Positions 1-64,000 of a stretch of DNA of 64,000 nt are shown here, piece by piece. The stretch is taken from contig OZ223269.1 in the NCBI GenBank assembly GCA_965140585.1, positions 715,542 through 779,541 on the forward strand, read 5' to 3'. This stretch comes from Spirochaetia bacterium. Its GTDB lineage: Bacteria; Spirochaetota; Spirochaetia; UBA9216. The first letter of the stretch is position 1, and each line of letters starts with the position of its first letter. The notes below the pieces were generated by a model. That model was not told the origin of the DNA and did no database searches. It worked only from the letters and a program-made list of their open reading frames with translations. The position numbers were made by a program, and so were the translations under genes.

Positions 1-339
1 CTTCCACTACAGAAACAACTTCAGGAGTAATAAGCATTGGCCTGGTCAGCTTATCTCCGCCATGAACGAGCCGATGGCCGACAGCATCAATTTCAGAAAT
101 ATCTTTTAGTATGCCTGTATCATCGGAGGTAAGCAGATTCAATACTGTCTCAAGTCCCTGTTTGTGATTTTCAACATTAATATTAAATTCCTTCTTAAAA
201 ACCGAAGTTTCAATCTTGATAACGCTGTTGTTTCCAACCCTGTCAACCAGCCCTTTACAGATGGTCTGCTCATTATCCATTTTGAATATCTGGAATTTTA
301 TTGAAGTGCTCCCGCTGTTAATTATAAGAATTTTCAAAT
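1..339 (-). CDS. ackA: Acetate/propionate kinase family protein, N-terminal part (gene continues past the window start)
   Basis: Reverse-strand translation from TTG at 339..337 (RBS GGAGG 6 nt upstream) gives LKILIINSGSTSIKFQIF...VGHRLVHGGDK. These are the acetate kinase N-terminal ATP-binding and GHRVVHGG motifs. Not in the ORF track because it runs off the window edge. Confidence 0.7.
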
Positions 340-489
340 AATGCCTCCTGTTTGAAAAAAACTCAAAATCACATTATAATTAAGTATTAGTTAAATTTCG
401 TTATCTTTTCCTTGTTAAAAAATACTATTATAGGTTATATTATTATACAAGGTAAATATAGGTTAAATTATACACTTTAGGAGTTTAAT

Positions 490-1356
490 ATGAGTTCACA
501 TCCGGAAGCAACAAAAAAATTGCTCGCTGCTGATCTTCAGAAGATGAAAGACGACGGCGAAAAGATATCAATGATCACTGCTTATAATTATCCACAGGCA
601 ATGGTTGTTGATGAAGCAGGAATCGACATTATCCTGGTGGGTGATTCACTGGGCATGGTTGAACTTGGCTACAAAGACACTGTTCCTGTAACCATGGATG
701 AAATGCTGATGCATACCAAGGCTGTTATGAGGGCTGTAAATAGAGCTCACGTAGTAGGTGACCTTCCTTTTATGTCATACAATATCTCAAATGAACAGGC
801 TGTAACCAATGCAGGTATCCTTTATAAGGATGGGCTTTGCGATTCTATCAAGTTCGAAGGCGGCCAGGATTTTGCACCTACAGCTGCCGCAATAACCAAG
901 GCTGGTATCCCGGTTTTTGCACATATCGGACTTACTCCTCAGACAGCTGCCACAATGGGCGGTTTCAAGGTTCAGGGTAAATCACTTGATGCTGCAAAAT
1001 CAGTGCTTGATGATGCTCTTGCAATGCAGGACGCAGGTGCTTTTGCAATCATTCTTGAAGCTATTCCCCAGCAGCTTGCTGCAATAATTACAGAACAGCT
1101 TACTATTCCTACAGTTGGTATCGGAGCAGGTCCTTCATGTGCAGGACAGGTTCTTGTTTATCATGACCTTCTCGGACTCTTTAAGAGATTTACTCCGAAG
1201 TTTGTAAAGGTTTATGCTGATATGTATACACCTCAGGTTAATGCTGTTAAGGAATTTATCGGTGAAGTTAAGGATGTAAAATTTCCTACAAACGACCACA
1301 GTTTCAACATGAAAGCCGAAGCAGTTGAAGAACTGAAAAAGGCACTGGGGCTTTAA
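490..1356 (+). CDS. panB: 3-methyl-2-oxobutanoate hydroxymethyltransferase (ketopantoate hydroxymethyltransferase)
   Basis: 288 aa. ITAYNYP...ILVGDSLGMV...GY..T.PVT motif region is typical of PanB. RBS AGGAG lies upstream. Confidence 0.9.
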   Translation: MSSHPEATKKLLAADLQKMKDDGEKISMITAYNYPQAMVVDEAGIDIILVGDSLGMVELGYKDTVPVTMDEMLMHTKAVMRAVNRAHVVGDLPFMSYNISNEQAVTNAGILYKDGLCDSIKFEGGQDFAPTAAAITKAGIPVFAHIGLTPQTAATMGGFKVQGKSLDAAKSVLDDALAMQDAGAFAIILEAIPQQLAAIITEQLTIPTVGIGAGPSCAGQVLVYHDLLGLFKRFTPKFVKVYADMYTPQVNAVKEFIGEVKDVKFPTNDHSFNMKAEAVEELKKALGL

Positions 1357-1357
1357 T

Positions 1358-2263
1358 ATGTCAGCTGTATTGATTAAGGGAACAGATATACGGGAAGAGA
1401 TTCTCGCTGAATTAAGGGCAGAAACTGCAGAGCTTAAAGAGAAGTACGGAAAAGTTCCGGGTCTCGTTACTATTCTTATTGGTGAAAACCCGGCTTCCAT
1501 CTCCTATGTAACCCTTAAGATCAAGACAGCACAGAGTCTCGGTTATAATGAAATTCAGGACACACGGTCTGAAGATATAACCGAGGCTGAATTACTTGAA
1601 TTAATTGATAAATATAATAAGGATGAAAATATTCACGGAATCCTTGTTCAGCTACCTCTTCCAAAACATATAGATGAAAAGAAGGTTCTGAACGCTATCG
1701 ATCCTGATAAGGATGTCGATGGATTTCATCCTGTAAATGTCGGACGGCTTATGATTGGCGGTGATGAGGTGAAATATCCGCCATGTACTCCTGCAGCAAT
1801 TCAGGAGATGATTATCCGTTCCGGTGTTGAAACTAAAGGAGCTGAAGTTGTAGTAGTAGGGCGCTCCAATATTGTTGGAAAGCCGATAGCCAATATGATG
1901 CTGCAAAAAGGTGCAGGGGCTAATTCTACTGTGACAGTTGTGCATACCGGTACCAAGAACCTGGCTGAACACTGCCTGAGGGCAGATATTCTGATAGTTG
2001 CAGCTGGAGTTCCTGGACTGGTTAAGCCGCAATGGATTAAAAAAGGAGCATGTGTTATTGATGTTGGAGTAAACAGAGTAGGTGAAAAAATCAGTGAAAA
2101 AACCGGAAAGAAAATAGCAGTTCTTAAGGGTGACGTTGATTTCGAAGAAGCCTCTCAGATTGCCGGATATATTACCCCCGTACCCGGCGGTGTAGGTCCC
2201 ATGACAATAACAATGCTTATGAAGAATACTTTAAAATCATTCAAATACGCATTGAGGTTATAA
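1358..2263 (+). CDS. folD: Bifunctional methylenetetrahydrofolate dehydrogenase/methenyl-THF cyclohydrolase
   Basis: 301 aa. Aligns along its full length with E. coli FolD ([51 protein letters not shown]). Start is 2 nt after the panB stop. Confidence 0.9.
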
Positions 2264-2265
2264 TT

Positions 2266-4029
2266 ATGAAACTTGATCCGACTAAGATGAAGGACTGGGA
2301 GATTGCAGAAGCAGCTGAAAAGGATATGAAGACAGTCTATCAGCTTGCTGAAGAACTGAATCTGGATAAAATGGAGATTCTTCCGTATGGTCACTTCCTT
2401 GGTAAACTGGATTACAACGCTATTCTTGAGCGACTGAAAGATAAACCGGATGGAAAATACATCGAAGTTACGGCAATAAATCCTACTCCGCTTGGCGAAG
2501 GAAAGACAACTACAACCATGGGACTGGTTGAAGGACTTGGAAAGATTGGTAAATCTGTCTGCGGAGCCATCAGGCAGCCTTCAGGCGGACCTACATTCAA
2601 CATTAAGGGTTCAGCCGCTGGAGGCGGACTTGCACAATGTGTACCTCTTACCGAGTTTAGTCTCGGACTTACCGGCGATATAGACGCCATTACTAATGCA
2701 CACAACCTGGCTATGGTTGCTCTTACCAGCCGAATTCAGCATGAATTCAACTACGGCGATGATGTGCTTGATAAAAAGAATCTAAAAAGACTTGATATAG
2801 ATCCAAGAAATCCTGCAATAGGATGGGCTATAGATTTTTCAGCCCAGGCACTCCGGGAAATAATAATAGGACTCGGCGGAAAGATGGACGGATTTATGAT
2901 GAAAAGCGGTTTTCAGATAACTGTTTCATCAGAAATTATGGCCATACTTGCTGTTGCCAAAGATCTTAAGGATATGCGGGAACGCATAGGTAAGATGATT
3001 ATCGGTTACAACAAGAAAGGTGAAGCTGTTACTGCTGATGATCTTGAAGTAGGGGGAGCCATGACTGCCCTGATGGCACGGGCAATCAACCCGAACATCA
3101 TGCAGACTATCGAAGGTCAGCCTGTACTTGTTCATGCAGGCCCTTTTGCAAATATTGCGATCGGCCAGTCATCAATTATAGCTGACCGTGTGGGACTTAA
3201 ACTCTGTGATTACCATGTAACAGAGAGCGGTTTCGGTGCAGATATCGGTTTTGAGAAGTTCTGGAACCTTAAATGCCGGTTCTCAGGGCTTGTTCCGAAC
3301 TGTTCAGTGATTGTGTGTACAGTAAGAGCTTTAAAGATGCACGGAGGAGGTCCAAAGGTTGTTCCGGGCAAACCTCTCGATAAGGCATATACTGAAGAGA
3401 ATATTGAACTGGTTGAAAAAGGACTTGAAAACCTTCTTGCCCATATTGCAACCGTCAGAAAGAGCGGTGTACCTGCAGTTGTATGTATAAACCACTTTTA
3501 TACTGATACTGATAAGGAAATTGAGGTCATCAGGGAAGCCTGTAAGAAAGCCGGTGCCAGGGTTGCCTTATCAAAACACTGGGAAAAAGGCGGTGAAGGC
3601 GCGGTTGAACTTGCAAATGCAGTTGTCGAAGCCTGTGAAGAAAAGCCGGATTTTAAATTCCTTTATGAAGATTCTACTCCTCTTAAGGATAGAATTGAGC
3701 TTATTGCTACCCAGGTTTACGGCGCCGATGGTGTGAGCTACAGTGCTGAAGCTGCTGCCAAGCTGGAAAAGATTCAGAATGACAGTGCCTTGAACGGTCT
3801 GGGAACCTGTATGGTTAAGACCCATCTGTCATTGTCGCACGACCCGACTCTGAAAGGCCGCCCGAAAGGCTGGACGCTCCCGATAAGTGATATACTTGTA
3901 TACCAGGGAGCAGGGTTTATTGTCCCTGTTGCCGGAGGTATTAAGCTTATGCCCGGTACTGCCTCGGATCCTGCATTCAGGCAGATCGATGTCGATACAG
4001 ATACCGGACGTGTAAAAGGCCTTTTTTAA
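2266..4029 (+). CDS. fhs: Formate--tetrahydrofolate ligase
   Basis: 587 aa with the [12 protein letters not shown]-loop region and overall Fhs architecture. Together with panB and folD it forms a one-carbon cluster. Confidence 0.9.
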
Positions 4030-4050
4030 TTTCTATTAAAATACATTGAA

Positions 4051-4090
4051 TATTTATCAGCCGGAGCAATGAACCGCTCCGGCTTTTTTT
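4051..4090 (+). terminator. Rho-independent terminator (GCCGGAGC-loop-GCTCCGGC + T8). The sequence is repeated at 6328..6363
   Basis: Perfect 8-bp GC-rich stem, 8-nt loop and a U-tract directly after the fhs stop. Confidence 0.7.
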
Positions 4091-4167
4091 TATTATTTTT
4101 TAGAGCATTTTATCCGTAAATTGAATAAATACTTTCAATAAGTTGATTATAAAACGGAGATTAAAAA

Positions 4168-5640
4168 ATGAGAAAACTTTTACTATTGCTGACAGCGATA
4201 ACTTTGCTGTTCCTGTTCTACAGCTGTCCGACTGGATTGGTTGATACCCCTGAAGATGATGATACAGAAGAAACAGTTTCACGGAATGATGTAACTATTT
4301 TATCAAGTACGTACAGTGATGAAACGGCTGTTATCTTTTACACCGAACCTTCAGATTCTGATTTCTACGCTACTGAGCTGACATTTACACCAACAGTATC
4401 TGGAATTTCGCAGCCTATTGAAATAAAAAAAGGTGAAAGTCTGCTTAGCGGTACTACATCTTTAGGCTATCTGGCAGATTTGAGCAACGATACTGAATAT
4501 ACTCTTACTCTTACCGCTGTTTACAGTGATGATTCAAGTGCCGCCGGAGTTTCGGCTAAAGTTACGCCAATAGCAGATGTCTATCCTCCTGAAAATCTTA
4601 CAGCAGTCAGGGGAGATCAAGAAGTTACTCTAAGCTGGGATGAACCCGCTGATAATAACTGGTTTTATATTAACTTTGAGTTTACACCTGAAGACGGAGG
4701 CTATGAACAACCCTTTGCAATTTTTTCTTCTGAAACAGAATATACTATTGATGGTCTTACAAACGGAACAGAATACACATTTAATGTTTATGCATCAGAT
4801 TTTTTCGATCTTGAATCATCTAAGGTTGAAATCACATCAACACCATCAGCTGATCTTAATCCTCCAGCACTTACTGCTTCATCAGTATTTCTAATAGATG
4901 TTGATATGGATGAGGGGGAACTGGCGGGCACATGTGAAATTGAAATGGCAGCCGATGAAAGTGATATTGAACGTTACAAGCTTTACTGGGGCTCTTCTGA
5001 GACAGTGAAGCTTGATGAGACTGCAATTACATCCATCGATAAAACTGGAGCTGATTTAGAGTATACGTTCTCAGAGAATACGGCCGTACCTTCAGGCGCA
5101 GCATACCTGCTTGTATATACAGAGAATGGGGATGGCGAAACAGCCGTTCCGTTTGCATATGAGCTGAAGGATTTTATTGTAACGCAGGAACCGTATACCG
5201 GTACATTTAATTATCCTGTTGAGATATCTGGAAGTTATTATTCAACAAGATATCCGGATTTGGGAATATTTGAATGGGATGGCACAGATTTCACAGCTAT
5301 GGCAAGTCCTTCTGTAGCCTGGGCTTCTTCTCCCGAAGGATTATCGGCTTTTGGAAACGATTTGATGTTTTGTGCGAGTGATGGCACTTCATCAAGGTTA
5401 TGGAGACTGGATCCTGATGCTGGTACTGCAGGATATATATCCGGTATTGACTCAACATGTCTACCTGGAATTGATTTTGATGGCAGATATTTCTTTTCGA
5501 TGGAAGATCCCACAATAGGTAAATCCTTGTACAGCTGTGACAGTTCAGGAACTGTAGAATTGATTTATGATTGTGATGTGAGCAGCGATTCACAGAGCAC
5601 ATATACTTTATGTGAATTTGATTCAAAACTATTTTTATAG
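4168..5640 (+). CDS. Exported lipoprotein with fibronectin-III-like and ELWxxDGT-type repeats. Probably the N-terminal part of a frameshift-split gene
   Basis: Signal peptide with lipobox (LFLFYSC). Fn3-like segments (LSWDEP...TEYTF). Repeats such as SSRLWRLDPDAG. The ORF ends at a T5 run and the next ORF continues in another frame. Confidence 0.6.
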   Translation: MRKLLLLLTAITLLFLFYSCPTGLVDTPEDDDTEETVSRNDVTILSSTYSDETAVIFYTEPSDSDFYATELTFTPTVSGISQPIEIKKGESLLSGTTSLGYLADLSNDTEYTLTLTAVYSDDSSAAGVSAKVTPIADVYPPENLTAVRGDQEVTLSWDEPADNNWFYINFEFTPEDGGYEQPFAIFSSETEYTIDGLTNGTEYTFNVYASDFFDLESSKVEITSTPSADLNPPALTASSVFLIDVDMDEGELAGTCEIEMAADESDIERYKLYWGSSETVKLDETAITSIDKTGADLEYTFSENTAVPSGAAYLLVYTENGDGETAVPFAYELKDFIVTQEPYTGTFNYPVEISGSYYSTRYPDLGIFEWDGTDFTAMASPSVAWASSPEGLSAFGNDLMFCASDGTSSRLWRLDPDAGTAGYISGIDSTCLPGIDFDGRYFFSMEDPTIGKSLYSCDSSGTVELIYDCDVSSDSQSTYTLCEFDSKLFL

Positions 5641-5657
5641 GTATTGATTCTACAGGT

Positions 5658-6305
5658 ATGGAACAACTTTATGTATGTGAGGATGATGATAATGACGGAA
5701 ACTATACGATTACCCAGATAAGCTCCTTCTCAGATACAGCATTTAGAATAGATATTTATCAATTTTTTATTAAGGATGGAGTTCTATATTTTCTGGGAGG
5801 TCCTGATAGCTGGTATAATTTATTCAGCTGGGATGGTGTTAGTATAAATCAGGAAACTTTATTTACTAATCCGAGCCGTATTGCAGAATCTGCTATAGAA
5901 GGAAGCCGGATGATTGAAAGCTATGCAAATAATATCTATTTTTCAGCCGGAAGTACATCCGATGGAGTAGAACTTTGGGTTTATGATGGTTTATCAGAGT
6001 CAATTGCCTATGATTTTTTTGATGCCGGTGAAGGTTTGTATACCTTTGGTGGTTATCCAATGGGGTTGAAGGGGCATGATGGCTATTTATTTTTCCAGGC
6101 TTATAAGGAAGGTTCGGGTAATATGCTCTATCTTTATGATGGAATAAATACACCGGTAGGATTGATTGATACAAATGTAGATGACAATACTTCTTCAATA
6201 ACTTATACAATGCCATTTACTGTAATTGATGATGATATGGTTTTTATGGATTTTACATCCGAAGATAATATTGATTTTTACCGTCTTACTATCGAGCAAT
6301 TTTAA
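5658..6305 (+). CDS. ELWxxDGT-repeat protein segment. Probably the C-terminal continuation of 4168..5640 after a frameshift
   Basis: Repeats such as VELWVYDGLSES. No signal peptide of its own. The frame is open from 5622, overlapping the upstream ORF's end. Confidence 0.5.
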   Translation: MEQLYVCEDDDNDGNYTITQISSFSDTAFRIDIYQFFIKDGVLYFLGGPDSWYNLFSWDGVSINQETLFTNPSRIAESAIEGSRMIESYANNIYFSAGSTSDGVELWVYDGLSESIAYDFFDAGEGLYTFGGYPMGLKGHDGYLFFQAYKEGSGNMLYLYDGINTPVGLIDTNVDDNTSSITYTMPFTVIDDDMVFMDFTSEDNIDFYRLTIEQF

Positions 6306-6327
6306 AGTGCTTTTTCACTAAAAAACA

Positions 6328-6363
6328 GATCAGCCGGAGCAATGAACCGCTCCGGCTTTTTTT
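6328..6363 (+). terminator. Rho-independent terminator, identical in sequence to 4056..4090
   Basis: ATCAGCCGGAGCAATGAACCGCTCCGGCTTTTTTT. A partial third occurrence of the leader (ATTTATCAGCC) follows at 6366..6376. Confidence 0.7.
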
Positions 6364-6431
6364 AACATTTATCAGCCCTGTTGACTATGAGCTGGATCGT
6401 GTGTATAGATAACGGTTAGACAGGAACATAG

Positions 6432-7976
6432 ATGAACGAAGACGCAGAATCAAATTACACCGAAGACGAAATAAATAACTGTATAAATATATTAAAAGCC
6501 CTCTCTGAAAATGCAGATCAGTTAGTTGCTATTCCCAGAGAAACACAGATTGAACTTCTAAAAGCGGCAGGCGCATTGTCCAAACCGGATCATACAGTTC
6601 TAAAGCAGAGAAAAAAAGCAGCCGCGAGAAAAAAACGGCAGGAGACTGTCGCTGATGAACGCGCTGCCCGTGCCGCAACCGGAATACGAAGCGCCCGTGA
6701 AAACATAGTGTTTTCGGCGCCGAGACAGCTGACCTGCGATGAAATTGTTACCGATAAAGACCTTGTTCTAAATTCCCCCCGCAACTGCTATGTATGCAAA
6801 AAAGAATACACTCGAATGCATTTCTTTTATGATGCGATGTGTCCTGAATGCGCCGAACTTAATTACTATAAAAGGTTTCAGACTGCAGATTTACGGGGGC
6901 AGGTTGCGGTTATTACTGGTTCCAGACTTAAAATTGGATATCAGGCAACTTTGATGCTTCTTAGGGCCGGTGCTGAGGTTGTTGCCACCACACGATTTCC
7001 TGTGGATTCCGCTATTCGGTATTCGAAAGAAGCTGATTTTACTGAATGGGGTCATCGTCTGCATGTCTACGGGCTTGATCTGCGTCACACCCCCAGTGTT
7101 GAACTTTTCTGTACTCATATTGCCGACAGGTTTGGACGGCTGGATATACTTATAAACAATGCTGCCCAGACAGTCCGGCGTCCGCCCGGCTTTTACCAGC
7201 ATCTGATGGGTAATGAATTAATGCCGCGGGAGGAGCTTCCTGAAAAAGTCCGAAGCCTTCTTTTTGATTATGAATCCTGCCTTAACCGGATTGAAACATT
7301 TTCACACAGCAGTCATTCAGATGATGCTATTGTTCCGGTGTCCTGGGAGGCCAGAATTCCAGGCCTTGGGATGATTGAATCGGCCAGATTATCGCAGATC
7401 CCGTACGCGTATGAAGACAATCATGAAGTTGAAGCTGTTTTTCCTCAAGGCAAACTGGATGTCGACTTGCAGCAGGTTGATCTGCGAACAACAAACAGCT
7501 GGCGCCTTAAGCTTGGTGAGATTCAGACCTCGGAAATGCTGGAACTCCAGCTTATCAATGCTGTTGCCCCATTTGTACTATGCAATAGGCTTGTCCCTCT
7601 TATGAAAAAAGAAAATACCGGCTGCAAGCATATAATCAATGTTTCCGCCATGGAAGGCAAGTTTATGCGTTTTAAAAAAGGCGAGAGGCATCCGCATACC
7701 AATATGGCAAAAGCAGCGCTTAACATGCTTACGCACACATCCGCCAGCGAACTTGCTGAACATGGAATATATATGAATGCGGTTGATACAGGCTGGGTGA
7801 CTGATGAAGACCCGGCTCAGCTCGCGAAAAAGAAGCAGGAGCTGCACGATTTTCAGCCGCCTCTCGATATAGTAGACGGCGCTGCCCGTGTCTGTGATCC
7901 GCTTTTTGACGGTATAAATACAGGGCGGCACTGGTGTGGAATGTTTCTTAAAGACTACTTTCCGATTGACTGGTAA
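6432..7976 (+). CDS. SDR-family oxidoreductase with a ~150-aa N-terminal extension (basic stretch + Cys4 zinc ribbon)
   Basis: The Rossmann region begins at [19 protein letters not shown] (NNAG-type) motif present. NAVDTGWV sits where the PG motif would be. N-terminus carries [10 protein letters not shown] and C-x2-C...C-x2-C. Confidence 0.65.
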
Positions 7977-8010
7977 ACTGACTGCCGGAACACAGCCGGC
8001 AGTCAGTAGA

Positions 8011-10719
8011 TTATTTTTCGGTAAGGTTGTATACACCATCCCAGTTTGCACGCGGCGGTTCCTTTATATATTTCTCACATCGATCAAGGTAATATAATGA
8101 AGGTCCGTCATCTGATGTAATTTTTAGAGCCTGTCTGAATAACTTTTCTGCTCCTGTCCAGTTTCTATCTTCAAAAGTAGTGAGTCCTTCTTCGAATATC
8201 TGAAGTAATTCCTTTTTCTCTTTTGTAAGCTGTGATTTTTCTTCAACCAGCTCATACAGCCGAACTGGAGTATTTATACCGACTACACGGACGCGGTCTA
8301 GTCTCCTTGTTGCAAACTCTTTACCGACGGCTTCATAGGTTGAATCACTTATAAGCAGCCAGGTTCCGTAGCGTTTGTTCACGCCTTCAAGTCTGGCCGC
8401 CAGATTGACAGCATTGCCCATCATAGTGTAATCCATCTTTTTGGCTGTCCCCATGTTTCCAACAACCATATCGCCAGTATTCAGTCCTATCCTGGTTAAC
8501 AGCGGATTTGGACTTAAATTTTTATCCTCAATTTTTTTATTCATTATCGCTTCAGCTCTCTTCATCTCAATTGAAGCCAGGCATGCCTTATAAGCATGAT
8601 CGGCAAAATCTGTAGGTGCCCCGAAGAATGAAATTATTGCATCACCTTCAAACTTATCAATTGTTCCATGCCTGTCCATAATAATGTCCGACATCTTTGT
8701 TAGATACATATTCAGAAGGTTTACTAAATCGGTTGGATCCATTGCTTCTGAAATTGTTGAAAATCCTTTGACGTCTGTAAAAAGAGCTGTAAGATTCTTT
8801 TTTTCACCGCCAAGATTCAGCTTTTCAGGATTATCCAATAGATCGTTTATAACCTCGTTTGACAAATACTGACCGAAGGCGCTTCTAATAAAGGTTTTTT
8901 CTTTGGATGTAGAAAGGAAGTTTACTATAGTAAGTATTACAAAACTGGATGAAATAGTCATAACAGGAGTAAGTACTGGAAAGTAATTTCCAGTTAAAGA
9001 GAAAACCAGCAGTCCGGAGAAAAATATGAAAATGATGAAACCGAAACCGGTTAGAATTGAAGGTACAGGGTTCAGCATTATCTTGATTCTATAGTAAATA
9101 AGGACAAGAATTACCGCCGCTATAATTGAAACCCATTGAGGGAGAATATCGACAAAATCATGATTAAGAAGAGCATTCGCAATTGATGCATGTGTACCAA
9201 CGTTATCATAGGTTGCATCGAATGGATTTACACCTCGATCAGTGGTCGCCGTGCCGGTCCATCCTAAATAGCATATCGCTCCATCAAGAGTCGACGAAAG
9301 AATTTCACGTGTCTTTATCAGATTGTTTAAAAGTTCGGCAGTTTCTGAAAAGCTGGTTTGGACTGATATCTTGATTTCTGAATATCGTTCTTTTTGAGCT
9401 TCCGGAACATTCGGTGAATCAAGAATCTGGTCAATTCGAGCCACTATACTATTTTCAGCATCACCACCAAGGAAGTTAGCTGTTTCAGTAAAGAAGTAAT
9501 CGCGTATGTGCTGATATTCACTGAACTCTTCAGTATCTCCTGATTCAAGCATATCGCTCTGCAATGACTGGGAGTAGTTATAAATATCAAGGATTGGCAT
9601 ATTCCCCTGATAGTAATTCAGATATCCGGCGTCTTTCATAATTTCAAGATTCTGAACAAGAAGGGTTTCCTGTCTTTTATGAAGTACTAAATAATAGTAG
9701 GAAAGCTGAGTAAAGCTTTCATCAAAATCCTTGCGGGGCCAGTTGATGACGAAATAACCATCTTTATCAAGGGGAATAACGAGATCTAGGCTTTCACCAT
9801 CAGGGAATACAGCATTTTTTAGTACAATCCTGTCTTTATCAGTCTCAATTTCAGGTTCGCCGAGTATCTTATATACGGCCTGAAAACTGAGCTGCGGAAA
9901 AAAAGTATTCTCATATTCCGCTATAAGATTTACTCTGCGTCTTACTCCGTCATTATCAATATGAACATTAGGGAATCCGAGACTCGCTGCATTCATGCTT
10001 ATCTGGTTTACCGCAGGCCGGATATCAATACCTCTTAAAAGTTTTGAATTTTCTTCAGCTCTAACCTTGATGCCCATATTTTCAATTATCCAGTCTTTTA
10101 AATCGGAAGAATATTCGTCCTCTTCCTGGTTGAGTATATTAATTGTAAAAAAGGAGTTTCCGAAATATGCAGCAGCCTGCCCGAAGTAGGTATCATTATC
10201 CCTTGCTACAGATTTTATTTTTTCATAAAGCTCACTTTTAGATGCTATACTCAGGTTATTAAGCTGGGCAACGTATTCAGATGCATCAGAAAGACTTATA
10301 TTTCCTGAGACTATTGCATTAAATAAACCTTCAGTATTACCTGTTATTTCTGCAAACTTTTCATCAAGCGATTTTGGAATTTCATTATATAGAAATTCAC
10401 TGTTCAGACCCATTGGGCTTTCTTCAGTGTACTCAATATCAAATACTGCATACTTAGCGCCCATTTCCTTCATAAGAATGAGGCCATCTGCCATGATTGC
10501 CCGGCTCCATGGAAACATCCCCACTTTTGCAATAGCAAGATCGTCAATATTAAGAAGAACGATGTTATCTTTCTCTTCCGGTCCTGGAGTCATTTTCATA
10601 TAGAGATCCATAAAAAAATGTTCACCATCCCTGTAGAAGGTAAAAATATTCATTAAAGAGAATAAGATTACGAAGGCCACAGGAATAAGAAAGGCTTTTT
10701 GCAGATGTTTTATATTCAT
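8011..10719 (-). CDS. Membrane-bound class III adenylate/guanylate cyclase with a CHASE2-like extracytoplasmic sensor region and a C-terminal TPR-like tail
   Basis: 902 aa. N-terminal TM helix, ~450-aa periplasmic region, then a multi-TM block. Cyclase core follows: FTDVKGFST...DKFEGDAIISFFGAP...GLNTGDMVVGNMG. Confidence 0.8.
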   Translation of the reverse strand: MNIKHLQKAFLIPVAFVILFSLMNIFTFYRDGEHFFMDLYMKMTPGPEEKDNIVLLNIDDLAIAKVGMFPWSRAIMADGLILMKEMGAKYAVFDIEYTEESPMGLNSEFLYNEIPKSLDEKFAEITGNTEGLFNAIVSGNISLSDASEYVAQLNNLSIASKSELYEKIKSVARDNDTYFGQAAAYFGNSFFTINILNQEEDEYSSDLKDWIIENMGIKVRAEENSKLLRGIDIRPAVNQISMNAASLGFPNVHIDNDGVRRRVNLIAEYENTFFPQLSFQAVYKILGEPEIETDKDRIVLKNAVFPDGESLDLVIPLDKDGYFVINWPRKDFDESFTQLSYYYLVLHKRQETLLVQNLEIMKDAGYLNYYQGNMPILDIYNYSQSLQSDMLESGDTEEFSEYQHIRDYFFTETANFLGGDAENSIVARIDQILDSPNVPEAQKERYSEIKISVQTSFSETAELLNNLIKTREILSSTLDGAICYLGWTGTATTDRGVNPFDATYDNVGTHASIANALLNHDFVDILPQWVSIIAAVILVLIYYRIKIMLNPVPSILTGFGFIIFIFFSGLLVFSLTGNYFPVLTPVMTISSSFVILTIVNFLSTSKEKTFIRSAFGQYLSNEVINDLLDNPEKLNLGGEKKNLTALFTDVKGFSTISEAMDPTDLVNLLNMYLTKMSDIIMDRHGTIDKFEGDAIISFFGAPTDFADHAYKACLASIEMKRAEAIMNKKIEDKNLSPNPLLTRIGLNTGDMVVGNMGTAKKMDYTMMGNAVNLAARLEGVNKRYGTWLLISDSTYEAVGKEFATRRLDRVRVVGINTPVRLYELVEEKSQLTKEKKELLQIFEEGLTTFEDRNWTGAEKLFRQALKITSDDGPSLYYLDRCEKYIKEPPRANWDGVYNLTEK

Positions 10720-10783
10720 AAAAAAATTATAATTTTTAGGTTTTCAAATTGCAAATCATTTTTGGTTACATACAATTAATAAT

Positions 10784-11233
10784 ATGAACAATAGAAAAAA
10801 TTTTTTACTAATATTGATGATAGCGACAGTTGGAGTTGTCTTCTCTCAATCAAATGATCTGATTGACGAAACACTTTCACAGATACAACTGAGCTGTGGT
10901 AACGGTGCATATCTTGCACTTACCGCTGCAGGTTTGATCAGCGAAAACTCAACAGATGAAGAAGCTGTGTCCTTTTTAAAACAGGAAGGCTGGATTGGAA
11001 AATCACGCAGTGCTGATGAGCCAATGACTCTTGGTGAATACTCACTGGCCTTAATGAAAAGCTTCTCAATGCCGGGAGGTATAATGTATACAATCTTCCC
11101 ATCAGCACGATACGCTTCAAGAGAGTTAGGGTATCTAGGTTACATCAGCAAGGATTCCGGAGCCTATCGCAGTTTGAGTGGTAGTGAAGCAGTATCCATT
11201 CTCGGTCAGATTATAAGGAGCAGAAGCAAATGA
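10784..11233 (+). CDS. Small exported protein of unknown function (first gene of the exported-protein operon)
   Basis: 149 aa with an N-terminal signal peptide and no recognised domain. Its stop overlaps the next start (ATGA). Confidence 0.5.
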   Translation: MNNRKNFLLILMIATVGVVFSQSNDLIDETLSQIQLSCGNGAYLALTAAGLISENSTDEEAVSFLKQEGWIGKSRSADEPMTLGEYSLALMKSFSMPGGIMYTIFPSARYASRELGYLGYISKDSGAYRSLSGSEAVSILGQIIRSRSK

Positions 11234-12519
11234 CGAAACGAACAATAATTTTTCTGTTACTTATTCGTGTGACGGTAATGGGTATCAGCGCTGCCGATTT
11301 CGGGTTAACTACAGATGCTACTTCTTCACTGCCGTATACCAGCGGGACAGATATCGACTGGACTGGTCTGACTTATACAGTAAAAAGCGCGCTCTGGGCA
11401 AACGGACGGCTAAGCGATGAATTGACTGGGGAAGTTCAGGGAGGATTTACGATAACTGAAAGCCGTGTTTTCCTGTTGGAACTCGATCAGCTTCAGCTTG
11501 CCGGAAGTTTTATTTTACCGGGATCCCCTGCAGGAGCGCTTTCTTTTAAAGCCGGGCGTATTTCTTTTTCTGAATTCTCGGGCAAGGTTTTTGTGCATAC
11601 GGGGGATGGAATCAGTTTTGAATATGGACTGCCCGGTATGAGTATGTCAGCTTTCGGAGCTTATACCGGACTACTGCAGGGACCTTCATCGACCATCTTG
11701 ATGAATAATTCGGATGTTGCCGCTCAGGCAGTAACCCCCTTGCCATTATGGGGTCCGCTTTCTTCTCCACGAATTGTAGAGGGTGTTTCATTTACATTTC
11801 CTGAGCTCTTTGCTCAGCAGACTCTTATTCTGACAGGTATTTTTCAGCAGGATATGAGGCCGGTTGACGAATTCGTAACCGGTGATTCAGCAATAAATAC
11901 ATTCTATGCAGGATTCGGGCTTATGGGGCCGATTCAGCCGGTCGCTTCACTCTTCTACAGTATATACGGATACGGTAATACCGGCTGGTATGGCAGCAAT
12001 ACTATCCTTTCATACATTGCTGGTGGCGGAATAAATTATCTTATGCCTAAGTTCCTTTCGTCACGGTTTGCACTTGAATTTACTTATTCAAGCGGTGATG
12101 CCGATCAGTCTGTTTTTTACGAAGGAAATACTGCAGGTTATTCAAACTCCTTCATTCCTATAACCCCGGCTCCTGCCGGTTTGGTATTTACCGCTCAGCA
12201 GACAAATCTCTTTTATTTGAGCTGCGGCTATTCAATCAAACCGTTTTCTATGACTGGTAGTGCCGCTCTGCAGAATACAGTGGTTCTTCTGAAAGGCATT
12301 GGTTTTTTCAGGAGCACAACGGGGGCAATAAGCACTGGCGGAGTAAAAACCGGAGAAACTGGACTGTATCTTGGTACAGAGGCAGATTTAAGTATAATGG
12401 CAAGGTTTCTGTCTGATTTAGGCTTTTCATTGTCGGGCGGAGTCTTCTTTCCGTCAGATATAATGGAGACTACTTCGCCTCAGATTAAAGCAACTGTAGC
12501 TGTATCATTATCGATGTAG
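11230..12519 (+). CDS. Exported protein, possibly an outer-membrane beta-barrel
   Basis: 429 aa with signal peptide. Aromatic/Gly-rich alternating hydrophobic pattern (YSIYGYGNTGWYG...). Translationally coupled to the upstream gene. Confidence 0.45.
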   Translation: MTKRTIIFLLLIRVTVMGISAADFGLTTDATSSLPYTSGTDIDWTGLTYTVKSALWANGRLSDELTGEVQGGFTITESRVFLLELDQLQLAGSFILPGSPAGALSFKAGRISFSEFSGKVFVHTGDGISFEYGLPGMSMSAFGAYTGLLQGPSSTILMNNSDVAAQAVTPLPLWGPLSSPRIVEGVSFTFPELFAQQTLILTGIFQQDMRPVDEFVTGDSAINTFYAGFGLMGPIQPVASLFYSIYGYGNTGWYGSNTILSYIAGGGINYLMPKFLSSRFALEFTYSSGDADQSVFYEGNTAGYSNSFIPITPAPAGLVFTAQQTNLFYLSCGYSIKPFSMTGSAALQNTVVLLKGIGFFRSTTGAISTGGVKTGETGLYLGTEADLSIMARFLSDLGFSLSGGVFFPSDIMETTSPQIKATVAVSLSM

Positions 12520-12541
12520 CAGAATAAACGGAGGAAAAGTA

Positions 12542-13501
12542 ATGAAAACATTCAGATTCTATTTAATAATTATATGTCTTGTTTTTATAACGAATTTTTT
12601 ATATAGCACAGATTTAAAGGCCATTGTACAGGAAGCGAACGGTAAGGTTGAAGTAAAAAGAGGAGGCGCGGCATGGGAATCGGTAAAGGTTGGTGATATT
12701 TTGTCTTCCGGAGACAGTATTTCAACCGGTTTTAACTCAAAAGCCGTGCTCGTCCTGGGCGATACCTCAGTCCTTGTAGCGAAGGATCTTACAAGGCTTA
12801 CGCTTGCCGAACTATATGAGAAGGAAGGAACGGTTGTGACCGATCTTTTTCTCGATATAGGAAATATTAGGGCTGAGGTTCATTCAAGCGATGAAGTTTC
12901 CAACGATTTTCAAGTTAGGAACGCCAATTCGACCGCATCGGTCAGGGGGACGGTCCTCGATGTTGCAATACTCGGCGACGGCCGGGGGATGAAAGTAATG
13001 GCTTGGGATGGTATGGCTCTGGTTACGGACATCCGTTCTGGTAGAAAGGCTCAGGTTGGAGAAGCTAAAAAGAAGAAGGATGAAAAAGCCGGCCAGGATT
13101 CCGAAGAATCCGGAGACGGAGAAAGTGAAGATAGCGGGAGTGGAGAATCCGGTTCTGATGATGGAACAGATTCTGAAGGCGGCGGGTCAGGTGCGGACAG
13201 CGAAACTGGAGCAGCAAATATGGGAATGCCTTCGGAACCTCCGGCGGAAATAGCTGCAGCGCCGCTTATGGCAAGCGGGAATGGTGGCGGAATGGTGTCG
13301 TCCATGGCTTCTGCAATAGCAGCATCAACCGTAACAGTAAGTACTAAACCTCCTTCACCTGCAGTTATTTCTACCGGCGGTGGTACCTCGGCATCGACTG
13401 AAACAGCAGCGGCAGCCGTAGTTGAAGAAATAATCGGAGGAACAACACTTCCTGTAATTACAACTAGCTCTGTAAGCATTCAGGTTGTATGGCCGGAATA
13501 G
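12542..13501 (+). CDS. FecR-domain exported protein with acidic G/S/E/D low-complexity linker and Ser/Thr/Ala-rich C-terminus
   Basis: 319 aa. N-terminal TM/signal segment. FecR-like beta-sandwich region (VEVKRGGAAWESVKVGDIL...AVLVLGDTSVLV). Then KKKKDEKAGQDSEESGDGESEDSGSGESGSDDGTDSEGGGSG. Confidence 0.6.
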   Translation: MKTFRFYLIIICLVFITNFLYSTDLKAIVQEANGKVEVKRGGAAWESVKVGDILSSGDSISTGFNSKAVLVLGDTSVLVAKDLTRLTLAELYEKEGTVVTDLFLDIGNIRAEVHSSDEVSNDFQVRNANSTASVRGTVLDVAILGDGRGMKVMAWDGMALVTDIRSGRKAQVGEAKKKKDEKAGQDSEESGDGESEDSGSGESGSDDGTDSEGGGSGADSETGAANMGMPSEPPAEIAAAPLMASGNGGGMVSSMASAIAASTVTVSTKPPSPAVISTGGGTSASTETAAAAVVEEIIGGTTLPVITTSSVSIQVVWPE

Positions 13502-13520
13502 GCTGGCAAGGTTGAACCGA

Positions 13521-14834
13521 ATGAAAACAAGACTAAATTTAATTATTTTAATAATTACAGTTATCCTGATTGGCTCCTGTAATCCGCTTATTATAGAGGA
13601 GCCTAATCTTAGCTATGTATCAATAGATACAGGGATAACACTTGGCTTTGCTGGCAGTAGGGCTTCTGTGAGTGATGTGGCATCTTTCCGACTAAAGGTT
13701 GAAGCTTCGGACATGGAAGAAATTGAGCAGACTTACACCGAAAGTATTATTAACATAAAAGTGGAAGCCGGAAGCGGACGAACTTTTACACTGACAGCTT
13801 TTGATGCAATCGGAAACAATCTGTTTTCCGGTAGCAGTAAAGTTGATCTTGTTGCAGGACAATCTGCTGAAATAGTTATAACAATGGATTATTCCGGTTT
13901 CTACGTCATTTTCAACACTAACGGTGGAGGAACCATCTCGACAAAGTATGTTGAAAGCGGTGGAATCCTGACTACTCCAACAGTACCTGTAAAAACAGGT
14001 TATGCATTTGGAGGTTGGTATTCAGATGCTGACTTTATTGCATTATGGAACTTCAGTACAGATACAGTTAATTCTGATGTAACTCTGTATGCCAAATGGA
14101 CTGCAAACACATATTCTTTAACCTTTGATGGTAACGGTTCTTCCGGTGGAGCAATGACAAACCTTTCTGTTGATTATGATGGGACTGTTTCTCTGACATC
14201 CAACGGATATACTTTAACTGGGTATACGTTTATAGGATGGAACACTGCAAGTAATGGATCAGGCATTTACTATGCTGATACTGCCAGCTATACACATACA
14301 ACAGCAGGAAACATTACTCTATATGCTCAGTGGCAGGTTCTTCCAAGTCTGAATTTTATCCAGACTGATGTTCTTGGTAGTACATCGCCTTATACAGGAT
14401 GGAACTGGACGCGATATAATGATACTGTTAATTCAAATAGTTTTTTGATTACACCCAGCAGCTCTGCAAATTATTATACTATAGAGGTTTCTGATGGTAC
14501 TGAAACTGTATTTACAAGTATTCAGCTTTATGATACCGGAAACTGGAGTACCGCTACAATTAATTTCTATGCTTATTCTAACGGAGTTCAAACCGGTTCT
14601 GAAACTTATACAGGCGATGTTCCATATGCAACTGGGGGATATAAACATACTTTCAGTGATACAGCTTTCAGTAATGCCGATATGATAGTTATTCAACCGT
14701 TGCAATCTGATGGAACATCCCCGACTCCTATATGTCTTGATGATATTATTACCGATTTGTTTGGTACGATAGATTTTGAAACAACAACCGGGCTAAGCGG
14801 GACTAGTACACCAACCGTGACTTATACACCTTAA
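13521..14834 (+). CDS. Lipoprotein carrying Listeria-Bacteroides (Flg_new-type) repeats. Paralog of 14970..16073
   Basis: Start chosen at MKTRLNLIILIITVILIGSC (lipobox); the track ORF begins 36 nt earlier. Repeats of the form TGYAFGGWYSDADF...VTLYAKWTANTYSLTFDGNGSSGG...YTFIGWNTASNGSG...ITLYAQW. Confidence 0.65.
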   Translation: MKTRLNLIILIITVILIGSCNPLIIEEPNLSYVSIDTGITLGFAGSRASVSDVASFRLKVEASDMEEIEQTYTESIINIKVEAGSGRTFTLTAFDAIGNNLFSGSSKVDLVAGQSAEIVITMDYSGFYVIFNTNGGGTISTKYVESGGILTTPTVPVKTGYAFGGWYSDADFIALWNFSTDTVNSDVTLYAKWTANTYSLTFDGNGSSGGAMTNLSVDYDGTVSLTSNGYTLTGYTFIGWNTASNGSGIYYADTASYTHTTAGNITLYAQWQVLPSLNFIQTDVLGSTSPYTGWNWTRYNDTVNSNSFLITPSSSANYYTIEVSDGTETVFTSIQLYDTGNWSTATINFYAYSNGVQTGSETYTGDVPYATGGYKHTFSDTAFSNADMIVIQPLQSDGTSPTPICLDDIITDLFGTIDFETTTGLSGTSTPTVTYTP

Positions 14835-14856
14835 TTTTAAGTATTAAAATTCAAAT

Positions 14857-14892
14857 CAGGGGATATCTGAAAATATCAGGTGTCCCCTTTTG
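14857..14892 (+). terminator. Putative intrinsic terminator between the two paralogous lipoprotein genes
   Basis: AGGGGA...TCCCCT stem containing an inner hairpin, followed by TTTTG. Confidence 0.4.
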
Positions 14893-14969
14893 AATAATCA
14901 TTATTGAATTAAAATTAATTATACGTCTGTATTTTTCTGTTATCAGTATCTTTATACAGAGGAGAGCTA

Positions 14970-16073
14970 ATGAAAACAAAACCGTTTTTAATATTTATAA
15001 TAATTGTGGTTATTATAGCCGGTTCCTGTAGTCCTTTTATCATGGAGGAGATTAATCTAAGCAAAGTATCGATAGATACCGGAATAATGCTTTCATCTGC
15101 CGGCAGCAGGGCTGCAGCAGGCGATGTGGTTTTATTCCGGCTAAAAGTGGAAGCGGATGACATGGAAACTATTGAAAAAGAATTCACAGAGAGTGAGATA
15201 AGCCTTGATGTGAAAGCCGGCGCTTCACGCACATTTACCCTGGAGGCTCTTGATGCAGATGACAACAAACTATTCTCCGGTGGTTCTACGAAAACTTTGA
15301 CTGCCGGTCAGTCTGTTTCAGTTAGTATAACGATGGATTATTCTGGTTTTTATGTCAGTTTTAATACAGACGGAGCAGGAACCATCTCGACGCAGTATGT
15401 TGCAAGCGGCGGACTTGTAACTGCACCGACAGAACCTGTAAAAACAGGATACACATTCGGCGGCTGGTATACAGATGCTGCCTTTACTACAGCTTGGAAT
15501 TTGGCTTCAAGTATTGTCAATTCTGATATAACGCTTTATTTGAAATGGAATCTTCTTGCAGTCGGGAACATTGGACCAAGCGGAGGTTATGTTTTTTACG
15601 ACAAGGGAGCATATTCTGACGGTTGGCGTTATATTGAAGCCTACCCAGTAGATTTATATAATTCAATTGCCGCTGATTATTGGTTTTACTTTGCAAATGC
15701 TCAAAATGGTTATGATGTTACAACAACTACATCAGCAATTGGCTCTGGTTTGGAAAATACTGCATTAATAGTGGCACAAAGGGAAACAGCAAATCCTTCA
15801 ATTGATTCCAATACAGCAGCTCAAGTATGTGATACCGCTAACAGTTACGGTTATTCTGATTGGTTCCTGCCCTCGTATAATGAGCTATACTTGATGTATT
15901 CAGAATTGCATTTAAACAGTTTAGGATCCTTTACTGATACATCATACTGGAGTTCAACAGATACAGAGAATGACGATTGTGCATGGGCATTAAATTTTTC
16001 AAACGGGTCAGGCGCTTCCGGTGGGAACTGGCATTCGAACGGCGGTTATGTGAGGCCTGCAAGACGATTTTGA
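14970..16073 (+). CDS. Lipoprotein with the shared N-terminal module and a C-terminal DUF1566 (Lcl C-terminal) domain
   Basis: 367 aa. Lipobox IIAGSC with RBS GGAGAG. The first ~190 aa are ~65% identical to 13521..14834. C-terminus carries YSDWFLPSYNELYLMY...YWSSTD...AWALNFSNGSG...GYVRPAR (DUF1566 signature). Confidence 0.7.
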   Translation: MKTKPFLIFIIIVVIIAGSCSPFIMEEINLSKVSIDTGIMLSSAGSRAAAGDVVLFRLKVEADDMETIEKEFTESEISLDVKAGASRTFTLEALDADDNKLFSGGSTKTLTAGQSVSVSITMDYSGFYVSFNTDGAGTISTQYVASGGLVTAPTEPVKTGYTFGGWYTDAAFTTAWNLASSIVNSDITLYLKWNLLAVGNIGPSGGYVFYDKGAYSDGWRYIEAYPVDLYNSIAADYWFYFANAQNGYDVTTTTSAIGSGLENTALIVAQRETANPSIDSNTAAQVCDTANSYGYSDWFLPSYNELYLMYSELHLNSLGSFTDTSYWSSTDTENDDCAWALNFSNGSGASGGNWHSNGGYVRPARRF

Positions 16074-16122
16074 TTCTTGATGAATAAACAGAACCGGATT
16101 GAAATAGAAGGACAGGTATCCT

Positions 16123-16153
16123 TTCGTAAAATGATTTCAGCAGGTTGAATACT
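16123..16153 (+). terminator. Hairpin (10-bp stem GATTTCAGCA/TGCTGAAATC), possible terminator or attenuator
   Basis: Perfect inverted repeat in the intergenic region 16074..16189. The downstream T-tract is weak. Confidence 0.3.
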
Positions 16154-16189
16154 TGCTGAAATCTGTATTTACATTTAAAAATAAAGGGA

Positions 16190-17239
16190 ATGAATATCAA
16201 GACTAAAAAAATAATTCTCGTTGTTCTTCTTATTGTTATCCTTGCTTCAATACTTTATTTTGGGCTTAAATCTCATGGAAGTTTTTTGTTTAATAATATC
16301 GAAGCAAACGGAAAAGACGGGTTGATAATTAGTAATTATTCGATAATATTTACAGAAAGCGGAATCCTGCCGAATTTCCCTGAGAAGGATTGTTTTTCGA
16401 TATCAATATCTTTCAAGGCAGAAAGCTTAACTGAAAAAAGATTTCAATTTATAATGGTTGTGACGGACGGAAATCCACAAAAGCAGTTTCTTGTAGGGCA
16501 GTATCTTGATACTCTTGTAATCATGAACGGAACAGATTACGGCAACTATAAACGTGAACCGAAAATATATCTGAAAATGGATGAGTCTGCGGAAGAGATC
16601 CTGCTGGAAATTGAATCTGCTCATAACAATATAAATATCAGCTTTAACGGAAAATCAGTGAAAAAGTCAGAGAGTATCGGTTTTTCACTACCTCTGGATA
16701 CAAATAAGGCAAGGCTGATACTTGGAAACAGTCCATCAGGACGTAATCCATGGGCTGGAACTATAAAAAATATTGAAATATTCAATTTCGGTGAGACAAA
16801 TCCTGTGCTTGCATATTCTTTTAACAGTACAATAAGAAATAATCAAATATTGCCGTCTTCCGGTAATTATCCACTTGTTATTCCTGAAATGATAAAAGAA
16901 TTGTATCCGGTTTATCTTCAGTTTCCGGGAGCGGAAATTTTATTTTCGAAAAATCTTCAGCGTGATGTGATAATAAATCTTATTGGGTTTATACCGCTCG
17001 GTTTAATTTTAACTCCAGGATGGTATTTATTCACTAAAAGGAAGTACGGATTCTTGATAGTTGTTTTTATATCATTTGGAACTAGCTTTTTTATAGAGAT
17101 CAGTCAGGTATTGATACCTGGACGCAATTCATCATCACTCGATCTTCTTTTGAATACAGCCGGCGGATGTTTGGGTTATTTATTATTTAATACATATTCA
17201 AAAATTAGAGAGCATTTCGAAAGCCTGAAAGCTGGATAA
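16190..17239 (+). CDS. Membrane protein with N-terminal TM anchor, LamG/concanavalin-like region and a C-terminal VanZ-like domain
   Basis: 349 aa. C-terminal PLGLILTPGWYLF...FIEISQVLIPGRNSSSLDLLLNTAGGCLGYLLF is VanZ-like. Confidence 0.5.
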   Translation: MNIKTKKIILVVLLIVILASILYFGLKSHGSFLFNNIEANGKDGLIISNYSIIFTESGILPNFPEKDCFSISISFKAESLTEKRFQFIMVVTDGNPQKQFLVGQYLDTLVIMNGTDYGNYKREPKIYLKMDESAEEILLEIESAHNNINISFNGKSVKKSESIGFSLPLDTNKARLILGNSPSGRNPWAGTIKNIEIFNFGETNPVLAYSFNSTIRNNQILPSSGNYPLVIPEMIKELYPVYLQFPGAEILFSKNLQRDVIINLIGFIPLGLILTPGWYLFTKRKYGFLIVVFISFGTSFFIEISQVLIPGRNSSSLDLLLNTAGGCLGYLLFNTYSKIREHFESLKAG

Positions 17240-17251
17240 AGCAGGTATGAA

Positions 17252-17276
17252 AGGGCTGACTTTAACCGTCAGCCCT
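17252..17276. terminator. Hairpin AGGGCTGAC-TTTAACC-GTCAGCCCT between convergent genes
   Basis: 9-bp perfect stem. Flanking A/T tracts are weak on both strands. Confidence 0.35.
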
Positions 17277-17295
17277 GAATAAATAATTGGTAAAC

Positions 17296-18543
17296 TTATT
17301 TTTCGTTTGCAGTCTTGAGAATACAGTGGAGAAGTACGTTTGCACCTCTTTCACAGTCTTCATAAGGCGTATCTTCAACTTCTACATGACTGCGTCCGTT
17401 AATTGACGGAACAAAGATCATCGCGCCTCTGGTAACCTGGTTAACTTCACTCATGTCGTGACCGGCACCTGATACCATCCTCATTGATGAATAACCGAGT
17501 TCTTCTGATGTCTCAACCACTCGATCCCATAATTCCTTATCGAATGGAGCATGAGCAACTTTCCAGGTTTCTTCGGTTCTTATAGGACAACCTCTTCGTT
17601 CAGCAATGACTTCGAACTCTTTTTTCATCATTTCCCATGCTTTGATTGCATGTTCATCATCCCATGATCGAATATCTACGGTGAAGTGAACCTTATCCGG
17701 TATGATATTTCTTGAATTAGGATAGTTCTGAATTTCGCCTACTGTTCCAACCATATCACCGAACTGATGAGCAACTTTATTTACCACCATATTCATTTCA
17801 GAAAATGCGAGGAGCGCGTCGTTTCTTCCTACCATCGGTGTAGGTCCAACCTGGTTGGCTGTTCCTTCTAGATAGATGTCATACCAGTGAAGACAGAGAA
17901 TTCCCTTTGGAGCTCCAATCTGAATGCCTTCTTTTTCAAGCTGGGGTCCCTGTTCGATGTGAAGCTCGTATGCTGCATAGATATTCCATTCTTTGTGGGA
18001 GCATGGGTAAGTGCCCTTGTAGCCGATTCTCTCAAGCTCTTCACCGAAAACAGTGTTCCCGTCCCGGTCTTTTCTTTCATAGGCCCATTCTTTGGTATGA
18101 TTACCAACCCAAACACCTGAACCCATACATGCGGGAGCAAACCAGCCGCCTTCTTCGTTGGTCCAGTCTACTATAATGAAATCTCTTTCAAGTTCGATGT
18201 TATTCTCGTTGATAACACGCATTACCTCAAGTGCTCCAAGAACACCGAGAATACCGTCAAACCTTCCGCCGGGTTTCTGTGTGTCAAAATGAGACCCGGT
18301 CATTACTGCGCCGAGTTCCGGATTCTTACCCGGACGACGGGCAAAAATGTTTCCCATTTCATCAATAGTGATTTCACAACCACATTCCTTGTACCATTTA
18401 ACAAGAAGATCTCTTCCGATTTTATCTTCATCAGTTGCGGCACATCTAATCAGACCATTATTTTCTGTTTTTCCGATTTTGGCCGATTCTTCGAGGGTGC
18501 TTTTTAGTCTGGCACCATCGATCCGTAATTCTTTTAGATCCAT
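17296..18543 (-). CDS. M20-family Zn-dependent amidohydrolase (N-carbamoyl-amino-acid hydrolase, allantoate amidohydrolase or beta-ureidopropionase type)
   Basis: 415 aa. N-terminus MDLKELRIDGARLKSTLEESAKIGKT...DKIGRDLLVKWYKECG...TGSHFDTQ.GGRFDGILGVL is typical of the AmaB/HyuC/AllC family. Confidence 0.8.
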   Translation of the reverse strand: MDLKELRIDGARLKSTLEESAKIGKTENNGLIRCAATDEDKIGRDLLVKWYKECGCEITIDEMGNIFARRPGKNPELGAVMTGSHFDTQKPGGRFDGILGVLGALEVMRVINENNIELERDFIIVDWTNEEGGWFAPACMGSGVWVGNHTKEWAYERKDRDGNTVFGEELERIGYKGTYPCSHKEWNIYAAYELHIEQGPQLEKEGIQIGAPKGILCLHWYDIYLEGTANQVGPTPMVGRNDALLAFSEMNMVVNKVAHQFGDMVGTVGEIQNYPNSRNIIPDKVHFTVDIRSWDDEHAIKAWEMMKKEFEVIAERRGCPIRTEETWKVAHAPFDKELWDRVVETSEELGYSSMRMVSGAGHDMSEVNQVTRGAMIFVPSINGRSHVEVEDTPYEDCERGANVLLHCILKTANEK

Positions 18544-18730
18544 ATGATATCGTCCTCCTGAAAAATTACAAACATTTTATTCCGGCGGGTAATCCGGATG
18601 TGTTAAAATGTTTGCCCGAACATATACATACATAATACCAGATAAGAATGAATGATGCAAACAAAATTACCTAAAAGTTATATATTGACCATAGGCAGAT
18701 CATCGGCTTAAGCTGAAACGGGAGAATTAT

Positions 18731-21691
18731 ATGAATCTTGAAGAACTGAGATTTTACTATGACAAATTTAAATACGGTGAAGATAACTTTCATAATCTGA
18801 TGCAGTACCGCGTTAAAGAGATACTTCTTATTTCTACTTTCTACGATGCTTACATATTTGAGCATGATTCTCTTCTTTCAGAGCAGATAGTTGGTGAGTA
18901 TCACCAGCTTAACCTGACAACTGTGCCGAGAATCACCAGCACGCCTACCGGTGCTGATGCGCTTAACCTGCTTCGTGAAAGACGTTTTGATCTTGTAATC
19001 ACAACTCTGAGGACAGGTGAAGAGAGCAGTTTTGAACTATCTGCCAAGATTAAGGAAGTGCAGCCTGATGTTCCTGTAATACTGCTTTTAACGGTGCAGT
19101 CTGATATAGCCCTAGTAAACAGAAACCGGAACAGGCTTGAGCATATCGAGAATATATTTCTATGGAACGGAGATTCAAAGCTTATTCTCGCAATGATAAA
19201 GTTTATCGAGGATAAGAAAAATGCTCCCTATGATACTGAACATGGCCTGGTTAAGGTTATACTGCTGGTTGAAGATTCAATTAACTTCATCTCGATATAT
19301 CTGCCTCTGCTGTATACCGAGATCATGGAGCAGACTCAGAGGCTTATTTCCGAAGAGCTGAATGACAACCAGAAATACAACCGGATGCGTACGAGGCCTA
19401 AGGTAATAGTTACTGACAGTTACGAAAAAGGTGTGGAGCTTTATGAACAGTACCAGGAGCATATTCTTTGCGTCATGTCTGATATGGAATTTTATAAAGA
19501 TAATGCGCTGGATGGAGACGCCGGAATTAAATTCCTTGGCAAGATCAGAAATGAGAATCCTGACATGCCCTGTATTCTGCAGTCGTCAGTACTGACAAAC
19601 AGGAGGAGGGCTGAGCAGCTTGGCGTTAATTTCTTTCATAAACAGTCACAGTTTCTTCTGAAAGATCTGCGGAATTTCATTATCGAAAATCTGGGCTTCG
19701 GTGACCTGGTTTTCAGGGATGAAGACGGCGGTGAAATAGCGAGGGCCAGAAATCTGGGTGATTTTGAAAGAATCATTCCTGAGCTTCCCCTGGAATCACT
19801 GCTGAGTCACAGCCGGAAAAAGGATTTCTCATCATGGCTGATTGCGCATGGAGAAATGCAGCTTGCACGTATTCTGCGTCCGGTCGAAGCAGAAGATTTT
19901 AATAACTATGATACATATCGCAAGTATCTGCTTCAGCAGTTTATGAAGCTGCGTCGTATGAGAAACCGCGGAAAGATAGTCAGCCTTAATCTCGAAAGTT
20001 TAAAGAATGACGGTGTAATCAATCGAATCGGTTCTGGCTCTCTAGGCGGAAAGGGCCGTGGACTTGCTTTTTTCAATTCATTTCTCGTAACGACCGAGTT
20101 TGAAAATAAATTTAAGGATGTTCTGGTTAAAATTCCAAGAACAACCATCATCGGAACTTCGGTGTTCAGTGATTTTGTAAATGAAAACAACCTTTTTGAA
20201 CTCAGGAACAGTCCAGATGACGAAGATATCAAACATAAATTTGTAGCTGGAAAGCTCTCGCCGTTTGTTATTGAAAGACTGATGCTTTTTCTTGAAGAAG
20301 TCAGGGTTCCCCTGGCAGTACGTTCCTCGGGGCTTCTGGAAGATTCACAGTCTCAGCCCTTTGCCGGTGTTTATCAGACATACATGATTCCAAATAATGA
20401 TAACAGCATTGAGCAGCGCCTGAAACAGCTTACAAATGCTATAAAACTCGTTTATTCATCCGTATTTTTAAATAACACCCGGAAGTACATTGAAAATCTT
20501 AACTACCTCATTGAGGAAGAGCGAATGGCCGTAGTAATACAGGAAGTCGTAGGGCGTACATATGACAGCTATTATTACCCGCATGTTTCCGGTGTAGGGC
20601 AGTCGTTTAATTACTATCCACTGGGAAATATGAAAAATACTGATGGAGTTGCTTCGATTGCCGTGGGTCTTGGGCAGGCTGTCGTTGACGGTGAGAAGAA
20701 CTATAGATTCTGTCCGGAATATCCTACTGTTTCGTATCTTTCCGATGAGGAGATTGTAAAGTCTACGCAGACTCATTTCTATGCGATAGATCTGGATAAA
20801 AAAGATACTGACATCCTGAAGGGCGAATATGAAACACTCTCCAGGCTGCGCGTGAATGTTGCCGAAAAGCACCGGAATCTTTATCACATGGCATCAGTCT
20901 GGGATTCTCAAAACCAGAGGATGGTGGATGGTATCAGTTCGCCCGGGCCCAGAGTAATTAATTTTGCAAATATTCTGAAATACAATGTATTCCCCCTCTC
21001 AGATATTGTTAAAGAAGTTCTTGAGATGGCACAGGCTGCACTTGGAGTTCCTGTTGAAATTGAATTTGCTGTTGATTTAACTAAAACTACTGATGAACTG
21101 CCGTCCTTTTATCTGCTTCAGGTTCGTCCTATGACAGTTAATCTTGATGAGGCTTGTATCGATTTTAAAAGTCTTGATAAGGATGATTTGATTCTCTATA
21201 CAGAGGAAGGGCTTGGAAACGGGCTCATCGATGATATCAGGGATATAATTTTCATAGCCCCGGAGGATTTTGATAATACAAAGACTATGGAAATGCAGCT
21301 GGAAATTGAAATGCTCAACGATAAGATGAAAGAAGCGGGTAGGGAATACATCCTTATTGCTCCCGGACGCTGGGGTTCACGTGACAGATTTCTCGGAATT
21401 CCTGTTTTGTGGTCTCAAATAAGCAAAGCCAGGGTAATTGTTGAGGTTGGACTTGAAAATTTTGATATTGAACCCTCACAGGGTACTCATTTTTTTCATA
21501 ATGTCGTTGCAATGAATATTGGCTATTTTAATGTTCCTCATAAGAAGAAAAAAAGGTCAAATATTGATTGGAATCACATAAAAAGCTTTAAAGGTGCTGT
21601 AAAGTATCAATATTTCACGCATATTGTGAATGATACACCATTTAAAGTTATCATGGATGGTAAAAACTCTATGTCTATCATACAAAAGTAA
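18731..21691 (+). CDS. Multi-domain signalling protein: pseudo-receiver + canonical receiver domain fused to a PEP/pyruvate-binding (PPDK_N, ATP-grasp) kinase-like domain
   Basis: 986 aa. Second receiver has LLVEDS, SDMEFY (phospho-Asp), PCILQSS and K. Then GSGSLGGKGRGLAFF glycine-rich loop and ATP-grasp-like core. C-terminal PGRWGSRD...GIPVLW resembles a swivel domain but has no His. Confidence 0.6.
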   Translation: MNLEELRFYYDKFKYGEDNFHNLMQYRVKEILLISTFYDAYIFEHDSLLSEQIVGEYHQLNLTTVPRITSTPTGADALNLLRERRFDLVITTLRTGEESSFELSAKIKEVQPDVPVILLLTVQSDIALVNRNRNRLEHIENIFLWNGDSKLILAMIKFIEDKKNAPYDTEHGLVKVILLVEDSINFISIYLPLLYTEIMEQTQRLISEELNDNQKYNRMRTRPKVIVTDSYEKGVELYEQYQEHILCVMSDMEFYKDNALDGDAGIKFLGKIRNENPDMPCILQSSVLTNRRRAEQLGVNFFHKQSQFLLKDLRNFIIENLGFGDLVFRDEDGGEIARARNLGDFERIIPELPLESLLSHSRKKDFSSWLIAHGEMQLARILRPVEAEDFNNYDTYRKYLLQQFMKLRRMRNRGKIVSLNLESLKNDGVINRIGSGSLGGKGRGLAFFNSFLVTTEFENKFKDVLVKIPRTTIIGTSVFSDFVNENNLFELRNSPDDEDIKHKFVAGKLSPFVIERLMLFLEEVRVPLAVRSSGLLEDSQSQPFAGVYQTYMIPNNDNSIEQRLKQLTNAIKLVYSSVFLNNTRKYIENLNYLIEEERMAVVIQEVVGRTYDSYYYPHVSGVGQSFNYYPLGNMKNTDGVASIAVGLGQAVVDGEKNYRFCPEYPTVSYLSDEEIVKSTQTHFYAIDLDKKDTDILKGEYETLSRLRVNVAEKHRNLYHMASVWDSQNQRMVDGISSPGPRVINFANILKYNVFPLSDIVKEVLEMAQAALGVPVEIEFAVDLTKTTDELPSFYLLQVRPMTVNLDEACIDFKSLDKDDLILYTEEGLGNGLIDDIRDIIFIAPEDFDNTKTMEMQLEIEMLNDKMKEAGREYILIAPGRWGSRDRFLGIPVLWSQISKARVIVEVGLENFDIEPSQGTHFFHNVVAMNIGYFNVPHKKKKRSNIDWNHIKSFKGAVKYQYFTHIVNDTPFKVIMDGKNSMSIIQK

Positions 21692-21735
21692 GAGATATAA
21701 CAGAGATTTATGTGAAAAAAATGAAGTAAAATTTC

Positions 21736-23154
<1,419 letters not shown>

Positions 23155-23194
23155 TCAGGTTAAAAATTTAATCACTTTTTCCAACTAATATTTT

Positions 23195-23234
23195 GAGCTG
23201 TCCGTAGTGTTACTTCGGACAGCTCTTTTAATTT
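23195..23234. terminator. Bidirectional intrinsic terminator between convergent gdhA and the ygeW operon
   Basis: GAGCTGTCCG-11 nt loop-CGGACAGCTC. Flanked by TTTT on the + strand and AAAA upstream, which gives a U-tract for the minus strand. Confidence 0.7.
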
Positions 23235-23244
23235 AAAACAATTT

Positions 23245-24444
23245 CTATATTAAAGATCTTAAAGATGACTTTTTAATAAGATCATGAATTCCTGAAACAG
23301 GATTCCTGACCTTGCTTAAAAAGATCATGGCAGCAATTATATAGGGTTTATACCCTGCTTCTATATAAGTTGTTTTTCTATACCTGTCAAATACAGATGC
23401 TGCTACCTCTCCATGTTCACAGCTTACACCGCTTATGTCTGCAGGCAGGCAGTGCATATAAACAGCCTTTCCATCTTTTGTCTTTCTCATCAGTTCTTCA
23501 CTGCATTCCCATGACATATAATCTTTGTTCTGTTCTAGACAGTTTTTCTCTAACTGAACCAGACCTTCCCGATCATTTTCACGAAACAGCTTGGTGCGTT
23601 TTTCCATTACGCTGAAAGGCGCCCAGCTTTTCGGGTACACAATATCAGCCCCTTCAAAGGCTTCTTCCATTGAGTTTGTGACATTAAAGCTTCCGCCGCT
23701 TTTGGTAGAAAATCCTTTTGCAATTTCAACGGTTTCATCTATTAGGTTATACCCCGGCGGATAAGCAAGACTCACATCCATTCCAAAACGGCTCATTAAC
23801 CCGATTACGCCCTGCGGAACAGAAAGAGGTTTTCCGTAGGATGGGGAGTAAGCCCAGGTCATTGCAACTTTTTTCCCCTTTAGCTGGTCAACACCGCCGA
23901 AGGTATTTATTAGGTGAAGTGTATCAGCCATAGCCTGGGTTGGATGGTCAAGATCGCACTGAAGGTTAACAAGTGCAGGTTTTGAAGGTATAATACCGTC
24001 CTTAAAATCTTCACTTAGAGATTTTGCAACCTCTGTCATGTAGGTATGTCCTTCACCTATGAAGATATCGTCTCTTATTCCGATTGCTTCTGTTAGAAAA
24101 CTAATCATACAAGCGGTCTCTCTGACTGTTTCACCGTGTGCTATCTGAGATTTCTGTTCATCAAGATCCTGTACCGTAAGACCCAGAAGGTTTGCAGCGC
24201 TGGCAAATGAAAACCTTGTTCGAGTGGAATTATCCCTGAAGATTGAAACAGCAAGACCGGAATCAAATATTCTTGGAGATATATTGCTTTTACGCAGCAG
24301 CCTGAGCAGTTCAGCAGTTTTAAAAACAGCATCAATTTCTTCGAATGTTTTATCCCAGGTGAGAAGAAAATCTCCTCCAAACATTTTAGACCAGTCAAGG
24401 CCGTTAAGTTCAGTCAGTAATTTTTTTATTTCCTTGTTCTCCAT
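23245..24444 (-). CDS. ygeW: YgeW-type knotted carbamoyltransferase
   Basis: 399 aa. Co-linear with E. coli YgeW (FRDNSTRTRFS.ASA.NLLGL, SQIAHGETVRETA.MISF, LVNLQCD.DHPTQ.MAD, HCLPADISGVSC). Last gene of the long minus-strand operon. Confidence 0.9.
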   Translation of the reverse strand: MENKEIKKLLTELNGLDWSKMFGGDFLLTWDKTFEEIDAVFKTAELLRLLRKSNISPRIFDSGLAVSIFRDNSTRTRFSFASAANLLGLTVQDLDEQKSQIAHGETVRETACMISFLTEAIGIRDDIFIGEGHTYMTEVAKSLSEDFKDGIIPSKPALVNLQCDLDHPTQAMADTLHLINTFGGVDQLKGKKVAMTWAYSPSYGKPLSVPQGVIGLMSRFGMDVSLAYPPGYNLIDETVEIAKGFSTKSGGSFNVTNSMEEAFEGADIVYPKSWAPFSVMEKRTKLFRENDREGLVQLEKNCLEQNKDYMSWECSEELMRKTKDGKAVYMHCLPADISGVSCEHGEVAASVFDRYRKTTYIEAGYKPYIIAAMIFLSKVRNPVSGIHDLIKKSSLRSLI

Positions 24445-24474
24445 CTTTATCCTCTCTTTCAGAAAATTCGTCTT

Positions 24475-25836
24475 TTAAAATTTATTAAGAAGTGCTGAAG
24501 AAATTTCCCTTGTTTTGAATGAAAGTTCATCTTCATCAAATCCTGTAAGTTCTCCTTTGCAGACGGTAATCTTTCCGTTAACTATTGTATATTTAGTTGT
24601 ATGATTATGACCGCAGAAAATAAGTGATGCGAGCGGGTCGGACTCTGAGCCTGCGTATTCCAGTCCTGAAATATCAAAAACTGCAACATCTGCAGCATAG
24701 CCCTGTTTAATATATCCGATAGTATCGTAATTAAGTGTTTTGGCTCCACCTGCAGAAGCGATACCGAAAGCCTCTTTGACTGTCAAACCGGATGCTCCGT
24801 ATTTGATTCTCTGCAGCATCAGAGCAGTTCTTATCTCACCCAGCATGTCGCAGCTGTCATTTGAAGCTGAACCGTCAACAGCAAGACTGACATTTATTCC
24901 ACGGTCAATCATCTCTCTGACTCGCGCTATTCCTGAGCCAAGACGCATGTTCGATGAAGGGCAATGACATATACTGCATCCGGAATCTTTGAGGTAAGAA
25001 AGTTCTTCATCATTGAAATGTATTCCATGGGCAAAAGAAACATCATGACCGGTAAAATCACAGCTTTTCATCAGCTCCAGTGGCCTTATTCCATGTTTAT
25101 TGATACAGAAATCATTCTCATCGTGGGTTTCGGCCAGATGAGTATGCAAAAGTACATTCTTCTCACGAGCAAGTAAGGCTGTTTCTTTCATTAGTTCTGT
25201 TGTCACTGAAAAAGGGCTGCATGGGGCCAGTATAATTCTCTGCATTGAATATTTATCAGCATCATGGAAATCTTTTATTACCCGTTCACTGTCTTTGATT
25301 ATTTCTGCACCTGTCTGTACCACTGAATCAGGAGGCAGGCCTCCATCCTTTCTGCTGAGCGACATGGAGCCTCTTGTGGGTGAAAAACGTAATCCCAGCT
25401 TTCCAGCTGCTTCAAACTGAAGCCCCATAATATCTCCGCTAAAGCCGGAAGGATAAAGATAATGGTGATCTGTTGAACATGTACATCCGGTTTTCATCAA
25501 TTCAGCAGCAGCGCAAAGTGAGGAATAATATACAGCATCAGAGTCAATATTCTTCCATTTTTCATAGAGAAAAACCAGCCATTCAAACAGTTCGGCATTC
25601 TGAACTTCCGGAAGGTTGCGAGTAAGGACCTGGTAGAAATGATGATGTGTATTCACAAACCCTGGAACCGCTATACAGCCGCTGCAGTCTATTATTTCAT
25701 GAGAAGGATAATGGGAAAAGTCCATGTCAGCTGTACTTATAACGGCCTCAATGGTATTTCCATTGATAATAAGGTTCACATCAGAATAAAGCTGTGATCC
25801 GTTGTATAAAGATTTAAGATTTTTCAGTATCAGCAT
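24475..25836 (-). CDS. TRZ/ATZ-family amidohydrolase (8-oxoguanine/guanine deaminase or chlorohydrolase-like)
   Basis: 453 aa. VPGFVNTHHHFYQ metal-binding motif. HTHLAETHDE. Downstream HGIHF...D also typical of this family. Confidence 0.75.
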   Translation of the reverse strand: MLILKNLKSLYNGSQLYSDVNLIINGNTIEAVISTADMDFSHYPSHEIIDCSGCIAVPGFVNTHHHFYQVLTRNLPEVQNAELFEWLVFLYEKWKNIDSDAVYYSSLCAAAELMKTGCTCSTDHHYLYPSGFSGDIMGLQFEAAGKLGLRFSPTRGSMSLSRKDGGLPPDSVVQTGAEIIKDSERVIKDFHDADKYSMQRIILAPCSPFSVTTELMKETALLAREKNVLLHTHLAETHDENDFCINKHGIRPLELMKSCDFTGHDVSFAHGIHFNDEELSYLKDSGCSICHCPSSNMRLGSGIARVREMIDRGINVSLAVDGSASNDSCDMLGEIRTALMLQRIKYGASGLTVKEAFGIASAGGAKTLNYDTIGYIKQGYAADVAVFDISGLEYAGSESDPLASLIFCGHNHTTKYTIVNGKITVCKGELTGFDEDELSFKTREISSALLNKF

Positions 25837-26737
25837 TTTTATCTCCGGTGGAAATGATAATCTCTTTTATCAGCCGAAGTGCAGTATTAAATCTGTACCT
25901 TGCGGTACTGCGCTGATCGTTAATGGGTTTTAAAAGGCTGGAATAAATTTCAACTGCACTGTCAATTTTTTTATGGTCTTCTGCAGGATTTATACCAATC
26001 AGCAGATCTTCAGCTTCCTCACTTCTTATTATCTGCGGACCGCATGCCCCGACTGCTATTCTTATATCTTCCAGAGATCCCTCAACCAGCTTCCATGCTG
26101 CTGCAATGTTCAGTTTGGATAATGCATTAGCAGCCCTTGTTCCGATTTTGATAAATCTCGTCTGTAATTCTGAATCATATGTCATGCTGATGCCGCGAAG
26201 AAGTTCACCTGCTTTAAGGTCGGTAGAACCCGGTCCTGTGATAAAATCATCTATCGCAATTTTCCTTATTGCTGTCCCGGCTTCACTGTTTTTTGTATTT
26301 ACTAATGAGATACATTCAATTTCAGTATCAAGTATATATAAAACAGGTAAGGAATCGGCGGCCGGACTTGCGTTGCATATATTGCCCGCAAGAGTCGCGG
26401 TATTTCGGATTCCCGGAGAGGCAATGTGCTTTAATGCTTCTACAAGAGGCGGAGGGGTATCACTGTGTTCAATCAGGTCGGACAGAACAACAGAAGCCCC
26501 GGCATAAAACAGCGAGCAGTCTTTTTCAATCACATCAAAATCTTTAATTCGTCCGGTATAGAAAATTTCAGAAAAATCTTGAATATTATTTTTTGAAGGA
26601 AATGAAGAAGACTGATTGAATATGGCATGACGTCTGACCATCAAATCTGTACCGCCTGATACAGGCACAAAACCTTTTTCGAGCAGAAGCAGTGCATCTT
26701 CTACATTTTTGGGTGAGAGATTCATTATTTCCGCCAT
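25814..26737 (-). CDS. Xanthine dehydrogenase family, FAD-binding subunit (set 1)
   Basis: 307 aa. CO-dehydrogenase flavoprotein-like N-terminus (VSGGTDLMV). Position in an Mo/2Fe-2S/FAD trio. Confidence 0.75.
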   Translation of the reverse strand: MAEIMNLSPKNVEDALLLLEKGFVPVSGGTDLMVRRHAIFNQSSSFPSKNNIQDFSEIFYTGRIKDFDVIEKDCSLFYAGASVVLSDLIEHSDTPPPLVEALKHIASPGIRNTATLAGNICNASPAADSLPVLYILDTEIECISLVNTKNSEAGTAIRKIAIDDFITGPGSTDLKAGELLRGISMTYDSELQTRFIKIGTRAANALSKLNIAAAWKLVEGSLEDIRIAVGACGPQIIRSEEAEDLLIGINPAEDHKKIDSAVEIYSSLLKPINDQRSTARYRFNTALRLIKEIIISTGDKNADTEKS

Positions 26738-27219
26738 ATGTGAGCTCCGTTTTCAGAGGCCTTTTTTACAGCTTCTATAATCATACTGTATCCAGTGCAG
26801 CGGCAGAGATTACCTGAAAGGCCTTCTTTTATTTGTTCACCGTCAGGAACCGGATTTTTTCTAAGCAGAGCAGCAGTTGCCAGAATAAAACCGGGAGTAC
26901 AGAATCCGCACTGCACAGCGCCGCATTGAGCATATGCTTCTGAAATTATCCGGAATTCCTCGGTTTTGCTGAATCCTTCGATAGTTATTATTTCATCGCC
27001 ATCTACTGCTGCCGCAGGAACGGTGCAGGAATTAACAAGCCTGCCGTTTCTGAAAACACTGCAGGCTCCGCATTCTCCCTCACCGCAGCCTTCCTTTACG
27101 CCCGTAAGTTGAAAATTATTCCGCAGAATATCAAGCAGCCGATCAGAAGGGCCGGCGGTTATTTCAATGTCTTTTCCGTTAAGATTAAATTTCAGGTTAA
27201 TTTTTACCTTGCTGTTCAT
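26725..27219 (-). CDS. Xanthine dehydrogenase family, [2Fe-2S] iron-sulfur subunit (set 1)
   Basis: 164 aa. CGEGECGACSV plant-ferredoxin cluster and CGFCTPG...CRCTGY second cluster. Confidence 0.85.
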   Translation of the reverse strand: MNSKVKINLKFNLNGKDIEITAGPSDRLLDILRNNFQLTGVKEGCGEGECGACSVFRNGRLVNSCTVPAAAVDGDEIITIEGFSKTEEFRIISEAYAQCGAVQCGFCTPGFILATAALLRKNPVPDGEQIKEGLSGNLCRCTGYSMIIEAVKKASENGAHIWRK

Positions 27220-29354
27220 GACTGTTCCTCGAGCATTTCCGGTGTTACAGGTATGCTGTACTGTATTTTTCCCACGGCCTGTGATACAGCTGCTGCTACA
27301 GCGGCAGCAGGACCTTCGTTTGGAAGTTCACCTGCAGCCTTGGCCCCAAAGGGGCCGCGGGGGTATGGGTTATCCATAAAATGGCATTCTGTCTCAGGAA
27401 AATCCATTGTCGTCGGGATGGTATAGTCTGTGAAAGAGGCCTGAGCGAATTGCCCTTTATGAAGTACCATGTTCTCTATTGTTGAATACCCGAAAGCCTG
27501 GGCTGTTCCTCCATGCATCTGGCCCTTCAGTATGTTTATGTCGATCGGTGTTCCTACATCATAAACCGCCCAGGAACCCTTTATTTCAATCTGCCTGGTT
27601 AAACTGTCAATTTCGACTTCTACAACATTTACTGACCAGCTATACCCCGGATAAGCATCACCGCTGAATGTCTTTTCATCCCAAACAAGTTCTGCTGGAT
27701 GCATATACCGCTTTTCTACGGTAATTTCATCTGAATAATTTCTTACAGAATCTTTGAGTTTTAATGATAGTTCAGCTGCAGCATCAGCGAGAAGCTTGCC
27801 GACAATCATTACCGTGCGGGAAGCTACCGTCGGCCCAGAATCAGGAACCTCAGCAGTATCAGGCTGCTGAAAAACAATGTTACAAAGCGGGATATTCATT
27901 GTTTCAGCAACGATCTTTCTAAGAGTGGTTGATGCTCCCTGACCCATTTCAACATTTGAAACCAGCACTGTTATTACGGGTTTCTCAGGGTCGGAATCGG
28001 CCGGAGAAGCTTTCAGCCTTACGAGACTTTTTATGATTTCCTGTTCACCGCTTCCGGTAAAGGCGCCTCCGTGTGCAGCATATGAAATACCTATGCCGCG
28101 TATCTTATGGCTTTGCAAATTTTCCGGCTTTGAATAACGTTCATATTTTTCTGTATATCCGGATACTTTATTAACCTTCTCAAACATCTGTTTAAGAAGT
28201 ATATCATCGCGGAAAAGCCCTCCGGTAACCGACAGGTCTCCTTTTTTAAGCAAATGATTTAATTTAAACTCGGATGGATCCTGTTTAAGTGCCTTTGCGA
28301 CTGCATACATATTCATCTCTGCGGCAAACAAAGCCTGCGGGCCTCCAAACCCTCTGAACGCTCCTGAAGGCACATGATTTGTTTTCATGGTTCTGCCGCG
28401 GACATTCAGATTCTCTATATTGTAAGCTCCGCTGCAGATAAAAACTGCTCGTTCAAGAACTACCCCCGATAGAGTCTGAAATGCCCCGGCGTCAATTTTT
28501 GTATCAATATCAAGTGCTGTAATCCGGTTATCTTTATCTACCGCTGTACGGATACGTATGACTGAAGGATGGCGTTTTGGAGTGACGGTCATGTCATACC
28601 TGCGGTCAAGTACTATTCTAACAGGCGAACCGGATTTTATTGCTGCGGCTGCCGCCTGTGATGCCAGTATGGAAGGATAATCCTCCTTGCCTCCAAAGGC
28701 TCCTCCCGTGACAGACTGGATAATCCGTATCTTCTCGGGGGCAATTTTGAAACTGGCCGCAAGTGAGTTTTTTACGTAGTAGGGACATTGCAGGGAGCCG
28801 TAGATCATCAGGGAGCCGTCATTATAGACTGCAGTCATTGCCTGGGGTTCCATATATGCCTGTTCCTGAATACCTGTACTGAATTCATTAACAAATATTT
28901 TCCATGCCGAACTGAAGCTTTTTTCAGGATCACCTTTTTTGATATGATAGTCATTGAACCACTCTACAGCTTCACTGATTCCGGAAATAGCGTCTGTCCG
29001 GATATAATCAATTTTAATATCCGAAGCCAGTTGCCTGCATATGTTCCGGTCAGGTCCTGATACAACACATAAGGTCTGGCCGTAGAAGGAAATTTCCTTT
29101 GCAGCAAAAATCGGCCAGTCCTGTGCAACAATGCTTGCTCTGTTCAGGCCGTCTATATCATCTGCTCCAGTTATGAAATAACCTTCAGGCAGTTCGGGGT
29201 AATGGATAGATTCAATAGTTCCGCATTGAATGGAGGAGGCTACCGGTATGCCCCAGGTAAGTCCTTCAAAATCGAGATCCGCGGTGTACTTCGCTTTTCC
29301 TGATGCTTTAGAAGCGGCATCTGTTCTGATTACCGGATTACTGATTTTGTGCAT
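27216..29354 (-). CDS. Xanthine dehydrogenase family, molybdopterin-binding large subunit (set 1)
   Basis: 712 aa. Aldehyde oxidase/xanthine DH a/b hammerhead and MoCo-binding regions (GGAFGGK, SGAFRGFGGPQ). Confidence 0.85.
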   Translation of the reverse strand: MHKISNPVIRTDAASKASGKAKYTADLDFEGLTWGIPVASSIQCGTIESIHYPELPEGYFITGADDIDGLNRASIVAQDWPIFAAKEISFYGQTLCVVSGPDRNICRQLASDIKIDYIRTDAISGISEAVEWFNDYHIKKGDPEKSFSSAWKIFVNEFSTGIQEQAYMEPQAMTAVYNDGSLMIYGSLQCPYYVKNSLAASFKIAPEKIRIIQSVTGGAFGGKEDYPSILASQAAAAAIKSGSPVRIVLDRRYDMTVTPKRHPSVIRIRTAVDKDNRITALDIDTKIDAGAFQTLSGVVLERAVFICSGAYNIENLNVRGRTMKTNHVPSGAFRGFGGPQALFAAEMNMYAVAKALKQDPSEFKLNHLLKKGDLSVTGGLFRDDILLKQMFEKVNKVSGYTEKYERYSKPENLQSHKIRGIGISYAAHGGAFTGSGEQEIIKSLVRLKASPADSDPEKPVITVLVSNVEMGQGASTTLRKIVAETMNIPLCNIVFQQPDTAEVPDSGPTVASRTVMIVGKLLADAAAELSLKLKDSVRNYSDEITVEKRYMHPAELVWDEKTFSGDAYPGYSWSVNVVEVEIDSLTRQIEIKGSWAVYDVGTPIDINILKGQMHGGTAQAFGYSTIENMVLHKGQFAQASFTDYTIPTTMDFPETECHFMDNPYPRGPFGAKAAGELPNEGPAAAVAAAVSQAVGKIQYSIPVTPEMLEEQS

Positions 29355-29355
29355 A

Positions 29356-30522
29356 TTAAACTCCGTCTAATTCAAGCCCTTTCATCGCTCCGTCAATATC
29401 TTTTAAGCCGCTGCCTGTTACAAGAAGAACCACAGTGGCCCTGTCAGATATATGTTTTCTGACAGAAAGAAGTCCGGCGAGTACAGAGGCTGATGATGGC
29501 TCTGCAAATAATCCTGTGGATGATGCTAGTTTTTTCTGAGCTTTCAGAATTTCAGCGTCTGAAACATCTATCCCGACTCCGGAATGCTGTATCAGTTTTT
29601 TCATGGCAAGATAACCGTTTCGGGGGATATCAACTGAAATTGAATCAGCAATCGTGGCGGATGAAACAGGGTCTGAAAAATCTCCGTTTTTTAAAGCTCT
29701 GTTTATGGCATTTGAACCCTCGGCCTGAACACTGTGAATAACCGGAATTTTTTCTGAAAGCCCCAGACGGATTAGATCTTCAAAACCTCTGTACAGTCCG
29801 CCAAGAATTACTCCGTCTCCTACCGGAACAAAGATATAGTCAGGAACCTTTCCGAGCTGAAGAAATATTTCAAGCGCTGCTGTTTTTTTACCTGCGAGTG
29901 TGAGGGGATTAAAAGCAGTATTCCTGTTCAGACCTCCGTTTTTCCTCGTGTAAGCGATTGACTGATCAAAGGCCAGATCATAAGTGCCGTCAACAAGAGT
30001 TACTTCTGCTCCATACTGAAGGGACTGAACCATTTTTGCTTTAGGTGCAGATTTAGGTATAAAGATTTTTATTTTCTGTCCTGCTGATGCTCCGATTCCG
30101 GACATTGAGGATGCCGCATTTCCTGTCGAAGCAACCGTTATTTCATTTATCCTGTATTTTTTAGCAAATGCCGAAACAAGGTAGGACGCACGATCTTTAA
30201 GGCTTCCGGTAGGATTCAGTGTATCGTCTTTGATAAACAGTTCTTCAAGATTAAGTTCTTTGCGTAGATTTTCCGGTTTCCATAGCGGAGTGCTGCCCAC
30301 CGGAGCGGGAGGGAAATATTTTTTTTCTACAGGCAGAAGTCTGTGAATGAAACCCTGGCGGTCCTTTGTATTTGTATCTGTTTTTCCTTCAAAGGTGGTT
30401 TCAAGAACTCCTTTAAGCGGTCTGTTTTCAGGCTGCCTTGAAGTGCATGAAGGACATAGATATACATCAGGCTTAATGTCATAGGTTTTACCGCAGTCAG
30501 TGCATCTGTAATAGAATTTCAA
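29356..30522 (-). CDS. Threonine-synthase-like PLP-dependent enzyme (fold type II) with N-terminal zinc ribbon
   Basis: 388 aa. CTDCGKTY...CPSC ribbon. PTGSLKDRASY PLP-lysine motif. Sits where ygeX is in the E. coli cluster but is not YgeX-like. Confidence 0.65.
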   Translation of the reverse strand: MKFYYRCTDCGKTYDIKPDVYLCPSCTSRQPENRPLKGVLETTFEGKTDTNTKDRQGFIHRLLPVEKKYFPPAPVGSTPLWKPENLRKELNLEELFIKDDTLNPTGSLKDRASYLVSAFAKKYRINEITVASTGNAASSMSGIGASAGQKIKIFIPKSAPKAKMVQSLQYGAEVTLVDGTYDLAFDQSIAYTRKNGGLNRNTAFNPLTLAGKKTAALEIFLQLGKVPDYIFVPVGDGVILGGLYRGFEDLIRLGLSEKIPVIHSVQAEGSNAINRALKNGDFSDPVSSATIADSISVDIPRNGYLAMKKLIQHSGVGIDVSDAEILKAQKKLASSTGLFAEPSSASVLAGLLSVRKHISDRATVVLLVTGSGLKDIDGAMKGLELDGV

Positions 30523-31739
30523 TTTTCGTTTCCTTCAAGCTGCGCATCAAGCGAGTAGACAAGAGCGGTGTAGAAGGCACTGCACAGCATGAGATCATCA
30601 ATCCTGTTAACTTCATTCGGTGCGTGAGCCTGATTTTCATCACCGGGCCCGAATCCTATTGAAGGAATTCCGTGACGGCCGCAGACTGAAACAGCATTGG
30701 TAGAGAAGGTCCACTTATCGACCTTTACATCCCTGTTAAACAGGCTTTTATATGCAGCTTCGCCTGATGTGACAAGTTTATGATCACGTCCTATCTTCCA
30801 TGTAGGAAAATAAAGCGGCTGACTGTATTTAGTTCCTTTCCAGCTGATTTTATCGTAGTAGGGCACTGTAACTGATTCAGCATCAGGCATGATTTTTTTG
30901 ATTTGCTCTACAGCAAGTTCTTCGGTTTCTCCCCATGTCAGTCTTCGATCAAGGTAGAGTTTTGCCTGATCGGGTACCGCACATTGAGACGGTCCGTGGG
31001 CTTCCATAACAGAAACAACAACTGTTCCCTTTCCGAGAAAATTATCCTCATCAGGTTCCAGTTCTTCATTGAGTTTTTCTGCTGCTAATGCTCCTTTCGC
31101 AGCCTTATATGCAGCACTTACTCCGCGTTCAGGAGCACTTCCGTGACAGGAGATTCCCTTGAAAATTACTTCCATTTCCATTCGGCCGCGGTGGCCGCGG
31201 TACAGATTGCAGGATGAGGGCTCGGTACTTACAAAGTAATCTGGTACAAGCTTTTCTTCTTCAATAATGAATTTCCAGCACATGCCGTCACAGTCTTCTT
31301 CCATGACTGTAAATGTGAAAAACACTGAGAACTTTCCGTCATAGCCTAGTTCTTTCAGCATACGGCCGGCTGTAATCATGGATGCGGCGCCGCCTTTCTG
31401 ATCTGCTGTTCCCCGGCCTTTTACCAGCTCATCTGTTATTTGCCCGGAGAAGGGCGGAGTTGTCCATTGTTTTTCATCACCGACGGTGACTGTATCAATA
31501 TGCGCATCGAAGGCAATTTTCATCGGACCGTTTCCTACACGTCCAATCAGATTTCCGAGTCCGTCAATATAGACATCATCAAAACCGGCATCTGCACATA
31601 GCGTCTGAAGTCTTTTGATAACATCCTCCTCCTGACCGCTGAAACTCGGTATCTGAACAATCTTCGACAGATTGTCTGCTGTGTAGTCCCTGTATTTTTG
31701 GGAAAGGTCTTCTATGAGGCTGTAAATTTCGGATGTCAT
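30519..31739 (-). CDS. ygeY: YgeY-type M20 family peptidase/amidohydrolase
   Basis: 406 aa. Near co-linear with E. coli YgeY (AHIDTV, GRGT.DQKGG.ASM, EEDCDG.CW..IIE, YRG.RGRME, SCHGSAPERG, DKWTFSTN, GFGPG...AHAPNE). Confidence 0.9.
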   Translation of the reverse strand: MTSEIYSLIEDLSQKYRDYTADNLSKIVQIPSFSGQEEDVIKRLQTLCADAGFDDVYIDGLGNLIGRVGNGPMKIAFDAHIDTVTVGDEKQWTTPPFSGQITDELVKGRGTADQKGGAASMITAGRMLKELGYDGKFSVFFTFTVMEEDCDGMCWKFIIEEEKLVPDYFVSTEPSSCNLYRGHRGRMEMEVIFKGISCHGSAPERGVSAAYKAAKGALAAEKLNEELEPDEDNFLGKGTVVVSVMEAHGPSQCAVPDQAKLYLDRRLTWGETEELAVEQIKKIMPDAESVTVPYYDKISWKGTKYSQPLYFPTWKIGRDHKLVTSGEAAYKSLFNRDVKVDKWTFSTNAVSVCGRHGIPSIGFGPGDENQAHAPNEVNRIDDLMLCSAFYTALVYSLDAQLEGNEN

Positions 31740-31756
31740 TCTAAAAACTCCTGATA

Positions 31757-32647
31757 TTAATTTTTTCTATAAAGTCCGATTATTTCCTTTATTTCTGAAT
31801 AATTATTGGCATCAAGCCAGGTGTTTATTTCATCAGCAATCCTTCCGTATACTGATGGTCCCTCATGTATGGCCGCTGTACAGACCTGAACTGCGGAGGC
31901 TCCCGCCATAAGAAACTTAACCGCATCTTCACCTGTGGTGATTCCTCCGACGCCTATAATCGGTTTTTTAACCGCCATAGACAGTCTGTGAACAACAGCC
32001 AGGGCAATCGGCATCAGCGGAGGTCCGGACATCCAGCCCTGACCCCATTCAGATCCTAAAGCAGGTCTGCATTTTACAGGATCAAAATCCAGTGCAGGGC
32101 CGAGTGAATTAACCGCAACAAAGGCGTCAACAAAAGGTTCTGCTGCAAGTACAAGTTTTTCAATGTCAGGAAAGCCCGGAGAAATTTTCATCCATACCGG
32201 AGCCTTAATACTGTTACGCAGTGATTCTGCTACGTCAACCAGCGGTTCAACATTATGGCCTGTATAATGTGTTGAGAATTCAACTGCATCGGGTTTTATT
32301 TCTCTTTCAAGAAGACTTCCAAGGAAATTTACATCCTCTGCGCTGTATCCAATGGAAACAATGAGCGGAATATTGTTTTCCTTAACTTTATGCAGTTCAT
32401 CAATGAAATTGCTGTAGCTGTCTTCAAGCCAGGTTTCACAGTTCAGAAGTCCTCCGTCTCTGATTTTTTTCATCGTCGGTCTGGGATCTGATGCTGGTTT
32501 TACCGAAAAGGTTTTTGAAACTATTGCCCCCGCTCCAAGCTGCGCTGCCCTCGTCATTAGAACGGCCGTTTTGACATTAGGTCCTGCAGCCGGCATTACA
32601 GGATTTAAAAAGTCTATTCCATTAATACTTACTGATAAATCAGCCAT
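31757..32647 (-). CDS. Dihydroorotate dehydrogenase-family (PreA/DPD-like) FMN TIM-barrel oxidoreductase
   Basis: Start taken at MADLSVSINGIDFLNPV (RBS GGAGGT). Class-1 DHOD fold motifs (NPVMPAAGP, IVSIGYS, GVGGITTGEDA). Confidence 0.7.
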   Translation of the reverse strand: MADLSVSINGIDFLNPVMPAAGPNVKTAVLMTRAAQLGAGAIVSKTFSVKPASDPRPTMKKIRDGGLLNCETWLEDSYSNFIDELHKVKENNIPLIVSIGYSAEDVNFLGSLLEREIKPDAVEFSTHYTGHNVEPLVDVAESLRNSIKAPVWMKISPGFPDIEKLVLAAEPFVDAFVAVNSLGPALDFDPVKCRPALGSEWGQGWMSGPPLMPIALAVVHRLSMAVKKPIIGVGGITTGEDAVKFLMAGASAVQVCTAAIHEGPSVYGRIADEINTWLDANNYSEIKEIIGLYRKN

Positions 32648-33947
32648 AGTACCTCCGGTGAAGATCCGCAGCGGCTTTCCTGATTTCTGTCCGGAGACTG
32701 CTTTCATAAGTAAAATTGATGTTTCCGCTGCTGTACAGTATATTTCCACGTGCAATGGTCATATATGTGTTTCCGCCCTTTGAACCAAAAATTAAATGTC
32801 CAATCAGATTATCCGCGTTTATTTCAGTCTGTGGAATATAATCCAGTACGGCAATATCTGCATCTTTCCCCTCTTCAAGTGTCCCTGAAGAAGGAAAATA
32901 ATCCTGAACAAGTTTTGCTGTTTCTCCAAAAAAAGTGTCATGAAGCTTTTTCATGTCTTCGGTATATCCTCTGCCGAGCAGATACATTGAACGAAGCGAT
33001 GCAATCATATCAAAACTCATACCGTCAGTTCCCAGTGTGAAAAAAGGAAGAACGGAACGATCCATTTTTCCTACACGGTTGTTAGCATTTGATTCGGGGT
33101 TGGTAACGATATGGGGTTTAACCTCATGCAGTATTTCATAGTCTTTATGAGAAAGGTGAACACAATGTGCCAGAATTGACTTTGAATTAATCAGTCTGTA
33201 ACGGTTAAGCCGGTCTACAGGGCCGTAATATCCGCTTTCCAGGCAGAAATCAAGATCGGCCTTGTCTTCGCCGCAGTGAATGTGTATAGGAATTTCGCCC
33301 AGGTATTTTGAGATCACTTCTGCTGTCTCGGCAAGTGCAGAATTGCTGAGAGTAAAGTTTGCATGAAAACCAAGCATTCCCTTGATGTGAGAGTCATGTG
33401 TGTGACGCTGAAGAAAATCAAGATTCTCCTCTACATGTGAAGGAACCTTATCCATACCGTAACGTCCGCTTGTTTCATAGCACAGTACTGCCTTTATACC
33501 GGCTAGTTTTACAGCTTTTTTAATTACATCAAGGCTGCCTTTTACAAAACTCATCGAAGCATGATGATCGAAAATACAGGTGACTCCATGTTTGACAGCA
33601 TCAAGTATTCCGGCCACGGCACTGTAGTAGACAGACTGCTCATCATGAACCTTATCCAGAGGCCACCAGTAATTTGAAAGTATTTCCGAGAAATTCCTCG
33701 GTGTACTTAGTGGCGACAGGCCTGTAGCAAGCGATGAATAAAGGTGAGTATGCGGATTTGTCAGACCGGGGAGAAGCAGGCGTCCCTGCAGGTCGAAAAT
33801 GTCGGTTTCATTAACATCAGGTTTGATAGAATCGGAGTCTGCAGAAATTTTACTGATGCTTCCGTCTTCAATCAGCAATGATCCGTTCTTTATGAATAAC
33901 GTTCTATCTGCGATGACGCAGTTTTTAAGTAGTATCTTCTTTTTCAT
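32640..33947 (-). CDS. ssnA: SsnA-type aminohydrolase
   Basis: 435 aa. Co-linear with E. coli SsnA (NYWWPLD...VYYS...GVTCIFDHHAS..F..GSL, HCGED, LGTDGMSFDM, C-terminal RKAAADLHRRY). Confidence 0.85.
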   Translation of the reverse strand: MKKKILLKNCVIADRTLFIKNGSLLIEDGSISKISADSDSIKPDVNETDIFDLQGRLLLPGLTNPHTHLYSSLATGLSPLSTPRNFSEILSNYWWPLDKVHDEQSVYYSAVAGILDAVKHGVTCIFDHHASMSFVKGSLDVIKKAVKLAGIKAVLCYETSGRYGMDKVPSHVEENLDFLQRHTHDSHIKGMLGFHANFTLSNSALAETAEVISKYLGEIPIHIHCGEDKADLDFCLESGYYGPVDRLNRYRLINSKSILAHCVHLSHKDYEILHEVKPHIVTNPESNANNRVGKMDRSVLPFFTLGTDGMSFDMIASLRSMYLLGRGYTEDMKKLHDTFFGETAKLVQDYFPSSGTLEEGKDADIAVLDYIPQTEINADNLIGHLIFGSKGGNTYMTIARGNILYSSGNINFTYESSLRTEIRKAAADLHRRYYG

Positions 33948-33948
33948 C

Positions 33949-36267
33949 TTAAACCCTGTTAAGTTTTTTCCATACCTTTTCCGCAGTAAACGGGGTCTGG
34001 GTAAGTCTTATTCCAACAGCGTCAAATACAGCATTTGCAATTGCCGGTGCCGGACCGTTAAGAGCAATCTCCCCGACGCTTTTTGCACCGAGGGGCCCGG
34101 TTTCTTCAAAACTGTCCGCAATAATTGTAACCATCTCCGGGGCATCTGCTGCATTGAAGATTTTATAGGCTCCGAAGTTCGGATTAGTCATACGGCCTTT
34201 TTTATTGAACAGATATTCTTCTGTAAGAGCATATGAAATACCGTTCATTACGGCTCCTTCTATCTGACCTTCTGCAAGCATCGGGTTCAGTGCTGTTCCG
34301 CAGTCCATGCCTGTTACAAATTTAACAACTTTAATTTCACCGGTTTCCGTGTCAACAGTTACTTCAGCAAACTGTGCGGTGAAAGGGGGCGGTGATTCAC
34401 TGCCGACATATGATTCGGTTGCCTGAATCTGGAACTGACCTGATGTGTAAAGTCTGTAGGCGCAGATTTCGCCGTAGGTTATACTTTTCTTTCCGTTATC
34501 TGCTGTTACTATTCCTGATTCCGCCTTGAGTTTATCGACCGGTATTCCAAGCATTTCAGAGGCTGCCTGCATAATCTGACTTAAAACAGATTGAGCGCAT
34601 TTTTTAACAGCATTCCCGGTTACATATGTAGTCGATGACGCATAGGCTCCGGTATCAAAGGGAGTCGTGTCGGTATCTGATGAGAGGACGATAAACTCTG
34701 CTGTTTCAGTGTGCAGTACTTCAGCGGCAATCTGAGCAAGGATGGTATCAGAACCCTGACCGATATCAGTTGCGCCGGTCTGCAGGTTGAAGGAACCGTC
34801 CTCATTCATCTTGATATAGCAGCTTGCCATATCAATCTCGGGAATTCCGGACCCCTGCATGCTTACCGAGGCACCGACGCCGCTTACAAGGCTTCCGTTT
34901 TTTATTTTCTTTCCGCGTTTGTTTTTCCAGTCTATTTCAGATGCGCCCTTTTTAATGCACTCCTCAAGTGCGCAGGAGCGAATGTACTGACTGACACCTT
35001 CTTTTCCCTCGCCGAGGGCTTCAAAAACCTTTGATGTTTCACCTGATTTAATATGCCATTTCATTACATAGTCGAGAAAATCTATGCCGCAGCGTCTTGA
35101 TATCTCATCTATATGCTGATTCAGGGCAAAATAGCCCTGGGTGGCTCCGTAGCCGCGGTATGCGCCGCCGACGGGAAGGTTAGTATATACAGACCTTCCC
35201 GTGAACGCCATATTTTCAATTTTATTGTAGAGCGGCAGTACCTTTGCGCCTGCGTTTGAAAGAACAGTAAGAGCATGCGGTCCGTAGGCTCCCGCGTTCA
35301 TCAGATCGTCGATTTCCAGAGCGGTTATTTTACCGGATTTCTTAAAACCGATTTTCACACGGCTCCGCATTGGATGTCTTGTTCTGCTGCTTATGAAAAC
35401 TTCTTTTCTTGAAAGAATAATACGAACGGATCTTTTAAGATCCCAGGATATCCAGGCAGCTACAGGTTCAAGAAAAACTTCCTGCTTTCCGCCGAAACCT
35501 CCACCGACACGCGGTTTAATAACCCGTATCTGTTTCAGTTCGCGGCCGCAGACTCTTCCGGTAATGCGTCTTACATGATAGGGAACCTGTGTGGCTGAAA
35601 CTATTACCAGCCTGCCGCGGCTGTCAAAATATGTGATTACAGAGTGGGGTTCCATGGCGCAGTGGGATGCATACTGCATACTGTAGCTGTCTTCGAGTAT
35701 TTCATCAGCAGAGTCGAATCCCTTTTCCATATCACCGAAACCGATAATAACTTCAGCAGCAAGGTTGCTTTCAGGCTTATAAGTTACCGGAATGGCAGGG
35801 TATTCGTCATCAAAATGAAGCCTGGGTGCATCGGCTTCCATCGCTGATTCAATATCAAAAAGCGGGGCTTTTTCCTGTAATTCAACATTAATCAGGTTAA
35901 CAGCTTTTTCGGCAGTTTCAGGATCATCGGCTGCGACAGCAGCTATACGATCGCCGCAGAATCGGACATAACGATCAAACATCCTGCAGTCATACGGGGA
36001 TGGTTCAGGAAAACCCTGACCTGCTGTCGTGTACAGTGTGGAAGGGGTATTTCCATAATGATATATCCCCTGTACACCATCAGCTTTTTCAGCTTCAGAA
36101 GTGTCTATTGATATGATTTCACCGAAGGCTATTTTGGAATAAAGAAAGGCAACATAAACAGGATTATCAGTCTTATAGTCATCCGTGTAGTGTTCTGTCC
36201 CGCAAGCAAGTGAAAGTGCATCATATTTAGGGTGAGATACAGAGGCTTCTTTAAAACTATGCTTCAT
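33949..36267 (-). CDS. Xanthine dehydrogenase family, molybdopterin-binding large subunit (set 2)
   Basis: 772 aa. Paralogous to 27216..29354 (GGGFGGKQE, GGAYRGYGATQG). Confidence 0.85.
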   Translation of the reverse strand: MKHSFKEASVSHPKYDALSLACGTEHYTDDYKTDNPVYVAFLYSKIAFGEIISIDTSEAEKADGVQGIYHYGNTPSTLYTTAGQGFPEPSPYDCRMFDRYVRFCGDRIAAVAADDPETAEKAVNLINVELQEKAPLFDIESAMEADAPRLHFDDEYPAIPVTYKPESNLAAEVIIGFGDMEKGFDSADEILEDSYSMQYASHCAMEPHSVITYFDSRGRLVIVSATQVPYHVRRITGRVCGRELKQIRVIKPRVGGGFGGKQEVFLEPVAAWISWDLKRSVRIILSRKEVFISSRTRHPMRSRVKIGFKKSGKITALEIDDLMNAGAYGPHALTVLSNAGAKVLPLYNKIENMAFTGRSVYTNLPVGGAYRGYGATQGYFALNQHIDEISRRCGIDFLDYVMKWHIKSGETSKVFEALGEGKEGVSQYIRSCALEECIKKGASEIDWKNKRGKKIKNGSLVSGVGASVSMQGSGIPEIDMASCYIKMNEDGSFNLQTGATDIGQGSDTILAQIAAEVLHTETAEFIVLSSDTDTTPFDTGAYASSTTYVTGNAVKKCAQSVLSQIMQAASEMLGIPVDKLKAESGIVTADNGKKSITYGEICAYRLYTSGQFQIQATESYVGSESPPPFTAQFAEVTVDTETGEIKVVKFVTGMDCGTALNPMLAEGQIEGAVMNGISYALTEEYLFNKKGRMTNPNFGAYKIFNAADAPEMVTIIADSFEETGPLGAKSVGEIALNGPAPAIANAVFDAVGIRLTQTPFTAEKVWKKLNRV

Positions 36268-36745
36268 TATCAGCCTCCTTCATTCTTGCTGCAGACAACT
36301 GAACCGCCTCAATTATTTTTTTATAGCCAGTGCATCTGCATAAGTTGCCGTCGAGAGCTTTTTTAATTTCACTTATTCCGGGCTCTGGATTATGCATCAA
36401 AAGCGCGTATGTACTCATTATTTGTCCGGGTGTACAGAAACCGCACTGAATTGCTCCTGCCTCTGCAAAGGCTGTCTGTATGGGATGCGGATGGTGAACG
36501 CTTCCGATCCCCTTAACCGTGATTATTTCACGTTCCGAAGCAGTGGCGGCAAATACAGCACAGGAATTAACCGTTCTGCCATCCATGATTACGACACAGG
36601 CTCCGCAGTCGCCGCTTTCACAGCCGTTATGGACTTCGGTATGTCCGTTATCACGCAGAACCTTAAGCAGCGTTTCGCCGGGCTTGAAACTGTACGATTC
36701 TTTTTTGCCGTTGATTATAAAATCCATTTCGATAAAATCAGACAT
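36257..36745 (-). CDS. Xanthine dehydrogenase family, [2Fe-2S] subunit (set 2)
   Basis: Start taken at MSDFIEMDFIINGKK (RBS GGAGGT, 7-nt spacer; the track ORF begins earlier at 36865). CESGDCGACVV and CGFCTPG...CRCTGY. Confidence 0.8.
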   Translation of the reverse strand: MSDFIEMDFIINGKKESYSFKPGETLLKVLRDNGHTEVHNGCESGDCGACVVIMDGRTVNSCAVFAATASEREIITVKGIGSVHHPHPIQTAFAEAGAIQCGFCTPGQIMSTYALLMHNPEPGISEIKKALDGNLCRCTGYKKIIEAVQLSAARMKEADNEA

Positions 36746-37505
36746 TGCTGCTACCTCCGGCATTTGCGAGAGTCCTTTTAAGTTCAACCATAAGACGGTG
36801 TTTAAGATATTCTGCTCCGGTGCCTCTTTCATCGCTGAATCCGGCCTGTGAGTCAATCTGTTCAATAATTTCTTCAGGTTTACCGCTGCAGAATAAATTG
36901 CCGCCGGAAATGCCGGTTACTGCCGCGTTCAATTTTCCATCTGATGCTGCTCCAGCAGAGACTGTAAAGAAGGGGTAATCGAAATCGGTCCGGATATATC
37001 TGAAATAGCTGCCCTTTAAGTTTTTACGGCTTACAAGTATTTCGCTTATAATTCCTGATTTTCTAAGTTCACTGCTTCTGTAATAGTCTTTTGCTGAAAC
37101 AGGAAATTCAGAACCGCTGATTCGGAATCCGGCATCTGAAACAAGAAGCGGGCCGGTGATATCGGACCACTTCGGAGAGGCATAGATACTTCCGCCAGCT
37201 GTTATCCGGTTGCGAAGCGGAGTAGCCGCAGCATTGCCGACAGAAGCTGTGAAAATATTTTCCGCCTCTATTTCTGACATAAACTTTGAAATATCAGTAT
37301 AGGTGCTGTTGGCACCGATTCTGATAATGTCATCAGTAATTTCAATTGTATTCATCTGTGTGATATGTTTTAAATCAATCAGACCGGGAGTGTTGAGTGG
37401 AGATTTGAAAAGAAAGGTGCCCCCGCCATGAAGTTTGTAACCAGCGGAAAATAGTTCAACTGCAGCTGAAAGATTATCCGGAAAATACCATTTGAGATCT
37501 TTCAT
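36738..37505 (-). CDS. Xanthine dehydrogenase family, FAD-binding subunit (set 2). First gene of the ~14 kb minus-strand operon
   Basis: 255 aa. Starts MKDLKWYFPDNLSAAVELF...GGGTFLF, which is CO-DH flavoprotein-like. Confidence 0.75.
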   Translation of the reverse strand: MKDLKWYFPDNLSAAVELFSAGYKLHGGGTFLFKSPLNTPGLIDLKHITQMNTIEITDDIIRIGANSTYTDISKFMSEIEAENIFTASVGNAAATPLRNRITAGGSIYASPKWSDITGPLLVSDAGFRISGSEFPVSAKDYYRSSELRKSGIISEILVSRKNLKGSYFRYIRTDFDYPFFTVSAGAASDGKLNAAVTGISGGNLFCSGKPEEIIEQIDSQAGFSDERGTGAEYLKHRLMVELKRTLANAGGSSNV

Positions 37506-37641
37506 AATATTTATTGTAAAGGCAAAAAAGAAATAAAAGCAAGTAAAAACCTTTATCAGTGCAAATTGTCAAATTAAAAATAATAACATCAAAAAATAAC
37601 ATCGTTGACAAAGCGTTAAAGCGCCGGTAGGATTACTGTTA

Positions 37642-39570
37642 ATGGCCGCAACCAATATTCTGACAAGAATCATAAATGCTTATTCCAAAAGAAAAAATAT
37701 CTGGGAATTTGACTACGACAGCCTGCTGGAATTTATTCATCAGCTTATTTTAAACGACGAAAATGACCGGTATTCAGTTTTTGAGACTAATACCGATGAT
37801 ATTCTGACTGCAATGCTTATTGACCTTGAAAAATCAGGTGACTGTAAGCTCGTTTATGAGGGCAGCCGGATATCATTGATTCAGAACACCAGTTTTCAGG
37901 CCACGGCAATTGAAGCGGAATTTGCCAAAGTTGAAGCAAATTCGGACTATCCCTTTCCTACCGAAAACAGTATTAACATCAGAATACCTGAAGACAGTCT
38001 CTTTAACCTGAACATGCCTGATGAAATGACAATAGTCCTCAATTCTTCAAAGGATAATCAGCTGTACCGGCTTAAGTTCAGCAACGGTATTAATAACATA
38101 ATTGCTCCGGGCGCACAGATTAAAAACCGGCTTCTTTCACTTGCGGTTAACAAGATGCGAAATTATCTGGTTCATAAGAATAATTCCAATTATATCTACC
38201 ACAAGATGATTCCCCTGTTTAAGCAGAATACAAGGGCTCTGGGAGAACTTATCAAGATGATCCAGGGAAACCCCGGCAGAGCGGTAACCAATATCCGTAA
38301 GCCTGATGAGTTTATTTTCACATTCTGGACCCAGCTTTCTGCCTTTATCAGGAAAGAACTTGCAGACAAAGAAAATAAAACGAGTCAGGATGAGGGTATT
38401 CTTCATTCTTCCATCCTTGTTCACGGTTATCTCCTTTATTACAAGGGCATAGTTCAGCGGCAGAAACTGAAGGAAAGTGCCCTTAAAAGTGTAGGGGATC
38501 AGCTCAAGAAGGAACCCTTTTATTACTCAATCAGCGATATTTATGATTTTAAAGATAAATCAGGTCCCTACCTTAACAGCAAATTCTCAAAAAAAGACCT
38601 TCATGATTTTATTGAAGGTAAGCTTAAGATTAAGGAAGATGAAATACTTCCTGAGCTTGTTAAGATTAAAACTGTAGACAAGAAGATATATTACATTCAT
38701 AAGTCTTCAATTCTGACTCTTGCACACCGGAAGGTTGCGAATGCTCATGATTTTTACCGTAAGAAAATCCTTGATAACTGGATTGATGTGATGAATGAAT
38801 ACAGAATGCTTCCTGCCATGACGAGTGATGACGTATATCATGCAGAACTTGTGAAGGACATAAAAAAGGAAGACCCCCTTCTTTTTGCTCTTTTAAGTTA
38901 CGAACTTCTATATCTTGCAATGCAGGAATCCAAGAATATCAAACTGAAGGCGGTAGTCCAGGGCTGGATGGAGGAAAAGGCCGTTCATATGAAGCCGATT
39001 TCTGTTATTCTGGATCTCCGTAGAAAAGATCTGTATTCAGTAGCCAGAAGTTCCATGCCGTTCTGGATGAGTTTTTCTTTTCTCAGAAAGCTTGTATTCA
39101 TGTTTCGAGGTAACCGCAAGCGTAAGGTTAAAAAGTCGGCTTCTGAAATTAATGAATCTAAAATTACTATTTCAGATTCAAAACATGTACCAAGGTCTAC
39201 AGCCTCAGGTTCTGTCAAAAAGGTTCCCTCTCAGGATTATAAAAAGGGTGTTGAACTGCTGAAGCTGAGATATAACTATACAAGCTTTACAATTGAAAAT
39301 ACCCTTACCGAACTTCAGGAGGAATGGAATCCTCTTCTCGATTATGAGGCACGAAATAACCTGGTTAAGGATGTTAAAAATATGGTCCGCGACTATATGA
39401 GAAAAATTCTCAGGGAAACAGCCTTTGCAGTCCCTGATCCGGAGCGTGTTGAGAATATTGCTGAGCTGCTTTCAAGAAACAGTGCCTTCAATGTTATAAA
39501 AAAGAAGGAAAAATTCAGGCAGTATCTGTCATTGTATATAATAAAAGTTCTCAACGATACAAAACCCTGA
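37642..39570 (+). CDS. Large Lys-rich protein of unknown function, no recognisable domain
   Basis: 642 aa ORF diverging from the xdh operon, on the same strand as hyuA and immediately upstream of it. No motif I can assign. Confidence 0.5.
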   Translation: MAATNILTRIINAYSKRKNIWEFDYDSLLEFIHQLILNDENDRYSVFETNTDDILTAMLIDLEKSGDCKLVYEGSRISLIQNTSFQATAIEAEFAKVEANSDYPFPTENSINIRIPEDSLFNLNMPDEMTIVLNSSKDNQLYRLKFSNGINNIIAPGAQIKNRLLSLAVNKMRNYLVHKNNSNYIYHKMIPLFKQNTRALGELIKMIQGNPGRAVTNIRKPDEFIFTFWTQLSAFIRKELADKENKTSQDEGILHSSILVHGYLLYYKGIVQRQKLKESALKSVGDQLKKEPFYYSISDIYDFKDKSGPYLNSKFSKKDLHDFIEGKLKIKEDEILPELVKIKTVDKKIYYIHKSSILTLAHRKVANAHDFYRKKILDNWIDVMNEYRMLPAMTSDDVYHAELVKDIKKEDPLLFALLSYELLYLAMQESKNIKLKAVVQGWMEEKAVHMKPISVILDLRRKDLYSVARSSMPFWMSFSFLRKLVFMFRGNRKRKVKKSASEINESKITISDSKHVPRSTASGSVKKVPSQDYKKGVELLKLRYNYTSFTIENTLTELQEEWNPLLDYEARNNLVKDVKNMVRDYMRKILRETAFAVPDPERVENIAELLSRNSAFNVIKKKEKFRQYLSLYIIKVLNDTKP

Positions 39571-39614
39571 ATATAAAACAATTTCAGGTTGCCTGATTAA
39601 TATATAGGTATTAG

Positions 39615-39650
39615 AATGTAATTGTTCACGCTAACATCGTGAATGTAATT
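39615..39650 (+). promoter_or_regulatory. Operator-like element: ATGTAATT direct repeats flanking the palindrome TTCACG-N7-CGTGAA, just upstream of the hyuA RBS
   Basis: AATGTAATTGTTCACGCTAACATCGTGAATGTAATT. The RBS GGAGGT is at 39656 and the ATG at 39667. Confidence 0.4.
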
Positions 39651-39666
39651 TTTCGGAGGTAATACA

Positions 39667-41070
39667 ATGAAGACCCTTATTAAAAACGGTACAATTGTAA
39701 CCGCCAGTGACACCTATAAGGCTGATGTCCTGATTGACGGCGAGAAGATTGCCATGATCGGTACAAACCTTCCTTCAGAAGGCGCTGAAGTTATTGATGC
39801 TTCAGGAAAATACCTTATACCCGGTGGCATTGATGCGCATACCCACCTGGATATGCCATTCGGCGGTACAATAACAGCTGACGATTTCTACACAGGACAG
39901 TCAGCAGCTGCATTCGGCGGCACTACTACCCACATTGACTTCGCTTTACAGCAGAAAGGTCAGACCCTGAAACAGGGTGTTGAAATGTGGCAGGAAAAGG
40001 CTAAAGGCAATACCATAATCGATTATGGTTTCCATATTGCAATAACCGATCCTACAGAAGAATCTATCAATGAAATTTCCACCCTCAATGATATCGGTGT
40101 TTGTTCTCTGAAGGTTTTTCAGGCTTACAAAGGCGCTTTTATGGTAGATGATACTGCGCTTTATAAGGCAATGGAGAAAACTGCAGAGGCTGATATAATG
40201 CTAATGACACACTCCGAGAACGGAGATGCCATTGCGCTGCTTACTGAAAAGCTTGTTGCTGAAGGTAAACTGGAGCCAAAGTATCATCTTGTTGCTCACC
40301 CGCGTGAAATTGAAGGCGAAGCTACTGCAAGAGCGATTGCCATGGCTGCAATAACAGGCGCAAAACTCTACGTTGTACACATGTCCTGCAGTGATTCTAT
40401 CGAACAGATGGCTATCGGACGTTCAAAGGGTTACAAGGTAATGGGTGAAACATGTACTCAGTATATGTTCAAGTTTGAAGACGATATGCGTGTTCCCGGT
40501 TTTGAAGGTGCCAAATGGGCATGCGGTCCGCCCGTAAGAACTCCGGAAGATGCAAAATACATCTGGGAAGCCCTCAGAAACACAACACTTCAGTGTGTTT
40601 CTACTGATCACTGCTCTTTCAACTATGAAGGCGGAGTTGACGGTAAGAAAGCAGGAAAGGAACTGGGTAAGCCGGGCTGGCATATGATTCCTAACGGAAT
40701 TCCCGGCATTGAAGACAGAATGATGGTTATGTACCATAACGGTGTTAATTCCGGTAAAATCGATCTTAACCGTTTTGTTGCAATTACATCAACAAATACA
40801 GCAAAGGCTATGGGCCTCTATCCAAGAAAGGGTACAATTTCAGTCGGTTCAGATGCTGATATTGTATTATGGGATCCTGAGAAGACCCATACAATCTCTG
40901 CCAAAACACATCATATGAATGTTGACTACAACGCATACGAAGGCATGGAAATCAAAGGAATGCCTGTGAGAACAATCATCCGCGGAACTACCGTTACCGA
41001 CGGAGATAAACTCTGTGTTGAGAAGGGCTTTGGACAGTACCTCATGAGAAAAGGTCCGCAGATAGTTTAA
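39667..41070 (+). CDS. hyuA: D-hydantoinase/dihydropyrimidinase
   Basis: 467 aa. GGIDAHTHLDMPFGGT metal-binding motif and cyclic amidohydrolase architecture. Confidence 0.85.
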   Translation: MKTLIKNGTIVTASDTYKADVLIDGEKIAMIGTNLPSEGAEVIDASGKYLIPGGIDAHTHLDMPFGGTITADDFYTGQSAAAFGGTTTHIDFALQQKGQTLKQGVEMWQEKAKGNTIIDYGFHIAITDPTEESINEISTLNDIGVCSLKVFQAYKGAFMVDDTALYKAMEKTAEADIMLMTHSENGDAIALLTEKLVAEGKLEPKYHLVAHPREIEGEATARAIAMAAITGAKLYVVHMSCSDSIEQMAIGRSKGYKVMGETCTQYMFKFEDDMRVPGFEGAKWACGPPVRTPEDAKYIWEALRNTTLQCVSTDHCSFNYEGGVDGKKAGKELGKPGWHMIPNGIPGIEDRMMVMYHNGVNSGKIDLNRFVAITSTNTAKAMGLYPRKGTISVGSDADIVLWDPEKTHTISAKTHHMNVDYNAYEGMEIKGMPVRTIIRGTTVTDGDKLCVEKGFGQYLMRKGPQIV

Positions 41071-41088
41071 CAGATTTATAGAATAAAA

Positions 41089-41118
41089 AAGCAGCCTGTA
41101 TCGGCTGCTTTTTTTTGA
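41089..41118. terminator. Bidirectional terminator between hyuA (+) and lipA (-)
   Basis: A6-GCAGCC-TGTATC-GGCTGC-T8. Confidence 0.6.
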
Positions 41119-41130
41119 CTTATGTAAAAA

Positions 41131-41997
41131 TCAGGATTTAATATTTTTCATTGCTTCATCTGCAAGATATGAACTGCGGACCAGCGGTGCGGATGAAACA
41201 TGTAGAAATCCTAGTTTCATCGCTTTTTCCGCGTACATGTCAAACTGTTCCGGTGTAGTGTATTCGATTATCGGGTGATGTTTATCTGAAGGTGAAAGAT
41301 ACTGTCCGACTGTAAGAAAATCACAGCCGGCCTTTCTGAGATCACTGAAAACCTCAATAACTTCATCGGTTTTTTCACCGAGTCCGGTCATCAGCCCTGA
41401 TTTAGTGTAGATTTTATCAGAAAAAGTTTTTACTTTTTCAAGAAGTTCAAGTGACTGCCGGTAGTCGGCCATCGGACGCACTTCATCATAAAGCCGCGGT
41501 ACAGTTTCAATGTTGTGATTTATAATATGAGGACCGGCATATATAACTTTTTTCAGGTCATCGGTAACGCCCTGGAAATCAGGTATAAGAACCTCGATAA
41601 TTACATCTGAATATGCTTTTTTTATTGCGGTAATTACATTCGCGAAATGATCGGAGCCGCCGTCGGGGAGATCGTCTCTTGTAACCGATGTTATAACGAC
41701 ATGTTTCAGCTTTAATTCTTTGACAGCCTGCGCAATATTCTCCGGTTCAGAAGATAATACATCTTCAGGAGTTCCGCCTGATACGTTGCAGAAGGTACAG
41801 TTTCTCGTGCATACCTTTCCCAGAATCATAAAAGTAGCTGTTTTTCTGTTAAAGCATTCACCCTTGTTCGGGCAGGCAGCTTCTTCGCAGACAGTATTAA
41901 GATTAAGAGACTCAAGAAGGTTTTCAACAAAGGAAAAATCAGCTCCCGCACGGTATCTTACTTTAAGCCATTCCGGCCTGCCTGAATTAGATTTCAA
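41131..41997 (-). CDS. lipA: Lipoyl synthase
   Basis: 288 aa. [11 protein letters not shown] and radical-SAM CTRNCTFC motifs. Confidence 0.9.
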
Positions 41998-42664
41998 GTA
42001 TTTCTCCTATGCTTTTCTCAGCAATGTCTACTCTGAAGACCTTCGAAAAATGTTTAAGTGTCAGTTGTTTTACCAGTTCAAAGTCGACTGCTTTCCGAAG
42101 TTCTTTCTCAAGAGACGTTACGCTGCGATCAGCCAGTCCGCAGGGAATTATCCAGTCAAAATGCCTCAGGTTGGTCTTTACATTAAATGCAAAGCCGTGA
42201 AAACTTATCCACTTCCGTACAGCTATCCCGATTGCTGTTATTTTTCTCGATCCGATATATACGCCTGTGTATTTACCCTTGTCCGATGTTGTTTCAATTC
42301 CGTATTCTTCTTTAAGCAGATTCTCAATTACACTCTCAAGCATGCTGACATAAAGATGAAGATCCTTTCCGAATTCTTCAAGCCTCAGTATCGGGTATCC
42401 AACTAGCTGGCCGGGACCGTGATAGGTTACATCGCCTCCGCGTTCAACATCAAAGAGTTCAACGCCTTCATCTTTTAGCATATCGTCTGTGGCAAGAATG
42501 TTTTTTCTTTCGGTTCGCCGCCCCATAGTTAATACCGGGTTGTGCTCAACAAAGAAAAGGGTGTTTGAAAGTTTGTTCTGCTGAATGAGGGATACAGCCT
42601 TATGCTGTATCTCCAGGGCTTCACCGTAATTCATTCTGCCTAAATCAACAAAATTCAAAATCAT
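41987..42664 (-). CDS. lipB: Octanoyltransferase (lipoyl(octanoyl) transferase)
   Basis: [19 protein letters not shown] motif. Start taken at the ATG for MILNFVDLG; the track ORF starts at a TTG at 42691. Confidence 0.8.
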
Positions 42665-42790
42665 AAACAGGAGTATACTTAAAAACAGCAATTTTTAATA
42701 GAGAGGAAAATATTCTGAATTATTAACCAAATGTTGGTTTGCGAAAATTCGAAACTTCATTATATAATATCCATATATGAGGAGAGGAAT

Positions 42791-44074
42791 ATGGACAGAG
42801 TGATTATCATTATTTTGGGCGGCGGAAAGGGTACCAGGCTTTATCCTCTTACAAAGGAACGTGCAAAACCAGCAGTTTCTTTCGGCGGAAAATACAGACT
42901 TATTGACATCGCCATATCAAACAGTATTAATTCCGGTTTCAGACAGATTTATATTCTTACCCAGTTTGAATCGGCATCGCTTAACCTTCATGTCAACAGG
43001 GCATATCAGTTTGATGTATTTTCAAAGGGCTTTGTTGAAATCCTTGCAGCCTCACAGACTCATTCAAGCAGCGGATGGTATGAGGGCACAGCTGATGCTG
43101 TAAGAAAAAACCTTCAGCGTTTTGCAGATAACCAGCCCACGCATTATATGATTTTATCCGGAGACCAGCTGTATAAGATGGATTTAAAAGATTTCCTGAA
43201 CAAGCACAAGGAACGGGCTGCCGAAATTTCTATTGCATCCACCCCTGTTACAAGGACAGATGCTAATGAACTTGGAATACTTCAGACGGATAATAAAAAT
43301 ACAATCGACATGTTTCTTGAAAAGCCGGGTCCCAGCCTGGATATAAATGATTATAAAATTCCCCAGGAAGTTGCCGAACGTAACTCGATACGACCGGAAT
43401 CCGGAAAAGACTATCTGGCTTCTATGGGTATCTATCTTTTTAATGCTGATGTTATGCACAGATGTCTGGAATCTGACTTCACCGATTTCGGCAAGGAGAT
43501 TATTCCGGAGGCTATAAAAAGTCTTAATGTTAAATCATATGTATACAACGGCTATTGGGAGGATATCGGAACGATTAAAAACTTCTATGAGGCTAACATC
43601 AACCTTGCTTCAATAGAGCCGAACTTCAATCTGTATGATGAAGAAAACCCTGTATATAACTATAGAAGGCATCTTCCTCCCTCAAAAATCAATTCCTGTA
43701 CTTTCAAACAGTCTCTTGCAGCTGAAGGCTCAATTATAACTGATGCATCAATCTCATATTCAATTGTCGGTGCAAGAACCATAATTTCAGATGGAGCTAC
43801 ACTTGACGGCGTATACTGTATGGGTGCCGACTTTTATGAAACACCCGAGCAGATAGAAGATAACAGAAAGAAGAATATTCCGAATGTGGGCATAGGCCGC
43901 GGCGCTATCATAAAAAGGGCAATAATCGATAAAAACGCCAGAATAGGCGCTCACTGTCGTATAGGAATAGATAATTTTGAGCGCAGGGACGGAGATTACG
44001 GCAATTATCATATAGTTGACGGAGTTCTGATTATTCATAAAAATGCAATTCTTCAGGATGGAACTGCAATCTGA
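42791..44074 (+). CDS. glgC: Glucose-1-phosphate adenylyltransferase
   Basis: Start taken at MDRVIIIILGGGKGTRLYPLT (RBS GGAGAGGAA); the track ORF begins at 42731. PAV.FGGKYRLID motif. Confidence 0.9.
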   Translation: MDRVIIIILGGGKGTRLYPLTKERAKPAVSFGGKYRLIDIAISNSINSGFRQIYILTQFESASLNLHVNRAYQFDVFSKGFVEILAASQTHSSSGWYEGTADAVRKNLQRFADNQPTHYMILSGDQLYKMDLKDFLNKHKERAAEISIASTPVTRTDANELGILQTDNKNTIDMFLEKPGPSLDINDYKIPQEVAERNSIRPESGKDYLASMGIYLFNADVMHRCLESDFTDFGKEIIPEAIKSLNVKSYVYNGYWEDIGTIKNFYEANINLASIEPNFNLYDEENPVYNYRRHLPPSKINSCTFKQSLAAEGSIITDASISYSIVGARTIISDGATLDGVYCMGADFYETPEQIEDNRKKNIPNVGIGRGAIIKRAIIDKNARIGAHCRIGIDNFERRDGDYGNYHIVDGVLIIHKNAILQDGTAI

Positions 44075-44097
44075 AAAACAATAAACCTTTTAACCAG

Positions 44098-46071
44098 CTG
44101 ATTCAGGAAGATTCCTATCTCTCGCCCTATGCCGGAAATCTTCAGAGACGAATAGATCTGTATAACTACAGGAAGCATCACCTGCTTGAAAGTATCGAAG
44201 GTTTCGGCAGGTCATTTGAATATTACGGAGTTCATAAACAGGGCAAAAACACCTGTATACGCGAATGGGCTCCTAACGCTGATGAAATGTATCTGCTATC
44301 GGACCGGACCTCATGGCTCTGTTCGGATGATTACCGGTTCAGCCGTCTGAATGAACACGGGGACTGGGAAATTATACTGCCTGAAGGTGTGCTGGAACAT
44401 GGAGATTATTTCAGGCTTTATCTGAAGTGGAAGGGCGGTGAAGGTGACCGTATTCCTGCATATGCCACAAGGGTTGAGCAGGACAGTCAGACATACATTT
44501 ACTGCTCACGAATGTGGAACCCGGCGCAGGAATATAAATGGTCTGTAAAAGATTTTACCCCATCCAGGGAACCGGTTATTTACGAAGCCCACATTGGAAT
44601 GGCGGCGGAACATTATGGTATAGGGACATTCAATGAATTTCGTGAGAATGTCCTGCCGAGAATAATCTCTGCGGGCTTTAATACCGTTCAGTTTATGGCC
44701 CTCATGGAACATCCTTATTACGGGTCCTTCGGTTATCAGGTTGCTAATTTCTTTGCATTAAGTTCCAAATACGGGACACCCGATGAATTCAAGTTTCTGG
44801 TAGATGAATGTCACCGCAACGGTGTAGCTGTAATTATGGATCTTGTTCACAGCCATGCGGTTAAAAATGAACTTGAGGGCTTAAGTAATTTCGATGGAAC
44901 CCCCTATCTGTATTTTCATGAGGGGCCCCGCGGATATCATCCGGCATGGGATTCAAGATGCTTTGACTATTCCAACAGCAATGTGATTAATTTTCTGCTT
45001 TCAAACTGTGTCTACTGGATTGAAGAATACCATATTGATGGCTACCGTTTTGACGGTGTGACAAGTATGCTCTATCATGATCACGGTCTGGGAGCTTCCT
45101 TTGATAACTATGACAAGTATTTCGGCGCCAATACTGATGAAGATGCCGTATGCTACCTTTCTCTTGCAAATCATCTGATACACAGCATTAAACCTGATTT
45201 TATTACTATTGCCGAAGATATGAGCGGTATGCCGGGAATGGCAAGGGAGGCAGAAGCGGGGGGCTGCGGCTTTGATTACCGCTTGGCAATGGGTATACCT
45301 GATTTCTGGATAAAGTTGCTTAAGGAAAAGAGCGATGAACAGTGGAGTCCCGGCGAAATATGGGGAGTGCTTAATAACCGCAGATTTACTGAAAAGCATA
45401 TAGCATATTCTGAAAGTCATGACCAGGCGCTGGTTGGCGATAAAACCCTTATATTCCGCATGCTTGATTCTGCTATGTATACAGATATGTCTATCGGTAC
45501 CCAATCGTTAACAGTCAGCCGGGGAATTGCCCTTATAAAGATAATAAATATGCTTACATTCTCCCTGGGCGGAGACGGTTATATGTGTTTTATGGGGAAT
45601 GAATTCGGCCATCCGGAATGGATTGATTTTCCAAGGGAGGGAAACGGCTGGAGCTATCATTATGCAAGGCGTCAATGGTCTCTCAGCAGCAACAGGGATT
45701 TGAGGTACGGAAGAATACTGGAATTTACTGGTGATATGCTTCATCTGTGCAGTGATGTTCTTAAGAGCAGTCATCCGGGCCTTCTTTGTCTTCACGAAGA
45801 TGATCAAGTTCTTGCCTATAGCCGGGGAGAGCTGTATTTTATAGTCAATATGAGCGGAACTAAGTCATACCGTGACTACAGAATAAATGTTCCTGCGGGA
45901 AGTTATCATCTTCTTCTTGATTCTGATTCAGAAAAGTACGATGGTAGTGGAAGGATCCCCGGTAATCTTGTACTTAAAGCTGCAGATTACAAAAGCGATT
46001 CCGGTTGGATTACTCCATACCTTCCGACAAGGACAGTCCTTGTCTTCAGAAGGACAAGTCCCGGAGGATAA
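44098..46071 (+). CDS. glgB: 1,4-alpha-glucan branching enzyme (GH13, eukaryote-like GBE type). The 5' end is uncertain
   Basis: Conserved N-terminus YLSPYAGNLQRR...REWAPNADEMYL lies in frame upstream of the first ATG (44287) with no ATG/GTG/TTG after the stop at 44038. The given start is the in-frame CTG (ATT at 44101 is the alternative). GH13 regions (DLVHSH, GYRFDGVTSM, EDMSG) lie downstream. Confidence 0.75.
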   Translation: MIQEDSYLSPYAGNLQRRIDLYNYRKHHLLESIEGFGRSFEYYGVHKQGKNTCIREWAPNADEMYLLSDRTSWLCSDDYRFSRLNEHGDWEIILPEGVLEHGDYFRLYLKWKGGEGDRIPAYATRVEQDSQTYIYCSRMWNPAQEYKWSVKDFTPSREPVIYEAHIGMAAEHYGIGTFNEFRENVLPRIISAGFNTVQFMALMEHPYYGSFGYQVANFFALSSKYGTPDEFKFLVDECHRNGVAVIMDLVHSHAVKNELEGLSNFDGTPYLYFHEGPRGYHPAWDSRCFDYSNSNVINFLLSNCVYWIEEYHIDGYRFDGVTSMLYHDHGLGASFDNYDKYFGANTDEDAVCYLSLANHLIHSIKPDFITIAEDMSGMPGMAREAEAGGCGFDYRLAMGIPDFWIKLLKEKSDEQWSPGEIWGVLNNRRFTEKHIAYSESHDQALVGDKTLIFRMLDSAMYTDMSIGTQSLTVSRGIALIKIINMLTFSLGGDGYMCFMGNEFGHPEWIDFPREGNGWSYHYARRQWSLSSNRDLRYGRILEFTGDMLHLCSDVLKSSHPGLLCLHEDDQVLAYSRGELYFIVNMSGTKSYRDYRINVPAGSYHLLLDSDSEKYDGSGRIPGNLVLKAADYKSDSGWITPYLPTRTVLVFRRTSPGG

Positions 46072-46072
46072 G

Positions 46073-48046
46073 ATGACTCCATTAGACAGAATCAAAAGTA
46101 TAGTAACTGACACCTTTGAAGGACTGACATCCGAATGGCTGATAACTAATTCAAAGGGCGGATTTTCATCATCTACTGCCATAGGCTGCCATACAAGGAA
46201 ATATCACGGACTGCTTGTTACCACTCTTCCGGAAAGAGAGGGGCGCATTCATTTTCTCTCATCCATAGAAGAAAATATTAATAGCTCCAGTCAAATCAGG
46301 CTTGGGAATAATATATACCCCGGAGTGATGTATCCGGAGGGATATGGATATATCAGGGAATTCGGTACTCTTCCGGTTCCGACATGGATTTACAGTTTCG
46401 GTGATATTCTTTTGAAGAAAGAGATACTGATGCGTGATGAAGAGGCTTCAGTATTAATTGTATATACCCTTATGGAAGGTGAGGAAACTCTTCCCGTTGA
46501 ACTGAGGCTGCTTTTTACCTTTCGCGACAGCCACACAACAACCAGAGAAAATATAGATTTAAAAAAAGATATCAGCTTCAGTCAGGATGGGTATAGTATT
46601 CAGCCTTATTCAATGCTGCCTCCGGCCTATGTTTCATTCAGCGGAGACTGGGCGCATTTTGGTGATTTTTACTGGGATCATAATGTCATATATGAAATTG
46701 AACGGGAGAGAGGTCTGGATTTTGAAGAGGATCGCTTTGTTCCCGGACATGAAAAAATCACACTGAATAAGGGGCAGCCATTCGTTGTAAAAGTTTCAGC
46801 AGGTGCAGAAAACAGATCTGACGGAGATACTGTTGAAGAATACGGTAAAATCCTGGCTAAAAAGATAAGTTTTACAGAAAACATTAAAACAGATAAGGAT
46901 CTGCTTTCACTGGGAGCAAATGATTTTCTTGTCAGCAGTTTTTCCGGTCTGAAATCGGTTAATGCCGGTTATCCGTGGTTCGGAGAGTGGGGTCGGGATA
47001 CCATGATAGCGCTTCCGGGGCTTACCTGGTGCAACGGCAATCTTGCCTGGGGGCTTGATGTTTTAAAAGATTATGCTGGTATGATTAAAAACGGCATGCT
47101 GCCTAATACTATCGGTGAGTCACAGGGCTTTACGTCCTACAATTCAATTGATGCAGGTCTGCTTTACTGCAGGGCGGTTATGAAACTCTTAGAGTACGGC
47201 TACGGAAATAAGTCCGGTGAAGTGGATTTTATACGTTCTGTTTTGTTTCCGGCAGTCACGAGCATCGTGGAAGCCTTTTTGAATAATATCGTCCCTGAAA
47301 CAAGACTTGATTCCAGCGGGCTGATATCCACCGGAAATGAAAATACTCAGCTCACCTGGATGGATGCTACTTCCAAAGGGAAGCCTGTAACATCAAGGCA
47401 CGGCTATGCAGTAGAGCTTAATGCAATGTGGTATGACAGCTTTATCCTCATTAAAAAGCTCTGCGCAATGATAAAAACAGACGTACCGGCCTATGCGGAT
47501 GAGTATATCAATAAATTACCTGCAGCTTTTAAAGAGGCTTTCTGGAATGTGGAAGATGGCTTTTTAAGCGATACCTGTGTGAACGGTGCGGCGGATCATA
47601 AGCTGAGGCCTAATCTTCTGTTTGCAACCTCAGCTTCAGATGGTCTTATTGATCGTGATATAAGAAGAGCATCAATAAATATGGTAAAAGAGAAACTTCT
47701 TACACCAATGGGATTAAGAACCTTGTCTCCGGATCATTCCGATTTCCGGGGAGAATATACAGGCGGTTCTGATGAAAGGGATGCAAAATACCACCAGGGA
47801 ACTGTATGGCCCTGGCTGATTGGTGTCATGGTTGAATCAAGTCTTCTATATTGCGAAGATAAGAAAAAAGAATTAAAATTCTGGGGTGATTATCTGGATA
47901 ATCTTCTTGATAATCATTTATACAGGCAGGGTGTGGGTTATATTTCCGAAATCTTCGACGGGGCAATGCCGGAGAACGGAAAGGGATGCTTCGCACAGGC
48001 CTGGAGTACCGGTGAATTATTAAGGGCATACTCTCTGCTGAAATAA
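46073..48046 (+). CDS. Glycogen debranching enzyme (amylo-alpha-1,6-glucosidase, GDE_N + GDE_C six-hairpin type)
   Basis: Start taken at MTPLDRIKS (RBS GGAGGA, 1 nt after the glgB stop); the track ORF begins at 45887. GYPWFGEWGRDTMIALPGL motif. Confidence 0.8.
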   Translation: MTPLDRIKSIVTDTFEGLTSEWLITNSKGGFSSSTAIGCHTRKYHGLLVTTLPEREGRIHFLSSIEENINSSSQIRLGNNIYPGVMYPEGYGYIREFGTLPVPTWIYSFGDILLKKEILMRDEEASVLIVYTLMEGEETLPVELRLLFTFRDSHTTTRENIDLKKDISFSQDGYSIQPYSMLPPAYVSFSGDWAHFGDFYWDHNVIYEIERERGLDFEEDRFVPGHEKITLNKGQPFVVKVSAGAENRSDGDTVEEYGKILAKKISFTENIKTDKDLLSLGANDFLVSSFSGLKSVNAGYPWFGEWGRDTMIALPGLTWCNGNLAWGLDVLKDYAGMIKNGMLPNTIGESQGFTSYNSIDAGLLYCRAVMKLLEYGYGNKSGEVDFIRSVLFPAVTSIVEAFLNNIVPETRLDSSGLISTGNENTQLTWMDATSKGKPVTSRHGYAVELNAMWYDSFILIKKLCAMIKTDVPAYADEYINKLPAAFKEAFWNVEDGFLSDTCVNGAADHKLRPNLLFATSASDGLIDRDIRRASINMVKEKLLTPMGLRTLSPDHSDFRGEYTGGSDERDAKYHQGTVWPWLIGVMVESSLLYCEDKKKELKFWGDYLDNLLDNHLYRQGVGYISEIFDGAMPENGKGCFAQAWSTGELLRAYSLLK

Positions 48047-48074
48047 AGGAGAGTCCTTGCCGCAAGGAGCGGTT

Positions 48075-50519
48075 ATGCAGAATACCTATGGGTTACCTGA
48101 AAAAGGTATAAGTACCGAAGAAATCAAACAGGGATTTCTTGAACATCTTAAATACAGCCTTGCTGTGAAGCTTGAGAACAGCCACAGTACAGACAAGTAT
48201 ATTGCCCTTGCTTTTATGGTAAGGGATCGAATAATTGACCGGTGGTTTGCCTCCAAAAAAACACACGAAGAGCAGAAATTAAAATTCATTAACTATTTCT
48301 CTTTTGAATTCCTTATGGGCAGATCAATGTCAAATAACATGATCAACCTCGGGATAAAGAATGAAGTAGATGCAATGCTTGAGGAAGTAGGTGTTGAATG
48401 GGAGGATATAAGCGCTGCGATGGTTGACAGCGGCCTTGGGAACGGCGGCCTTGGAAGACTTGCCGCCTGCTTTCTTGATTCGCTGGCTACTCTGGAGTTT
48501 CCTGCCTACGGGTACGGGCTGCGGTATAAGTATGGTTTTTTCAAGCAGACCATAGTCAACGGCTACCAGGTTGAGGAGGCTGATGACTGGCTTCGTTTCA
48601 AGAATCCATGGGAGATAAGGCGGAATGATATTCCGGTTACCGTACAGTTCGGCGGCCGTGTAGCGAGAAACAAGAAAGGCCGCTGCTTCTGGGTTGATAC
48701 AAACGATATTATCGGTGTTCCGTATGATACGCCTATAGTCGGTTATGGAGGAAACACTGTTAATACCCTGCGACTCTGGGATTCCAAAAGTTCGGAACAG
48801 TTTGATTTTCAGGCGTTTAATCAGGGGGATTACTATAACACTGTTGATGAAGAGGTTCTTGCTGAAACATTAACACAGGTTCTGTATCCGAACGACGCAA
48901 TTTATTCAGGCAAGGAATTGAGGTTCAAGCAGCAGTTTTTCTTTGTCAGTGCTTCTTTGCAGGATATATTCAGAAGATTCAAACGCCTGAATGAGCCTAT
49001 AGAGAATCTCAGTAATTATATGGCTATTCAGCTCAATGATACCCATCCTGCAATTGCAGTCCCGGAACTTATGCGTATTCTTGTGGATATTGAAGAAATT
49101 GACTGGGATACAGCCTGGGATGTAACAAGAGCATGTCTGGGATATACGAACCACACATTGATGCCTGAAGCCCTTGAAACATGGCCTGTAAGCATGTTTG
49201 AACGCTTTCTGCCGCGTCATCTTGAGATAATCTACCAGATTAACCATTTCTTCCTACAGAAGGTCACAGGGATGTATCCGGGTGATATGGGAAAACTTTC
49301 CCGGCTTTCGCTTATAGAAGAGCATGGTGAAAAAAGGATAAGAATGGCACCTCTTGCAATTCTTGGTTCACATTCTGTAAACGGGGTTGCTGAAATCCAT
49401 TCAAAACTGATTAAAGAACGGCTTGTTCCCGATTTCTATGAAATATTCCCGGAGCGTTTTAATAACAAAACAAATGGGATAACTCAGCGAAGATGGCTTC
49501 GCAAGGCAAATAAACCGCTTTCCGAGCTGATCACCTCGAGTATCGGGGATGGATGGATTACAAATCTCTCGGAACTCAAGGGTCTTAAAAAGCACGTTGA
49601 TGACAGTTCCTTCCTTGAAAAACTAGATCAGGTTAAAAAGCAGGGCAAGATTGATCTTGCAGCGCACTGTAAGAAAGAATTCGGTTTCATAATGGATCCG
49701 GAATCCATTTTTGATATTCATGTTAAACGTATACATGAATATAAAAGACAGCTGCTTAATGTCCTGCATATTATAGTTTTATACAACAGGATAAGATCCG
49801 GGGAGAGAATATACCCCAGAACTTTTATATTCAGCGGTAAAGCTGCTCCGGGCTATGATATGGCCAAAATGATAATTAAGCTTATAAATAATGTAAGCCA
49901 TGTTATTAACGGCGATCGAAAAGTAAGTGAGATGCTGAAGGTCTTTTTCCTTCCCAATTACAGCGTTTCTCTTGCTGAGAAGATTTTTCCGGCTGCAGAG
50001 ATTTCTGAACAGATATCCACCGCCGGCACAGAGGCTTCAGGTACGAGCAATATGAAATTCATGCTTAACGGAGCTCTTACAATGGGAACGCTGGACGGAG
50101 CGAATATTGAGATTGTTGAGGAAGCCGGTGAAGAAAATATGTTCATCTTCGGAATGAAAACAGAAGAAGTCACTGAAAAAAGAAACGGTTATAAACCGGT
50201 AGACTATCTTCTCAATTACCCGGAGATAGCTGAAATCTTCAAACTTATGAACAGCGGCTTTTTCAATATCAGCGAACCGGGGATTTTTGATCAGCTTATA
50301 AAGAATCTTATGGATTATGATTACTATATGAATCTTGCTGATCTTCCGGCATACATCGATGCACAGAAACTTGTTGAAACCAGATACAGGGACAGGGAGT
50401 CCTGGCTGAAATCTTCACTGATTAACATTGCAAGCGCAGGGAAATTTTCTTCAGACAGGACTATAAATGAGTATGCTAAAGACATATGGGACCTGAAGCC
50501 CTGCCATGTTAAAAAATAA
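48075..50519 (+). CDS. glgP: Glycogen/maltodextrin phosphorylase
   Basis: Start taken at MQNTYG (RBS AAGGAG); the track ORF starts at a TTG at 48057. GLGNGGLGRLAACFLDS and the PLP-lysine region are present. Confidence 0.9.
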   Translation: MQNTYGLPEKGISTEEIKQGFLEHLKYSLAVKLENSHSTDKYIALAFMVRDRIIDRWFASKKTHEEQKLKFINYFSFEFLMGRSMSNNMINLGIKNEVDAMLEEVGVEWEDISAAMVDSGLGNGGLGRLAACFLDSLATLEFPAYGYGLRYKYGFFKQTIVNGYQVEEADDWLRFKNPWEIRRNDIPVTVQFGGRVARNKKGRCFWVDTNDIIGVPYDTPIVGYGGNTVNTLRLWDSKSSEQFDFQAFNQGDYYNTVDEEVLAETLTQVLYPNDAIYSGKELRFKQQFFFVSASLQDIFRRFKRLNEPIENLSNYMAIQLNDTHPAIAVPELMRILVDIEEIDWDTAWDVTRACLGYTNHTLMPEALETWPVSMFERFLPRHLEIIYQINHFFLQKVTGMYPGDMGKLSRLSLIEEHGEKRIRMAPLAILGSHSVNGVAEIHSKLIKERLVPDFYEIFPERFNNKTNGITQRRWLRKANKPLSELITSSIGDGWITNLSELKGLKKHVDDSSFLEKLDQVKKQGKIDLAAHCKKEFGFIMDPESIFDIHVKRIHEYKRQLLNVLHIIVLYNRIRSGERIYPRTFIFSGKAAPGYDMAKMIIKLINNVSHVINGDRKVSEMLKVFFLPNYSVSLAEKIFPAAEISEQISTAGTEASGTSNMKFMLNGALTMGTLDGANIEIVEEAGEENMFIFGMKTEEVTEKRNGYKPVDYLLNYPEIAEIFKLMNSGFFNISEPGIFDQLIKNLMDYDYYMNLADLPAYIDAQKLVETRYRDRESWLKSSLINIASAGKFSSDRTINEYAKDIWDLKPCHVKK

Positions 50520-52134
50520 CTGTGTTCTAACCAGTGTAAAAAACTGGAAGTTTGAAATATCCGATATAGACGGAATCCTGAACCCTGTTAAAGATTTTAA
50601 CAGGGTAACAGGTTCTTCAGAACTGATACTGCGCCTTGTATTTGAACAGCCTCCTGATTCGGATGAGTTTTATATACACACAGATCTCCCTGAAACTCAA
50701 TGGGGCAGGATTAAATTTAAAAACAATGAAGATTCCTGTATCTTCACGCTTTCCATAGATCTCCCGAAAGGCGGCTTTTTCAGTTTCCGCTTTTTTATGG
50801 TACAGGGTCATGATGCCTTCTGGGAGCCCGGCGGCTATCACCGTCTGCTTGTTGATCCTGAGTTTATGCATAACCTGCGAATGTATACGCTTATTCCTAC
50901 TGTATCAGGTACTATAGCGGACTGGATTGAGAAACTGGATGAAATCTCTGATCTTGGTTTTAATGCGGTTCATATACTTCCGTTCACAGCCATGGGGCCT
51001 TCTCAAAGTCCTTACGCTGCAGCGGATCTTTTTAAACTCGATTCGAGGTACAGTGGTGATGAAACTGATTTTGAACTGTTTGCTCAAAAGGCTGCGGATA
51101 AAGGCATCAGGATATGCTTTGACATAGTATTAAACCATTTGAGTGATAAAAATGAACTAACAAGAACCAATGGACACTGGTTTATTTCCGACAAGGATCG
51201 TAATGACGGACTGAAAAGAGCCGGCTGCTGGCATATGAACAGCTGGATTTCCTGGGAAGACCTGGTGCTGATAAACTATGACCATCCTGCAGAAAAAATC
51301 AGACATGATATCTATGAATATATGCTTTCATATGTGCTTTTCTGGGTTAAGAAGGTTGAGAAATGCGGTGCAATAATCCGGCTTGATAATCTGCATTCAT
51401 CCAATATGGACTTTATAAAGTGGTTTATTCACCGCTTACGGAAGTTCGCACCTGGAATTATTATTCTTTCTGAATTTTTTGGTTCAGAAGAAGATCTTAT
51501 TAAAGGTGTCTCATCACTTGGTCTAAATCTTCTGACGGCAAATACCTGGGAACAGCCCTTTGCTCCGAGACTTCAGCAATATCTTCAGTTTATCCATGAC
51601 AGCAAGGATACTCTCCGATACATGATTCAGCCTACTTCACATGACACCGGCGCTGCTGCACAGCTTTTCGGAACAGCAATATCTTCAATACCAAGGTATT
51701 TCTGCTGTGCTCTTATGGGTACCGGGCAGTCCGGAGCCGTTCAGGGCTTTGAGGCGGGATATCCAAGAAAGGTAGAGTTTATCGGTTATCAGGGAAAGGT
51801 CGATTTAGGCGGTAACCTTGATTTAACAGATTTTATAAGATCTGTTAACAGCATTCTTTCAGCTGAGGCGCTGCTGAGAAAGGGCGGAAATATCAAGTTT
51901 ATTGAAACCGGTAACGACAGCCTGATAGTCTGTGCGCGTACAGACAGTAAGAGCGGCAGAAAACTGCTTCTTGCCGCAAATTTTAACACTAATGCAGGCG
52001 AAAGTTTTTCAGCAGGACATATACCTGATTTTAAGTTAATATATGCTCTGGATGCACATACCGAATATGTAAATGAGCATCTTATTGTTAATTTTGAAAA
52101 ATGCGGGGTCGCTGCATTACTTATAAAAGAATGA
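50506..52134 (+). CDS. GH13-family protein, GlgE-like (alpha-amylase superfamily; possible maltosyltransferase/glucanotransferase)
   Basis: 542 aa. GH13 region I FDIVLNH. Region II IIRLDNLH. N-terminal ~130-aa extra domain. Start overlaps the glgP stop by 14 nt. Confidence 0.5.
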   Translation: MLKNNCVLTSVKNWKFEISDIDGILNPVKDFNRVTGSSELILRLVFEQPPDSDEFYIHTDLPETQWGRIKFKNNEDSCIFTLSIDLPKGGFFSFRFFMVQGHDAFWEPGGYHRLLVDPEFMHNLRMYTLIPTVSGTIADWIEKLDEISDLGFNAVHILPFTAMGPSQSPYAAADLFKLDSRYSGDETDFELFAQKAADKGIRICFDIVLNHLSDKNELTRTNGHWFISDKDRNDGLKRAGCWHMNSWISWEDLVLINYDHPAEKIRHDIYEYMLSYVLFWVKKVEKCGAIIRLDNLHSSNMDFIKWFIHRLRKFAPGIIILSEFFGSEEDLIKGVSSLGLNLLTANTWEQPFAPRLQQYLQFIHDSKDTLRYMIQPTSHDTGAAAQLFGTAISSIPRYFCCALMGTGQSGAVQGFEAGYPRKVEFIGYQGKVDLGGNLDLTDFIRSVNSILSAEALLRKGGNIKFIETGNDSLIVCARTDSKSGRKLLLAANFNTNAGESFSAGHIPDFKLIYALDAHTEYVNEHLIVNFEKCGVAALLIKE

Positions 52135-52148
52135 TACCGGAGCTGTAA

Positions 52149-53621
52149 GTGAAAGAAGTAAAGAAAATACTCATGGTTTCAAGTGAAGCTGTACCATTTG
52201 CAAAAACAGGCGGTCTTGCAGAGGTAGTTACAGAGCTCTCACTTCAGTTAAAAAGACTGGGGTATGATGTAAGAATAATAATGCCGAGATATTATCATAT
52301 TGATCGTTCAGAACTTAAAAAGCATGATGAAGCCCTGGGAATATGGCTTGGACATGGTGAAGAATGGACAGCCGTATATGAAACAGTTCTGCCTGATTCT
52401 GAAGTTCCGGTTTATTTTCTAGATCATGAGCGTTTTTATGGACGGGACGGTATATATGGCCATAGACCGGACGAAGGCTTTAAGGACAATGCAGCCCGTT
52501 TTGCTTTGCTGTCCAGGGGGGCTTTTCAGCTTTGCCGAATGCTGCACTGGATTCCTGATGTCCTGCATTGTCATGACTGGCCGTCAGCGCCGGCATGTTA
52601 TCTGCTGAAAAAAGAAGAACAGGCAACAGAGTTTTCTGACACATCAAGTGTTCTGACCATTCACAATCTCGGCTATCAGGGTATTTTTGATCTGAATGAT
52701 GTTGTTTACCTTCAAAAAGAGACTGATCGACTGAATCTTTCGGCGCTTGAGTTCTCGGGCGCACTGAACTTTCTGAAATCAGGAATAATAACCGCTGATA
52801 AAATTACAACAGTGTCTCCGAATTACGCCGAAGAAATTAAACGTCCTGAACACGGTTTTAATATGGACGGACTGCTCAATTACAGGCACGAGGACCTTCA
52901 CGGAATTCTTAACGGTATTGATTACGACGTCTGGTCACCTGAAAAGGACAAGTACATCGAGCCTGATAATTTCAGTGCTGATTCACTTAAGAATAAAGCT
53001 TCTGTCAAAAAACTCCTGCAGAAGGAAATTGGCCTGAAGGTTGATCCGAAGGTGCCGCTGGTTGGAATGATAAGCCGACTGGTAGAGCAGAAGGGCTTTA
53101 AGGAACTATGCGCTCCGAATTATGGATCTCTGTATTCGATTTGCAGCAGTATGAACGTACAGTTTGTGCTTCTCGGCAGCGGAGATCGCTGGTGTGAAGA
53201 TGAACTCAACAGTCTGGCTCAGGGGCTTCCTAATTTATCTGTTTATATCGGGTTTAATAACCGTCTGGCACATCTGATCGAGGCCGGTTCTGATTTTTTC
53301 CTTATGCCCAGCATTTATGAACCCTGCGGCCTGAACCAGATTTACTCGCTTTCCTACGGAACGCTGCCGATAGTTCGCTCTACAGGCGGTTTAGCCGATA
53401 CTGTTGAAAATTATAATCAGGAAACCGGCAGCGGTACAGGCTTCGTCTTTGATGATATAAACCCGGAGGTTCTGTATAATGTAATTCACTGGGTGGTCGA
53501 TACATGGGAGAACAGACGGCCTCATATTACAAAAATGCGGAAAGCTGCTATGAAAAAAAGATTCGACTGGGTGAAATCCGCCGAAGCTTATATCGAAATA
53601 TATGAGAGTATGAAGGATTAA
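52149..53621 (+). CDS. glgA: Glycogen synthase (ADP-glucose type)
   Basis: VSSEAVPFAKTGGLAEVV (KTGGL motif). GTG start at 52149 (the ATG alternative is at 52173). Confidence 0.9.
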   Translation: MKEVKKILMVSSEAVPFAKTGGLAEVVTELSLQLKRLGYDVRIIMPRYYHIDRSELKKHDEALGIWLGHGEEWTAVYETVLPDSEVPVYFLDHERFYGRDGIYGHRPDEGFKDNAARFALLSRGAFQLCRMLHWIPDVLHCHDWPSAPACYLLKKEEQATEFSDTSSVLTIHNLGYQGIFDLNDVVYLQKETDRLNLSALEFSGALNFLKSGIITADKITTVSPNYAEEIKRPEHGFNMDGLLNYRHEDLHGILNGIDYDVWSPEKDKYIEPDNFSADSLKNKASVKKLLQKEIGLKVDPKVPLVGMISRLVEQKGFKELCAPNYGSLYSICSSMNVQFVLLGSGDRWCEDELNSLAQGLPNLSVYIGFNNRLAHLIEAGSDFFLMPSIYEPCGLNQIYSLSYGTLPIVRSTGGLADTVENYNQETGSGTGFVFDDINPEVLYNVIHWVVDTWENRRPHITKMRKAAMKKRFDWVKSAEAYIEIYESMKD

Positions 53622-53624
53622 ATT

Positions 53625-54590
53625 TCAGTCTTCCTGATCATCAATCTGCAGTATTTCTTCATCATCAAGGTAAAGTCCATGCTGCTTTGGAATGGCTCCG
53701 GAACTTATTTTCTGAATCAGCCGTAGAAGTTCCCTGCTGAAAGGGCTGTCAGGCGATTCAAGTACTGCAGGTTTTCGTGAAAATATTGACCGTCCGACAC
53801 TTTGATCATCAGGCAGGCTGCCGATATCTTCAACTTCAATTCCAATATTTTTAACAGTTATTTCTCTCAACTTTGAACCAAGAGCACTGTTGCCTGCATC
53901 AGAAACCCGGTTAAGTACTATCCAGGGGAAAAAGTCATGCAGTTTACTTTCTGCAACTTCACCGGAATGCCTGGAATATCCGTATAATTCATTTATTAAA
54001 TCGGCACTGAAAGATCTACCCGATCCTTCAAGCTTCTGTGAAACAAAGTCCTGTATAATTTTTCTTTCATCACTTTTCGCCTTGAAACTTCTGAAAAGCA
54101 GTCTGAAAACAGCGGTTTTTATAAAGGAGTAGGCATTCAGGATTGATGTAGTTTCAGGCGTGGTAATAATAATTCCGGGACTTGAAATAAGAAAAAAATC
54201 TATAGTGTTGTAGGCAGTGCCGGCACCAAGATCGAGCAGTACATAATCTGCTTCAATTTCAAGAATCTGTTTTATTATCCTTTGTTTAATAAAAAAGGGC
54301 AGATTTCCAGTCCCGGGATACAGCATGTCGCCTGGAATCATAAAAAGATTATCGTTGATTGCCGGTACCATAATATCTTCAATATTCGATTCCTGTTTAT
54401 TGATGAAGGCTCCCATACCGTTATGACGGTTTCGTACGCCAAGACAGGTGTGAAGATTACTTCCACCTAAATCGAGATCAATTAACACAGTTTTAAATCC
54501 TAAGTTGGACAGGTGTACTCCGGCCGATCCGGTGATTACTGTTTTTCCGACGCCGCCTTTTCCGCTTGCTATTGGTAAAATTACTGCCAT
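53625..54590 (-). CDS. MinD/ParA-family P-loop ATPase (FlhG/FleN-like)
   Basis: Deviant Walker A SGKGGVGKT. Start taken at MAVILPIASGKGG; the track ORF extends to 54662. Confidence 0.65.
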   Translation of the reverse strand: MAVILPIASGKGGVGKTVITGSAGVHLSNLGFKTVLIDLDLGGSNLHTCLGVRNRHNGMGAFINKQESNIEDIMVPAINDNLFMIPGDMLYPGTGNLPFFIKQRIIKQILEIEADYVLLDLGAGTAYNTIDFFLISSPGIIITTPETTSILNAYSFIKTAVFRLLFRSFKAKSDERKIIQDFVSQKLEGSGRSFSADLINELYGYSRHSGEVAESKLHDFFPWIVLNRVSDAGNSALGSKLREITVKNIGIEVEDIGSLPDDQSVGRSIFSRKPAVLESPDSPFSRELLRLIQKISSGAIPKQHGLYLDDEEILQIDDQED

Positions 54591-54668
54591 ACTTTCAGAA
54601 TAGCGGAGGCCCGTGTATATTGCAAACAAAAAATTGTATTTAAAATTAAAATAAGATATCATTAGCTG

Positions 54669-55328
54669 ATGAAAGTAACTGCATTCAGCGGAAGCCCGCG
54701 TAAAAATTCAAACAGCAGAAGAATATTGGATTCTTTTTTAAAAGGAGCAGAGACTGCAGGCGCAGAGATTAGTCTGTATGAAACTGATAAACTTGATATA
54801 AAGCCCTGTACGGGCTGCCTTGTGTGTAATGTAAAGAAGAAATGCATTATTAAAAATGACGAATGGCAAGCCCTAAGCAGTGAGATACTGGCTTCGGACA
54901 TCCTTGTTTTTGCAACACCGGTTTATTTTCATCATATGACAGCTTCACTGAAAAAAATACTTGATCGGTTCAGATCATTTATCACGGTTCAAATTACAAG
55001 GGAAGGTATTCTTCATACTCCCAACATAGCCTGGTCGAAGAAGTTTCACCTTATAACTGCTATGGGCAGCAGCTCGGATGAAGATGCGGAGCCTCTTGTA
55101 GATCTTTTTAAATTCATAACTTCAGATTTTGGTGAAGGAAACAGTTTTACCTGTCAAAACTCAACCAGACTTGCTGTTTCAGGTCAGCTTGATATGAATG
55201 CTTCAAGACTGAAGGCTCTGTATCGAATGATGAAGATTCCCGAAGATCTTGCCCAGCCAGATTATGAACGCAATCTTCAAATTCTGAAAGAGGCTGAAGA
55301 AACCGGTTATAAACTTGCCATGGAGTAG
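54669..55328 (+). CDS. NADPH-dependent FMN reductase-fold protein with compact Cys motif (iron-sulfur flavoprotein, Isf-like)
   Basis: 219 aa. Flavodoxin-like FSGSPRKNSNS and CTGCLVCNVKKKC cysteine cluster. Confidence 0.6.
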   Translation: MKVTAFSGSPRKNSNSRRILDSFLKGAETAGAEISLYETDKLDIKPCTGCLVCNVKKKCIIKNDEWQALSSEILASDILVFATPVYFHHMTASLKKILDRFRSFITVQITREGILHTPNIAWSKKFHLITAMGSSSDEDAEPLVDLFKFITSDFGEGNSFTCQNSTRLAVSGQLDMNASRLKALYRMMKIPEDLAQPDYERNLQILKEAEETGYKLAME

Positions 55329-55331
55329 TTT

Positions 55332-57551
55332 ATGTTTGATATAGAAAAATCACTCGAACAGCAGATCCTGTCATTTAATCGCTCAAGACCGGTGGTGATC
55401 TTCACTGAATCTGTTGATATCAGGGTGCTCGAAGCCGTATCGTACCTATGCCGTTATATAAAACCTGTTCTGCTGGTATCTGAAGACCGAATTCGCTCTC
55501 TATATGAGAACGAGGCGGCTGATATTGACAGGAGCCGTGTAGAATTCACAATTTCAGAATCACGATTTATAAATATTGCAGCTGAACATGGTATTCTGGA
55601 TGAATTCTGTGTTTTTTACAGCAGCCAGCTTGAATCTGAAGGAATCAAACCAAAGCTTGAGGAGGTAAAAGCTTCAGTTTCGGATCCGTGCCTGTTCGGA
55701 ATTCTATGTGTTAAATTCGGATATGCGGATATGGTCGTGGGCGGAATAACGCATGAACCAATATCTTTTTTCAGACCGATGCTGAAGTATCTGAAAAAAA
55801 GGAAAGTTCAGTGTGAAACAGGTATTTTTGTTTTATCAGATGAGCATTCTGAAAAGGTTTTTCCAAAGAATATAATTGTATTTGGGGATGTCGGTGTTAA
55901 TGCGACCATGGATGAAGAAACCCTTGCAAATATAGCCGTTGATATCTGCACTATTACAAGAAATATTATCCCTGAAGAGGTTCTGTCCAATATAAACGGA
56001 GCAATTGTTTCATATTCCAATCACGGCTCGGATGAAGGCCCTTCACCGAAACTTGTTAATAAGGCTTCCTCCCTTGTTCCCGGACTGCTCAAAAAGTACA
56101 TCAGTATGGATCGGCGTTACCTGACAATAAACATTGAAGGTGAGGTCAAGGTCAATGTTGCCCTGTCTGAAAGGTCTGCAATGTATTACAGCAAGCCTGG
56201 AGAAAAAGACTGGAAGGGAGGAACAAATGTAATAATATGTCCAAACCTTGATATGGGAAATATGCTGTACCATCTTTATGCTACACGTTTCCCCGATGCC
56301 AAAAAATTTACCATAATTTCAGGCATAGGGTTTTCTGCTGTTGATCTTGCAAAGGACTGCAGCGCTGATGACATCCGTCTTGCTATTAAAGCAACAATGC
56401 TTAATCTTTTTCAGAAAGAAAATTGGGATAAGACTCCGCATGATCATTTTTTTCCGATGTATCGAATTCTGTCTATTAATCCCGGGTCAACTTCAACAAA
56501 GGTTAGTCTTTATGAGGGAGAATACCGGATTCTCTCAGAAGAACTGCAGCATAAGCCTGAAGAATTGAAAGAGTTTGAGAATAAACCTGTAACAGCGCAG
56601 TTTGAATACCGCAAGAGGATGGTTGAAAAATTTCTTACGGACAATGGCTACTACATTAAGGATCTTGATGCTGTGTCGGCCAGGGGCGGCCTGCTCAAGC
56701 CAATTCCACATGGAACCTATGCCGTAAATGAACTTATGCTTAAGCATTTAAAAGCTGGTATAAGCGGGGAGCATGCATCAAATCTTGGGGGAATAATCGC
56801 TGATTCTCTTACAAAAGGCAGCGCTGTCCCCTCATTTATTACTGACCCCGTGGTTGTTGATGAGGCTGATGACAGGGTTAAGATAACCGGAATAAAAAGC
56901 ATTAAAAGAGAAATTATCAGTCATGCCTTGAATCAGATAGCCTCGGCCAGAAAGTATGCGTATGAGAACGAGACTTTCTATGAAAACATAAATGTCATTG
57001 TCTGCCATATGGGCGGCGGTATTTCCATCGGAGCGCATCACAGGGGGCGATATGTCGATGTAAACAATGCTCTGAACGGTGAAGGCCCCTTTTCACCTCA
57101 GAGATCCGGGACTCTACCGGCCGGCGCTTTGATAGATCTCTGTTTTTCCGGCACATTAAGCGAAAAAGAGATAAGACGTCTGAATGTCGGAGGCGGAGGT
57201 TTATATGACCTGCTCGGAACTACAGATCTGAGAGAAATCATTGAACAGGCAAAGACCGATACCTATGCTGAAACAGTACTTGAAGCCCTCGTATATCAGA
57301 CTGCAAAGACGATAACCTCCTTACTTCCGGCTTTTAACGGGGAGGCGGTAGAGCAGGTAATTCTTACCGGAGGAATGGTTAGGAGTGATTTGCTGGTTTC
57401 CAGGATAGAGGGTCTCATCATTCAGCTTAACTGCGGAATAACAGTTTACCCCGGTGAAAACGAAATGGACGCTCTTGCAGCCGGTGCGGTAAGAGTACTC
57501 CAGGGGAAGGAGCAGATAAAACAATACAGTGCTGAACTTTTTACTAATTAA
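55332..57551 (+). CDS. Fused phosphate butyryl/acetyl-transferase (PTA_PTB) and butyrate-kinase-family protein
   Basis: 739 aa. N-terminal ~370 aa PTA_PTB-like (GDVGVNAT..., ICPNLDMGNMLYH). C-terminal ~370 aa begins MYRILSINPGSTSTKVSLYEGEY (butyrate kinase signature) and has CHMGGGISIGAHHRGR. Confidence 0.75.
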   Translation: MFDIEKSLEQQILSFNRSRPVVIFTESVDIRVLEAVSYLCRYIKPVLLVSEDRIRSLYENEAADIDRSRVEFTISESRFINIAAEHGILDEFCVFYSSQLESEGIKPKLEEVKASVSDPCLFGILCVKFGYADMVVGGITHEPISFFRPMLKYLKKRKVQCETGIFVLSDEHSEKVFPKNIIVFGDVGVNATMDEETLANIAVDICTITRNIIPEEVLSNINGAIVSYSNHGSDEGPSPKLVNKASSLVPGLLKKYISMDRRYLTINIEGEVKVNVALSERSAMYYSKPGEKDWKGGTNVIICPNLDMGNMLYHLYATRFPDAKKFTIISGIGFSAVDLAKDCSADDIRLAIKATMLNLFQKENWDKTPHDHFFPMYRILSINPGSTSTKVSLYEGEYRILSEELQHKPEELKEFENKPVTAQFEYRKRMVEKFLTDNGYYIKDLDAVSARGGLLKPIPHGTYAVNELMLKHLKAGISGEHASNLGGIIADSLTKGSAVPSFITDPVVVDEADDRVKITGIKSIKREIISHALNQIASARKYAYENETFYENINVIVCHMGGGISIGAHHRGRYVDVNNALNGEGPFSPQRSGTLPAGALIDLCFSGTLSEKEIRRLNVGGGGLYDLLGTTDLREIIEQAKTDTYAETVLEALVYQTAKTITSLLPAFNGEAVEQVILTGGMVRSDLLVSRIEGLIIQLNCGITVYPGENEMDALAAGAVRVLQGKEQIKQYSAELFTN

Positions 57552-57598
57552 AGATCTGATATAGAAAAATATCAGCAATTTAAATATACTCCTTTGCA

Positions 57599-58243
57599 AT
57601 GAAAGAATACAAGTACTACTTTTTTGATGTCGACGGCACCCTTCTCGATACTATAGAGCTTATTTACCAGACTTTTCACTATACATGTCTAAAATACGGT
57701 AATTATGAAATTGACCGTAAAGATGTTACAAAGCATGTAGGTATCCCCATTATGCAGCAGATGAAAATGTATTTTAAAGATTATTCTGATGAACAGCTGA
57801 ATGGAATTCTCGATTCTCACAGGGAATATCAGAAACAGATTTACAGGGAATATCTTAAGCTGTTTCCGGATACCATAGATATTCTGAAAAAACTGAAAGA
57901 TAAAAAGAAAAAAACTGCTCTGGTTACTTCAAGATCTCTTGATTCTCTGAACAGATATCTGCAGCACTTCAAGCTGGAAGATACCTTTGATCTGGTAGTT
58001 ACACCGGAATCGACCGAAAAGCACAAACCGCATCCTGAACCGGTATTGTTTGCACTTGATTATTTTAATGCCGGAAAGGAAGATGCTGTCTTTATTGGTG
58101 ACGCAGAGTTTGATATTAAAAGCGGCTTCACTGCCGGAGTAGATACTGCATTTGCATCATGGGGTCCGAACAATCCCGATGAACTTAAAACCCGTCCTGT
58201 GTATATACTTAATAATCTCAAGGAGCTTATTGCTGATATTTAA
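57599..58243 (+). CDS. HAD-IA family hydrolase (phosphatase)
   Basis: 214 aa. FFDVDGTLLDT motif I. Later VTSRS and GDAEFD motifs. Confidence 0.75.
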   Translation: MKEYKYYFFDVDGTLLDTIELIYQTFHYTCLKYGNYEIDRKDVTKHVGIPIMQQMKMYFKDYSDEQLNGILDSHREYQKQIYREYLKLFPDTIDILKKLKDKKKKTALVTSRSLDSLNRYLQHFKLEDTFDLVVTPESTEKHKPHPEPVLFALDYFNAGKEDAVFIGDAEFDIKSGFTAGVDTAFASWGPNNPDELKTRPVYILNNLKELIADI

Positions 58244-59205
58244 TGAATCAAAAATTGAATTTGCCTGCAAACCTATCTGTAAAACAGGATGGCTGGGGAG
58301 TCTCTCCATGTTCCGATTGTGATAATACCCCCTGTTGTAAAAATCTTCCGCTGGATATATTAAAACTGCAGAATTATTCCGATATGGTAAACCTTCAGTT
58401 AAGTTCAGTATTCAGGGATATATATCTGGTATTGAAAAAAAGCGGTGAATGGAACCTGTATCTACGGCGTAACTGTTTATTTGTTGATGCAGACAGCGGC
58501 AAGTGCCTTATTCATGCAATGCCGAATCAAAGTCTTATCTGTAAATCATATGATGCCCATAGATGCTGGTATAAAGAAGCATTCAAGGCACACAGCAGTA
58601 CTCTGATTAAATTTACTGGTGGAATGCTTGACGATTTTGAACATTCTTTAACCTGTGCTAACGGGAAATTTGACTGTGAATCCTATGATTTTGATACTTT
58701 GAGATCTACAATAACTGATGATTTTAATAAGCCGGTCAGTCAGAGACGTAATAGTAAAAGAGATTACAGACAGTACACTCTCTCTTATAAAAAAGCCTAT
58801 GACCCGGATTTTCTCTTTCTTCCGCCCTATATAAAACCTTCGAGTATTAATCACCTTGAACTTGCAGAATTCCGGCTTGGATTCCCCGGTGTCTATCTGG
58901 CTGTAGCAGATAACTGCTGGGCTTATTTGATAAAAACTTCTTTAGACCTTAAACGGCTGCAAATTATCCGGAAGAACCTTCCCTCAGTTGCTCCACAGGA
59001 TTTCAGTTACAGTTTTAAAAGTTTCCAAAGAAATAGTCAGCCCTTTTCTGAAATAGGGGAAAAATTCGTTGTATTGCGAAAGGATAATCTGCCACTTTTA
59101 AAAAGTATGGTTAAGACGGATGCTGCCGGCAGAATAAAACGATTGCCGACAACTTATGAAATATATTTCGCACTCAAAAAAGACCGCCCTGAAAGGGCAG
59201 CCTGA
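58243..59205 (+). CDS. Protein of unknown function with N-terminal CxxCxxxxCC metal-chelating motif (YkgJ/FliB-like)
   Basis: 320 aa with CSDCDNTPCCKN near the N-terminus. Start overlaps the HAD stop (TAATG). Its stop abuts the convergent MCP gene with zero gap. Confidence 0.4.
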   Translation: MNQKLNLPANLSVKQDGWGVSPCSDCDNTPCCKNLPLDILKLQNYSDMVNLQLSSVFRDIYLVLKKSGEWNLYLRRNCLFVDADSGKCLIHAMPNQSLICKSYDAHRCWYKEAFKAHSSTLIKFTGGMLDDFEHSLTCANGKFDCESYDFDTLRSTITDDFNKPVSQRRNSKRDYRQYTLSYKKAYDPDFLFLPPYIKPSSINHLELAEFRLGFPGVYLAVADNCWAYLIKTSLDLKRLQIIRKNLPSVAPQDFSYSFKSFQRNSQPFSEIGEKFVVLRKDNLPLLKSMVKTDAAGRIKRLPTTYEIYFALKKDRPERAA

Positions 59206-60045
59206 CTAAAGTTTTTTATCTAAAAGTTTATCCAGTGATTCCTGAGACGCATGCAGGGTCTGTGAAATTGAATTAGCGTCCTTAAGCAGGGCAAACACCT
59301 TTTCAAGTGATTTCAATCCATCAGTCATCGCATCCGTCTGTTCTGTGACTGCTGCGTTGATTTCCGCAAGTCTGTATCCGGAATCAGAGAGACTTTTTTC
59401 GTTCTGCTGAAAGGTTTCACTGGTATTTGCAAGTTCATCACGTGAGCTGTTTAACAGCAGTACGAGTTTATTAAAATTTTCCTGAATTTTGTTAATGCCG
59501 CTGTTAAACTCATTAATAGTGCCGGATATTGTTGTAGCAAAATCCTGGGTTTGCTCGGAAAGCTTTCTGATTTCCTTTGCAATAATATGAAAACCACGTC
59601 CTGCATTTCCGGCACGTGCAGCTTCAATTGATGCATTTATTGCAAGAATATTTGTCTGCTGGGCAACATCTTCAATTGCCTCAGTAATTTCCCGAACCTT
59701 GTAGGATTGCTGTTCAAGAGAATTGAAAAGTTTAAAAATCTTTTCAGATTCAGTGGTCGCTGTGGAAATTTCACTCACATTCTTTTGAATGTTCCTGTTT
59801 ATAAGCGTTGAGGACTCGATAATGCTGTCCATTGCATTATTAATGCTCTTGGTATTGGCTGAAGTGCTTTGAGATGTTGCACGGACTTCTTCAAAGCTGG
59901 TAACAACGGTTTCAAGGGCATTATGGATAGCTGATATTTTTCTGGCTATTATATTCATCGCATTCTGAGTAATGCGGGAAAGTATAATACCCTTATTGTA
60001 TCCGACTGTCAGCAGAGTCAGAGTTTTGCGAATAAATTTATTCAT
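59206..60045 (-). CDS. Soluble methyl-accepting chemotaxis protein (signalling domain only)
   Basis: 279 aa. Highly conserved MCP tip [38 protein letters not shown]. No TM segment. Confidence 0.85.
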
Positions 60046-60062
60046 ATTCCAATCAGCCTGCC

Positions 60063-60836
60063 TTAGTTGTATAAATCGTCAATTATATCGATGCCGCAGC
60101 TTAGACCGGAAAACCAGTCCAGAAACTTATTGACATTGTCACCCGTATAAATGGCACCATGCTGAGGAGCTATCATACTGATGTTCATGCCACTAAGTTT
60201 GCTGATCCATTTCTTGATTACTTTATTCGAGCTCATATAGCGTTTGTGGAAACCTTCACAAATTTTAATATGCTCATTAAAATCCTCAACAAAAAGATAC
60301 TGATTGCCGGGTTTAAATACCGCGGCTCCGATGTCTCCAGTGAAAAGAATTCCTGATGTTTCATCAAAAAAAGAATAACATCCGGTTGAGTGGAGAAAAT
60401 GTGAAGGAACCATTACAAGTTCCCTGTTCTGTGATATTTTCAGCCTTCCACCCAGATTTTCAATAGATGAAATCCTGCTATTATCAACTATTCCGAAATG
60501 CGGAATAAATCTGAGCCACAGGCCTGAAATGTATATTTTCGCATTTGTAACGCCCAGCCACAGTGCAATACCGCTGGAAACATCAGGATCCTGATGCGAG
60601 TAGAAAATATTATCAATGTGATCGAGATCTATATACTGACTTACCAGGGCTACTACTCTTGAAAAAAGGTGAATCCCACCCGGATCTACGAGAGTTCCCC
60701 TTCCATTGTTAATTATTAGGTACTGATTGGTCTGTACTACACCAACTTCTTCTTCCTCATCGGCGCCAAGCCAGATAAACTGATGGCCTTCTGTCTGGAA
60801 TAAAATCTTTCCGTTTATATCTTCAGAATTAATCAA
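60063..60836 (-). CDS. ODP-type di-iron MBL-fold protein (flavodiiron-protein-like core without a flavodoxin domain)
   Basis: 257 aa. FDP-like ligand motifs [29 protein letters not shown] and IAPQHGAIY. Immediately upstream of the soluble MCP in the same operon. Confidence 0.6.
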
Positions 60837-60939
60837 TTATTTCCCCGTTATATAAAAATTTAGTATTATAATATAATTAATATATGGAAATGGCAAATAA
60901 CTTTCATATTATTAAATTATTATAATATAAGGAGTTTTA

Positions 60940-61449
60940 ATGAAGCGGATTTTTTTTATAAGTTTATTGGTGCTGTCCGCCGTTTTGGTTTTCGGGCAGG
61001 AAGTTACAGTAACCATCAGTAATGATACGGGCTATGATATAACCAGTCTTTATTTTTCACCTACCGACTTTGATGACTGGGGAGATGATTTTCTTGAGGG
61101 AGATATCCTTTATTACGGTGATGAAATTACAATTTCACTCGACATGTATGATGCTGAAGCTGTTTTGTATGATCTGCAGGCTGTTGATATCGATGACGAT
61201 TATTATTCGAAGTATGAAATCGATATTTCGGCTGATGATGTAATCTATCTTACAATTGATGATTACGAAGGATTCGATGATTATGATGACAGTTATGATG
61301 ATTACTCAAGTTATGATGACGGTTATAATGACGGATACAGCGAAGGTTATAAGCAGGGATATACTGACGCATTCAGGGATGCATATCTCGAAGGATTTAA
61401 AGCCGGCCAGGAATTAAATACCGATACTGCACCTGACAGGTGGAGATGA
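60940..61449 (+). CDS. Secreted acidic Asp/Tyr-rich low-complexity protein
   Basis: 169 aa with signal peptide. DDYEGFDDYDDSYDDYSSYDDGYNDGYSEGYKQGY repeats. Confidence 0.5.
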   Translation: MKRIFFISLLVLSAVLVFGQEVTVTISNDTGYDITSLYFSPTDFDDWGDDFLEGDILYYGDEITISLDMYDAEAVLYDLQAVDIDDDYYSKYEIDISADDVIYLTIDDYEGFDDYDDSYDDYSSYDDGYNDGYSEGYKQGYTDAFRDAYLEGFKAGQELNTDTAPDRWR

Positions 61450-61480
61450 TTTTTAAGTATCAATTAACAATTTATAAATT

Positions 61481-61509
61481 AAAAAAGGCCGGATATACCG
61501 GCCTTTTTT
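61481..61509. terminator. Bidirectional terminator (A6-GGCCGG-ATATA-CCGGCC-T7)
   Basis: Sits between the convergent genes 60940..61449 (+) and 61510..61860 (-). Confidence 0.7.
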
Positions 61510-61860
61510 TCAGCAGAAGGAGCTTATCACCGTTTCTTTGAAAAGATTAAGTTCTTCAAATATGAATGATTCAAACTTCCCGGCTTTTACATAATCACCA
61601 ATTGAAGAATGTTTTTCGTATTCCGAAAGAATAGAACTTATACGGGTTCCGCCGTTCTTTTCTGTAAAAGATCTGATTTCGGACACCGCCCTGCAGATAG
61701 TCTTATTTTCTCGCGTTATTATAGACTGCTCCAGATTAAAAAGCAGATTATGGTATCTGTCAAGAAAATAGCCTATCCTGCTGCCGCCATAATTGTCTTC
61801 ACTGCTGTAACCAAGGAACTTTTTAAAATCCAGTACAGCTTCATCAAATATCAGTTCCAT
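61510..61860 (-). CDS. Hypothetical protein downstream of gcvPB
   Basis: 116 aa ORF 18 nt after the gcvPB stop, on the same strand. No recognisable motif. Confidence 0.4.
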   Translation of the reverse strand: MELIFDEAVLDFKKFLGYSSEDNYGGSRIGYFLDRYHNLLFNLEQSIITRENKTICRAVSEIRSFTEKNGGTRISSILSEYEKHSSIGDYVKAGKFESFIFEELNLFKETVISSFC

Positions 61861-61878
61861 ATAACAAGAATAAGATCT

Positions 61879-63351
61879 TTAAGTACCGTTTTCAACTAAT
61901 TCAGCTTTAAAATAATTTATATCAAGCTGTTTTACTGCTTTGACTTCATCCAGTCTTGAAACAACAGTTGTTCGGGGACATGTCTTGAAAAATGCAGGTT
62001 CATGGTCCGCTTTCCTGGAAAGCTCAATAAGTGTTTCTGCAAAATGATCAAGTGTTTCAGGACTTTCTGTTTCAGTCGGTTCAATCATAAGCGCTTCCGG
62101 AACGTTAAGAGGGAAATACACAGTAGGAGGATGCATGCCGTAATCGATAAGCGCTTTTGCAAAATCAAGTGCTTTTACACCCCTGGAGGCATAATCTTTT
62201 GCGCTTATAACAAACTCATGCAGGGTGCCATTTGGGTAGGGAATGCTGAAATCATTTTGGAGTTTCTTTTTCAGATAATTGGCATTCAGAACAGCATTTT
62301 CACTGACTTCAATTAAGCCGTCCCTTCCCATATAAAGTATATATGCATATGCGCGAAGCAGTATCCCGAAATTACCGTAAAACGGAGAGATATATCCAAT
62401 CGATTCCGGTTTATGATAATCAAGGGCAAAGGTTCCGTCTTCCCGCTTTGAAATCCTCGATGTCGGAAGAAACTCTGCAAGAAAATCCTTAACGCCTACT
62501 GGTCCGGCTCCTGGCCCTCCGCCTCCGTGAGGAGTTGAAAAAGTCTTGTGTAAATTTAAATGCACGATATCAAACCCCAAATCTCCCGGACGTGCCTTTC
62601 CCATGATAGCATTCATGTTTGCACCGTCGTAATATAGAAGGGCTCCGAAAGAATGTGCCAGATCCGCTATTTCCCTAATATGAGGATTAAAGATTCCAAG
62701 TGTATTGGGACAAGTCAGCATAACTCCTGCTGTATTCTCATCAAGAACCTTTTTGAATTCATCCATATCCATCAAACCATCTGAATCAGATTTTACAGTT
62801 ATAACCTTAAAACCTGCTATAGCCGCGCTGGCCGGATTTGTTCCATGACCGGAGTCCGGGATAATGATATTTTCTTTTTTAACCTTATTGTGTTTGTGAT
62901 AGGCAGCTATCAGCATTACTCCGGTTAGTTCTCCATGTGCTCCCGCCATAGGCTGGGTCGTGAAGGCCGCCATTCCGGTAATTTCAGAGAGCTGCTTTTC
63001 CAGTTCATAAATCACCTGCAGCGCACCCTGAGTGAGAACTCCGCCTTTAACAAGCTGCGGCTGAAGCGGATGCAGGCTTGCAAAACTCTCAAGTGATGCA
63101 ATTTTCTCTGTAAATCTGGGATTGTATTTCATGGTACAGGAGCCGAGAGGATAGAAGTTGGTATCAACACTGAAATTCAGCTGTGATAGTCTTGTATAGT
63201 GCCTGACAACCTCTGATTCTGAAAGGGCAGGAAGCTTTGGAGTTTCAGTATTAAGATAATGATCTTCAAGTTTCTCTGCTGCAGGAACGTCTGATACTGG
63301 AAGTTTTATACCACGGTGATCAGGGTTTGATTTCTCAAAAATCAGCTGCAT
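61879..63351 (-). CDS. gcvPB: Glycine dehydrogenase (decarboxylating) subunit 2
   Basis: 490 aa. PLP-dependent GcvPB architecture and typical N-terminus MQLIFEKS...GIKLP. Confidence 0.9.
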   Translation of the reverse strand: MQLIFEKSNPDHRGIKLPVSDVPAAEKLEDHYLNTETPKLPALSESEVVRHYTRLSQLNFSVDTNFYPLGSCTMKYNPRFTEKIASLESFASLHPLQPQLVKGGVLTQGALQVIYELEKQLSEITGMAAFTTQPMAGAHGELTGVMLIAAYHKHNKVKKENIIIPDSGHGTNPASAAIAGFKVITVKSDSDGLMDMDEFKKVLDENTAGVMLTCPNTLGIFNPHIREIADLAHSFGALLYYDGANMNAIMGKARPGDLGFDIVHLNLHKTFSTPHGGGGPGAGPVGVKDFLAEFLPTSRISKREDGTFALDYHKPESIGYISPFYGNFGILLRAYAYILYMGRDGLIEVSENAVLNANYLKKKLQNDFSIPYPNGTLHEFVISAKDYASRGVKALDFAKALIDYGMHPPTVYFPLNVPEALMIEPTETESPETLDHFAETLIELSRKADHEPAFFKTCPRTTVVSRLDEVKAVKQLDINYFKAELVENGT

Positions 63352-64000
63352 ACTGCCTCCTCCAAAAGATCCGCATAAAGAGCGAGTTCATGCTTCGTTC
63401 TTCTTTCTGTAACAGCAATCAGAAGATAATTCTGCATTTCTGTGTAATATCTTCCCAGTGGGAAACCTGCCGCAATACCTTTTTCGATAAGCGAACCGAT
63501 TACTTCATTTGCGTTAACCGGAAGTTTTACTGTAAATTCGTTGAAGGTGGGTGACGATTTCATAACCTCTATTCCAGGTATTGCAGAAAGTCTGCTCTTG
63601 AGATATTCGGTTTTATCGCGGCATAAGCCGGCAAGCTGTTTCAACCCCTCTGAGCCCAGAAGAGACATGTATATTACAGCGCGCAGCGCACAGAGCGACT
63701 GATTTGAACAAATATTTGAATTCGCAGTTTCACGTCTGATGTGCTGTTCTCTTGTCTGCAGAGTCAAAACAAAACCCTCTCTGCCGTTGCGGTCTGTTGT
63801 TTTTCCGCAGATCCGTCCGGGCATCTTACGGACGAGTTCCTGTTTTGCTGCAAGAAAACCGAGATATGGTCCTCCAAACGACAGGGGGATACCTAGCGAC
63901 TGTCCTTCACCTGTTACTATGTCGATATCCATCGTGGACGGTGGTTTAAGCATTCCAAGACTTATCGGGTAAACACTTGAAATAATCAGAGCCCCGTTGC
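63342..64000 (-). CDS. gcvPA: Glycine dehydrogenase (decarboxylating) subunit 1, C-terminal part (gene continues beyond the window end)
   Basis: C-terminal GcvPA region ...GPYLGFLAAKQELVRKMPGRI.G.T.D..G...F.LTLQTREQHIRRE.A.SNIC. Overlaps the gcvPB start by 10 nt. Confidence 0.8.
   Translation of the reverse strand, partial: NGALIISSVYPISLGMLKPPSTMDIDIVTGEGQSLGIPLSFGGPYLGFLAAKQELVRKMPGRICGKTTDRNGREGFVLTLQTREQHIRRETANSNICSNQSLCALRAVIYMSLLGSEGLKQLAGLCRDKTEYLKSRLSAIPGIEVMKSSPTFNEFTVKLPVNANEVIGSLIEKGIAAGFPLGRYYTEMQNYLLIAVTERRTKHELALYADLLEEAVCS

Follow-up and report, generated by a model that had tools for sequence, protein, structure and literature searches.

What does a run of genes encoding exported and surface proteins do, and does it act alone? 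The original prediction proposed a seven-gene operon forming a cell-envelope sensing or adhesion module, as opposed to a metabolic one. We analysed the window, a 64,000-nt stretch of the Spirochaetia bacterium contig OZ223269.1, and all coordinates are window positions. The ORF listing contains six consecutive ORFs on the + strand, named g1 to g6 and spanning 10784-17239; the g4-g5 and g5-g6 spacers were checked for additional ORFs and none was credible, so that the count is six and not seven. These genes and their divergent neighbour are:

8011..10719, - strand: class III adenylate cyclase of 902 aa with a CHASE2 domain, separated by 64 nt from the divergent g1
10784..11233, + strand: g1, 149 aa, secreted, all-helical protein with an SLH-like (S-layer homology) fold
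11230..12519, + strand: g2, 429 aa, predicted outer-membrane beta barrel of 18 strands, translationally coupled to g1 via an ATGA overlap
12542..13501, + strand: g3, 319 aa, secreted FecR-domain protein
13521..14834, + strand: g4, 437 aa from the ATG, lipoprotein with lipobox LIGSC
14970..16073, + strand: g5, 367 aa, lipoprotein with lipobox IAGSC
16190..17239, + strand: g6, 349 aa, membrane protein (transmembrane helix at the N-terminus, then an extracytoplasmic domain, VanZ at the C-terminus)

The cyclase gene lies outside the region covered by the original prediction, which does not mention it. A basic and hydrophobic N-terminus was found in all six proteins g1 to g6, which, by a hydrophobicity and charge heuristic, agrees with the proposed signal peptides. 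The ATGA stop/start overlap between g1 and g2 (11230-11233) is real, and the g2-g3 gap measures 22 nt instead of 23. Short or overlapping junctions characterise g1 to g4 but not g4-g5 (135 nt) or g5-g6 (116 nt). The promoter and terminator scans detected the following signals:

10749..10776, + strand: sigma-70-like promoter of g1 (TTGCAA, 16 nt, TACAAT)
14849..14895, + strand: terminator-like hairpin after g4 (-25.9 kcal/mol, z -6.26), followed by UUUU
16133..16163, + strand: perfect 13-bp hairpin after g5 (-21.0 kcal/mol, z -6.84) with a weak U-tract
17252..17276, no strand assigned: GC-rich 9-bp hairpin (-17.8 kcal/mol, z -3.8)

None of 200 shuffled sequences folded as well as the g4 hairpin, and the last hairpin lies between the convergent g6 and M20 amidohydrolase genes. 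Because of the strong hairpins behind g4 and g5, a single simple operon, as originally proposed, is disfavoured. The -10 hexamer of the g1 promoter ends 7 nt before the ATG and no Shine-Dalgarno sequence is present, so the g1 mRNA is probably leaderless. The same promoter layout is repeated in the related loci L001-L004, where TTGCAA is kept amid otherwise diverged DNA.

In 53 Spirochaetota loci we found the same succession of genes (small protein, barrel, FecR protein, lipoprotein(s)), the first three standing in this order wherever a locus has sufficient downstream DNA. A barrel was detected in 52 loci and a FecR protein in 47, the six others having less than 1.4 kb of downstream DNA each. 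A CHASE2 cyclase (in the window, Pfam CHASE2 92.9 bits and Guanylate_cyc 75.7 bits) adjoins the cassette in 32 of the 53 loci, in three orientations: divergent upstream (28), convergent downstream (2, L042 and L046) and co-directional right behind FecR (2, L048 and L057). Cyclase fragments were found at the contig end in two further loci. Since three orientations are seen, the linkage appears to have outlived rearrangement. Two paralogous cassettes located on the same contig of one genome (L008 and L034) are each accompanied by a cyclase of their own. Of the 22 loci with full flanks, 14 have an adjacent cyclase; the eight others (L011, L015, L028, L045, L052-L054 and L059), several of which are Treponema or Treponemataceae, show that the cassette can occur unlinked, perhaps without any cyclase. 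The g1-g4 core is genetically tied to the divergent CHASE2 adenylate cyclase, which is likely the output enzyme of the system, and this link supports and sharpens the proposal of an envelope sensing module distinct from metabolism.

The barrel-like character first proposed for g2 was borne out by its AF2 model, in which 18 strands are predicted with high confidence (pLDDT 90.8, pTM 0.84). The best Foldseek match was AlgE (3rbh, E 1e-17, TM 0.67-0.70, sequence identity 12-14%), followed by OprD/Occ proteins, MOMP, chitoporin and OmpM1, and the only meaningful PDB match of the g2 sequence profile was the OmpM1 barrel (E 0.002). The g1-g2 overlap, or a 4-nt gap, is also found in L001-L004 and L006. 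Moreover, P0160 is a clean g1-g2 fusion, in which an SLH-like region (14-157) is joined by a 6-aa linker to a mature barrel (164-578) without signal peptide. This fusion occurs in two independent assemblies, adjoins a CHASE2 cyclase in both and is followed by the FecR gene. The overlaps and short gaps across loci, together with the fusion, suggest that g1 and g2 associate physically, and we propose from the modelled folds that g1 may anchor the g2 barrel to the cell wall.

The FecR assignment of g3 was confirmed above the Pfam cut-off (30.8 bits vs 24). According to the orthologue alignment, a FecR beta-sandwich at about residues 24-172 is followed by an acidic Gly/Ser linker, a Pro/Ala/Ser-rich conserved segment and a conserved C-terminal strand, VSIQVVWPE, whose motif recurs across homologues. 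Downstream, g4 (for which an overlapping TTG start at 13485 is less likely) is made of a conserved N-domain of some 125 aa, a pair of Flg_new repeats (Pfam 105.6 bits) and a C-terminal domain of 157 aa without Pfam match. The same N-domain, which lipoproteins encoded behind FecR at other loci also have, is found in g5, together with one Flg_new repeat and an Lcl_C domain (formerly DUF1566). As had been anticipated, the two are paralogs with different C-terminal modules: their first 193 residues are 64% identical and their C-termini are unrelated. We regard g5 as a duplicated and diversified lipoprotein of the module. Across loci the cassette lipoproteins keep the N-domain and have diverse C-terminal modules, often in tandem arrays, including fn3, Big_2, LamG, beta-propeller and beta-helix modules. 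In g6, for which a LamG-like/VanZ architecture had been proposed, VanZ is well supported (61.3 bits) but LamG is not (Laminin_G_3 19.6 bits, under the cut-off of 27.6).

The comparison with the syntenic locus L002 delimited one further feature:

10738..17283, no strand assigned: replaced or hypervariable island comprising g1-g6, the g1 promoter and the terminal hairpin

By blastn, identity to L002 is 89-95% up to 10737 and from 17286 onward, just past the hairpin 17252..17276 that lies immediately inside the right edge, while only patches of 65-74% are found within the island; both junctions are sharp and resolved at base level. At the protein level, identity is 96-100% for the flanks and 94.6% for the cyclase, against 37-66% for g1-g6. 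From these contrasts and the sharp junctions, the g1-g6 block appears to have been replaced as a unit between otherwise near-identical genomes. The unit originally delimited at 10784-17239, although not supported as an operon, matches the replaced block almost exactly. A g6 homologue was found only in L002 and L008 among the scanned loci L001-L059, and the L002 copy is 41% identical; g6 belongs to the replaced island and lies outside the conserved cassette. The best conserved part inside the block is the FecR N-domain of g3 (74%, compared with 32% for the linker), which fits a domain that has to function alongside a cyclase that has not changed.

Upstream of a CHASE2 cyclase on pSymB of Sinorhizobium meliloti, the directly adjacent ORF encodes 1219 aa with a FecR domain (85-179), TPR repeats and a C-terminal region. 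From its position and size we take this ORF (L060:3301-6957) to be NsrA, whose gene lies immediately upstream of cyaK. According to the original prediction, no characterised homolog exists for any of the proteins. This holds at the level of sequence families, but a functional precedent exists in NsrA with CyaK (PMC7529298, PMC13001267), and g1 and g2 can now be assigned by fold (SLH fold and AlgE-like barrel). NsrA is described as an outer-membrane beta-barrel protein (barrel residues 600-1200) that the CHASE2 cyclases CyaK and CyaD1/D2 need in order to perceive their signal (PMC7529298, PMC13001267). By analogy, NsrA-CyaK is the closest precedent, with an outer-membrane barrel and a FecR domain encoded right beside a CHASE2 class III cyclase. 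NsrA, however, combines its parts in one chain of about 1219 aa, which contains TPR repeats but nothing SLH-like; here FecR and barrel are separate proteins, TPR repeats are absent, and the set also includes a subunit with an SLH fold as well as variable lipoproteins. No sequence similarity between the NsrA barrel and g2 could be detected (hhalign probability 0.1). The likeness is for these reasons architectural and not a homology of whole systems. Secreted FecR-domain proteins are also encoded beside CHASE2 sensors in Burkholderiales and P. aeruginosa (PMC5192318) and in Campylobacterota cyclase clusters (PMC9239204). The former are CHASE2 histidine kinase operons, with output domains that differ from the cyclase here; partners differ too (DUF4136, TPR protein, phosphodiesterase). 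The Burkholderia operon encodes no barrel or lipoprotein, and its wall-binding element is a LysM on the FecR protein instead of an SLH fold on a partner.

We read g1-g4 with g5 as a module of the outer membrane and periplasm that passes signals to the neighbouring CHASE2 adenylate cyclase in the inner membrane, a reading whose chances we regard as evenly balanced. The g2 barrel would sit in the outer membrane; g1, produced in a fixed ratio with it via the ATGA coupling, would dock on it and, judging from its fold and the fusion, hold it to peptidoglycan or another wall polymer. The lipoproteins g4 and g5 would dock via their common N-terminal domain, their interchangeable C-terminal modules possibly serving as ligand- or surface-binding antennae. 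Tethered to this complex by its conserved tail and C-terminal strand, g3 could reach with its long flexible linker the periplasmic CHASE2 domain, where the FecR domain would alter cAMP synthesis. This last step is deduced from the gene linkage and the NsrA-CyaK precedent; in the literature searched, no direct FecR-CHASE2 contact was found demonstrated for any system. Lineages would exchange the sensing block g1-g6 as a cassette, with the cyclase remaining where it is. This reading is weakened by the dispensability for signal perception of SMc02177, a separate FecR-domain protein of S. meliloti (PMC5498481), and by the divergence from L002 (cyclase 95%, cassette 37-66%), which argues against tight co-evolution of a highly specific interface.

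Some known systems share parts of this architecture. The barrel-to-FecR-to-output layout recalls FecA-FecR-FecI, in which an outer-membrane barrel acts through a periplasmic FecR-domain protein on an inner-membrane or cytoplasmic output, the presumed output here being cAMP synthesis by the CHASE2 cyclase. Apart from the Pfam FecR domain of g3, nothing favours a classical iron/ECF-sigma system: g3 has a predicted cleavable signal peptide, no cytoplasmic anti-sigma domain (Pfam) and no transmembrane anchor, and no ECF sigma factor or TonB-dependent transducer is encoded nearby in the window or in L001-L006. With its defining features missing, we rejected this reading, which we find barely conceivable. 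An AlgE-type polysaccharide export pore, suggested by the 18-strand barrel (TM ~0.68 to AlgE) and a weak Pfam Alginate_exp match, is very improbable. That match stays under its cut-off (17.8 vs 25.2 bits), and the export reading is largely refuted by the gene context, since glycosyltransferase, polymerase, AlgK-like and Wza/Wzc genes are absent from the window neighbourhood and from the related loci inspected.

Two further explanations carry more weight, both still unlikely. In one, g1 and g2 are a split OmpM/Slp-type SLH-porin, fastening the outer membrane to the wall and letting solutes pass, FecR and the lipoproteins being accessory and the cyclase neighbourhood regulatory or incidental. 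Like Veillonella parvula OmpM1 (PDB 8bys/8bym), the pair combines an SLH-fold module with an outer-membrane barrel, and g2 matches OmpM1 weakly by sequence profile and also by structure; P0160 keeps the OmpM order, SLH then barrel, and the eight full-flank loci without an adjacent cyclase agree. In OmpM, however, the two parts are fused and three chains give one SLH domain each to assemble the fold (PMC10628300), whereas g1 alone forms the whole three-pronged fold, like the single-chain triple-SLH domains of monoderm bacteria, wall binding being putative here. Besides, g2 has 18 strands and is closest to AlgE, not to a 16-strand general porin (PMC10628300), a coiled-coil stalk is absent, and no SLH TRAE-type motif is recognisable. 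Several paralogous copies per genome would be unexpected for a housekeeping tether, as would the constant FecR and lipoprotein genes that follow, the cyclase linkage in three orientations and the wholesale replacement. In Spirochaetes, OmpA was the sole tethering system reported by a survey of such systems (bioRxiv 10.1101/2021.05.31.446380). The other explanation, surface-lipoprotein display, is a little more doubtful: the barrel would export or hold variable lipoproteins as adhesins, and FecR would serve in the periplasm as their chaperone or as a tether. Modules of the Flg_new, Lcl_C, fn3, Big_2 and LamG kinds are characteristic of adhesins, and block-wide replacement is typical of surface-exposed loci. 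Leptospira, of the same phylum, has proteins with the domains of g3 and g5, namely Lsa33 and LipL45 (FecR domain) and Lsa25 (DUF1566), and Lsa33 and Lsa25 bind laminin in vitro (PMC3444417). The match of g3 to the NCBIfam Lsa33 model (E 5e-14) is far under the model cut-off (52 vs 420), as are the LipL45 (21 vs 350) and Lsa25 (17 vs 260) scores; Lsa33 is a predicted lipoprotein, unlike g3, and no cassette was found at the one L. interrogans cyclase locus inspected. Display leaves the recurrent CHASE2 cyclase linkage and the conserved FecR domain unexplained, and barrel divergence from L002 is evenly spread, with 55% identity in strands, 53% in loops and 43% in turns, so that loops do not stand out. 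Adhesion and sensing can nevertheless coexist and are not mutually exclusive.

Six genes, all on the + strand, were counted at 10784-17239, where the original prediction had announced seven. The two longer spacers (g4-g5 and g5-g6) were checked for a further gene, which was rejected as neither holds a plausible ORF. The six genes and their divergent neighbour are the following:

Cyclase: 8011-10719, - strand, 902-aa CHASE2-domain class III adenylate cyclase
g1: 10784-11233, + strand, 149 aa, signal peptide, no Pfam match
g2: 11230-12519, + strand, 429 aa, signal peptide, weak Alginate_exp match
g3: 12542-13501, + strand, 319 aa, FecR protein
g4: 13521-14834, + strand, 437 aa, lipoprotein with two Flg_new repeats
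g5: 14970-16073, + strand, 367 aa, lipoprotein with Flg_new and Lcl_C (DUF1566)
g6: 16190-17239, + strand, 349 aa, N-terminal TM helix, VanZ, sub-threshold LamG

The junctions from g1 to g4 are tight. The announced ATGA overlap at 11230 is present, good Shine-Dalgarno sequences precede g2 and g3, the g2-g3 gap before 12542 measures 22 nt instead of 23, and the g3-g4 gap is 19 nt when the ATG of g4, also used by the public gene call, is taken as start. The public call for g1 (P0045, 138 aa) starts at the internal Met-12 (window 10784-10816 region), which removes the basic beginning of the signal peptide; the start at 10784, giving 149 aa, fits the promoter and the orthologues better. This promoter is sigma-70-like (TTGCAA, 16 nt, TACAAT; window 10749-10786). 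Because its -10 hexamer ends 7 nt upstream of the ATG, no Shine-Dalgarno sequence or other ribosome-binding site was found at the g1 start, and the same geometry is common to four other lineages (L001-L004), the layout suggests that g1 is the first gene on a leaderless mRNA starting at about 10783.

Strong hairpins follow both g4 (14849-14895; -25.9 kcal/mol, z -6.3, then UUUU) and g5 (16133-16163; 13 bp paired without mismatch, -21 kcal/mol, z -6.8), so that a single g1-g6 operon is doubtful. Three units, g1-g4, g5 and g6, with partial read-through, would be the more likely picture. A GC-rich hairpin 3' of g6 is common to g6 and the convergent gene. An Rfam search of the whole window returned zero matches.

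The neighbour omitted from the original prediction, 64 nt from g1, is the cyclase (Pfam CHASE2 92.9 bits, Guanylate_cyc 75.7 bits). The genomic contexts of g2 homologues revealed a recurring cassette, confined to Spirochaetota, in the order small protein, barrel, FecR protein and one to several lipoproteins; the first three measure about 150, about 425 and 220-325 aa. Scanning a genome collection with the g1 alignment as seed yielded 53 loci, in which a subsequent HMM scan detected the barrel in 52 and the FecR protein in 47, every miss being cut off by a contig end. Of these 53 loci, 32 have a CHASE2 cyclase next to the cassette, the cyclase lying upstream and divergent in 28, downstream and convergent in 2, and directly after FecR in the same direction in 2; cyclase fragments lie at contig edges in 2 more. 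Flanks of at least 3 kb on the upstream side and 6 kb on the downstream side are available at 22 loci; the cyclase is found in 14 of them and is missing from 8, several of which come from Treponema or Treponemataceae. At the T. primitia ZAS-10 locus (L045), a cassette is present with no cyclase inside about 10 kb. By a rough estimate, not a computation, chance adjacency would amount to a few percent given a handful of such cyclases per few-Mb genome. One contig with two cassettes (L008 and L034) has a separate cyclase for each of them. Within the scanned loci, g6 stands beside the cassette in the window and its closest relative only, and the one cyclase locus inspected in L. interrogans has no cassette. 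At one locus of a Treponema MAG (L059, 6585-9761, - strand), the gene of a dCache hybrid histidine kinase (HisKA, HATPase, REC) is transcribed away from the cassette, at the site that the CHASE2 cyclase holds elsewhere; this could be a coincidence or an alternative output.

The AF2 model of g1 is all helical (pLDDT 91.5) and its top 15 Foldseek matches are SLH domains in 15 cases out of 15. At the sequence level, a Pfam search of 22 family members at E-values up to 10 gave zero SLH matches and no SLH chain of the PDB was retrieved with the g1 profile, so the assignment is made on predicted structure. On the model, g1 is assigned to a divergent SLH-fold family with an invariant motif of its own, RYASRELG. 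For g2, the barrel prediction bore out the anticipated beta-barrel, with 18 strands (pLDDT 90.8, pTM 0.84). Its best PDB match by Foldseek is AlgE (E-value 1e-17, TM about 0.68), followed by OprD/Occ channels, MOMP, chitoporin and OmpM1, and the family profile retrieved one meaningful sequence match in the PDB, the Veillonella OmpM1 barrel (E-value 0.002).

The barrel family comprises 1548 representatives at 50% identity. Within the best 150 of these 1548, which were inspected, one 578-aa protein (P0160) is a clean fusion of g1 and g2: a g1-type domain (residues 14-157, E-value 1e-44) is joined by a 6-residue linker to a mature barrel (164-578, E-value 7e-126) devoid of a signal peptide of its own. 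The identical product is encoded in two independent assemblies, one NCBI MAG and one JGI metagenome (L065 3037-4773 and L066 3047-4783); in both, a divergent CHASE2 cyclase adjoins and a FecR gene follows. Because of this natural fusion and of the translational coupling of the two genes, g1 and g2 very likely associate physically. Another barrel relative (P0128, 768 aa; L011 8001-10391) has some 356 additional N-terminal residues of another kind, which match no Pfam family, and a separate g1-type gene lies upstream of it. At L004 (10001-13699), a second barrel-FecR-lipoprotein set with no second small SLH-like gene follows the first cassette; a single g1 may serve both barrels, or the second set may need no g1.

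Both features announced for g3 were recovered: the FecR domain (Pfam 30.8 bits, cut-off 24) and an acidic low-complexity linker, rich in Gly and Ser. Its orthologues keep the FecR domain and a Pro/Ala/Ser-rich segment, the linker being variable, and they share a C-terminal strand, V-x-I-Q-V-x-W-P-[E/D/Q], of which distant homologues show a looser form. The FecR-family profile had zero PDB matches at E-values up to 1. Immediately behind the lipobox, the lipoproteins have a domain of about 125 aa in common, and their C-terminal modules vary (Flg_new, Lcl_C, fn3, Big_2, PPC, LamG, CarboxypepD_reg, beta-propeller-like, GLUG, DUF1565, or none that could be recognised). Tandem arrays of them are frequent, and g4 and g5, correctly described as paralogues with different C-terminal modules, are one such pair. 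The description of g6 as a LamG-like/VanZ protein was right for VanZ (PF04892, 61.3 bits, cut-off 30.1), LamG staying below threshold. As to the exported or surface location claimed for these proteins, all six fit export signals according to a simple charge and hydrophobicity heuristic, also passed by 39/40 homologues of g2, 19/22 of g1 and 56/57 of g3. The lipoboxes of g4 (LIGSC) and g5 (IAGSC), at residues 16-20, place both among lipoproteins, and lipobox-type N-termini are also found in genes 3' of FecR at other loci.

The window was compared with L002, a syntenic locus from a Spirochaetia MAG. DNA identity is 89-95% up to 10737 and from 17286, with patches of 65-74% in between. The left junction is sharp at base level, inside the 64-nt spacer, and the right junction is sharp as well, just past the hairpin following g6. 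Protein identities to L002 are as follows:

Six flanking proteins (PanB-like, FolD, FTHFS, adh_short, M20 amidohydrolase, RR-PPDK_N): 96-100%
CHASE2 cyclase: 94.6%
g1: 53%
g2: 58%
g3: 66%
g4 and g5: 37-40%, both to the single L002 lipoprotein
g6: 41%

The simplest reading of these alignments is that the whole block was replaced by recombination in the conserved flanks. The cyclase of L001 is 70% identical to that of the window, and the L001 cassette is as close to the window cassette as that of L002. At 90% identity, the six island proteins are all singletons among about 15 billion public proteins, with the sole exception of a 54-aa fragment clustering with g5, and an exact look-up of the g2 product retrieved no recorded contig. 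In-situ diversifying selection on surface loops fits less well and was rejected, since barrel divergence is even (55% identity to L002 in strands, 53% in loops and 43% in turns) and the outer junctions are sharp. The span 10784-17239 is thus a real unit, on grounds other than those on which it had been singled out. Near the island, a segment at 4094-6328 is missing from the otherwise 95%-identical L002; it holds a 490-aa fn3 protein (4168-5640, + strand) with a lipoprotein-type N-terminus (…LFLFYSC), a second strain-specific surface-protein difference. Outside the island on the other side (18731-21691, + strand), a 986-aa protein, 97.7% identical in L002, combines a response-regulator receiver with PPDK_N (PEP-utilising, ATP-binding), an unusual signalling architecture.

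We give about even chances to the proposal that the cassette is the outer-membrane and periplasmic signal-input arm of the CHASE2 cyclase. The g1/g2 barrel-SLH complex would be placed in the outer membrane, where g1 presumably binds the wall; the lipoproteins, in an assumed topology, would bind the stimulus; and g3, by means of its long linker, would span the periplasm as far as the periplasmic CHASE2 domain, roughly residues 40-520 of the cyclase, with a putative role for its tail, a putative FecR-CHASE2 contact and a presumed effect on cAMP. Genes for FecR and CHASE2 proteins are repeatedly paired in other phyla as well (PMC5192318, PMC9239204), and the stimulus of CHASE2 has been called unknown (PMC5192318). 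In S. meliloti, CHASE2 cyclases perceive an external protein signal only with the help of NsrA, an outer-membrane barrel protein (PMC7529298, PMC13001267). We reconstructed the NsrA architecture from pSymB DNA, where the ORF directly upstream overlaps the start of a CHASE2 cyclase and encodes 1219 aa, with a FecR domain (85-179; 57.5 bits), TPR repeats (about 400-606) and a C-terminal region, a layout that matches the published NsrA barrel span (residues 600-1200). Because of the FecR-CHASE2 pairs, of the role of NsrA and of this architecture, the spirochaete cassette looks like a split, elaborated NsrA counterpart. As in NsrA-CyaK, a CHASE2 cyclase adjoins and the partner contains a FecR domain; unlike it, the cassette has FecR and barrel on separate proteins, shows no TPR repeats in g1-g6 by Pfam, and further includes exchangeable lipoprotein antennae and a subunit resembling a wall anchor. 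Against the signal-input proposal, a linked cyclase is missing from 8 of the 22 fully flanked loci, the swapped cassette differs without a matching change in the cyclase, and the g2 and NsrA barrels have no detectable homology (hhalign of the g2 profile against the pSymB ORF: probability 0.1). A more specific version, to which we give a rather low probability, is that the island is an exchangeable sensor head on a fixed cAMP cyclase, made of a wall-anchored barrel, polymorphic antennae and a FecR transducer. The antennae would recognise surfaces, other cells or macromolecules, the transducer would report across the periplasm to CHASE2, and whole heads would be swapped by recombination, shifting specificity or allowing escape from phage or predator recognition under an unchanged output.

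A structural SLH-barrel tether or porin of the OmpM type seems unlikely. OmpM unites SLH and barrel in one chain with a coiled-coil stalk and a 16-strand porin, a combination that g1/g2 do not display: the window has two genes, the linker of the fusion is only 6 aa, and 18 strands are predicted versus 16 in OmpM1 (PMC10628300). An apparatus for lipoprotein display or adhesion is, in our opinion, more unlikely still. Polysaccharide export is very improbable: the fold likeness of g2 to AlgE is real, but Alginate_exp (PF13372) scores 17.8 bits for a cut-off of 25.2 and no synthesis or export genes occur in the window or related loci. A classical Fec system (FecA-FecR-FecI, with an ECF sigma factor) is barely conceivable. 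Pfam and the hydrophobicity test gave g3 a cleavable-type signal peptide and FecR only, with no cytoplasmic anti-sigma domain and no TM helix or other membrane anchor, and no ECF sigma factor or TonB-dependent transducer is found among the neighbours in the window and L001-L006. Both the Fec system and alginate-type export were rejected on these grounds of gene context and domains.

Outer-membrane-assisted CHASE2 signalling and FecR-CHASE2 pairing are of an already known kind; as far as we could find, the four-part split architecture, a Spirochaetota SLH-fold subunit and the exchange of a cassette beside a fixed cyclase have not been described. A survey of outer-membrane tethers reported no system other than OmpA for Spirochaetes (bioRxiv 10.1101/2021.05.31.446380), so that an SLH-fold partner of a barrel is unexpected there. 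An SLH-fold protein functionally tied to a barrel would bear on how the spirochaete outer membrane is connected to the wall, and the sensor-head reading, if true, would provide the first SLH-based link of this kind in Spirochaetota. CHASE2 is a widespread sensor domain whose only worked example, NsrA-CyaK, puts stimulus reception at the outer membrane; the cassette would extend that arrangement, in modular form, to a whole phylum. As putative anchor, pore, transducer and antenna are separate genes, each can be deleted, swapped or co-purified alone. The island also represents a sharply bounded envelope locus, apparently swapped by recombination, beside a conserved signalling enzyme.

In Treponema pallidum, we take tp0485 to be an adenylate cyclase; if so, the tp0483-tp0485 order would match the co-directional cassettes of loci L048 and L057. 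An in-silico study identified TPASS_0484 as a FecR protein (PMC4403809), and its neighbour Tp0483, of 374 aa, has been called 'fibronectin-binding', its presence in the outer membrane being disputed (PMC10118025). If the treponemal relatives of the cassette include the tp0483-tp0484 neighbourhood, this long-disputed 'fibronectin-binding adhesin' would have to be reread.

Follow-up and report, generated by a model that had tools for sequence, protein, structure and literature searches.

A tightly packed operon of 14,261 bp and the divergent unit beside it probably encode a spirochaete version of the reductive (2,8-dioxopurine) pathway, by which purines and urate are degraded anaerobically. Both lie in the window, the whole 64,000-nt stretch of Spirochaetia contig OZ223269.1 that was analysed. 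The pathway was characterised in 2025 in E. coli and clostridia (PMC12507026; bioRxiv 10.1101/2025.04.24.650524). Comparison of profile searches with this literature recovers all eight of its enzyme families in the region, and the same gene block is kept in 15 related loci of Spirochaetota, WOR-3, Synergistaceae and Neomarinimicrobiota; both results uphold the urate and purine catabolism proposed by an earlier sequence-only reading. The interpretation draws on the gene families, their order in a tight operon, the active-site signatures of the molybdenum subunits and conservation across phyla, with the chemistry of XdhD/DOPDH, YgfK/UacX, SsnA, HyuA, YgeW, YgeY and YgeX taken from the literature on E. 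coli, C. difficile and C. sporogenes. We regard the locus as a real and complete variant of a known urate system with a few swapped parts.

Layout and conservation of the locus

The features of the region, in the order of the forward strand, are as follows.

23196..23226, unstranded: hairpin, likely operon end; 10-bp G+C-rich stem where ygeW and gdhA converge at their 3' ends
23245..24444, minus: YgeW, knotted carbamoyltransferase (NF005538, 683 bits against a cut-off of 453; TIGR03316, 672 against 500)
24475..25836, minus: TRZ/ATZ amidohydrolase of 8-oxoguanine deaminase type (NF006055, 559 bits, cut-off 532)
25814..26737, minus: FAD1, full-length FAD subunit of set 1 with a CO_deh_flav_C domain (PF00941, PF03450)
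26725..27219, minus: FeS1, 2Fe-2S subunit of set 1
27216..29354, minus: Mo1, molybdopterin subunit of set 1, with a canonical xanthine oxidoreductase active site
29356..30522, minus: ThrC-derived PLP enzyme in the YgeX position (PF00291, 228 bits)
30519..31739, minus: YgeY, M20 peptidase-type ureido (carbamoyl) hydrolase (NF009555, 476 bits, cut-off 321)
31757..32647, minus: UacX-type DHO_dh flavoenzyme, 296 aa (PF01180, 114 bits)
32640..33947, minus: SsnA-like amidohydrolase
33949..36267, minus: Mo2, XdhD-type molybdopterin subunit of set 2
36257..36745, minus: FeS2, 2Fe-2S subunit of set 2 (Fer2 and Fer2_2), start revised
36738..37505, minus: FAD2, short YgfM-like FAD-binding subunit of set 2, first gene of the operon (PF00941, 67 bits)
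37506..37641, unstranded: divergent intergenic region, 136 nt, A+T-rich
37642..39570, plus: orphan 642-aa protein with winged-helix domain(s), upstream of and co-directional with hyuA
39667..41070, plus: HyuA, D-hydantoinase/dihydropyrimidinase

The twelve co-directional minus-strand frames run from 37505 to 23245. The ORF list confirms the extent of about 14 kb given by the sequence-only reading, and agrees exactly with its gene order, FAD2-FeS2-Mo2-SsnA-DHOD-YgeY-PLP-Mo1-FeS1-FAD1-TRZ/ATZ-YgeW. Two listed starts are too long. UacX most probably starts at the ATG at 32647, which gives a 296-aa product matching the public gene call P0135 exactly; in FeS2, the ATG at 36745, with GGAGG 8 nt 5' of it, is the most probable start in place of the mechanical one at 36865, and the Fer2 and Fer2_2 domains start at residue 47 of the long frame.

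The hairpin at the YgeW end reads GAGCTGTCCG-(11 nt)-CGGACAGCTC, followed by TTTT on the plus strand, and likely closes the operon; it is missing from a simple terminator scan because the loop limit of the scan is 8 nt. At the other end, the FAD2 ATG sits 136 nt from the divergent gene, and the promoters of both the operon and the 642-aa gene presumably lie in the region between them. This region contains one sigma-70-like site (TTGACA-17-TAGGAT at 37605–37633, plus strand), although shuffled sequence yields promoter-like sites at least as often. An Rfam search of the window returned zero matches.

We infer that this compact operon, its 3' end marked by the hairpin, is transcribed as a single unit. 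It appears unlikely that the genes are instead divided among two or more separately regulated operons, such as one for DOPDH-SsnA-UacX-YgeY-PLP and another for XDH-deaminase-YgeW. Promoter-like hexamers do occur within the operon genes, and in other phyla MocA splits the PLP gene from Mo1 while the deaminase and YgeW are missing or placed elsewhere, which suggests a modular origin. However, every junction is an overlap or a gap of 1–30 nt, leaving no space for regulatory regions; internal promoter-like and terminator-like sites are no commoner than in shuffled sequence; and gene order is unchanged in two further spirochaete genomes at 50–85% protein identity.

Beyond these close relatives, the order FAD2-FeS2-Mo2-(amidohydrolase)-SsnA-(UacX or YgfK)-YgeY-(carbamoyltransferase)-PLP-(MocA)-Mo1-FeS1 recurs, whole or in part, in loci of Spirochaetales, WOR-3, Synergistaceae and Neomarinimicrobiota, and an Acidobacteria locus has the YgeY-carbamoyltransferase-PLP-Mo1 portion.

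The hyuA gene had been described as divergent from the operon. It does lie on the opposite strand, but is not a direct neighbour, as the 642-aa frame (37642–39570, plus strand) intervenes. HyuA belongs to its supposed family by profile search (TIGR02033, 572 bits against a cut-off of 393) and shows 35% identity to E. coli HyuA in tblastn; it is 100% identical in one related locus (L001) and 85% in another (L002), its position unchanged. The 642-aa gene was overlooked by the sequence-only reading, although it lies inside the interval covered there. Its product, which has zero matches in Pfam and NCBIfam, may be a regulator, and an orphan winged-helix protein between the operon and hyuA has not yet been described. 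The most divergent relative of this gene (33%) adjoins Oxidored_FMN, Pyr_redox, hydantoinase-like and aminotransferase genes, an apparent pyrimidine or hydantoin context, so the hyuA unit may not be dedicated to urate.

Two molybdenum hydroxylase trios

The two trios carry different active-site signatures. The closest solved relatives of Mo1 are bovine XDH/XO (216 bits), and alignment shows that Q767, E802, R880, R912, F914, F1009, T1010 and E1261 of bovine XO are all kept; the Mo1 orthologues in four other loci keep the same residues. With every bovine active-site residue retained, we interpret set 1 as a xanthine dehydrogenase of the canonical type that would convert hypoxanthine and xanthine to urate, even though Mo1 does not reach the cut-off of any NCBIfam XDH equivalog. 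In profile searches the models that match FeS1 best are those for pucE, XdhC and glyceraldehyde dehydrogenase gamma, each short of its cut-off at E about 1e-49, and FAD1 is XdhB-like (E 1e-35); FeS1 has 46% identity to E. coli XdhC in tblastn. Set 1 shares the cofactor chain of the bovine and Rhodobacter xanthine oxidoreductases via separate 2Fe-2S and FAD subunits, but it is the three-subunit bacterial form, and its match to bovine XDH reaches only the score given above.

Mo2 is nearer E. coli XdhD (38% identity, 488 bits) than XdhA (32%, 381 bits) in tblastn. It carries the XdhD-only insertion ALGEGKEG, with the equivalent of Glu606, together with an MQGSGI motif, and has no equivalents of E802 and R880; the LGEG(K/T) insertion is found in all 11 Mo2 orthologues examined. 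Glu606 of XdhD is proposed to orient urate (Li et al., PMC12507026). The presence of this insertion leads us to read set 2 as a urate 6-dehydroxylase, alias 2,8-dioxopurine dehydrogenase (DOPDH). Mo2 is below NCBIfam cut-offs (636 against 780), and its closest solved relative is 4-hydroxybenzoyl-CoA reductase. Its partner FeS2 has eight cysteines in two cluster motifs. FAD2 has FAD_binding_5 as its sole Pfam domain, a Pfam search finding no CO_deh_flav_C domain, and at 255 aa is close in length to E. coli YgfM (259 aa), to which the FAD2 orthologue in L001 shows 23% identity across 266 aa. The presence of two trios in one locus is explained by the need of the pathway for distinct XDH and DOPDH roles, which its literature already assigns to two molybdenum hydroxylases.

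Downstream enzymes and the threonine synthase relative

YgeW, YgeY and SsnA had been called near co-linear with the E. coli proteins, and tblastn bears this out: identity is 62% for YgeW (residues 3–380 of 396), 48% for YgeY (10–398 of 403) and 32% for SsnA (30–437 of 442). Their homology, also claimed earlier, is secured by profile scores above the cut-offs for YgeW and YgeY; SsnA is the best family of the third protein, at a score below cut-off. The two SsnA models lead with E values of 1.5e-110 and 8e-98 (370 against a cut-off of 444, and 328 against 455.5), and the next-best family follows at 1e-44. SsnA in Spirochaetota was already remarked by Li et al. (PMC12507026). The TRZ/ATZ deaminase has 27% identity to E. 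coli GuaD in tblastn.

Every related locus extending past SsnA has UacX or YgfK directly after it, UacX being exchanged for YgfK in some. UacX is a known substitute for YgfK (PMC12507026), and by analogy the flavoenzyme in this operon is proposed to be the 2,8-dioxopurine reductase. It has only three cysteines and DHO_dh as its sole domain; no Fe-S or NAD(P)H domain was found in it, nor a partner gene within the operon. Fused 4Fe-4S domains are common among UacX homologues at 55–62% identity, and a form without an Fe-S domain has not yet been described.

The gene in the YgeX position encodes a fold-type II PLP enzyme related to threonine synthase (ThrC). A ThrC-like enzyme standing in the place of YgeX drew no comment in the sequence-only reading. 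Its similarity to YgeX amounts to only 21.6% across 153 aa in tblastn. It shares the fold family of threonine synthases, matches solved ThrC structures at a similarity level of about 30–35%, and retains the PLP-binding motifs as well as S-x-K-D-R, the motif of the Schiff-base lysine. We consider it very unlikely that this is an ordinary threonine synthase merely located in the operon, with diaminopropionate removed by a YgeX encoded elsewhere. Threonine synthases are indeed its best profile and structure matches, the TIGR00260 score of 164.5 falls only 2.6 bits short of the cut-off of 167.1, and its homologues are publicly annotated as threonine synthase. However, it is below all curated ThrC cut-offs, and it departs from four solved threonine synthases, each from a different genus, at five positions where these all agree: T88, N154, S155, R160 and N188 (T. 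thermophilus numbering) have given way to A136, T202, A203, T208 and D236. These five positions presumably line the pocket for the substrate phosphate. Four of the replacements are invariant among 121 members of the family; at position 203, 109 members have A and 12 have G. The genomic context, moreover, is that of urate catabolism and not of threonine biosynthesis: the gene lies within urate-type clusters at 11 of the 12 loci examined, in at least five lineages, and none of those urate-type loci has a YgeX homologue. One cluster with an E. coli-type SsnA (61%), a fused XdhD (43%) and YgfK carries it between ygeY and ygeW, the exact place of ygeX in E. coli. Its position and the absence of YgeX suggest that the enzyme is an analogue of 2,3-diaminopropionate ammonia-lyase. 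A ThrC-derived enzyme in the YgeX position across several phyla has not yet been described.

Proposed pathway and comparison with known urate clusters

In the proposed pathway, the TRZ/ATZ deaminase would supply the urate and xanthine pool from 8-oxoguanine or guanine, and the set 1 trio would oxidise hypoxanthine and xanthine to urate. Set 2, as a split three-subunit equivalent of XdhD-YgfM, would remove the C6 oxygen of urate to give 2,8-dioxopurine, the two steps together amounting to a redox-neutral shift of an oxo group from C6 to C8; NAD(H) is a plausible electron donor via the FAD subunits of both trios. UacX, as an FMN enzyme, would then reduce 2,8-dioxopurine, and the adjoining SsnA-like amidohydrolase would cleave the six-membered pyrimidine ring of the reduced product. 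HyuA is proposed to open the hydantoin ring to 2,3-diureidopropionate, from which YgeW would phosphorolyse one ureido group to carbamoyl phosphate and YgeY would hydrolyse the other, yielding 2,3-diaminopropionate. The ThrC-derived enzyme, in the role of YgeX, would convert this to pyruvate and ammonia.

It is scarcely probable that the cluster instead degrades another N-heterocycle (nicotinate, pyrimidine or hydantoin), hydroxylated by the molybdenum enzymes and passed to a reductive pyrimidine-like branch of UacX, HyuA and YgeY: the UacX and HyuA families are best known from reductive pyrimidine catabolism (DHO_dh/PreA-like and dihydropyrimidinase models), and the closest solved relative of Mo2 and the neighbours of the distant 642-aa homologue point the same way, but the sole known role of YgeW and YgeY is in the urate pathway, Mo2 has the XdhD-specific insertion, Mo1 has the complete purine-specific pocket including E802 and R880, an 8-oxoguanine deaminase is encoded within the operon, and the established 2,8-dioxopurine reductase YgfK stands for UacX in related loci.

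For the urate pathway, part of the system must be encoded elsewhere, as carbamate kinase, a permease, the MoCo cytidylyltransferase, YqeB, YqeC and SelD are not in the window. Searches of the window by tblastn with E. coli proteins reveal no resemblance to YqeA, YqeB, YqeC, MocA, YgfK, YgeV or purine permeases; the AA_kinase domain is absent from every scanned ORF, and SelD, a urate/xanthine permease and a MoCo cytidylyltransferase are likewise lacking from the window. The missing carbamate kinase (yqeA) had been noted earlier as setting the locus apart; tblastn and the domain scan confirm its absence from the window, but as a distinguishing trait it fails, a kinase encoded apart from the cluster being documented in C. 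sporogenes and Collinsella.

The E. coli cluster, xdhABC-ygeV-ygeWXY-hyuA-yqeA ... ygfK-ssnA-ygfM-xdhD (Li et al. 2025, PMC12507026), shares with the spirochaete locus YgeW, YgeY, HyuA, SsnA and an XdhD-type molybdenum subunit at the identities given above, as well as a short YgfM-like FAD subunit, a second XDH-family trio and a guanine-type deaminase. The two molybdenum hydroxylase sets had been offered as a difference from E. coli, a claim that does not stand, since xdhABC and xdhD-ygfM lie within the same 25 kb there. The differences are found elsewhere. The E. coli genes form several units across about 25 kb and the spirochaete genes one compact operon, the Fe-S and Mo portions of the XdhD equivalent are subunits of their own, UacX takes the place of YgfK and the ThrC-derived enzyme that of YgeX, the second trio belongs to the canonical XOR type and is not an XdhA orthologue (23% identity), and yqeA, yqeB, yqeC, mocA, ygeV and permeases do not accompany it in the window. 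C. difficile likewise has a DHO_dh-family reductase, UacX, in place of YgfK (PMC12507026), but Fe-S clusters were reconstituted in that enzyme, which presumably depends on ferredoxin, unlike the DHO_dh-only form with three cysteines described here. C. difficile also has UacY where YgeW is found here, and an XdhD without an FAD subunit, whereas both spirochaete trios have one; YgeX is retained in clostridia. C. sporogenes resembles the spirochaete locus in its unlinked carbamate kinase and in its two molybdenum hydroxylases, whose separate XDH and DOPDH roles have been shown genetically there.

Proposed assignment of the operon to the reductive urate pathway

It was not until 2025 that the anaerobic pathway of urate degradation was worked out, by two studies and for gut Proteobacteria and Firmicutes alone (Li et al., PMC12507026; Liu et al., bioRxiv 10.1101/2025.04.24.650524). 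Urate is first converted to 2,8-dioxopurine by XdhD-YgfM, named 2,8-dioxopurine dehydrogenase (DOPDH) in C. sporogenes (both studies). The ring is then reduced by YgfK or, in C. difficile, by the DHO_dh-family enzyme UacX instead (PMC12507026). The two rings are opened by SsnA and HyuA, both ureido groups are taken off by YgeW (with carbamate kinase, or UacY instead) and YgeY, and the resulting 2,3-diaminopropionate is converted to pyruvate by YgeX (both studies). In C. sporogenes, a separate xanthine dehydrogenase (XDH) channels hypoxanthine and xanthine into urate (bioRxiv 10.1101/2025.04.24.650524).

The ORF list and searches against Pfam and NCBIfam profiles bear out the gene order described by the sequence-only reading: twelve ORFs on the minus strand occupy 37505 to 23245 of a window of about 42% G+C, and hyuA is divergent from them. 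A 642-aa ORF lying between the operon and hyuA had escaped mention.

Genes of the operon, in transcription order, and of its divergent flank (identified by profile search except for the 642-aa protein)
36738-37505, minus: FAD2, short FAD_binding_5 protein
start most likely ATG 36745, minus: FeS2, 2Fe-2S protein (start codon by inspection)
33949-36267, minus: Mo2, 772-aa molybdopterin subunit
32640-33947, minus: SsnA-like amidohydrolase
31757-32755, minus: DHO_dh flavoenzyme UacX (PF01180); likely start ATG 32647
30519-31739, minus: YgeY
29356-30522, minus: PALP enzyme, best matches threonine synthases
27216-29354, minus: Mo1, 712-aa molybdopterin subunit
after Mo1, minus: FeS1, 2Fe-2S protein
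after FeS1, minus: FAD1, full-length FAD subunit
24475-25836, minus: TRZ/ATZ amidohydrolase, above the 8-oxoguanine deaminase equivalog cut-off
23245-24444, minus: YgeW
37642-39570, plus: 642-aa orphan protein, between the operon and hyuA
39667-41070, plus: D-hydantoinase/HyuA

Start codons were chosen by inspecting in-frame candidates and their upstream sequences. The revised start of the DHO_dh gene is preceded by GGAGG and yields a protein of 296 aa, identical to the public gene call P0135. With the revised UacX and FeS2 starts, all junctions in the operon are overlaps or gaps of 1-30 nt; the SsnA-like gene and the DHO_dh gene downstream of it are directly adjacent, with an 8-nt overlap. 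This arrangement gives good support to a putative single transcription unit. Scans of the window for promoter and terminator consensus sequences were uninformative because the counts were the same as in shuffled sequence. The sole convincing hairpin, read by eye, has a G+C-rich stem of 10 bp and lies at 23196-23226, in the gap between ygeW and gdhA, which converge here. Rfam gave no match to a riboswitch or other RNA at gathering score across the window.

The pathway families are represented to differing degrees. YgeW scores above both of its curated cut-offs (NF005538, 683 against 453; TIGR03316, 672 against 500), its residues 4-396 aligning to profile positions 2-394 of 396, that is, over the full length. 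YgeY (NF009555, 476 against 321), which completes the ureido-cleaving pair, and HyuA (TIGR02033, 572 against 393) likewise exceed theirs. The search that the sequence-only reading had called for thus affirms these three families, whereas for the fourth, SsnA, the best-matching family is the expected one but the scores stay below the curated cut-offs (370 against 444 and 328 against 455.5 for NF005540 and TIGR03314). We count the ring-opening pair SsnA and HyuA as present. The SsnA-like protein belongs to a divergent clade, with members of 42-52% identity in WOR-3, Synergistaceae and Neomarinimicrobiota; SsnA in Spirochaetota has been reported before (Li et al., PMC12507026). The co-linearity of YgeW, YgeY, SsnA and HyuA with the E. 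coli K-12 proteins was reproduced by tblastn, at 62%, 48%, 32% and 35% identity, respectively. A predicted 2,8-dioxopurine reductase adjoins SsnA in the form of the DHO_dh gene. The window contains all pathway families except YgeX and carbamate kinase, which supports the proposed anaerobic catabolism of urate and purines; the conversion of urate is predicted here from the genes.

Carbamate kinase (YqeA), YqeB, YqeC, MocA, YgfK, YgeV and a purine permease were not found in the window by tblastn or by Pfam and NCBIfam scans of its other ORFs, and the same scans found no SelD-type family. The kinase does not strictly define these clusters. Of 39 strains, 3 (C. sporogenes and two Collinsella) carry its gene at another site in the genome, and a further 3 have neither the kinase nor YgeW (Liu et al., bioRxiv 10.1101/2025.04.24.650524). 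Its absence from the window, correctly noted in the sequence-only reading, is therefore not unusual, and we reject it as a distinguishing novelty. In the related acidobacterial locus L017, four genes follow the Mo1-type trio (15216-17856). They encode a 209-aa protein lacking any recorded domain, a DUF4213/DUF364 protein, an XdhC_CoxI protein that is YqeB-like (36% to E. coli YqeB) and an NTPase, all of them candidates for maturation factors, and none occurs in the window.

The molybdenum-hydroxylase trios and UacX

The two xanthine-dehydrogenase-family trios differ in their active sites. The closest solved relatives of Mo1 are bovine XDH and xanthine oxidase (XO). An HMMER alignment to bovine XO chain C (numbering offset 570) shows that Mo1 conserves Q767, E802, R880, R912, F914, F1009, T1010 and E1261, and the same residues are kept in its orthologues from four other loci. 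On these residues, set 1 is predicted to be a canonical xanthine dehydrogenase. Mo1 scores below every NCBIfam XDH equivalog cut-off (best pucD, 314 against 784), and with 23% identity to E. coli XdhA it was rejected as an XdhA orthologue.

Mo2, by comparison, matches E. coli XdhD (38% identity, 488 bits) better than XdhA (381 bits). Gln stands at the position of E802, and Arg is missing from that of R880. Mo2 and XdhD share an insertion, ALGEGKEG, which is found in neither XdhA nor Mo1 and which holds the equivalent of Glu606; the XdhD-type insertion was present in 11 of 11 Mo2 orthologues examined. Glu606 of XdhD has been proposed to orient urate for C6 dehydroxylation (Li et al., PMC12507026). 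FAD2 is short and, like YgfM, has no C-terminal flavoprotein domain. Set 2 is accordingly predicted to be a three-subunit DOPDH. On our reading, an XDH in set 1 and a DOPDH in set 2 would answer the question that the sequence-only reading had raised about the two paralogous sets.

UacX of 296 aa consists of the DHO_dh domain only and contains three cysteines; many of its homologues, at 55-62% identity, have fused 4Fe-4S domains. The Fe-S clusters of the C. difficile enzyme were reconstituted before it was assayed, and reduced viologen served as the donor (PMC12507026). No gene for an electron-transfer partner of UacX is found within the operon. A UacX devoid of Fe-S would imply an undescribed supply of electrons to the reduction of 2,8-dioxopurine.

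The ThrC-derived PLP enzyme

The gene at the YgeX position encodes a pyridoxal-phosphate (PLP) enzyme related to threonine synthase (TS), ThrC. It falls short of the threonine synthase models (TIGR00260, 164.5 against 167.1; NF006050, 191 against 303), and the remaining models also score below cut-off. An alignment to solved threonine synthases of four genera (Aquifex, Bacillus, Mycobacterium and Thermus) shows that it keeps the Schiff-base lysine motif. Residues T88, N154, S155, R160 and N188 (T. thermophilus TS numbering), identical in all four, are replaced by A136, T202, A203, T208 and D236. Across 121 family members A136, T202, T208 and D236 do not vary, and residue 203 is Ala in 109 and Gly in 12. 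From enzyme-analogue structures of the Thermus enzyme, we take the five threonine synthase residues to line the pocket for the substrate phosphate; full-text literature searches yielded no confirmation of this role. In public records the homologues are called "threonine synthase" or "pyridoxal-phosphate dependent enzyme", and those that are named belong to MAGs of Spirochaetales, WOR-3, Acidobacteria and Marinimicrobia.

The context of the ThrC-like gene was read in 12 loci; in 11 it is surrounded by genes of the urate pathway, and L024 is the exception. One of these clusters, with an E. coli-type SsnA (61%), a fused XdhD (43%), YgfK and YgeW, has it at the ygeX position, flanked by ygeY and ygeW. 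Because of this position and the absence of YgeX from those loci, we propose the enzyme as a functional replacement of diaminopropionate ammonia-lyase. The family may serve as a non-orthologous substitute for YgeX in many uncultured anaerobes, including Spirochaetota, WOR-3, Neomarinimicrobiota and Acidobacteria. The combined proposal, that this family is a terminal C-N lyase so far overlooked in the reductive urate pathway and that the Fe-S-less UacX draws on an undescribed electron supply, strikes us as evenly poised between true and false. Less likely, the enzyme would eliminate urea or carbamate directly from a ureido-alanine intermediate. Orthology to YgeX itself is rejected: tblastn with E. 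coli YgeX recovered no orthologue in the 64-kb window, its sole match, to the PLP enzyme, was weak (21.6% over 153 aa), and the latter belongs to a different subfamily of PF00291.

A second PALP protein, of 486-492 aa, is encoded together with the ThrC-like gene in three loci (L017, 17853-19313; L018, 12466-13944; L024, 6398-7861), of which L024 has no urate genes. By BLAST it resembles neither YgeX nor the ThrC-like enzyme, and no such gene is present in the window.

Related loci, neighbouring genes and known clusters

Searching species-representative genomes with the SsnA-like protein gave 15 loci, whose ORFs were compared with the proteins of the window and of E. coli. The closest belongs to a Spirochaetia MAG (94%), and others to Spirochaetales, WOR-3, Synergistaceae and Neomarinimicrobiota. 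The two spirochaete loci have an identical gene order, the 642-aa gene and hyuA included. Other loci follow, fully or partly, the order FAD2-FeS2-Mo2-(HyuA-like amidohydrolase)-SsnA-(UacX or YgfK)-YgeY-(OTC-like carbamoyltransferase)-PLP-(MocA)-Mo1-FeS1. Both molybdenum sets and the ThrC-like gene recur across the loci and are therefore regular members of the cluster rather than a peculiarity of this genome. In eight loci of Neomarinimicrobiota and unclassified MAGs (L005-L009, L011, L012 and L015), YgfK occupies the place of UacX next to SsnA, the HyuA-like amidohydrolase lies within the operon, and an OTC-like carbamoyltransferase (about 34% to YgeW) replaces the true YgeW. L006 and L007 (14717-15832 and 18505-19620, respectively) also have a carbamate kinase between two OTC-like genes.

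The 642-aa protein has no Pfam or NCBIfam match and only 14 homologues were found, all named ones being from Spirochaetales or Spirochaeta MAGs. The gene for the most divergent one (33%, locus L020) lies in another setting, likewise upstream of one for a hydantoinase-like amidohydrolase. The AlphaFold model (pLDDT 79) contains one or more winged-helix domains, and no structure matches it over its full length; a role in DNA binding or regulation is conceivable but unsupported.

At 17296-18543 (minus strand), 4.7 kb beyond ygeW, lies a member of the allantoate amidohydrolase/N-carbamoyl-amino-acid hydrolase family (NF006769, 465 bits against a cut-off of 452), whose product might cleave ureido intermediates. 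Next to an NADP-glutamate dehydrogenase gene (21766-23154), whose product might assimilate the released ammonia, lies a gene for an unusual 986-aa protein (18731-21691, plus) with response-regulator receiver and PPDK_N (PEP-utilising, ATP-binding) domains and no close NCBIfam family. The window also encodes FolD and formate-tetrahydrofolate ligase (1358-4029, plus), two glycine-cleavage P-protein subunits (61879-63953, minus), and LipA and LipB (41131-42691, minus), the last two directly adjoining hyuA, as they do in the spirochaete loci L001 and L002. This set of one-carbon, glycine and lipoate functions is reminiscent of classical purine fermentation. A 739-aa ORF at 55332-57551 (plus) encodes an unusual fusion, in which a phosphate acetyl/butyryltransferase domain is joined to part of an acetate-kinase domain. 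The lipoate genes are followed by an ordinary and complete glycogen cluster (42731-53621, plus): GlgC, branching enzyme, debranching enzyme, phosphorylase, a weakly cyclomaltodextrinase-like gene and GlgA.

This locus and its marine and sediment relatives combine the pathway in a single operon with two predicted feeders, namely a xanthine dehydrogenase of canonical type and an 8-oxoguanine-type deaminase. Three features stand out: a ThrC-derived enzyme at the position of YgeX, a UacX devoid of Fe-S and the winged-helix orphan, the first two being concrete enzymes for characterisation. The locus points to a diaminopropionate-to-pyruvate step catalysed by a different enzyme family, which would be mislabelled as threonine synthase in current annotation, and recognising that family as a lyase would better predict purine-degrading capacity in metagenomes.

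The locus does not reveal a new kind of system; the gene complement supports its placement as a variant of the known 2,8-dioxopurine pathway cluster. The sequence-only reading had regarded the two molybdenum-hydroxylase sets as setting it apart from E. coli. Both sets do lie in one operon, but E. coli too has two, xdhABC and xdhD-ygfM, within the same 25 kb, and the difference lies in the packing of the sets into one operon here and in the predicted XOR-type identity of a second set.

Follow-up and report, generated by a model that had tools for sequence, protein, structure and literature searches.

Known ODP systems and the window locus

Oxygen or redox input reaches the MCP hairpin and CheA through sensors such as HemAT (globin-MCP), Aer (PAS-FAD), and DcrH (hemerythrin-MCP). 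In these proteins, the sensor domain is fused to the receptor and carries a heme, an FAD, or a hemerythrin di-iron site. For ODP, an oxygen-binding di-iron protein paired with a chemoreceptor, the 2019 PNAS report by Muok et al. is said to describe a peroxo adduct and the destabilization of phospho-CheA, and the titles of the PDB entries agree with this. The same study reportedly found that the characterized ODP homologs stabilize the peroxo species rather than turn it over.

ODP acts as an oxygen sensor in the chemotaxis of Treponema denticola (PMC7666581). It is genetically coupled there to TDE2496, a receptor that modulates CheA and has neither membrane nor sensing modules (PMC7666581). The deletion of ODP alters the ordering of CheA in the arrays of T. 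denticola, in which ODP itself could not be located by cryo-electron tomography (cryo-ET) (PMC7666581). The protein binds both iron and oxygen, and its interaction with the receptor depends on conformation (PMC6978683). ODPs share operons with MCP genes, arranged in either of two orders, or are fused to signaling domains (PMC7319448).

We analyzed a pair of genes of this kind in a 64-kb stretch of DNA of an uncultured Spirochaetia bacterium (the window, meaning the whole stretch). One gene encodes a protein of 257 aa and the other a methyl-accepting chemotaxis protein (MCP) of 279 aa. It is highly probable that the promoter, the ODP gene, the gene of the cytoplasmic MCP, and the terminator make up a two-gene operon, orthologous to the ODP modules of T. 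denticola (TDE2498 with TDE2496) and Thermotoga maritima (ODP with TM14) and devoted to iron and oxygen taxis.

Organization of the locus

The features of the putative operon are given in Table 1. The sequence GGGGA lies 7 nt upstream of the TTG start of the ODP gene, and the homologs start at the same position as this TTG, so that the length of 257 aa is correct. The short spacer between the two genes is consistent with their co-transcription.

Table 1. Features of the ODP-MCP locus (positions in the window)
Feature	Position	Strand	Description	Source
ODP gene	60063..60836	minus	257 aa, TTG start	six-frame ORF list
MCP gene	59206..60045	minus	279 aa, ATG start	six-frame ORF list
Spacer, ODP stop codon to MCP start codon	60046..60062	minus	17 nt	
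Promoter-like site TTGCCA, 17 nt, TATTAT	60868..60896	minus	10/12 consensus matches	
Terminator-like hairpin	59181..59203	minus	10 pairs, 6 G-C, then TTTTTT tail	

The promoter-like site falls in the AT-rich stretch of 103 nt that separates the ODP gene from its divergent upstream neighbor. We observed 11 promoter-like sites against 7.1 in shuffled sequence, which is weak evidence in such an AT-rich region. The hairpin begins 3 nt past the stop codon of the MCP gene, within the 3' end of a convergent gene (58243-59205); the two genes meet stop codon to stop codon, with zero spacer. The putative promoter and terminator of the operon are consensus matches only. Upstream of the ODP gene, no leader RNA was detected, all Rfam matches being below threshold and elsewhere, at a terminator at 61436-61563. 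The AT-rich intergenic region contains short and imperfect inverted repeats only, and we claim no operator in it.

Three neighbors were considered as a third linked gene, namely, those encoding the convergent 320-aa CxxCxxCC-like protein, an acidic secreted protein, and an FMN reductase. They were rejected, being syntenic in only the one to three closest relatives. No cheA, cheW, cheY, cheR, or cheB gene was found within the 64-kb window. We assume that the downstream chemotaxis pathway is present in the host organism, since the latter is a spirochete.

The 257-aa protein is an ODP

The 257-aa protein matched the Pfam model of ODP (PF19583) over its entire length (profile positions 1 to 194 of 194; E = 7.2e-72; 241.8 bits for a cut-off of 27.2) and the generic Lactamase_B model with a much lower score (E = 4.7e-18; 66 bits). 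These two overlapping matches, at residues 32 to 227, were the only domains detected by Pfam, which revealed neither a flavodoxin nor a rubredoxin module. The protein thus consists of a single domain; it lacks a flavodoxin domain, as the sequence-only reading of this DNA had proposed. Such scores lie far beyond chance. That reading had also called for an alignment with characterized ODPs. The best matches among PDB sequences were the ODPs of T. denticola (6qnm/6r9n; E = 1.9e-100; 56% identity over the full length) and T. maritima (6qrq/6qwo; E = 1.1e-93; 54% identity), hereafter TdODP and TmODP; flavodiiron proteins came next, with E values of about 1e-5.

The structural comparison gave the same ranking. 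The AlphaFold2 model of the protein, built on 40 homologs, was confident (pLDDT of 90.4, pTM of 0.89), and in a Foldseek search of the PDB its ten highest-ranked matches were all ODP chains, with TM scores of 0.84 to 0.91 and rmsd values of 1.6 to 2.5 Å. The top match was 6qrq (TM score of 0.91, rmsd of 1.6 Å), and the list included 6r9n, entitled "Peroxy diiron species of chemotaxis sensor ODP." The cores of flavodiiron proteins were aligned with TM scores of about 0.7, and true beta-lactamases with TM scores of about 0.55 and rmsd values of 6 to 7 Å. The 257-aa protein is thus an ODP with a metallo-beta-lactamase fold and without a flavodoxin domain.

The putative metal site

The four ligand motifs named by the sequence-only reading are all present in the protein: H81-Q-D83-P-D85, P144-S-H146-F-L-H149, F165-T-G-D168-I-G, and P224-Q-H226-G. 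We compared them with the sites of Escherichia coli NorV and of the T. maritima flavodiiron protein (TM0755) by profile alignment. The residues H81, D83, D85, H149, D168, and H226 aligned with flavodiiron H79, E81, D83, H147 (the histidine of LHWPD), D166, and H227, respectively, and V86 aligned with the flavodiiron histidine replaced in the crystal entries H90A, H90N, and H90D. Of the seven flavodiiron ligand positions, six are therefore preserved in the ODP, and the seventh is a valine. The role of this missing ligand may be taken over by H146, which is located three residues before H149.

The loss of di-iron ligands envisaged by the sequence-only reading as an argument against an ODP was not observed, since the six positions align and are invariant. 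All of them, together with the ODP-specific V86 and H146, are identical in TdODP and TmODP. None of the 81 ODPs compared, from the window and from 80 related loci (the best 80 of at least 567), departs from these residues or from H18, H113, H197, and D250. Moreover, all the first-shell residues and many second-shell residues of the window ODP are identical to those of TdODP and TmODP. The predicted coordinating residues (H81, D83, D85, H149, D168, and H226) are assigned by alignment, not from coordinates. The list of ODP ligands follows what Muok et al. 2019 reportedly described, secondary citations, and PDB entry titles.

The partner receptor is cytoplasmic and has no sensor domain

The 279-aa protein matched the Pfam MCPsignal model (PF00015; E = 1.8e-31; 109.8 bits for a cut-off of 34.6), and no other Pfam domain was above threshold, so it lacks a sensor domain. 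Its maximum Kyte-Doolittle mean over 19 residues is 0.83, while roughly 1.6 is expected for a membrane helix; hence, it contains no hydrophobic membrane segment. It matched, in the PDB, the cytoplasmic domains of T. maritima Tm1143 (E = 2e-20) and E. coli Tsr (E = 1e-12), and the soluble receptor TM14 (3g67; E = 1e-11). The hairpin tip, a stretch of 34 residues near G146-G149, aligns residue for residue with these matches. The window MCP is thus a cytoplasmic receptor made of the signaling hairpin only, with neither membrane nor sensor domain. This agrees with the earlier description of a receptor without transmembrane segments, with a canonical tip, and encoded on the same strand as the ODP gene, since its own gene begins, at an ATG, 17 nt after the end of the latter and its tip aligns with those of Tm1143 and Tsr. 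The local alignment of the window MCP with Tm1143 needs gaps of 7 residues in each arm. The AlphaFold2 model of the MCP, obtained from the single sequence, was of low confidence (pLDDT of 56); it was all helical, with a break at residues 143 to 147, as a helical hairpin would be expected to give.

Several residues of the tip core are invariant in 74 paired MCPs (T131, L134, N137, I140, E141, A142, G146, F152, A156, E158, L162, and T166). Other positions of the tip depart from what is usual in MCPs. Position 147, usually a conserved glutamate, is an asparagine in the window MCP and is occupied by S, E, K, T, or N across the 74 ODP-coupled MCPs, and position 153, usually an alanine, is an arginine in 58 of them. 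Two conserved pairs, E52-E53 (72/74 and 69/74) and E235-Q/E236 (73/74 for the glutamate), have a near-consensus sequence context and are candidate methylation sites; they sit roughly opposite each other on the two arms of the hairpin. The partner MCPs of spirochetes also share an N-terminal G-Y-N-K motif, which was absent from the partner MCPs of Aquificota, Nitrospirota, and Thermotogota that we examined.

Conservation of the ODP-MCP pair

The database search retrieved 4,624 homologs of the window ODP with an E value of at most 1e-10, of which the best was 100% identical and the next 77% identical. In a scan restricted to one genome per species, at least 567 loci encode an ODP relative, and the best 80 were kept. 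The closest of them belongs to an uncultured "Spirochaetia bacterium" metagenome-assembled genome (MAG) (97% ODP identity; contig CAXXYH010000003.1 of the species representative CAXXYH01), and the nearest named relative is Candidatus Thalassospirochaeta sargassi, of the family Spirochaetaceae (75% ODP identity).

An MCP gene adjoins the ODP gene in all of these 80 loci, which come from four phyla (Spirochaetota, Aquificota, Nitrospirota, and Thermotogota); it is immediately downstream in 79 and upstream in 1. This bears out the parallel drawn by the sequence-only reading with the ODP-chemoreceptor systems of Treponema and Thermotoga, and the other elements of that reading open to examination here held as well. 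In 73 loci, a homolog of the window MCP of about 280 to 295 aa is encoded on the same strand, from -151 to +53 nt downstream of the ODP gene, and most of the gaps range from -4 to +23 nt. The 19-residue hydropathy exceeds 1.6 in none of these 73 partner MCPs, which therefore carry no membrane segment. The remaining 7 loci were resolved by tblastn: the MCP was interrupted by the end of the contig in three, hidden by a long spurious ORF in one, frameshifted in one, and located 235 nt downstream of the ODP gene in one. In a locus of Nitrospirae (L079), a longer MCP is encoded upstream of ODP, which is the second gene order of the literature (PMC7319448).

Conservation of the genes that flank the pair in the window does not extend past the one to three nearest relatives, and the conserved unit is therefore the ODP-MCP two-gene pair. 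The two members of this pair evolve differently. The identity of the ODPs to that of the window is at least 53% across the four phyla, whereas that of the partner MCPs to the window MCP is about 34 to 35% in Treponema and 20 to 26% in the other phyla. Given this low identity, the details of receptor coupling could differ.

Predicted mechanism and alternative explanations

By analogy with the characterized systems, we infer that the window ODP binds iron and oxygen and is coupled to CheA. The protein would bind two Fe(II) at H81, D83, D85, H149, D168, and H226, probably with the participation of H146. The di-ferrous form would then bind O2 reversibly, without reducing it, to give a stable mu-peroxo di-ferric adduct. 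Conformation and oligomerization would change between the apo, Fe(II), and peroxo states. The partner receptor would insert into the membrane-associated chemoreceptor array, where the states of ODP would alter the level of phosphorylated CheA and, through it, the swimming reversals. The outcome would be iron and oxygen taxis in an anaerobic or microaerophilic spirochete.

The pair could also be a true ODP-MCP module with another input (NO, H2O2, Zn/Mn, or redox state) or with a chemosensory-like output unrelated to motility. TmODP was crystallized with zinc (6qwo), so the ODP site accepts other metals, and di-iron sites of the flavodiiron type bind NO. The fast divergence of the partner MCP (20 to 35% identity, versus at least 53% for ODP) and the lack of che genes nearby, in the 64-kb window, would also fit such a module. 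However, the first-shell and many second-shell residues match those of TdODP and TmODP, nothing in the sequence suggests an altered specificity, and conservation extends to the tip residues in contact with CheA and CheW. We regard such a change of input or output as quite unlikely.

It is very improbable that the 257-aa protein is the stand-alone core of a flavodiiron-type O2/NO reductase, working in detoxification with a separate flavoprotein and encoded beside an MCP gene without any meaning for signaling. The NCBIfam equivalog models of NorV score only 31 and 27 bits on the protein, for cut-offs of 635 and 711. Flavodiiron proteins share its fold and six of the seven ligand positions, but their motif H-x-E-x-D-H is invariantly replaced by H-Q-D-P-D-V. 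A gene of the FMN_red family (54669-55328), located 4.7 kb away, might provide the flavoprotein; yet it lies on the other strand, is separated from the pair by four genes, and is syntenic in 3 close relatives only. The characterized homologs are also said to stabilize peroxo species, and the title of 6r9n points in the same direction. A reductase core is thus disfavored because the motif is invariantly altered, the operon has no flavodoxin partner (nor the protein a flavodoxin domain), and the pairing with an MCP is universal (80/80 loci).

Finally, a conventional hydrolase of the metallo-beta-lactamase fold (glyoxalase II-like, phosphodiesterase, or lactamase) placed incidentally beside an MCP gene, which the sequence-only reading had set against its own proposal, is hardly credible: the Lactamase_B match and the presence of class B beta-lactamases among the fold matches speak for it, but the hydrolase motif H-x-H-x-D-H is missing from the sequence, which reads H-Q-D-P-D-V, ODP chains (TM score of 0.91, rmsd of 1.6 Å) rank far above beta-lactamases in fold, the ODP model scores 242 bits for 66 of the generic one, and the MCP pairing is conserved; the fold ranking, together with the absence of the motif, excludes it.

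Implications for ODP-coupled receptors

Genetic work on the ODP family has been published, and the family is represented by four crystal entries and by a Pfam model of its own. The window pair adds a copy of the described ODP-then-MCP module, from an uncultured marine-type spirochete, and its type is not new; alone, it opens no new question. It confirms that the ODP-MCP module for oxygen and iron taxis, described from an oral pathogen and from a thermophile, occurs intact in free-living uncultured Spirochaetia as well. The 80 best relatives, from four phyla, are without exception paired with an MCP. The databases name such proteins "MBL fold metallo-hydrolase," "FprA family flavoprotein," or "flavorubredoxin," and the gene should be annotated as ODP.

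The ODP-coupled receptors might form a distinct subclass, with its own ODP docking and its own mode of entry into the array. This proposal would fit the invariant core of the tip with its variable position 147, the arginine at position 153, the G-Y-N-K motif of spirochetes, and the divergence of the MCPs compared with the conservation of the ODPs; we consider it doubtful. Should the G-Y-N-K motif and the altered tip prove to be determinants of ODP contact or array insertion, they would account for signaling from a separate sensor protein to a sensor-less receptor, a question left open by the cryo-ET of T. denticola (PMC7666581).

Comparison with known systems

Among the known systems closest to the ODP-MCP operon that we propose is that of T. 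denticola, also a member of the Spirochaetota. The ODP of the latter (TDE2498; 6QNM and 6R9N) is 56% identical to that of the window, with TM scores of 0.85 to 0.86 and the same ligand residues, and it is coupled to an MCP devoid of membrane and sensor modules (TDE2496), as in the window (PMC7666581). The host, in contrast, is not an oral Treponema but an uncultured Spirochaetia MAG close to Ca. Thalassospirochaeta sargassi, the partner MCP is only about 34 to 35% identical to Treponema MCPs, and the window module is known from sequence. The ODP of T. maritima (6QRQ and 6QWO), at 54% identity, is the best structural match, and the window MCP matches TM14 of this bacterium (3G67; E = 1e-11), although T. 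maritima is a thermophile of a different phylum. Elsewhere in the Thermotogota, the partner MCP of an Athalassotoga locus (L077) is 26% identical to that of the window and lacks the G-Y-N-K motif.

Flavodiiron proteins, such as E. coli NorV (flavorubredoxin), T. maritima TM0755, and Moorella FprA, share the metallo-beta-lactamase-like di-iron domain. The window ODP is only about 18 to 20% identical to them, has no flavodoxin or rubredoxin domain, shows a valine in place of the fourth motif histidine and an additional invariant histidine (H146), and would be a sensor rather than a reductase. In contrast to HemAT, Aer, and DcrH, the window locus divides sensor and receptor between two proteins, an ODP of metallo-beta-lactamase fold and, encoded downstream of it, a receptor without any sensor domain of its own.

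Conservation of the ODP and of its partner chemoreceptor

Among loci L001 to L080, the best 80 of at least 567 loci encoding relatives of the di-iron protein that binds oxygen (ODP), the ODP still showed 53 to 57% identity to the window protein in Aquificota, Nitrospirota, and Thermotogota, while the identity of the adjoining chemoreceptor (MCP) to the window MCP dropped to 20 to 26% in the same phyla. This contrast reflects either a very strong constraint on ODP or the lateral spread of the pair. In the window, the pair occupies 59206 to 60836, with the MCP gene at 59206 to 60045. The partner MCPs of spirochetes had in common an N-terminal G-Y-N-K motif (residues 15 to 18 of the window MCP), which was absent from those examined in Aquificota, Nitrospirota, and Thermotogota. 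Position 147 of the tip, usually a conserved glutamate, varied across all 74 partner MCPs (the window MCP and 73 from the loci). Position 153, directly after an invariant phenylalanine, was an arginine in 58 of the 74 and a histidine in the window MCP.

Genes flanking the pair

The gene of the Cys-rich protein converges on the MCP gene, their stop codons abut, and the terminator-like hairpin of the MCP gene (59181 to 59203) falls within its last codons. Among the 80 loci, this gene was kept only in L001, a relative of the same species, and it was therefore rejected as a part of the ODP module. The divergently transcribed gene of the 169-aa protein was conserved only in L001 and L002. The C-terminal half of this protein is of low complexity and extremely rich in Asp and Tyr, and a family search gave no significant match.

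Features of the window surrounding the ODP-MCP pair
Feature	Position	Strand	Description
CHASE2-cyclase protein, 902 aa	8011-10719	-	CHASE2 sensor domain fused to adenylate/guanylate cyclase catalytic domain
986-aa protein	18731-21691	+	Weak response-regulator receiver match; PPDK_N (PEP-utilising, ATP-binding) domain
Large gene cluster	23245-41070	mostly -	Knotted carbamoyltransferase YgeW (683 bits); amidohydrolase, 8-oxoguanine deaminase-like; Mo, 2Fe-2S, and FAD subunits of the xanthine dehydrogenase family, in two separate sets; PLP enzyme; YgeY hydrolase; PyrD/PreA-like dehydrogenase; SsnA; D-hydantoinase
Contiguous glycogen metabolism genes	42731-53621	+	glgC-like nucleotidyltransferase; two amylase-family enzymes (the first alpha-amylase-family); debranching enzyme (GDE); glycogen phosphorylase; glycogen/starch synthase
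MinD/ParA-type P-loop ATPase, 345 aa	53625-54662	-	
Phosphotransacetylase/phosphotransbutyrylase-butyrate kinase fusion, 739 aa	55332-57551	+	Single ORF
Cys-rich protein, 320 aa	58243-59205	+	CxxCxxCC (zinc/iron-chelating) match, sub-threshold
169-aa protein	60940-61449	+	Signal-peptide-like N-terminus

Other genes and clusters of the window

Phosphotransacetylase/phosphotransbutyrylase and butyrate kinase are normally encoded by two separate genes. In the fusion, the former domain spans residues 17 to 349 and a full butyrate kinase spans residues 376 to 733 (435 bits); the fusion was kept in L001, L002, and L004. The 986-aa protein has an unusual signalling/phosphotransfer architecture. The best model for the MinD/ParA-type ATPase was the archaeal-type MinD, with a sub-threshold score, and neither minC nor minE adjoins its gene; it could be an FlhG-like or other positioning ATPase.

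In the glycogen metabolism cluster, the ORFs at 44287 to 46071 and 45887 to 48046 overlap, as listed, by 185 nt, so that one of the two start codons was probably wrongly chosen. Within the large cluster, Pfam gave no match for a 642-aa protein (37642 to 39570). By its gene content, this cluster resembles the selenium-linked ygeW-ygeY-ssnA-xdh region of purine/urate catabolism.
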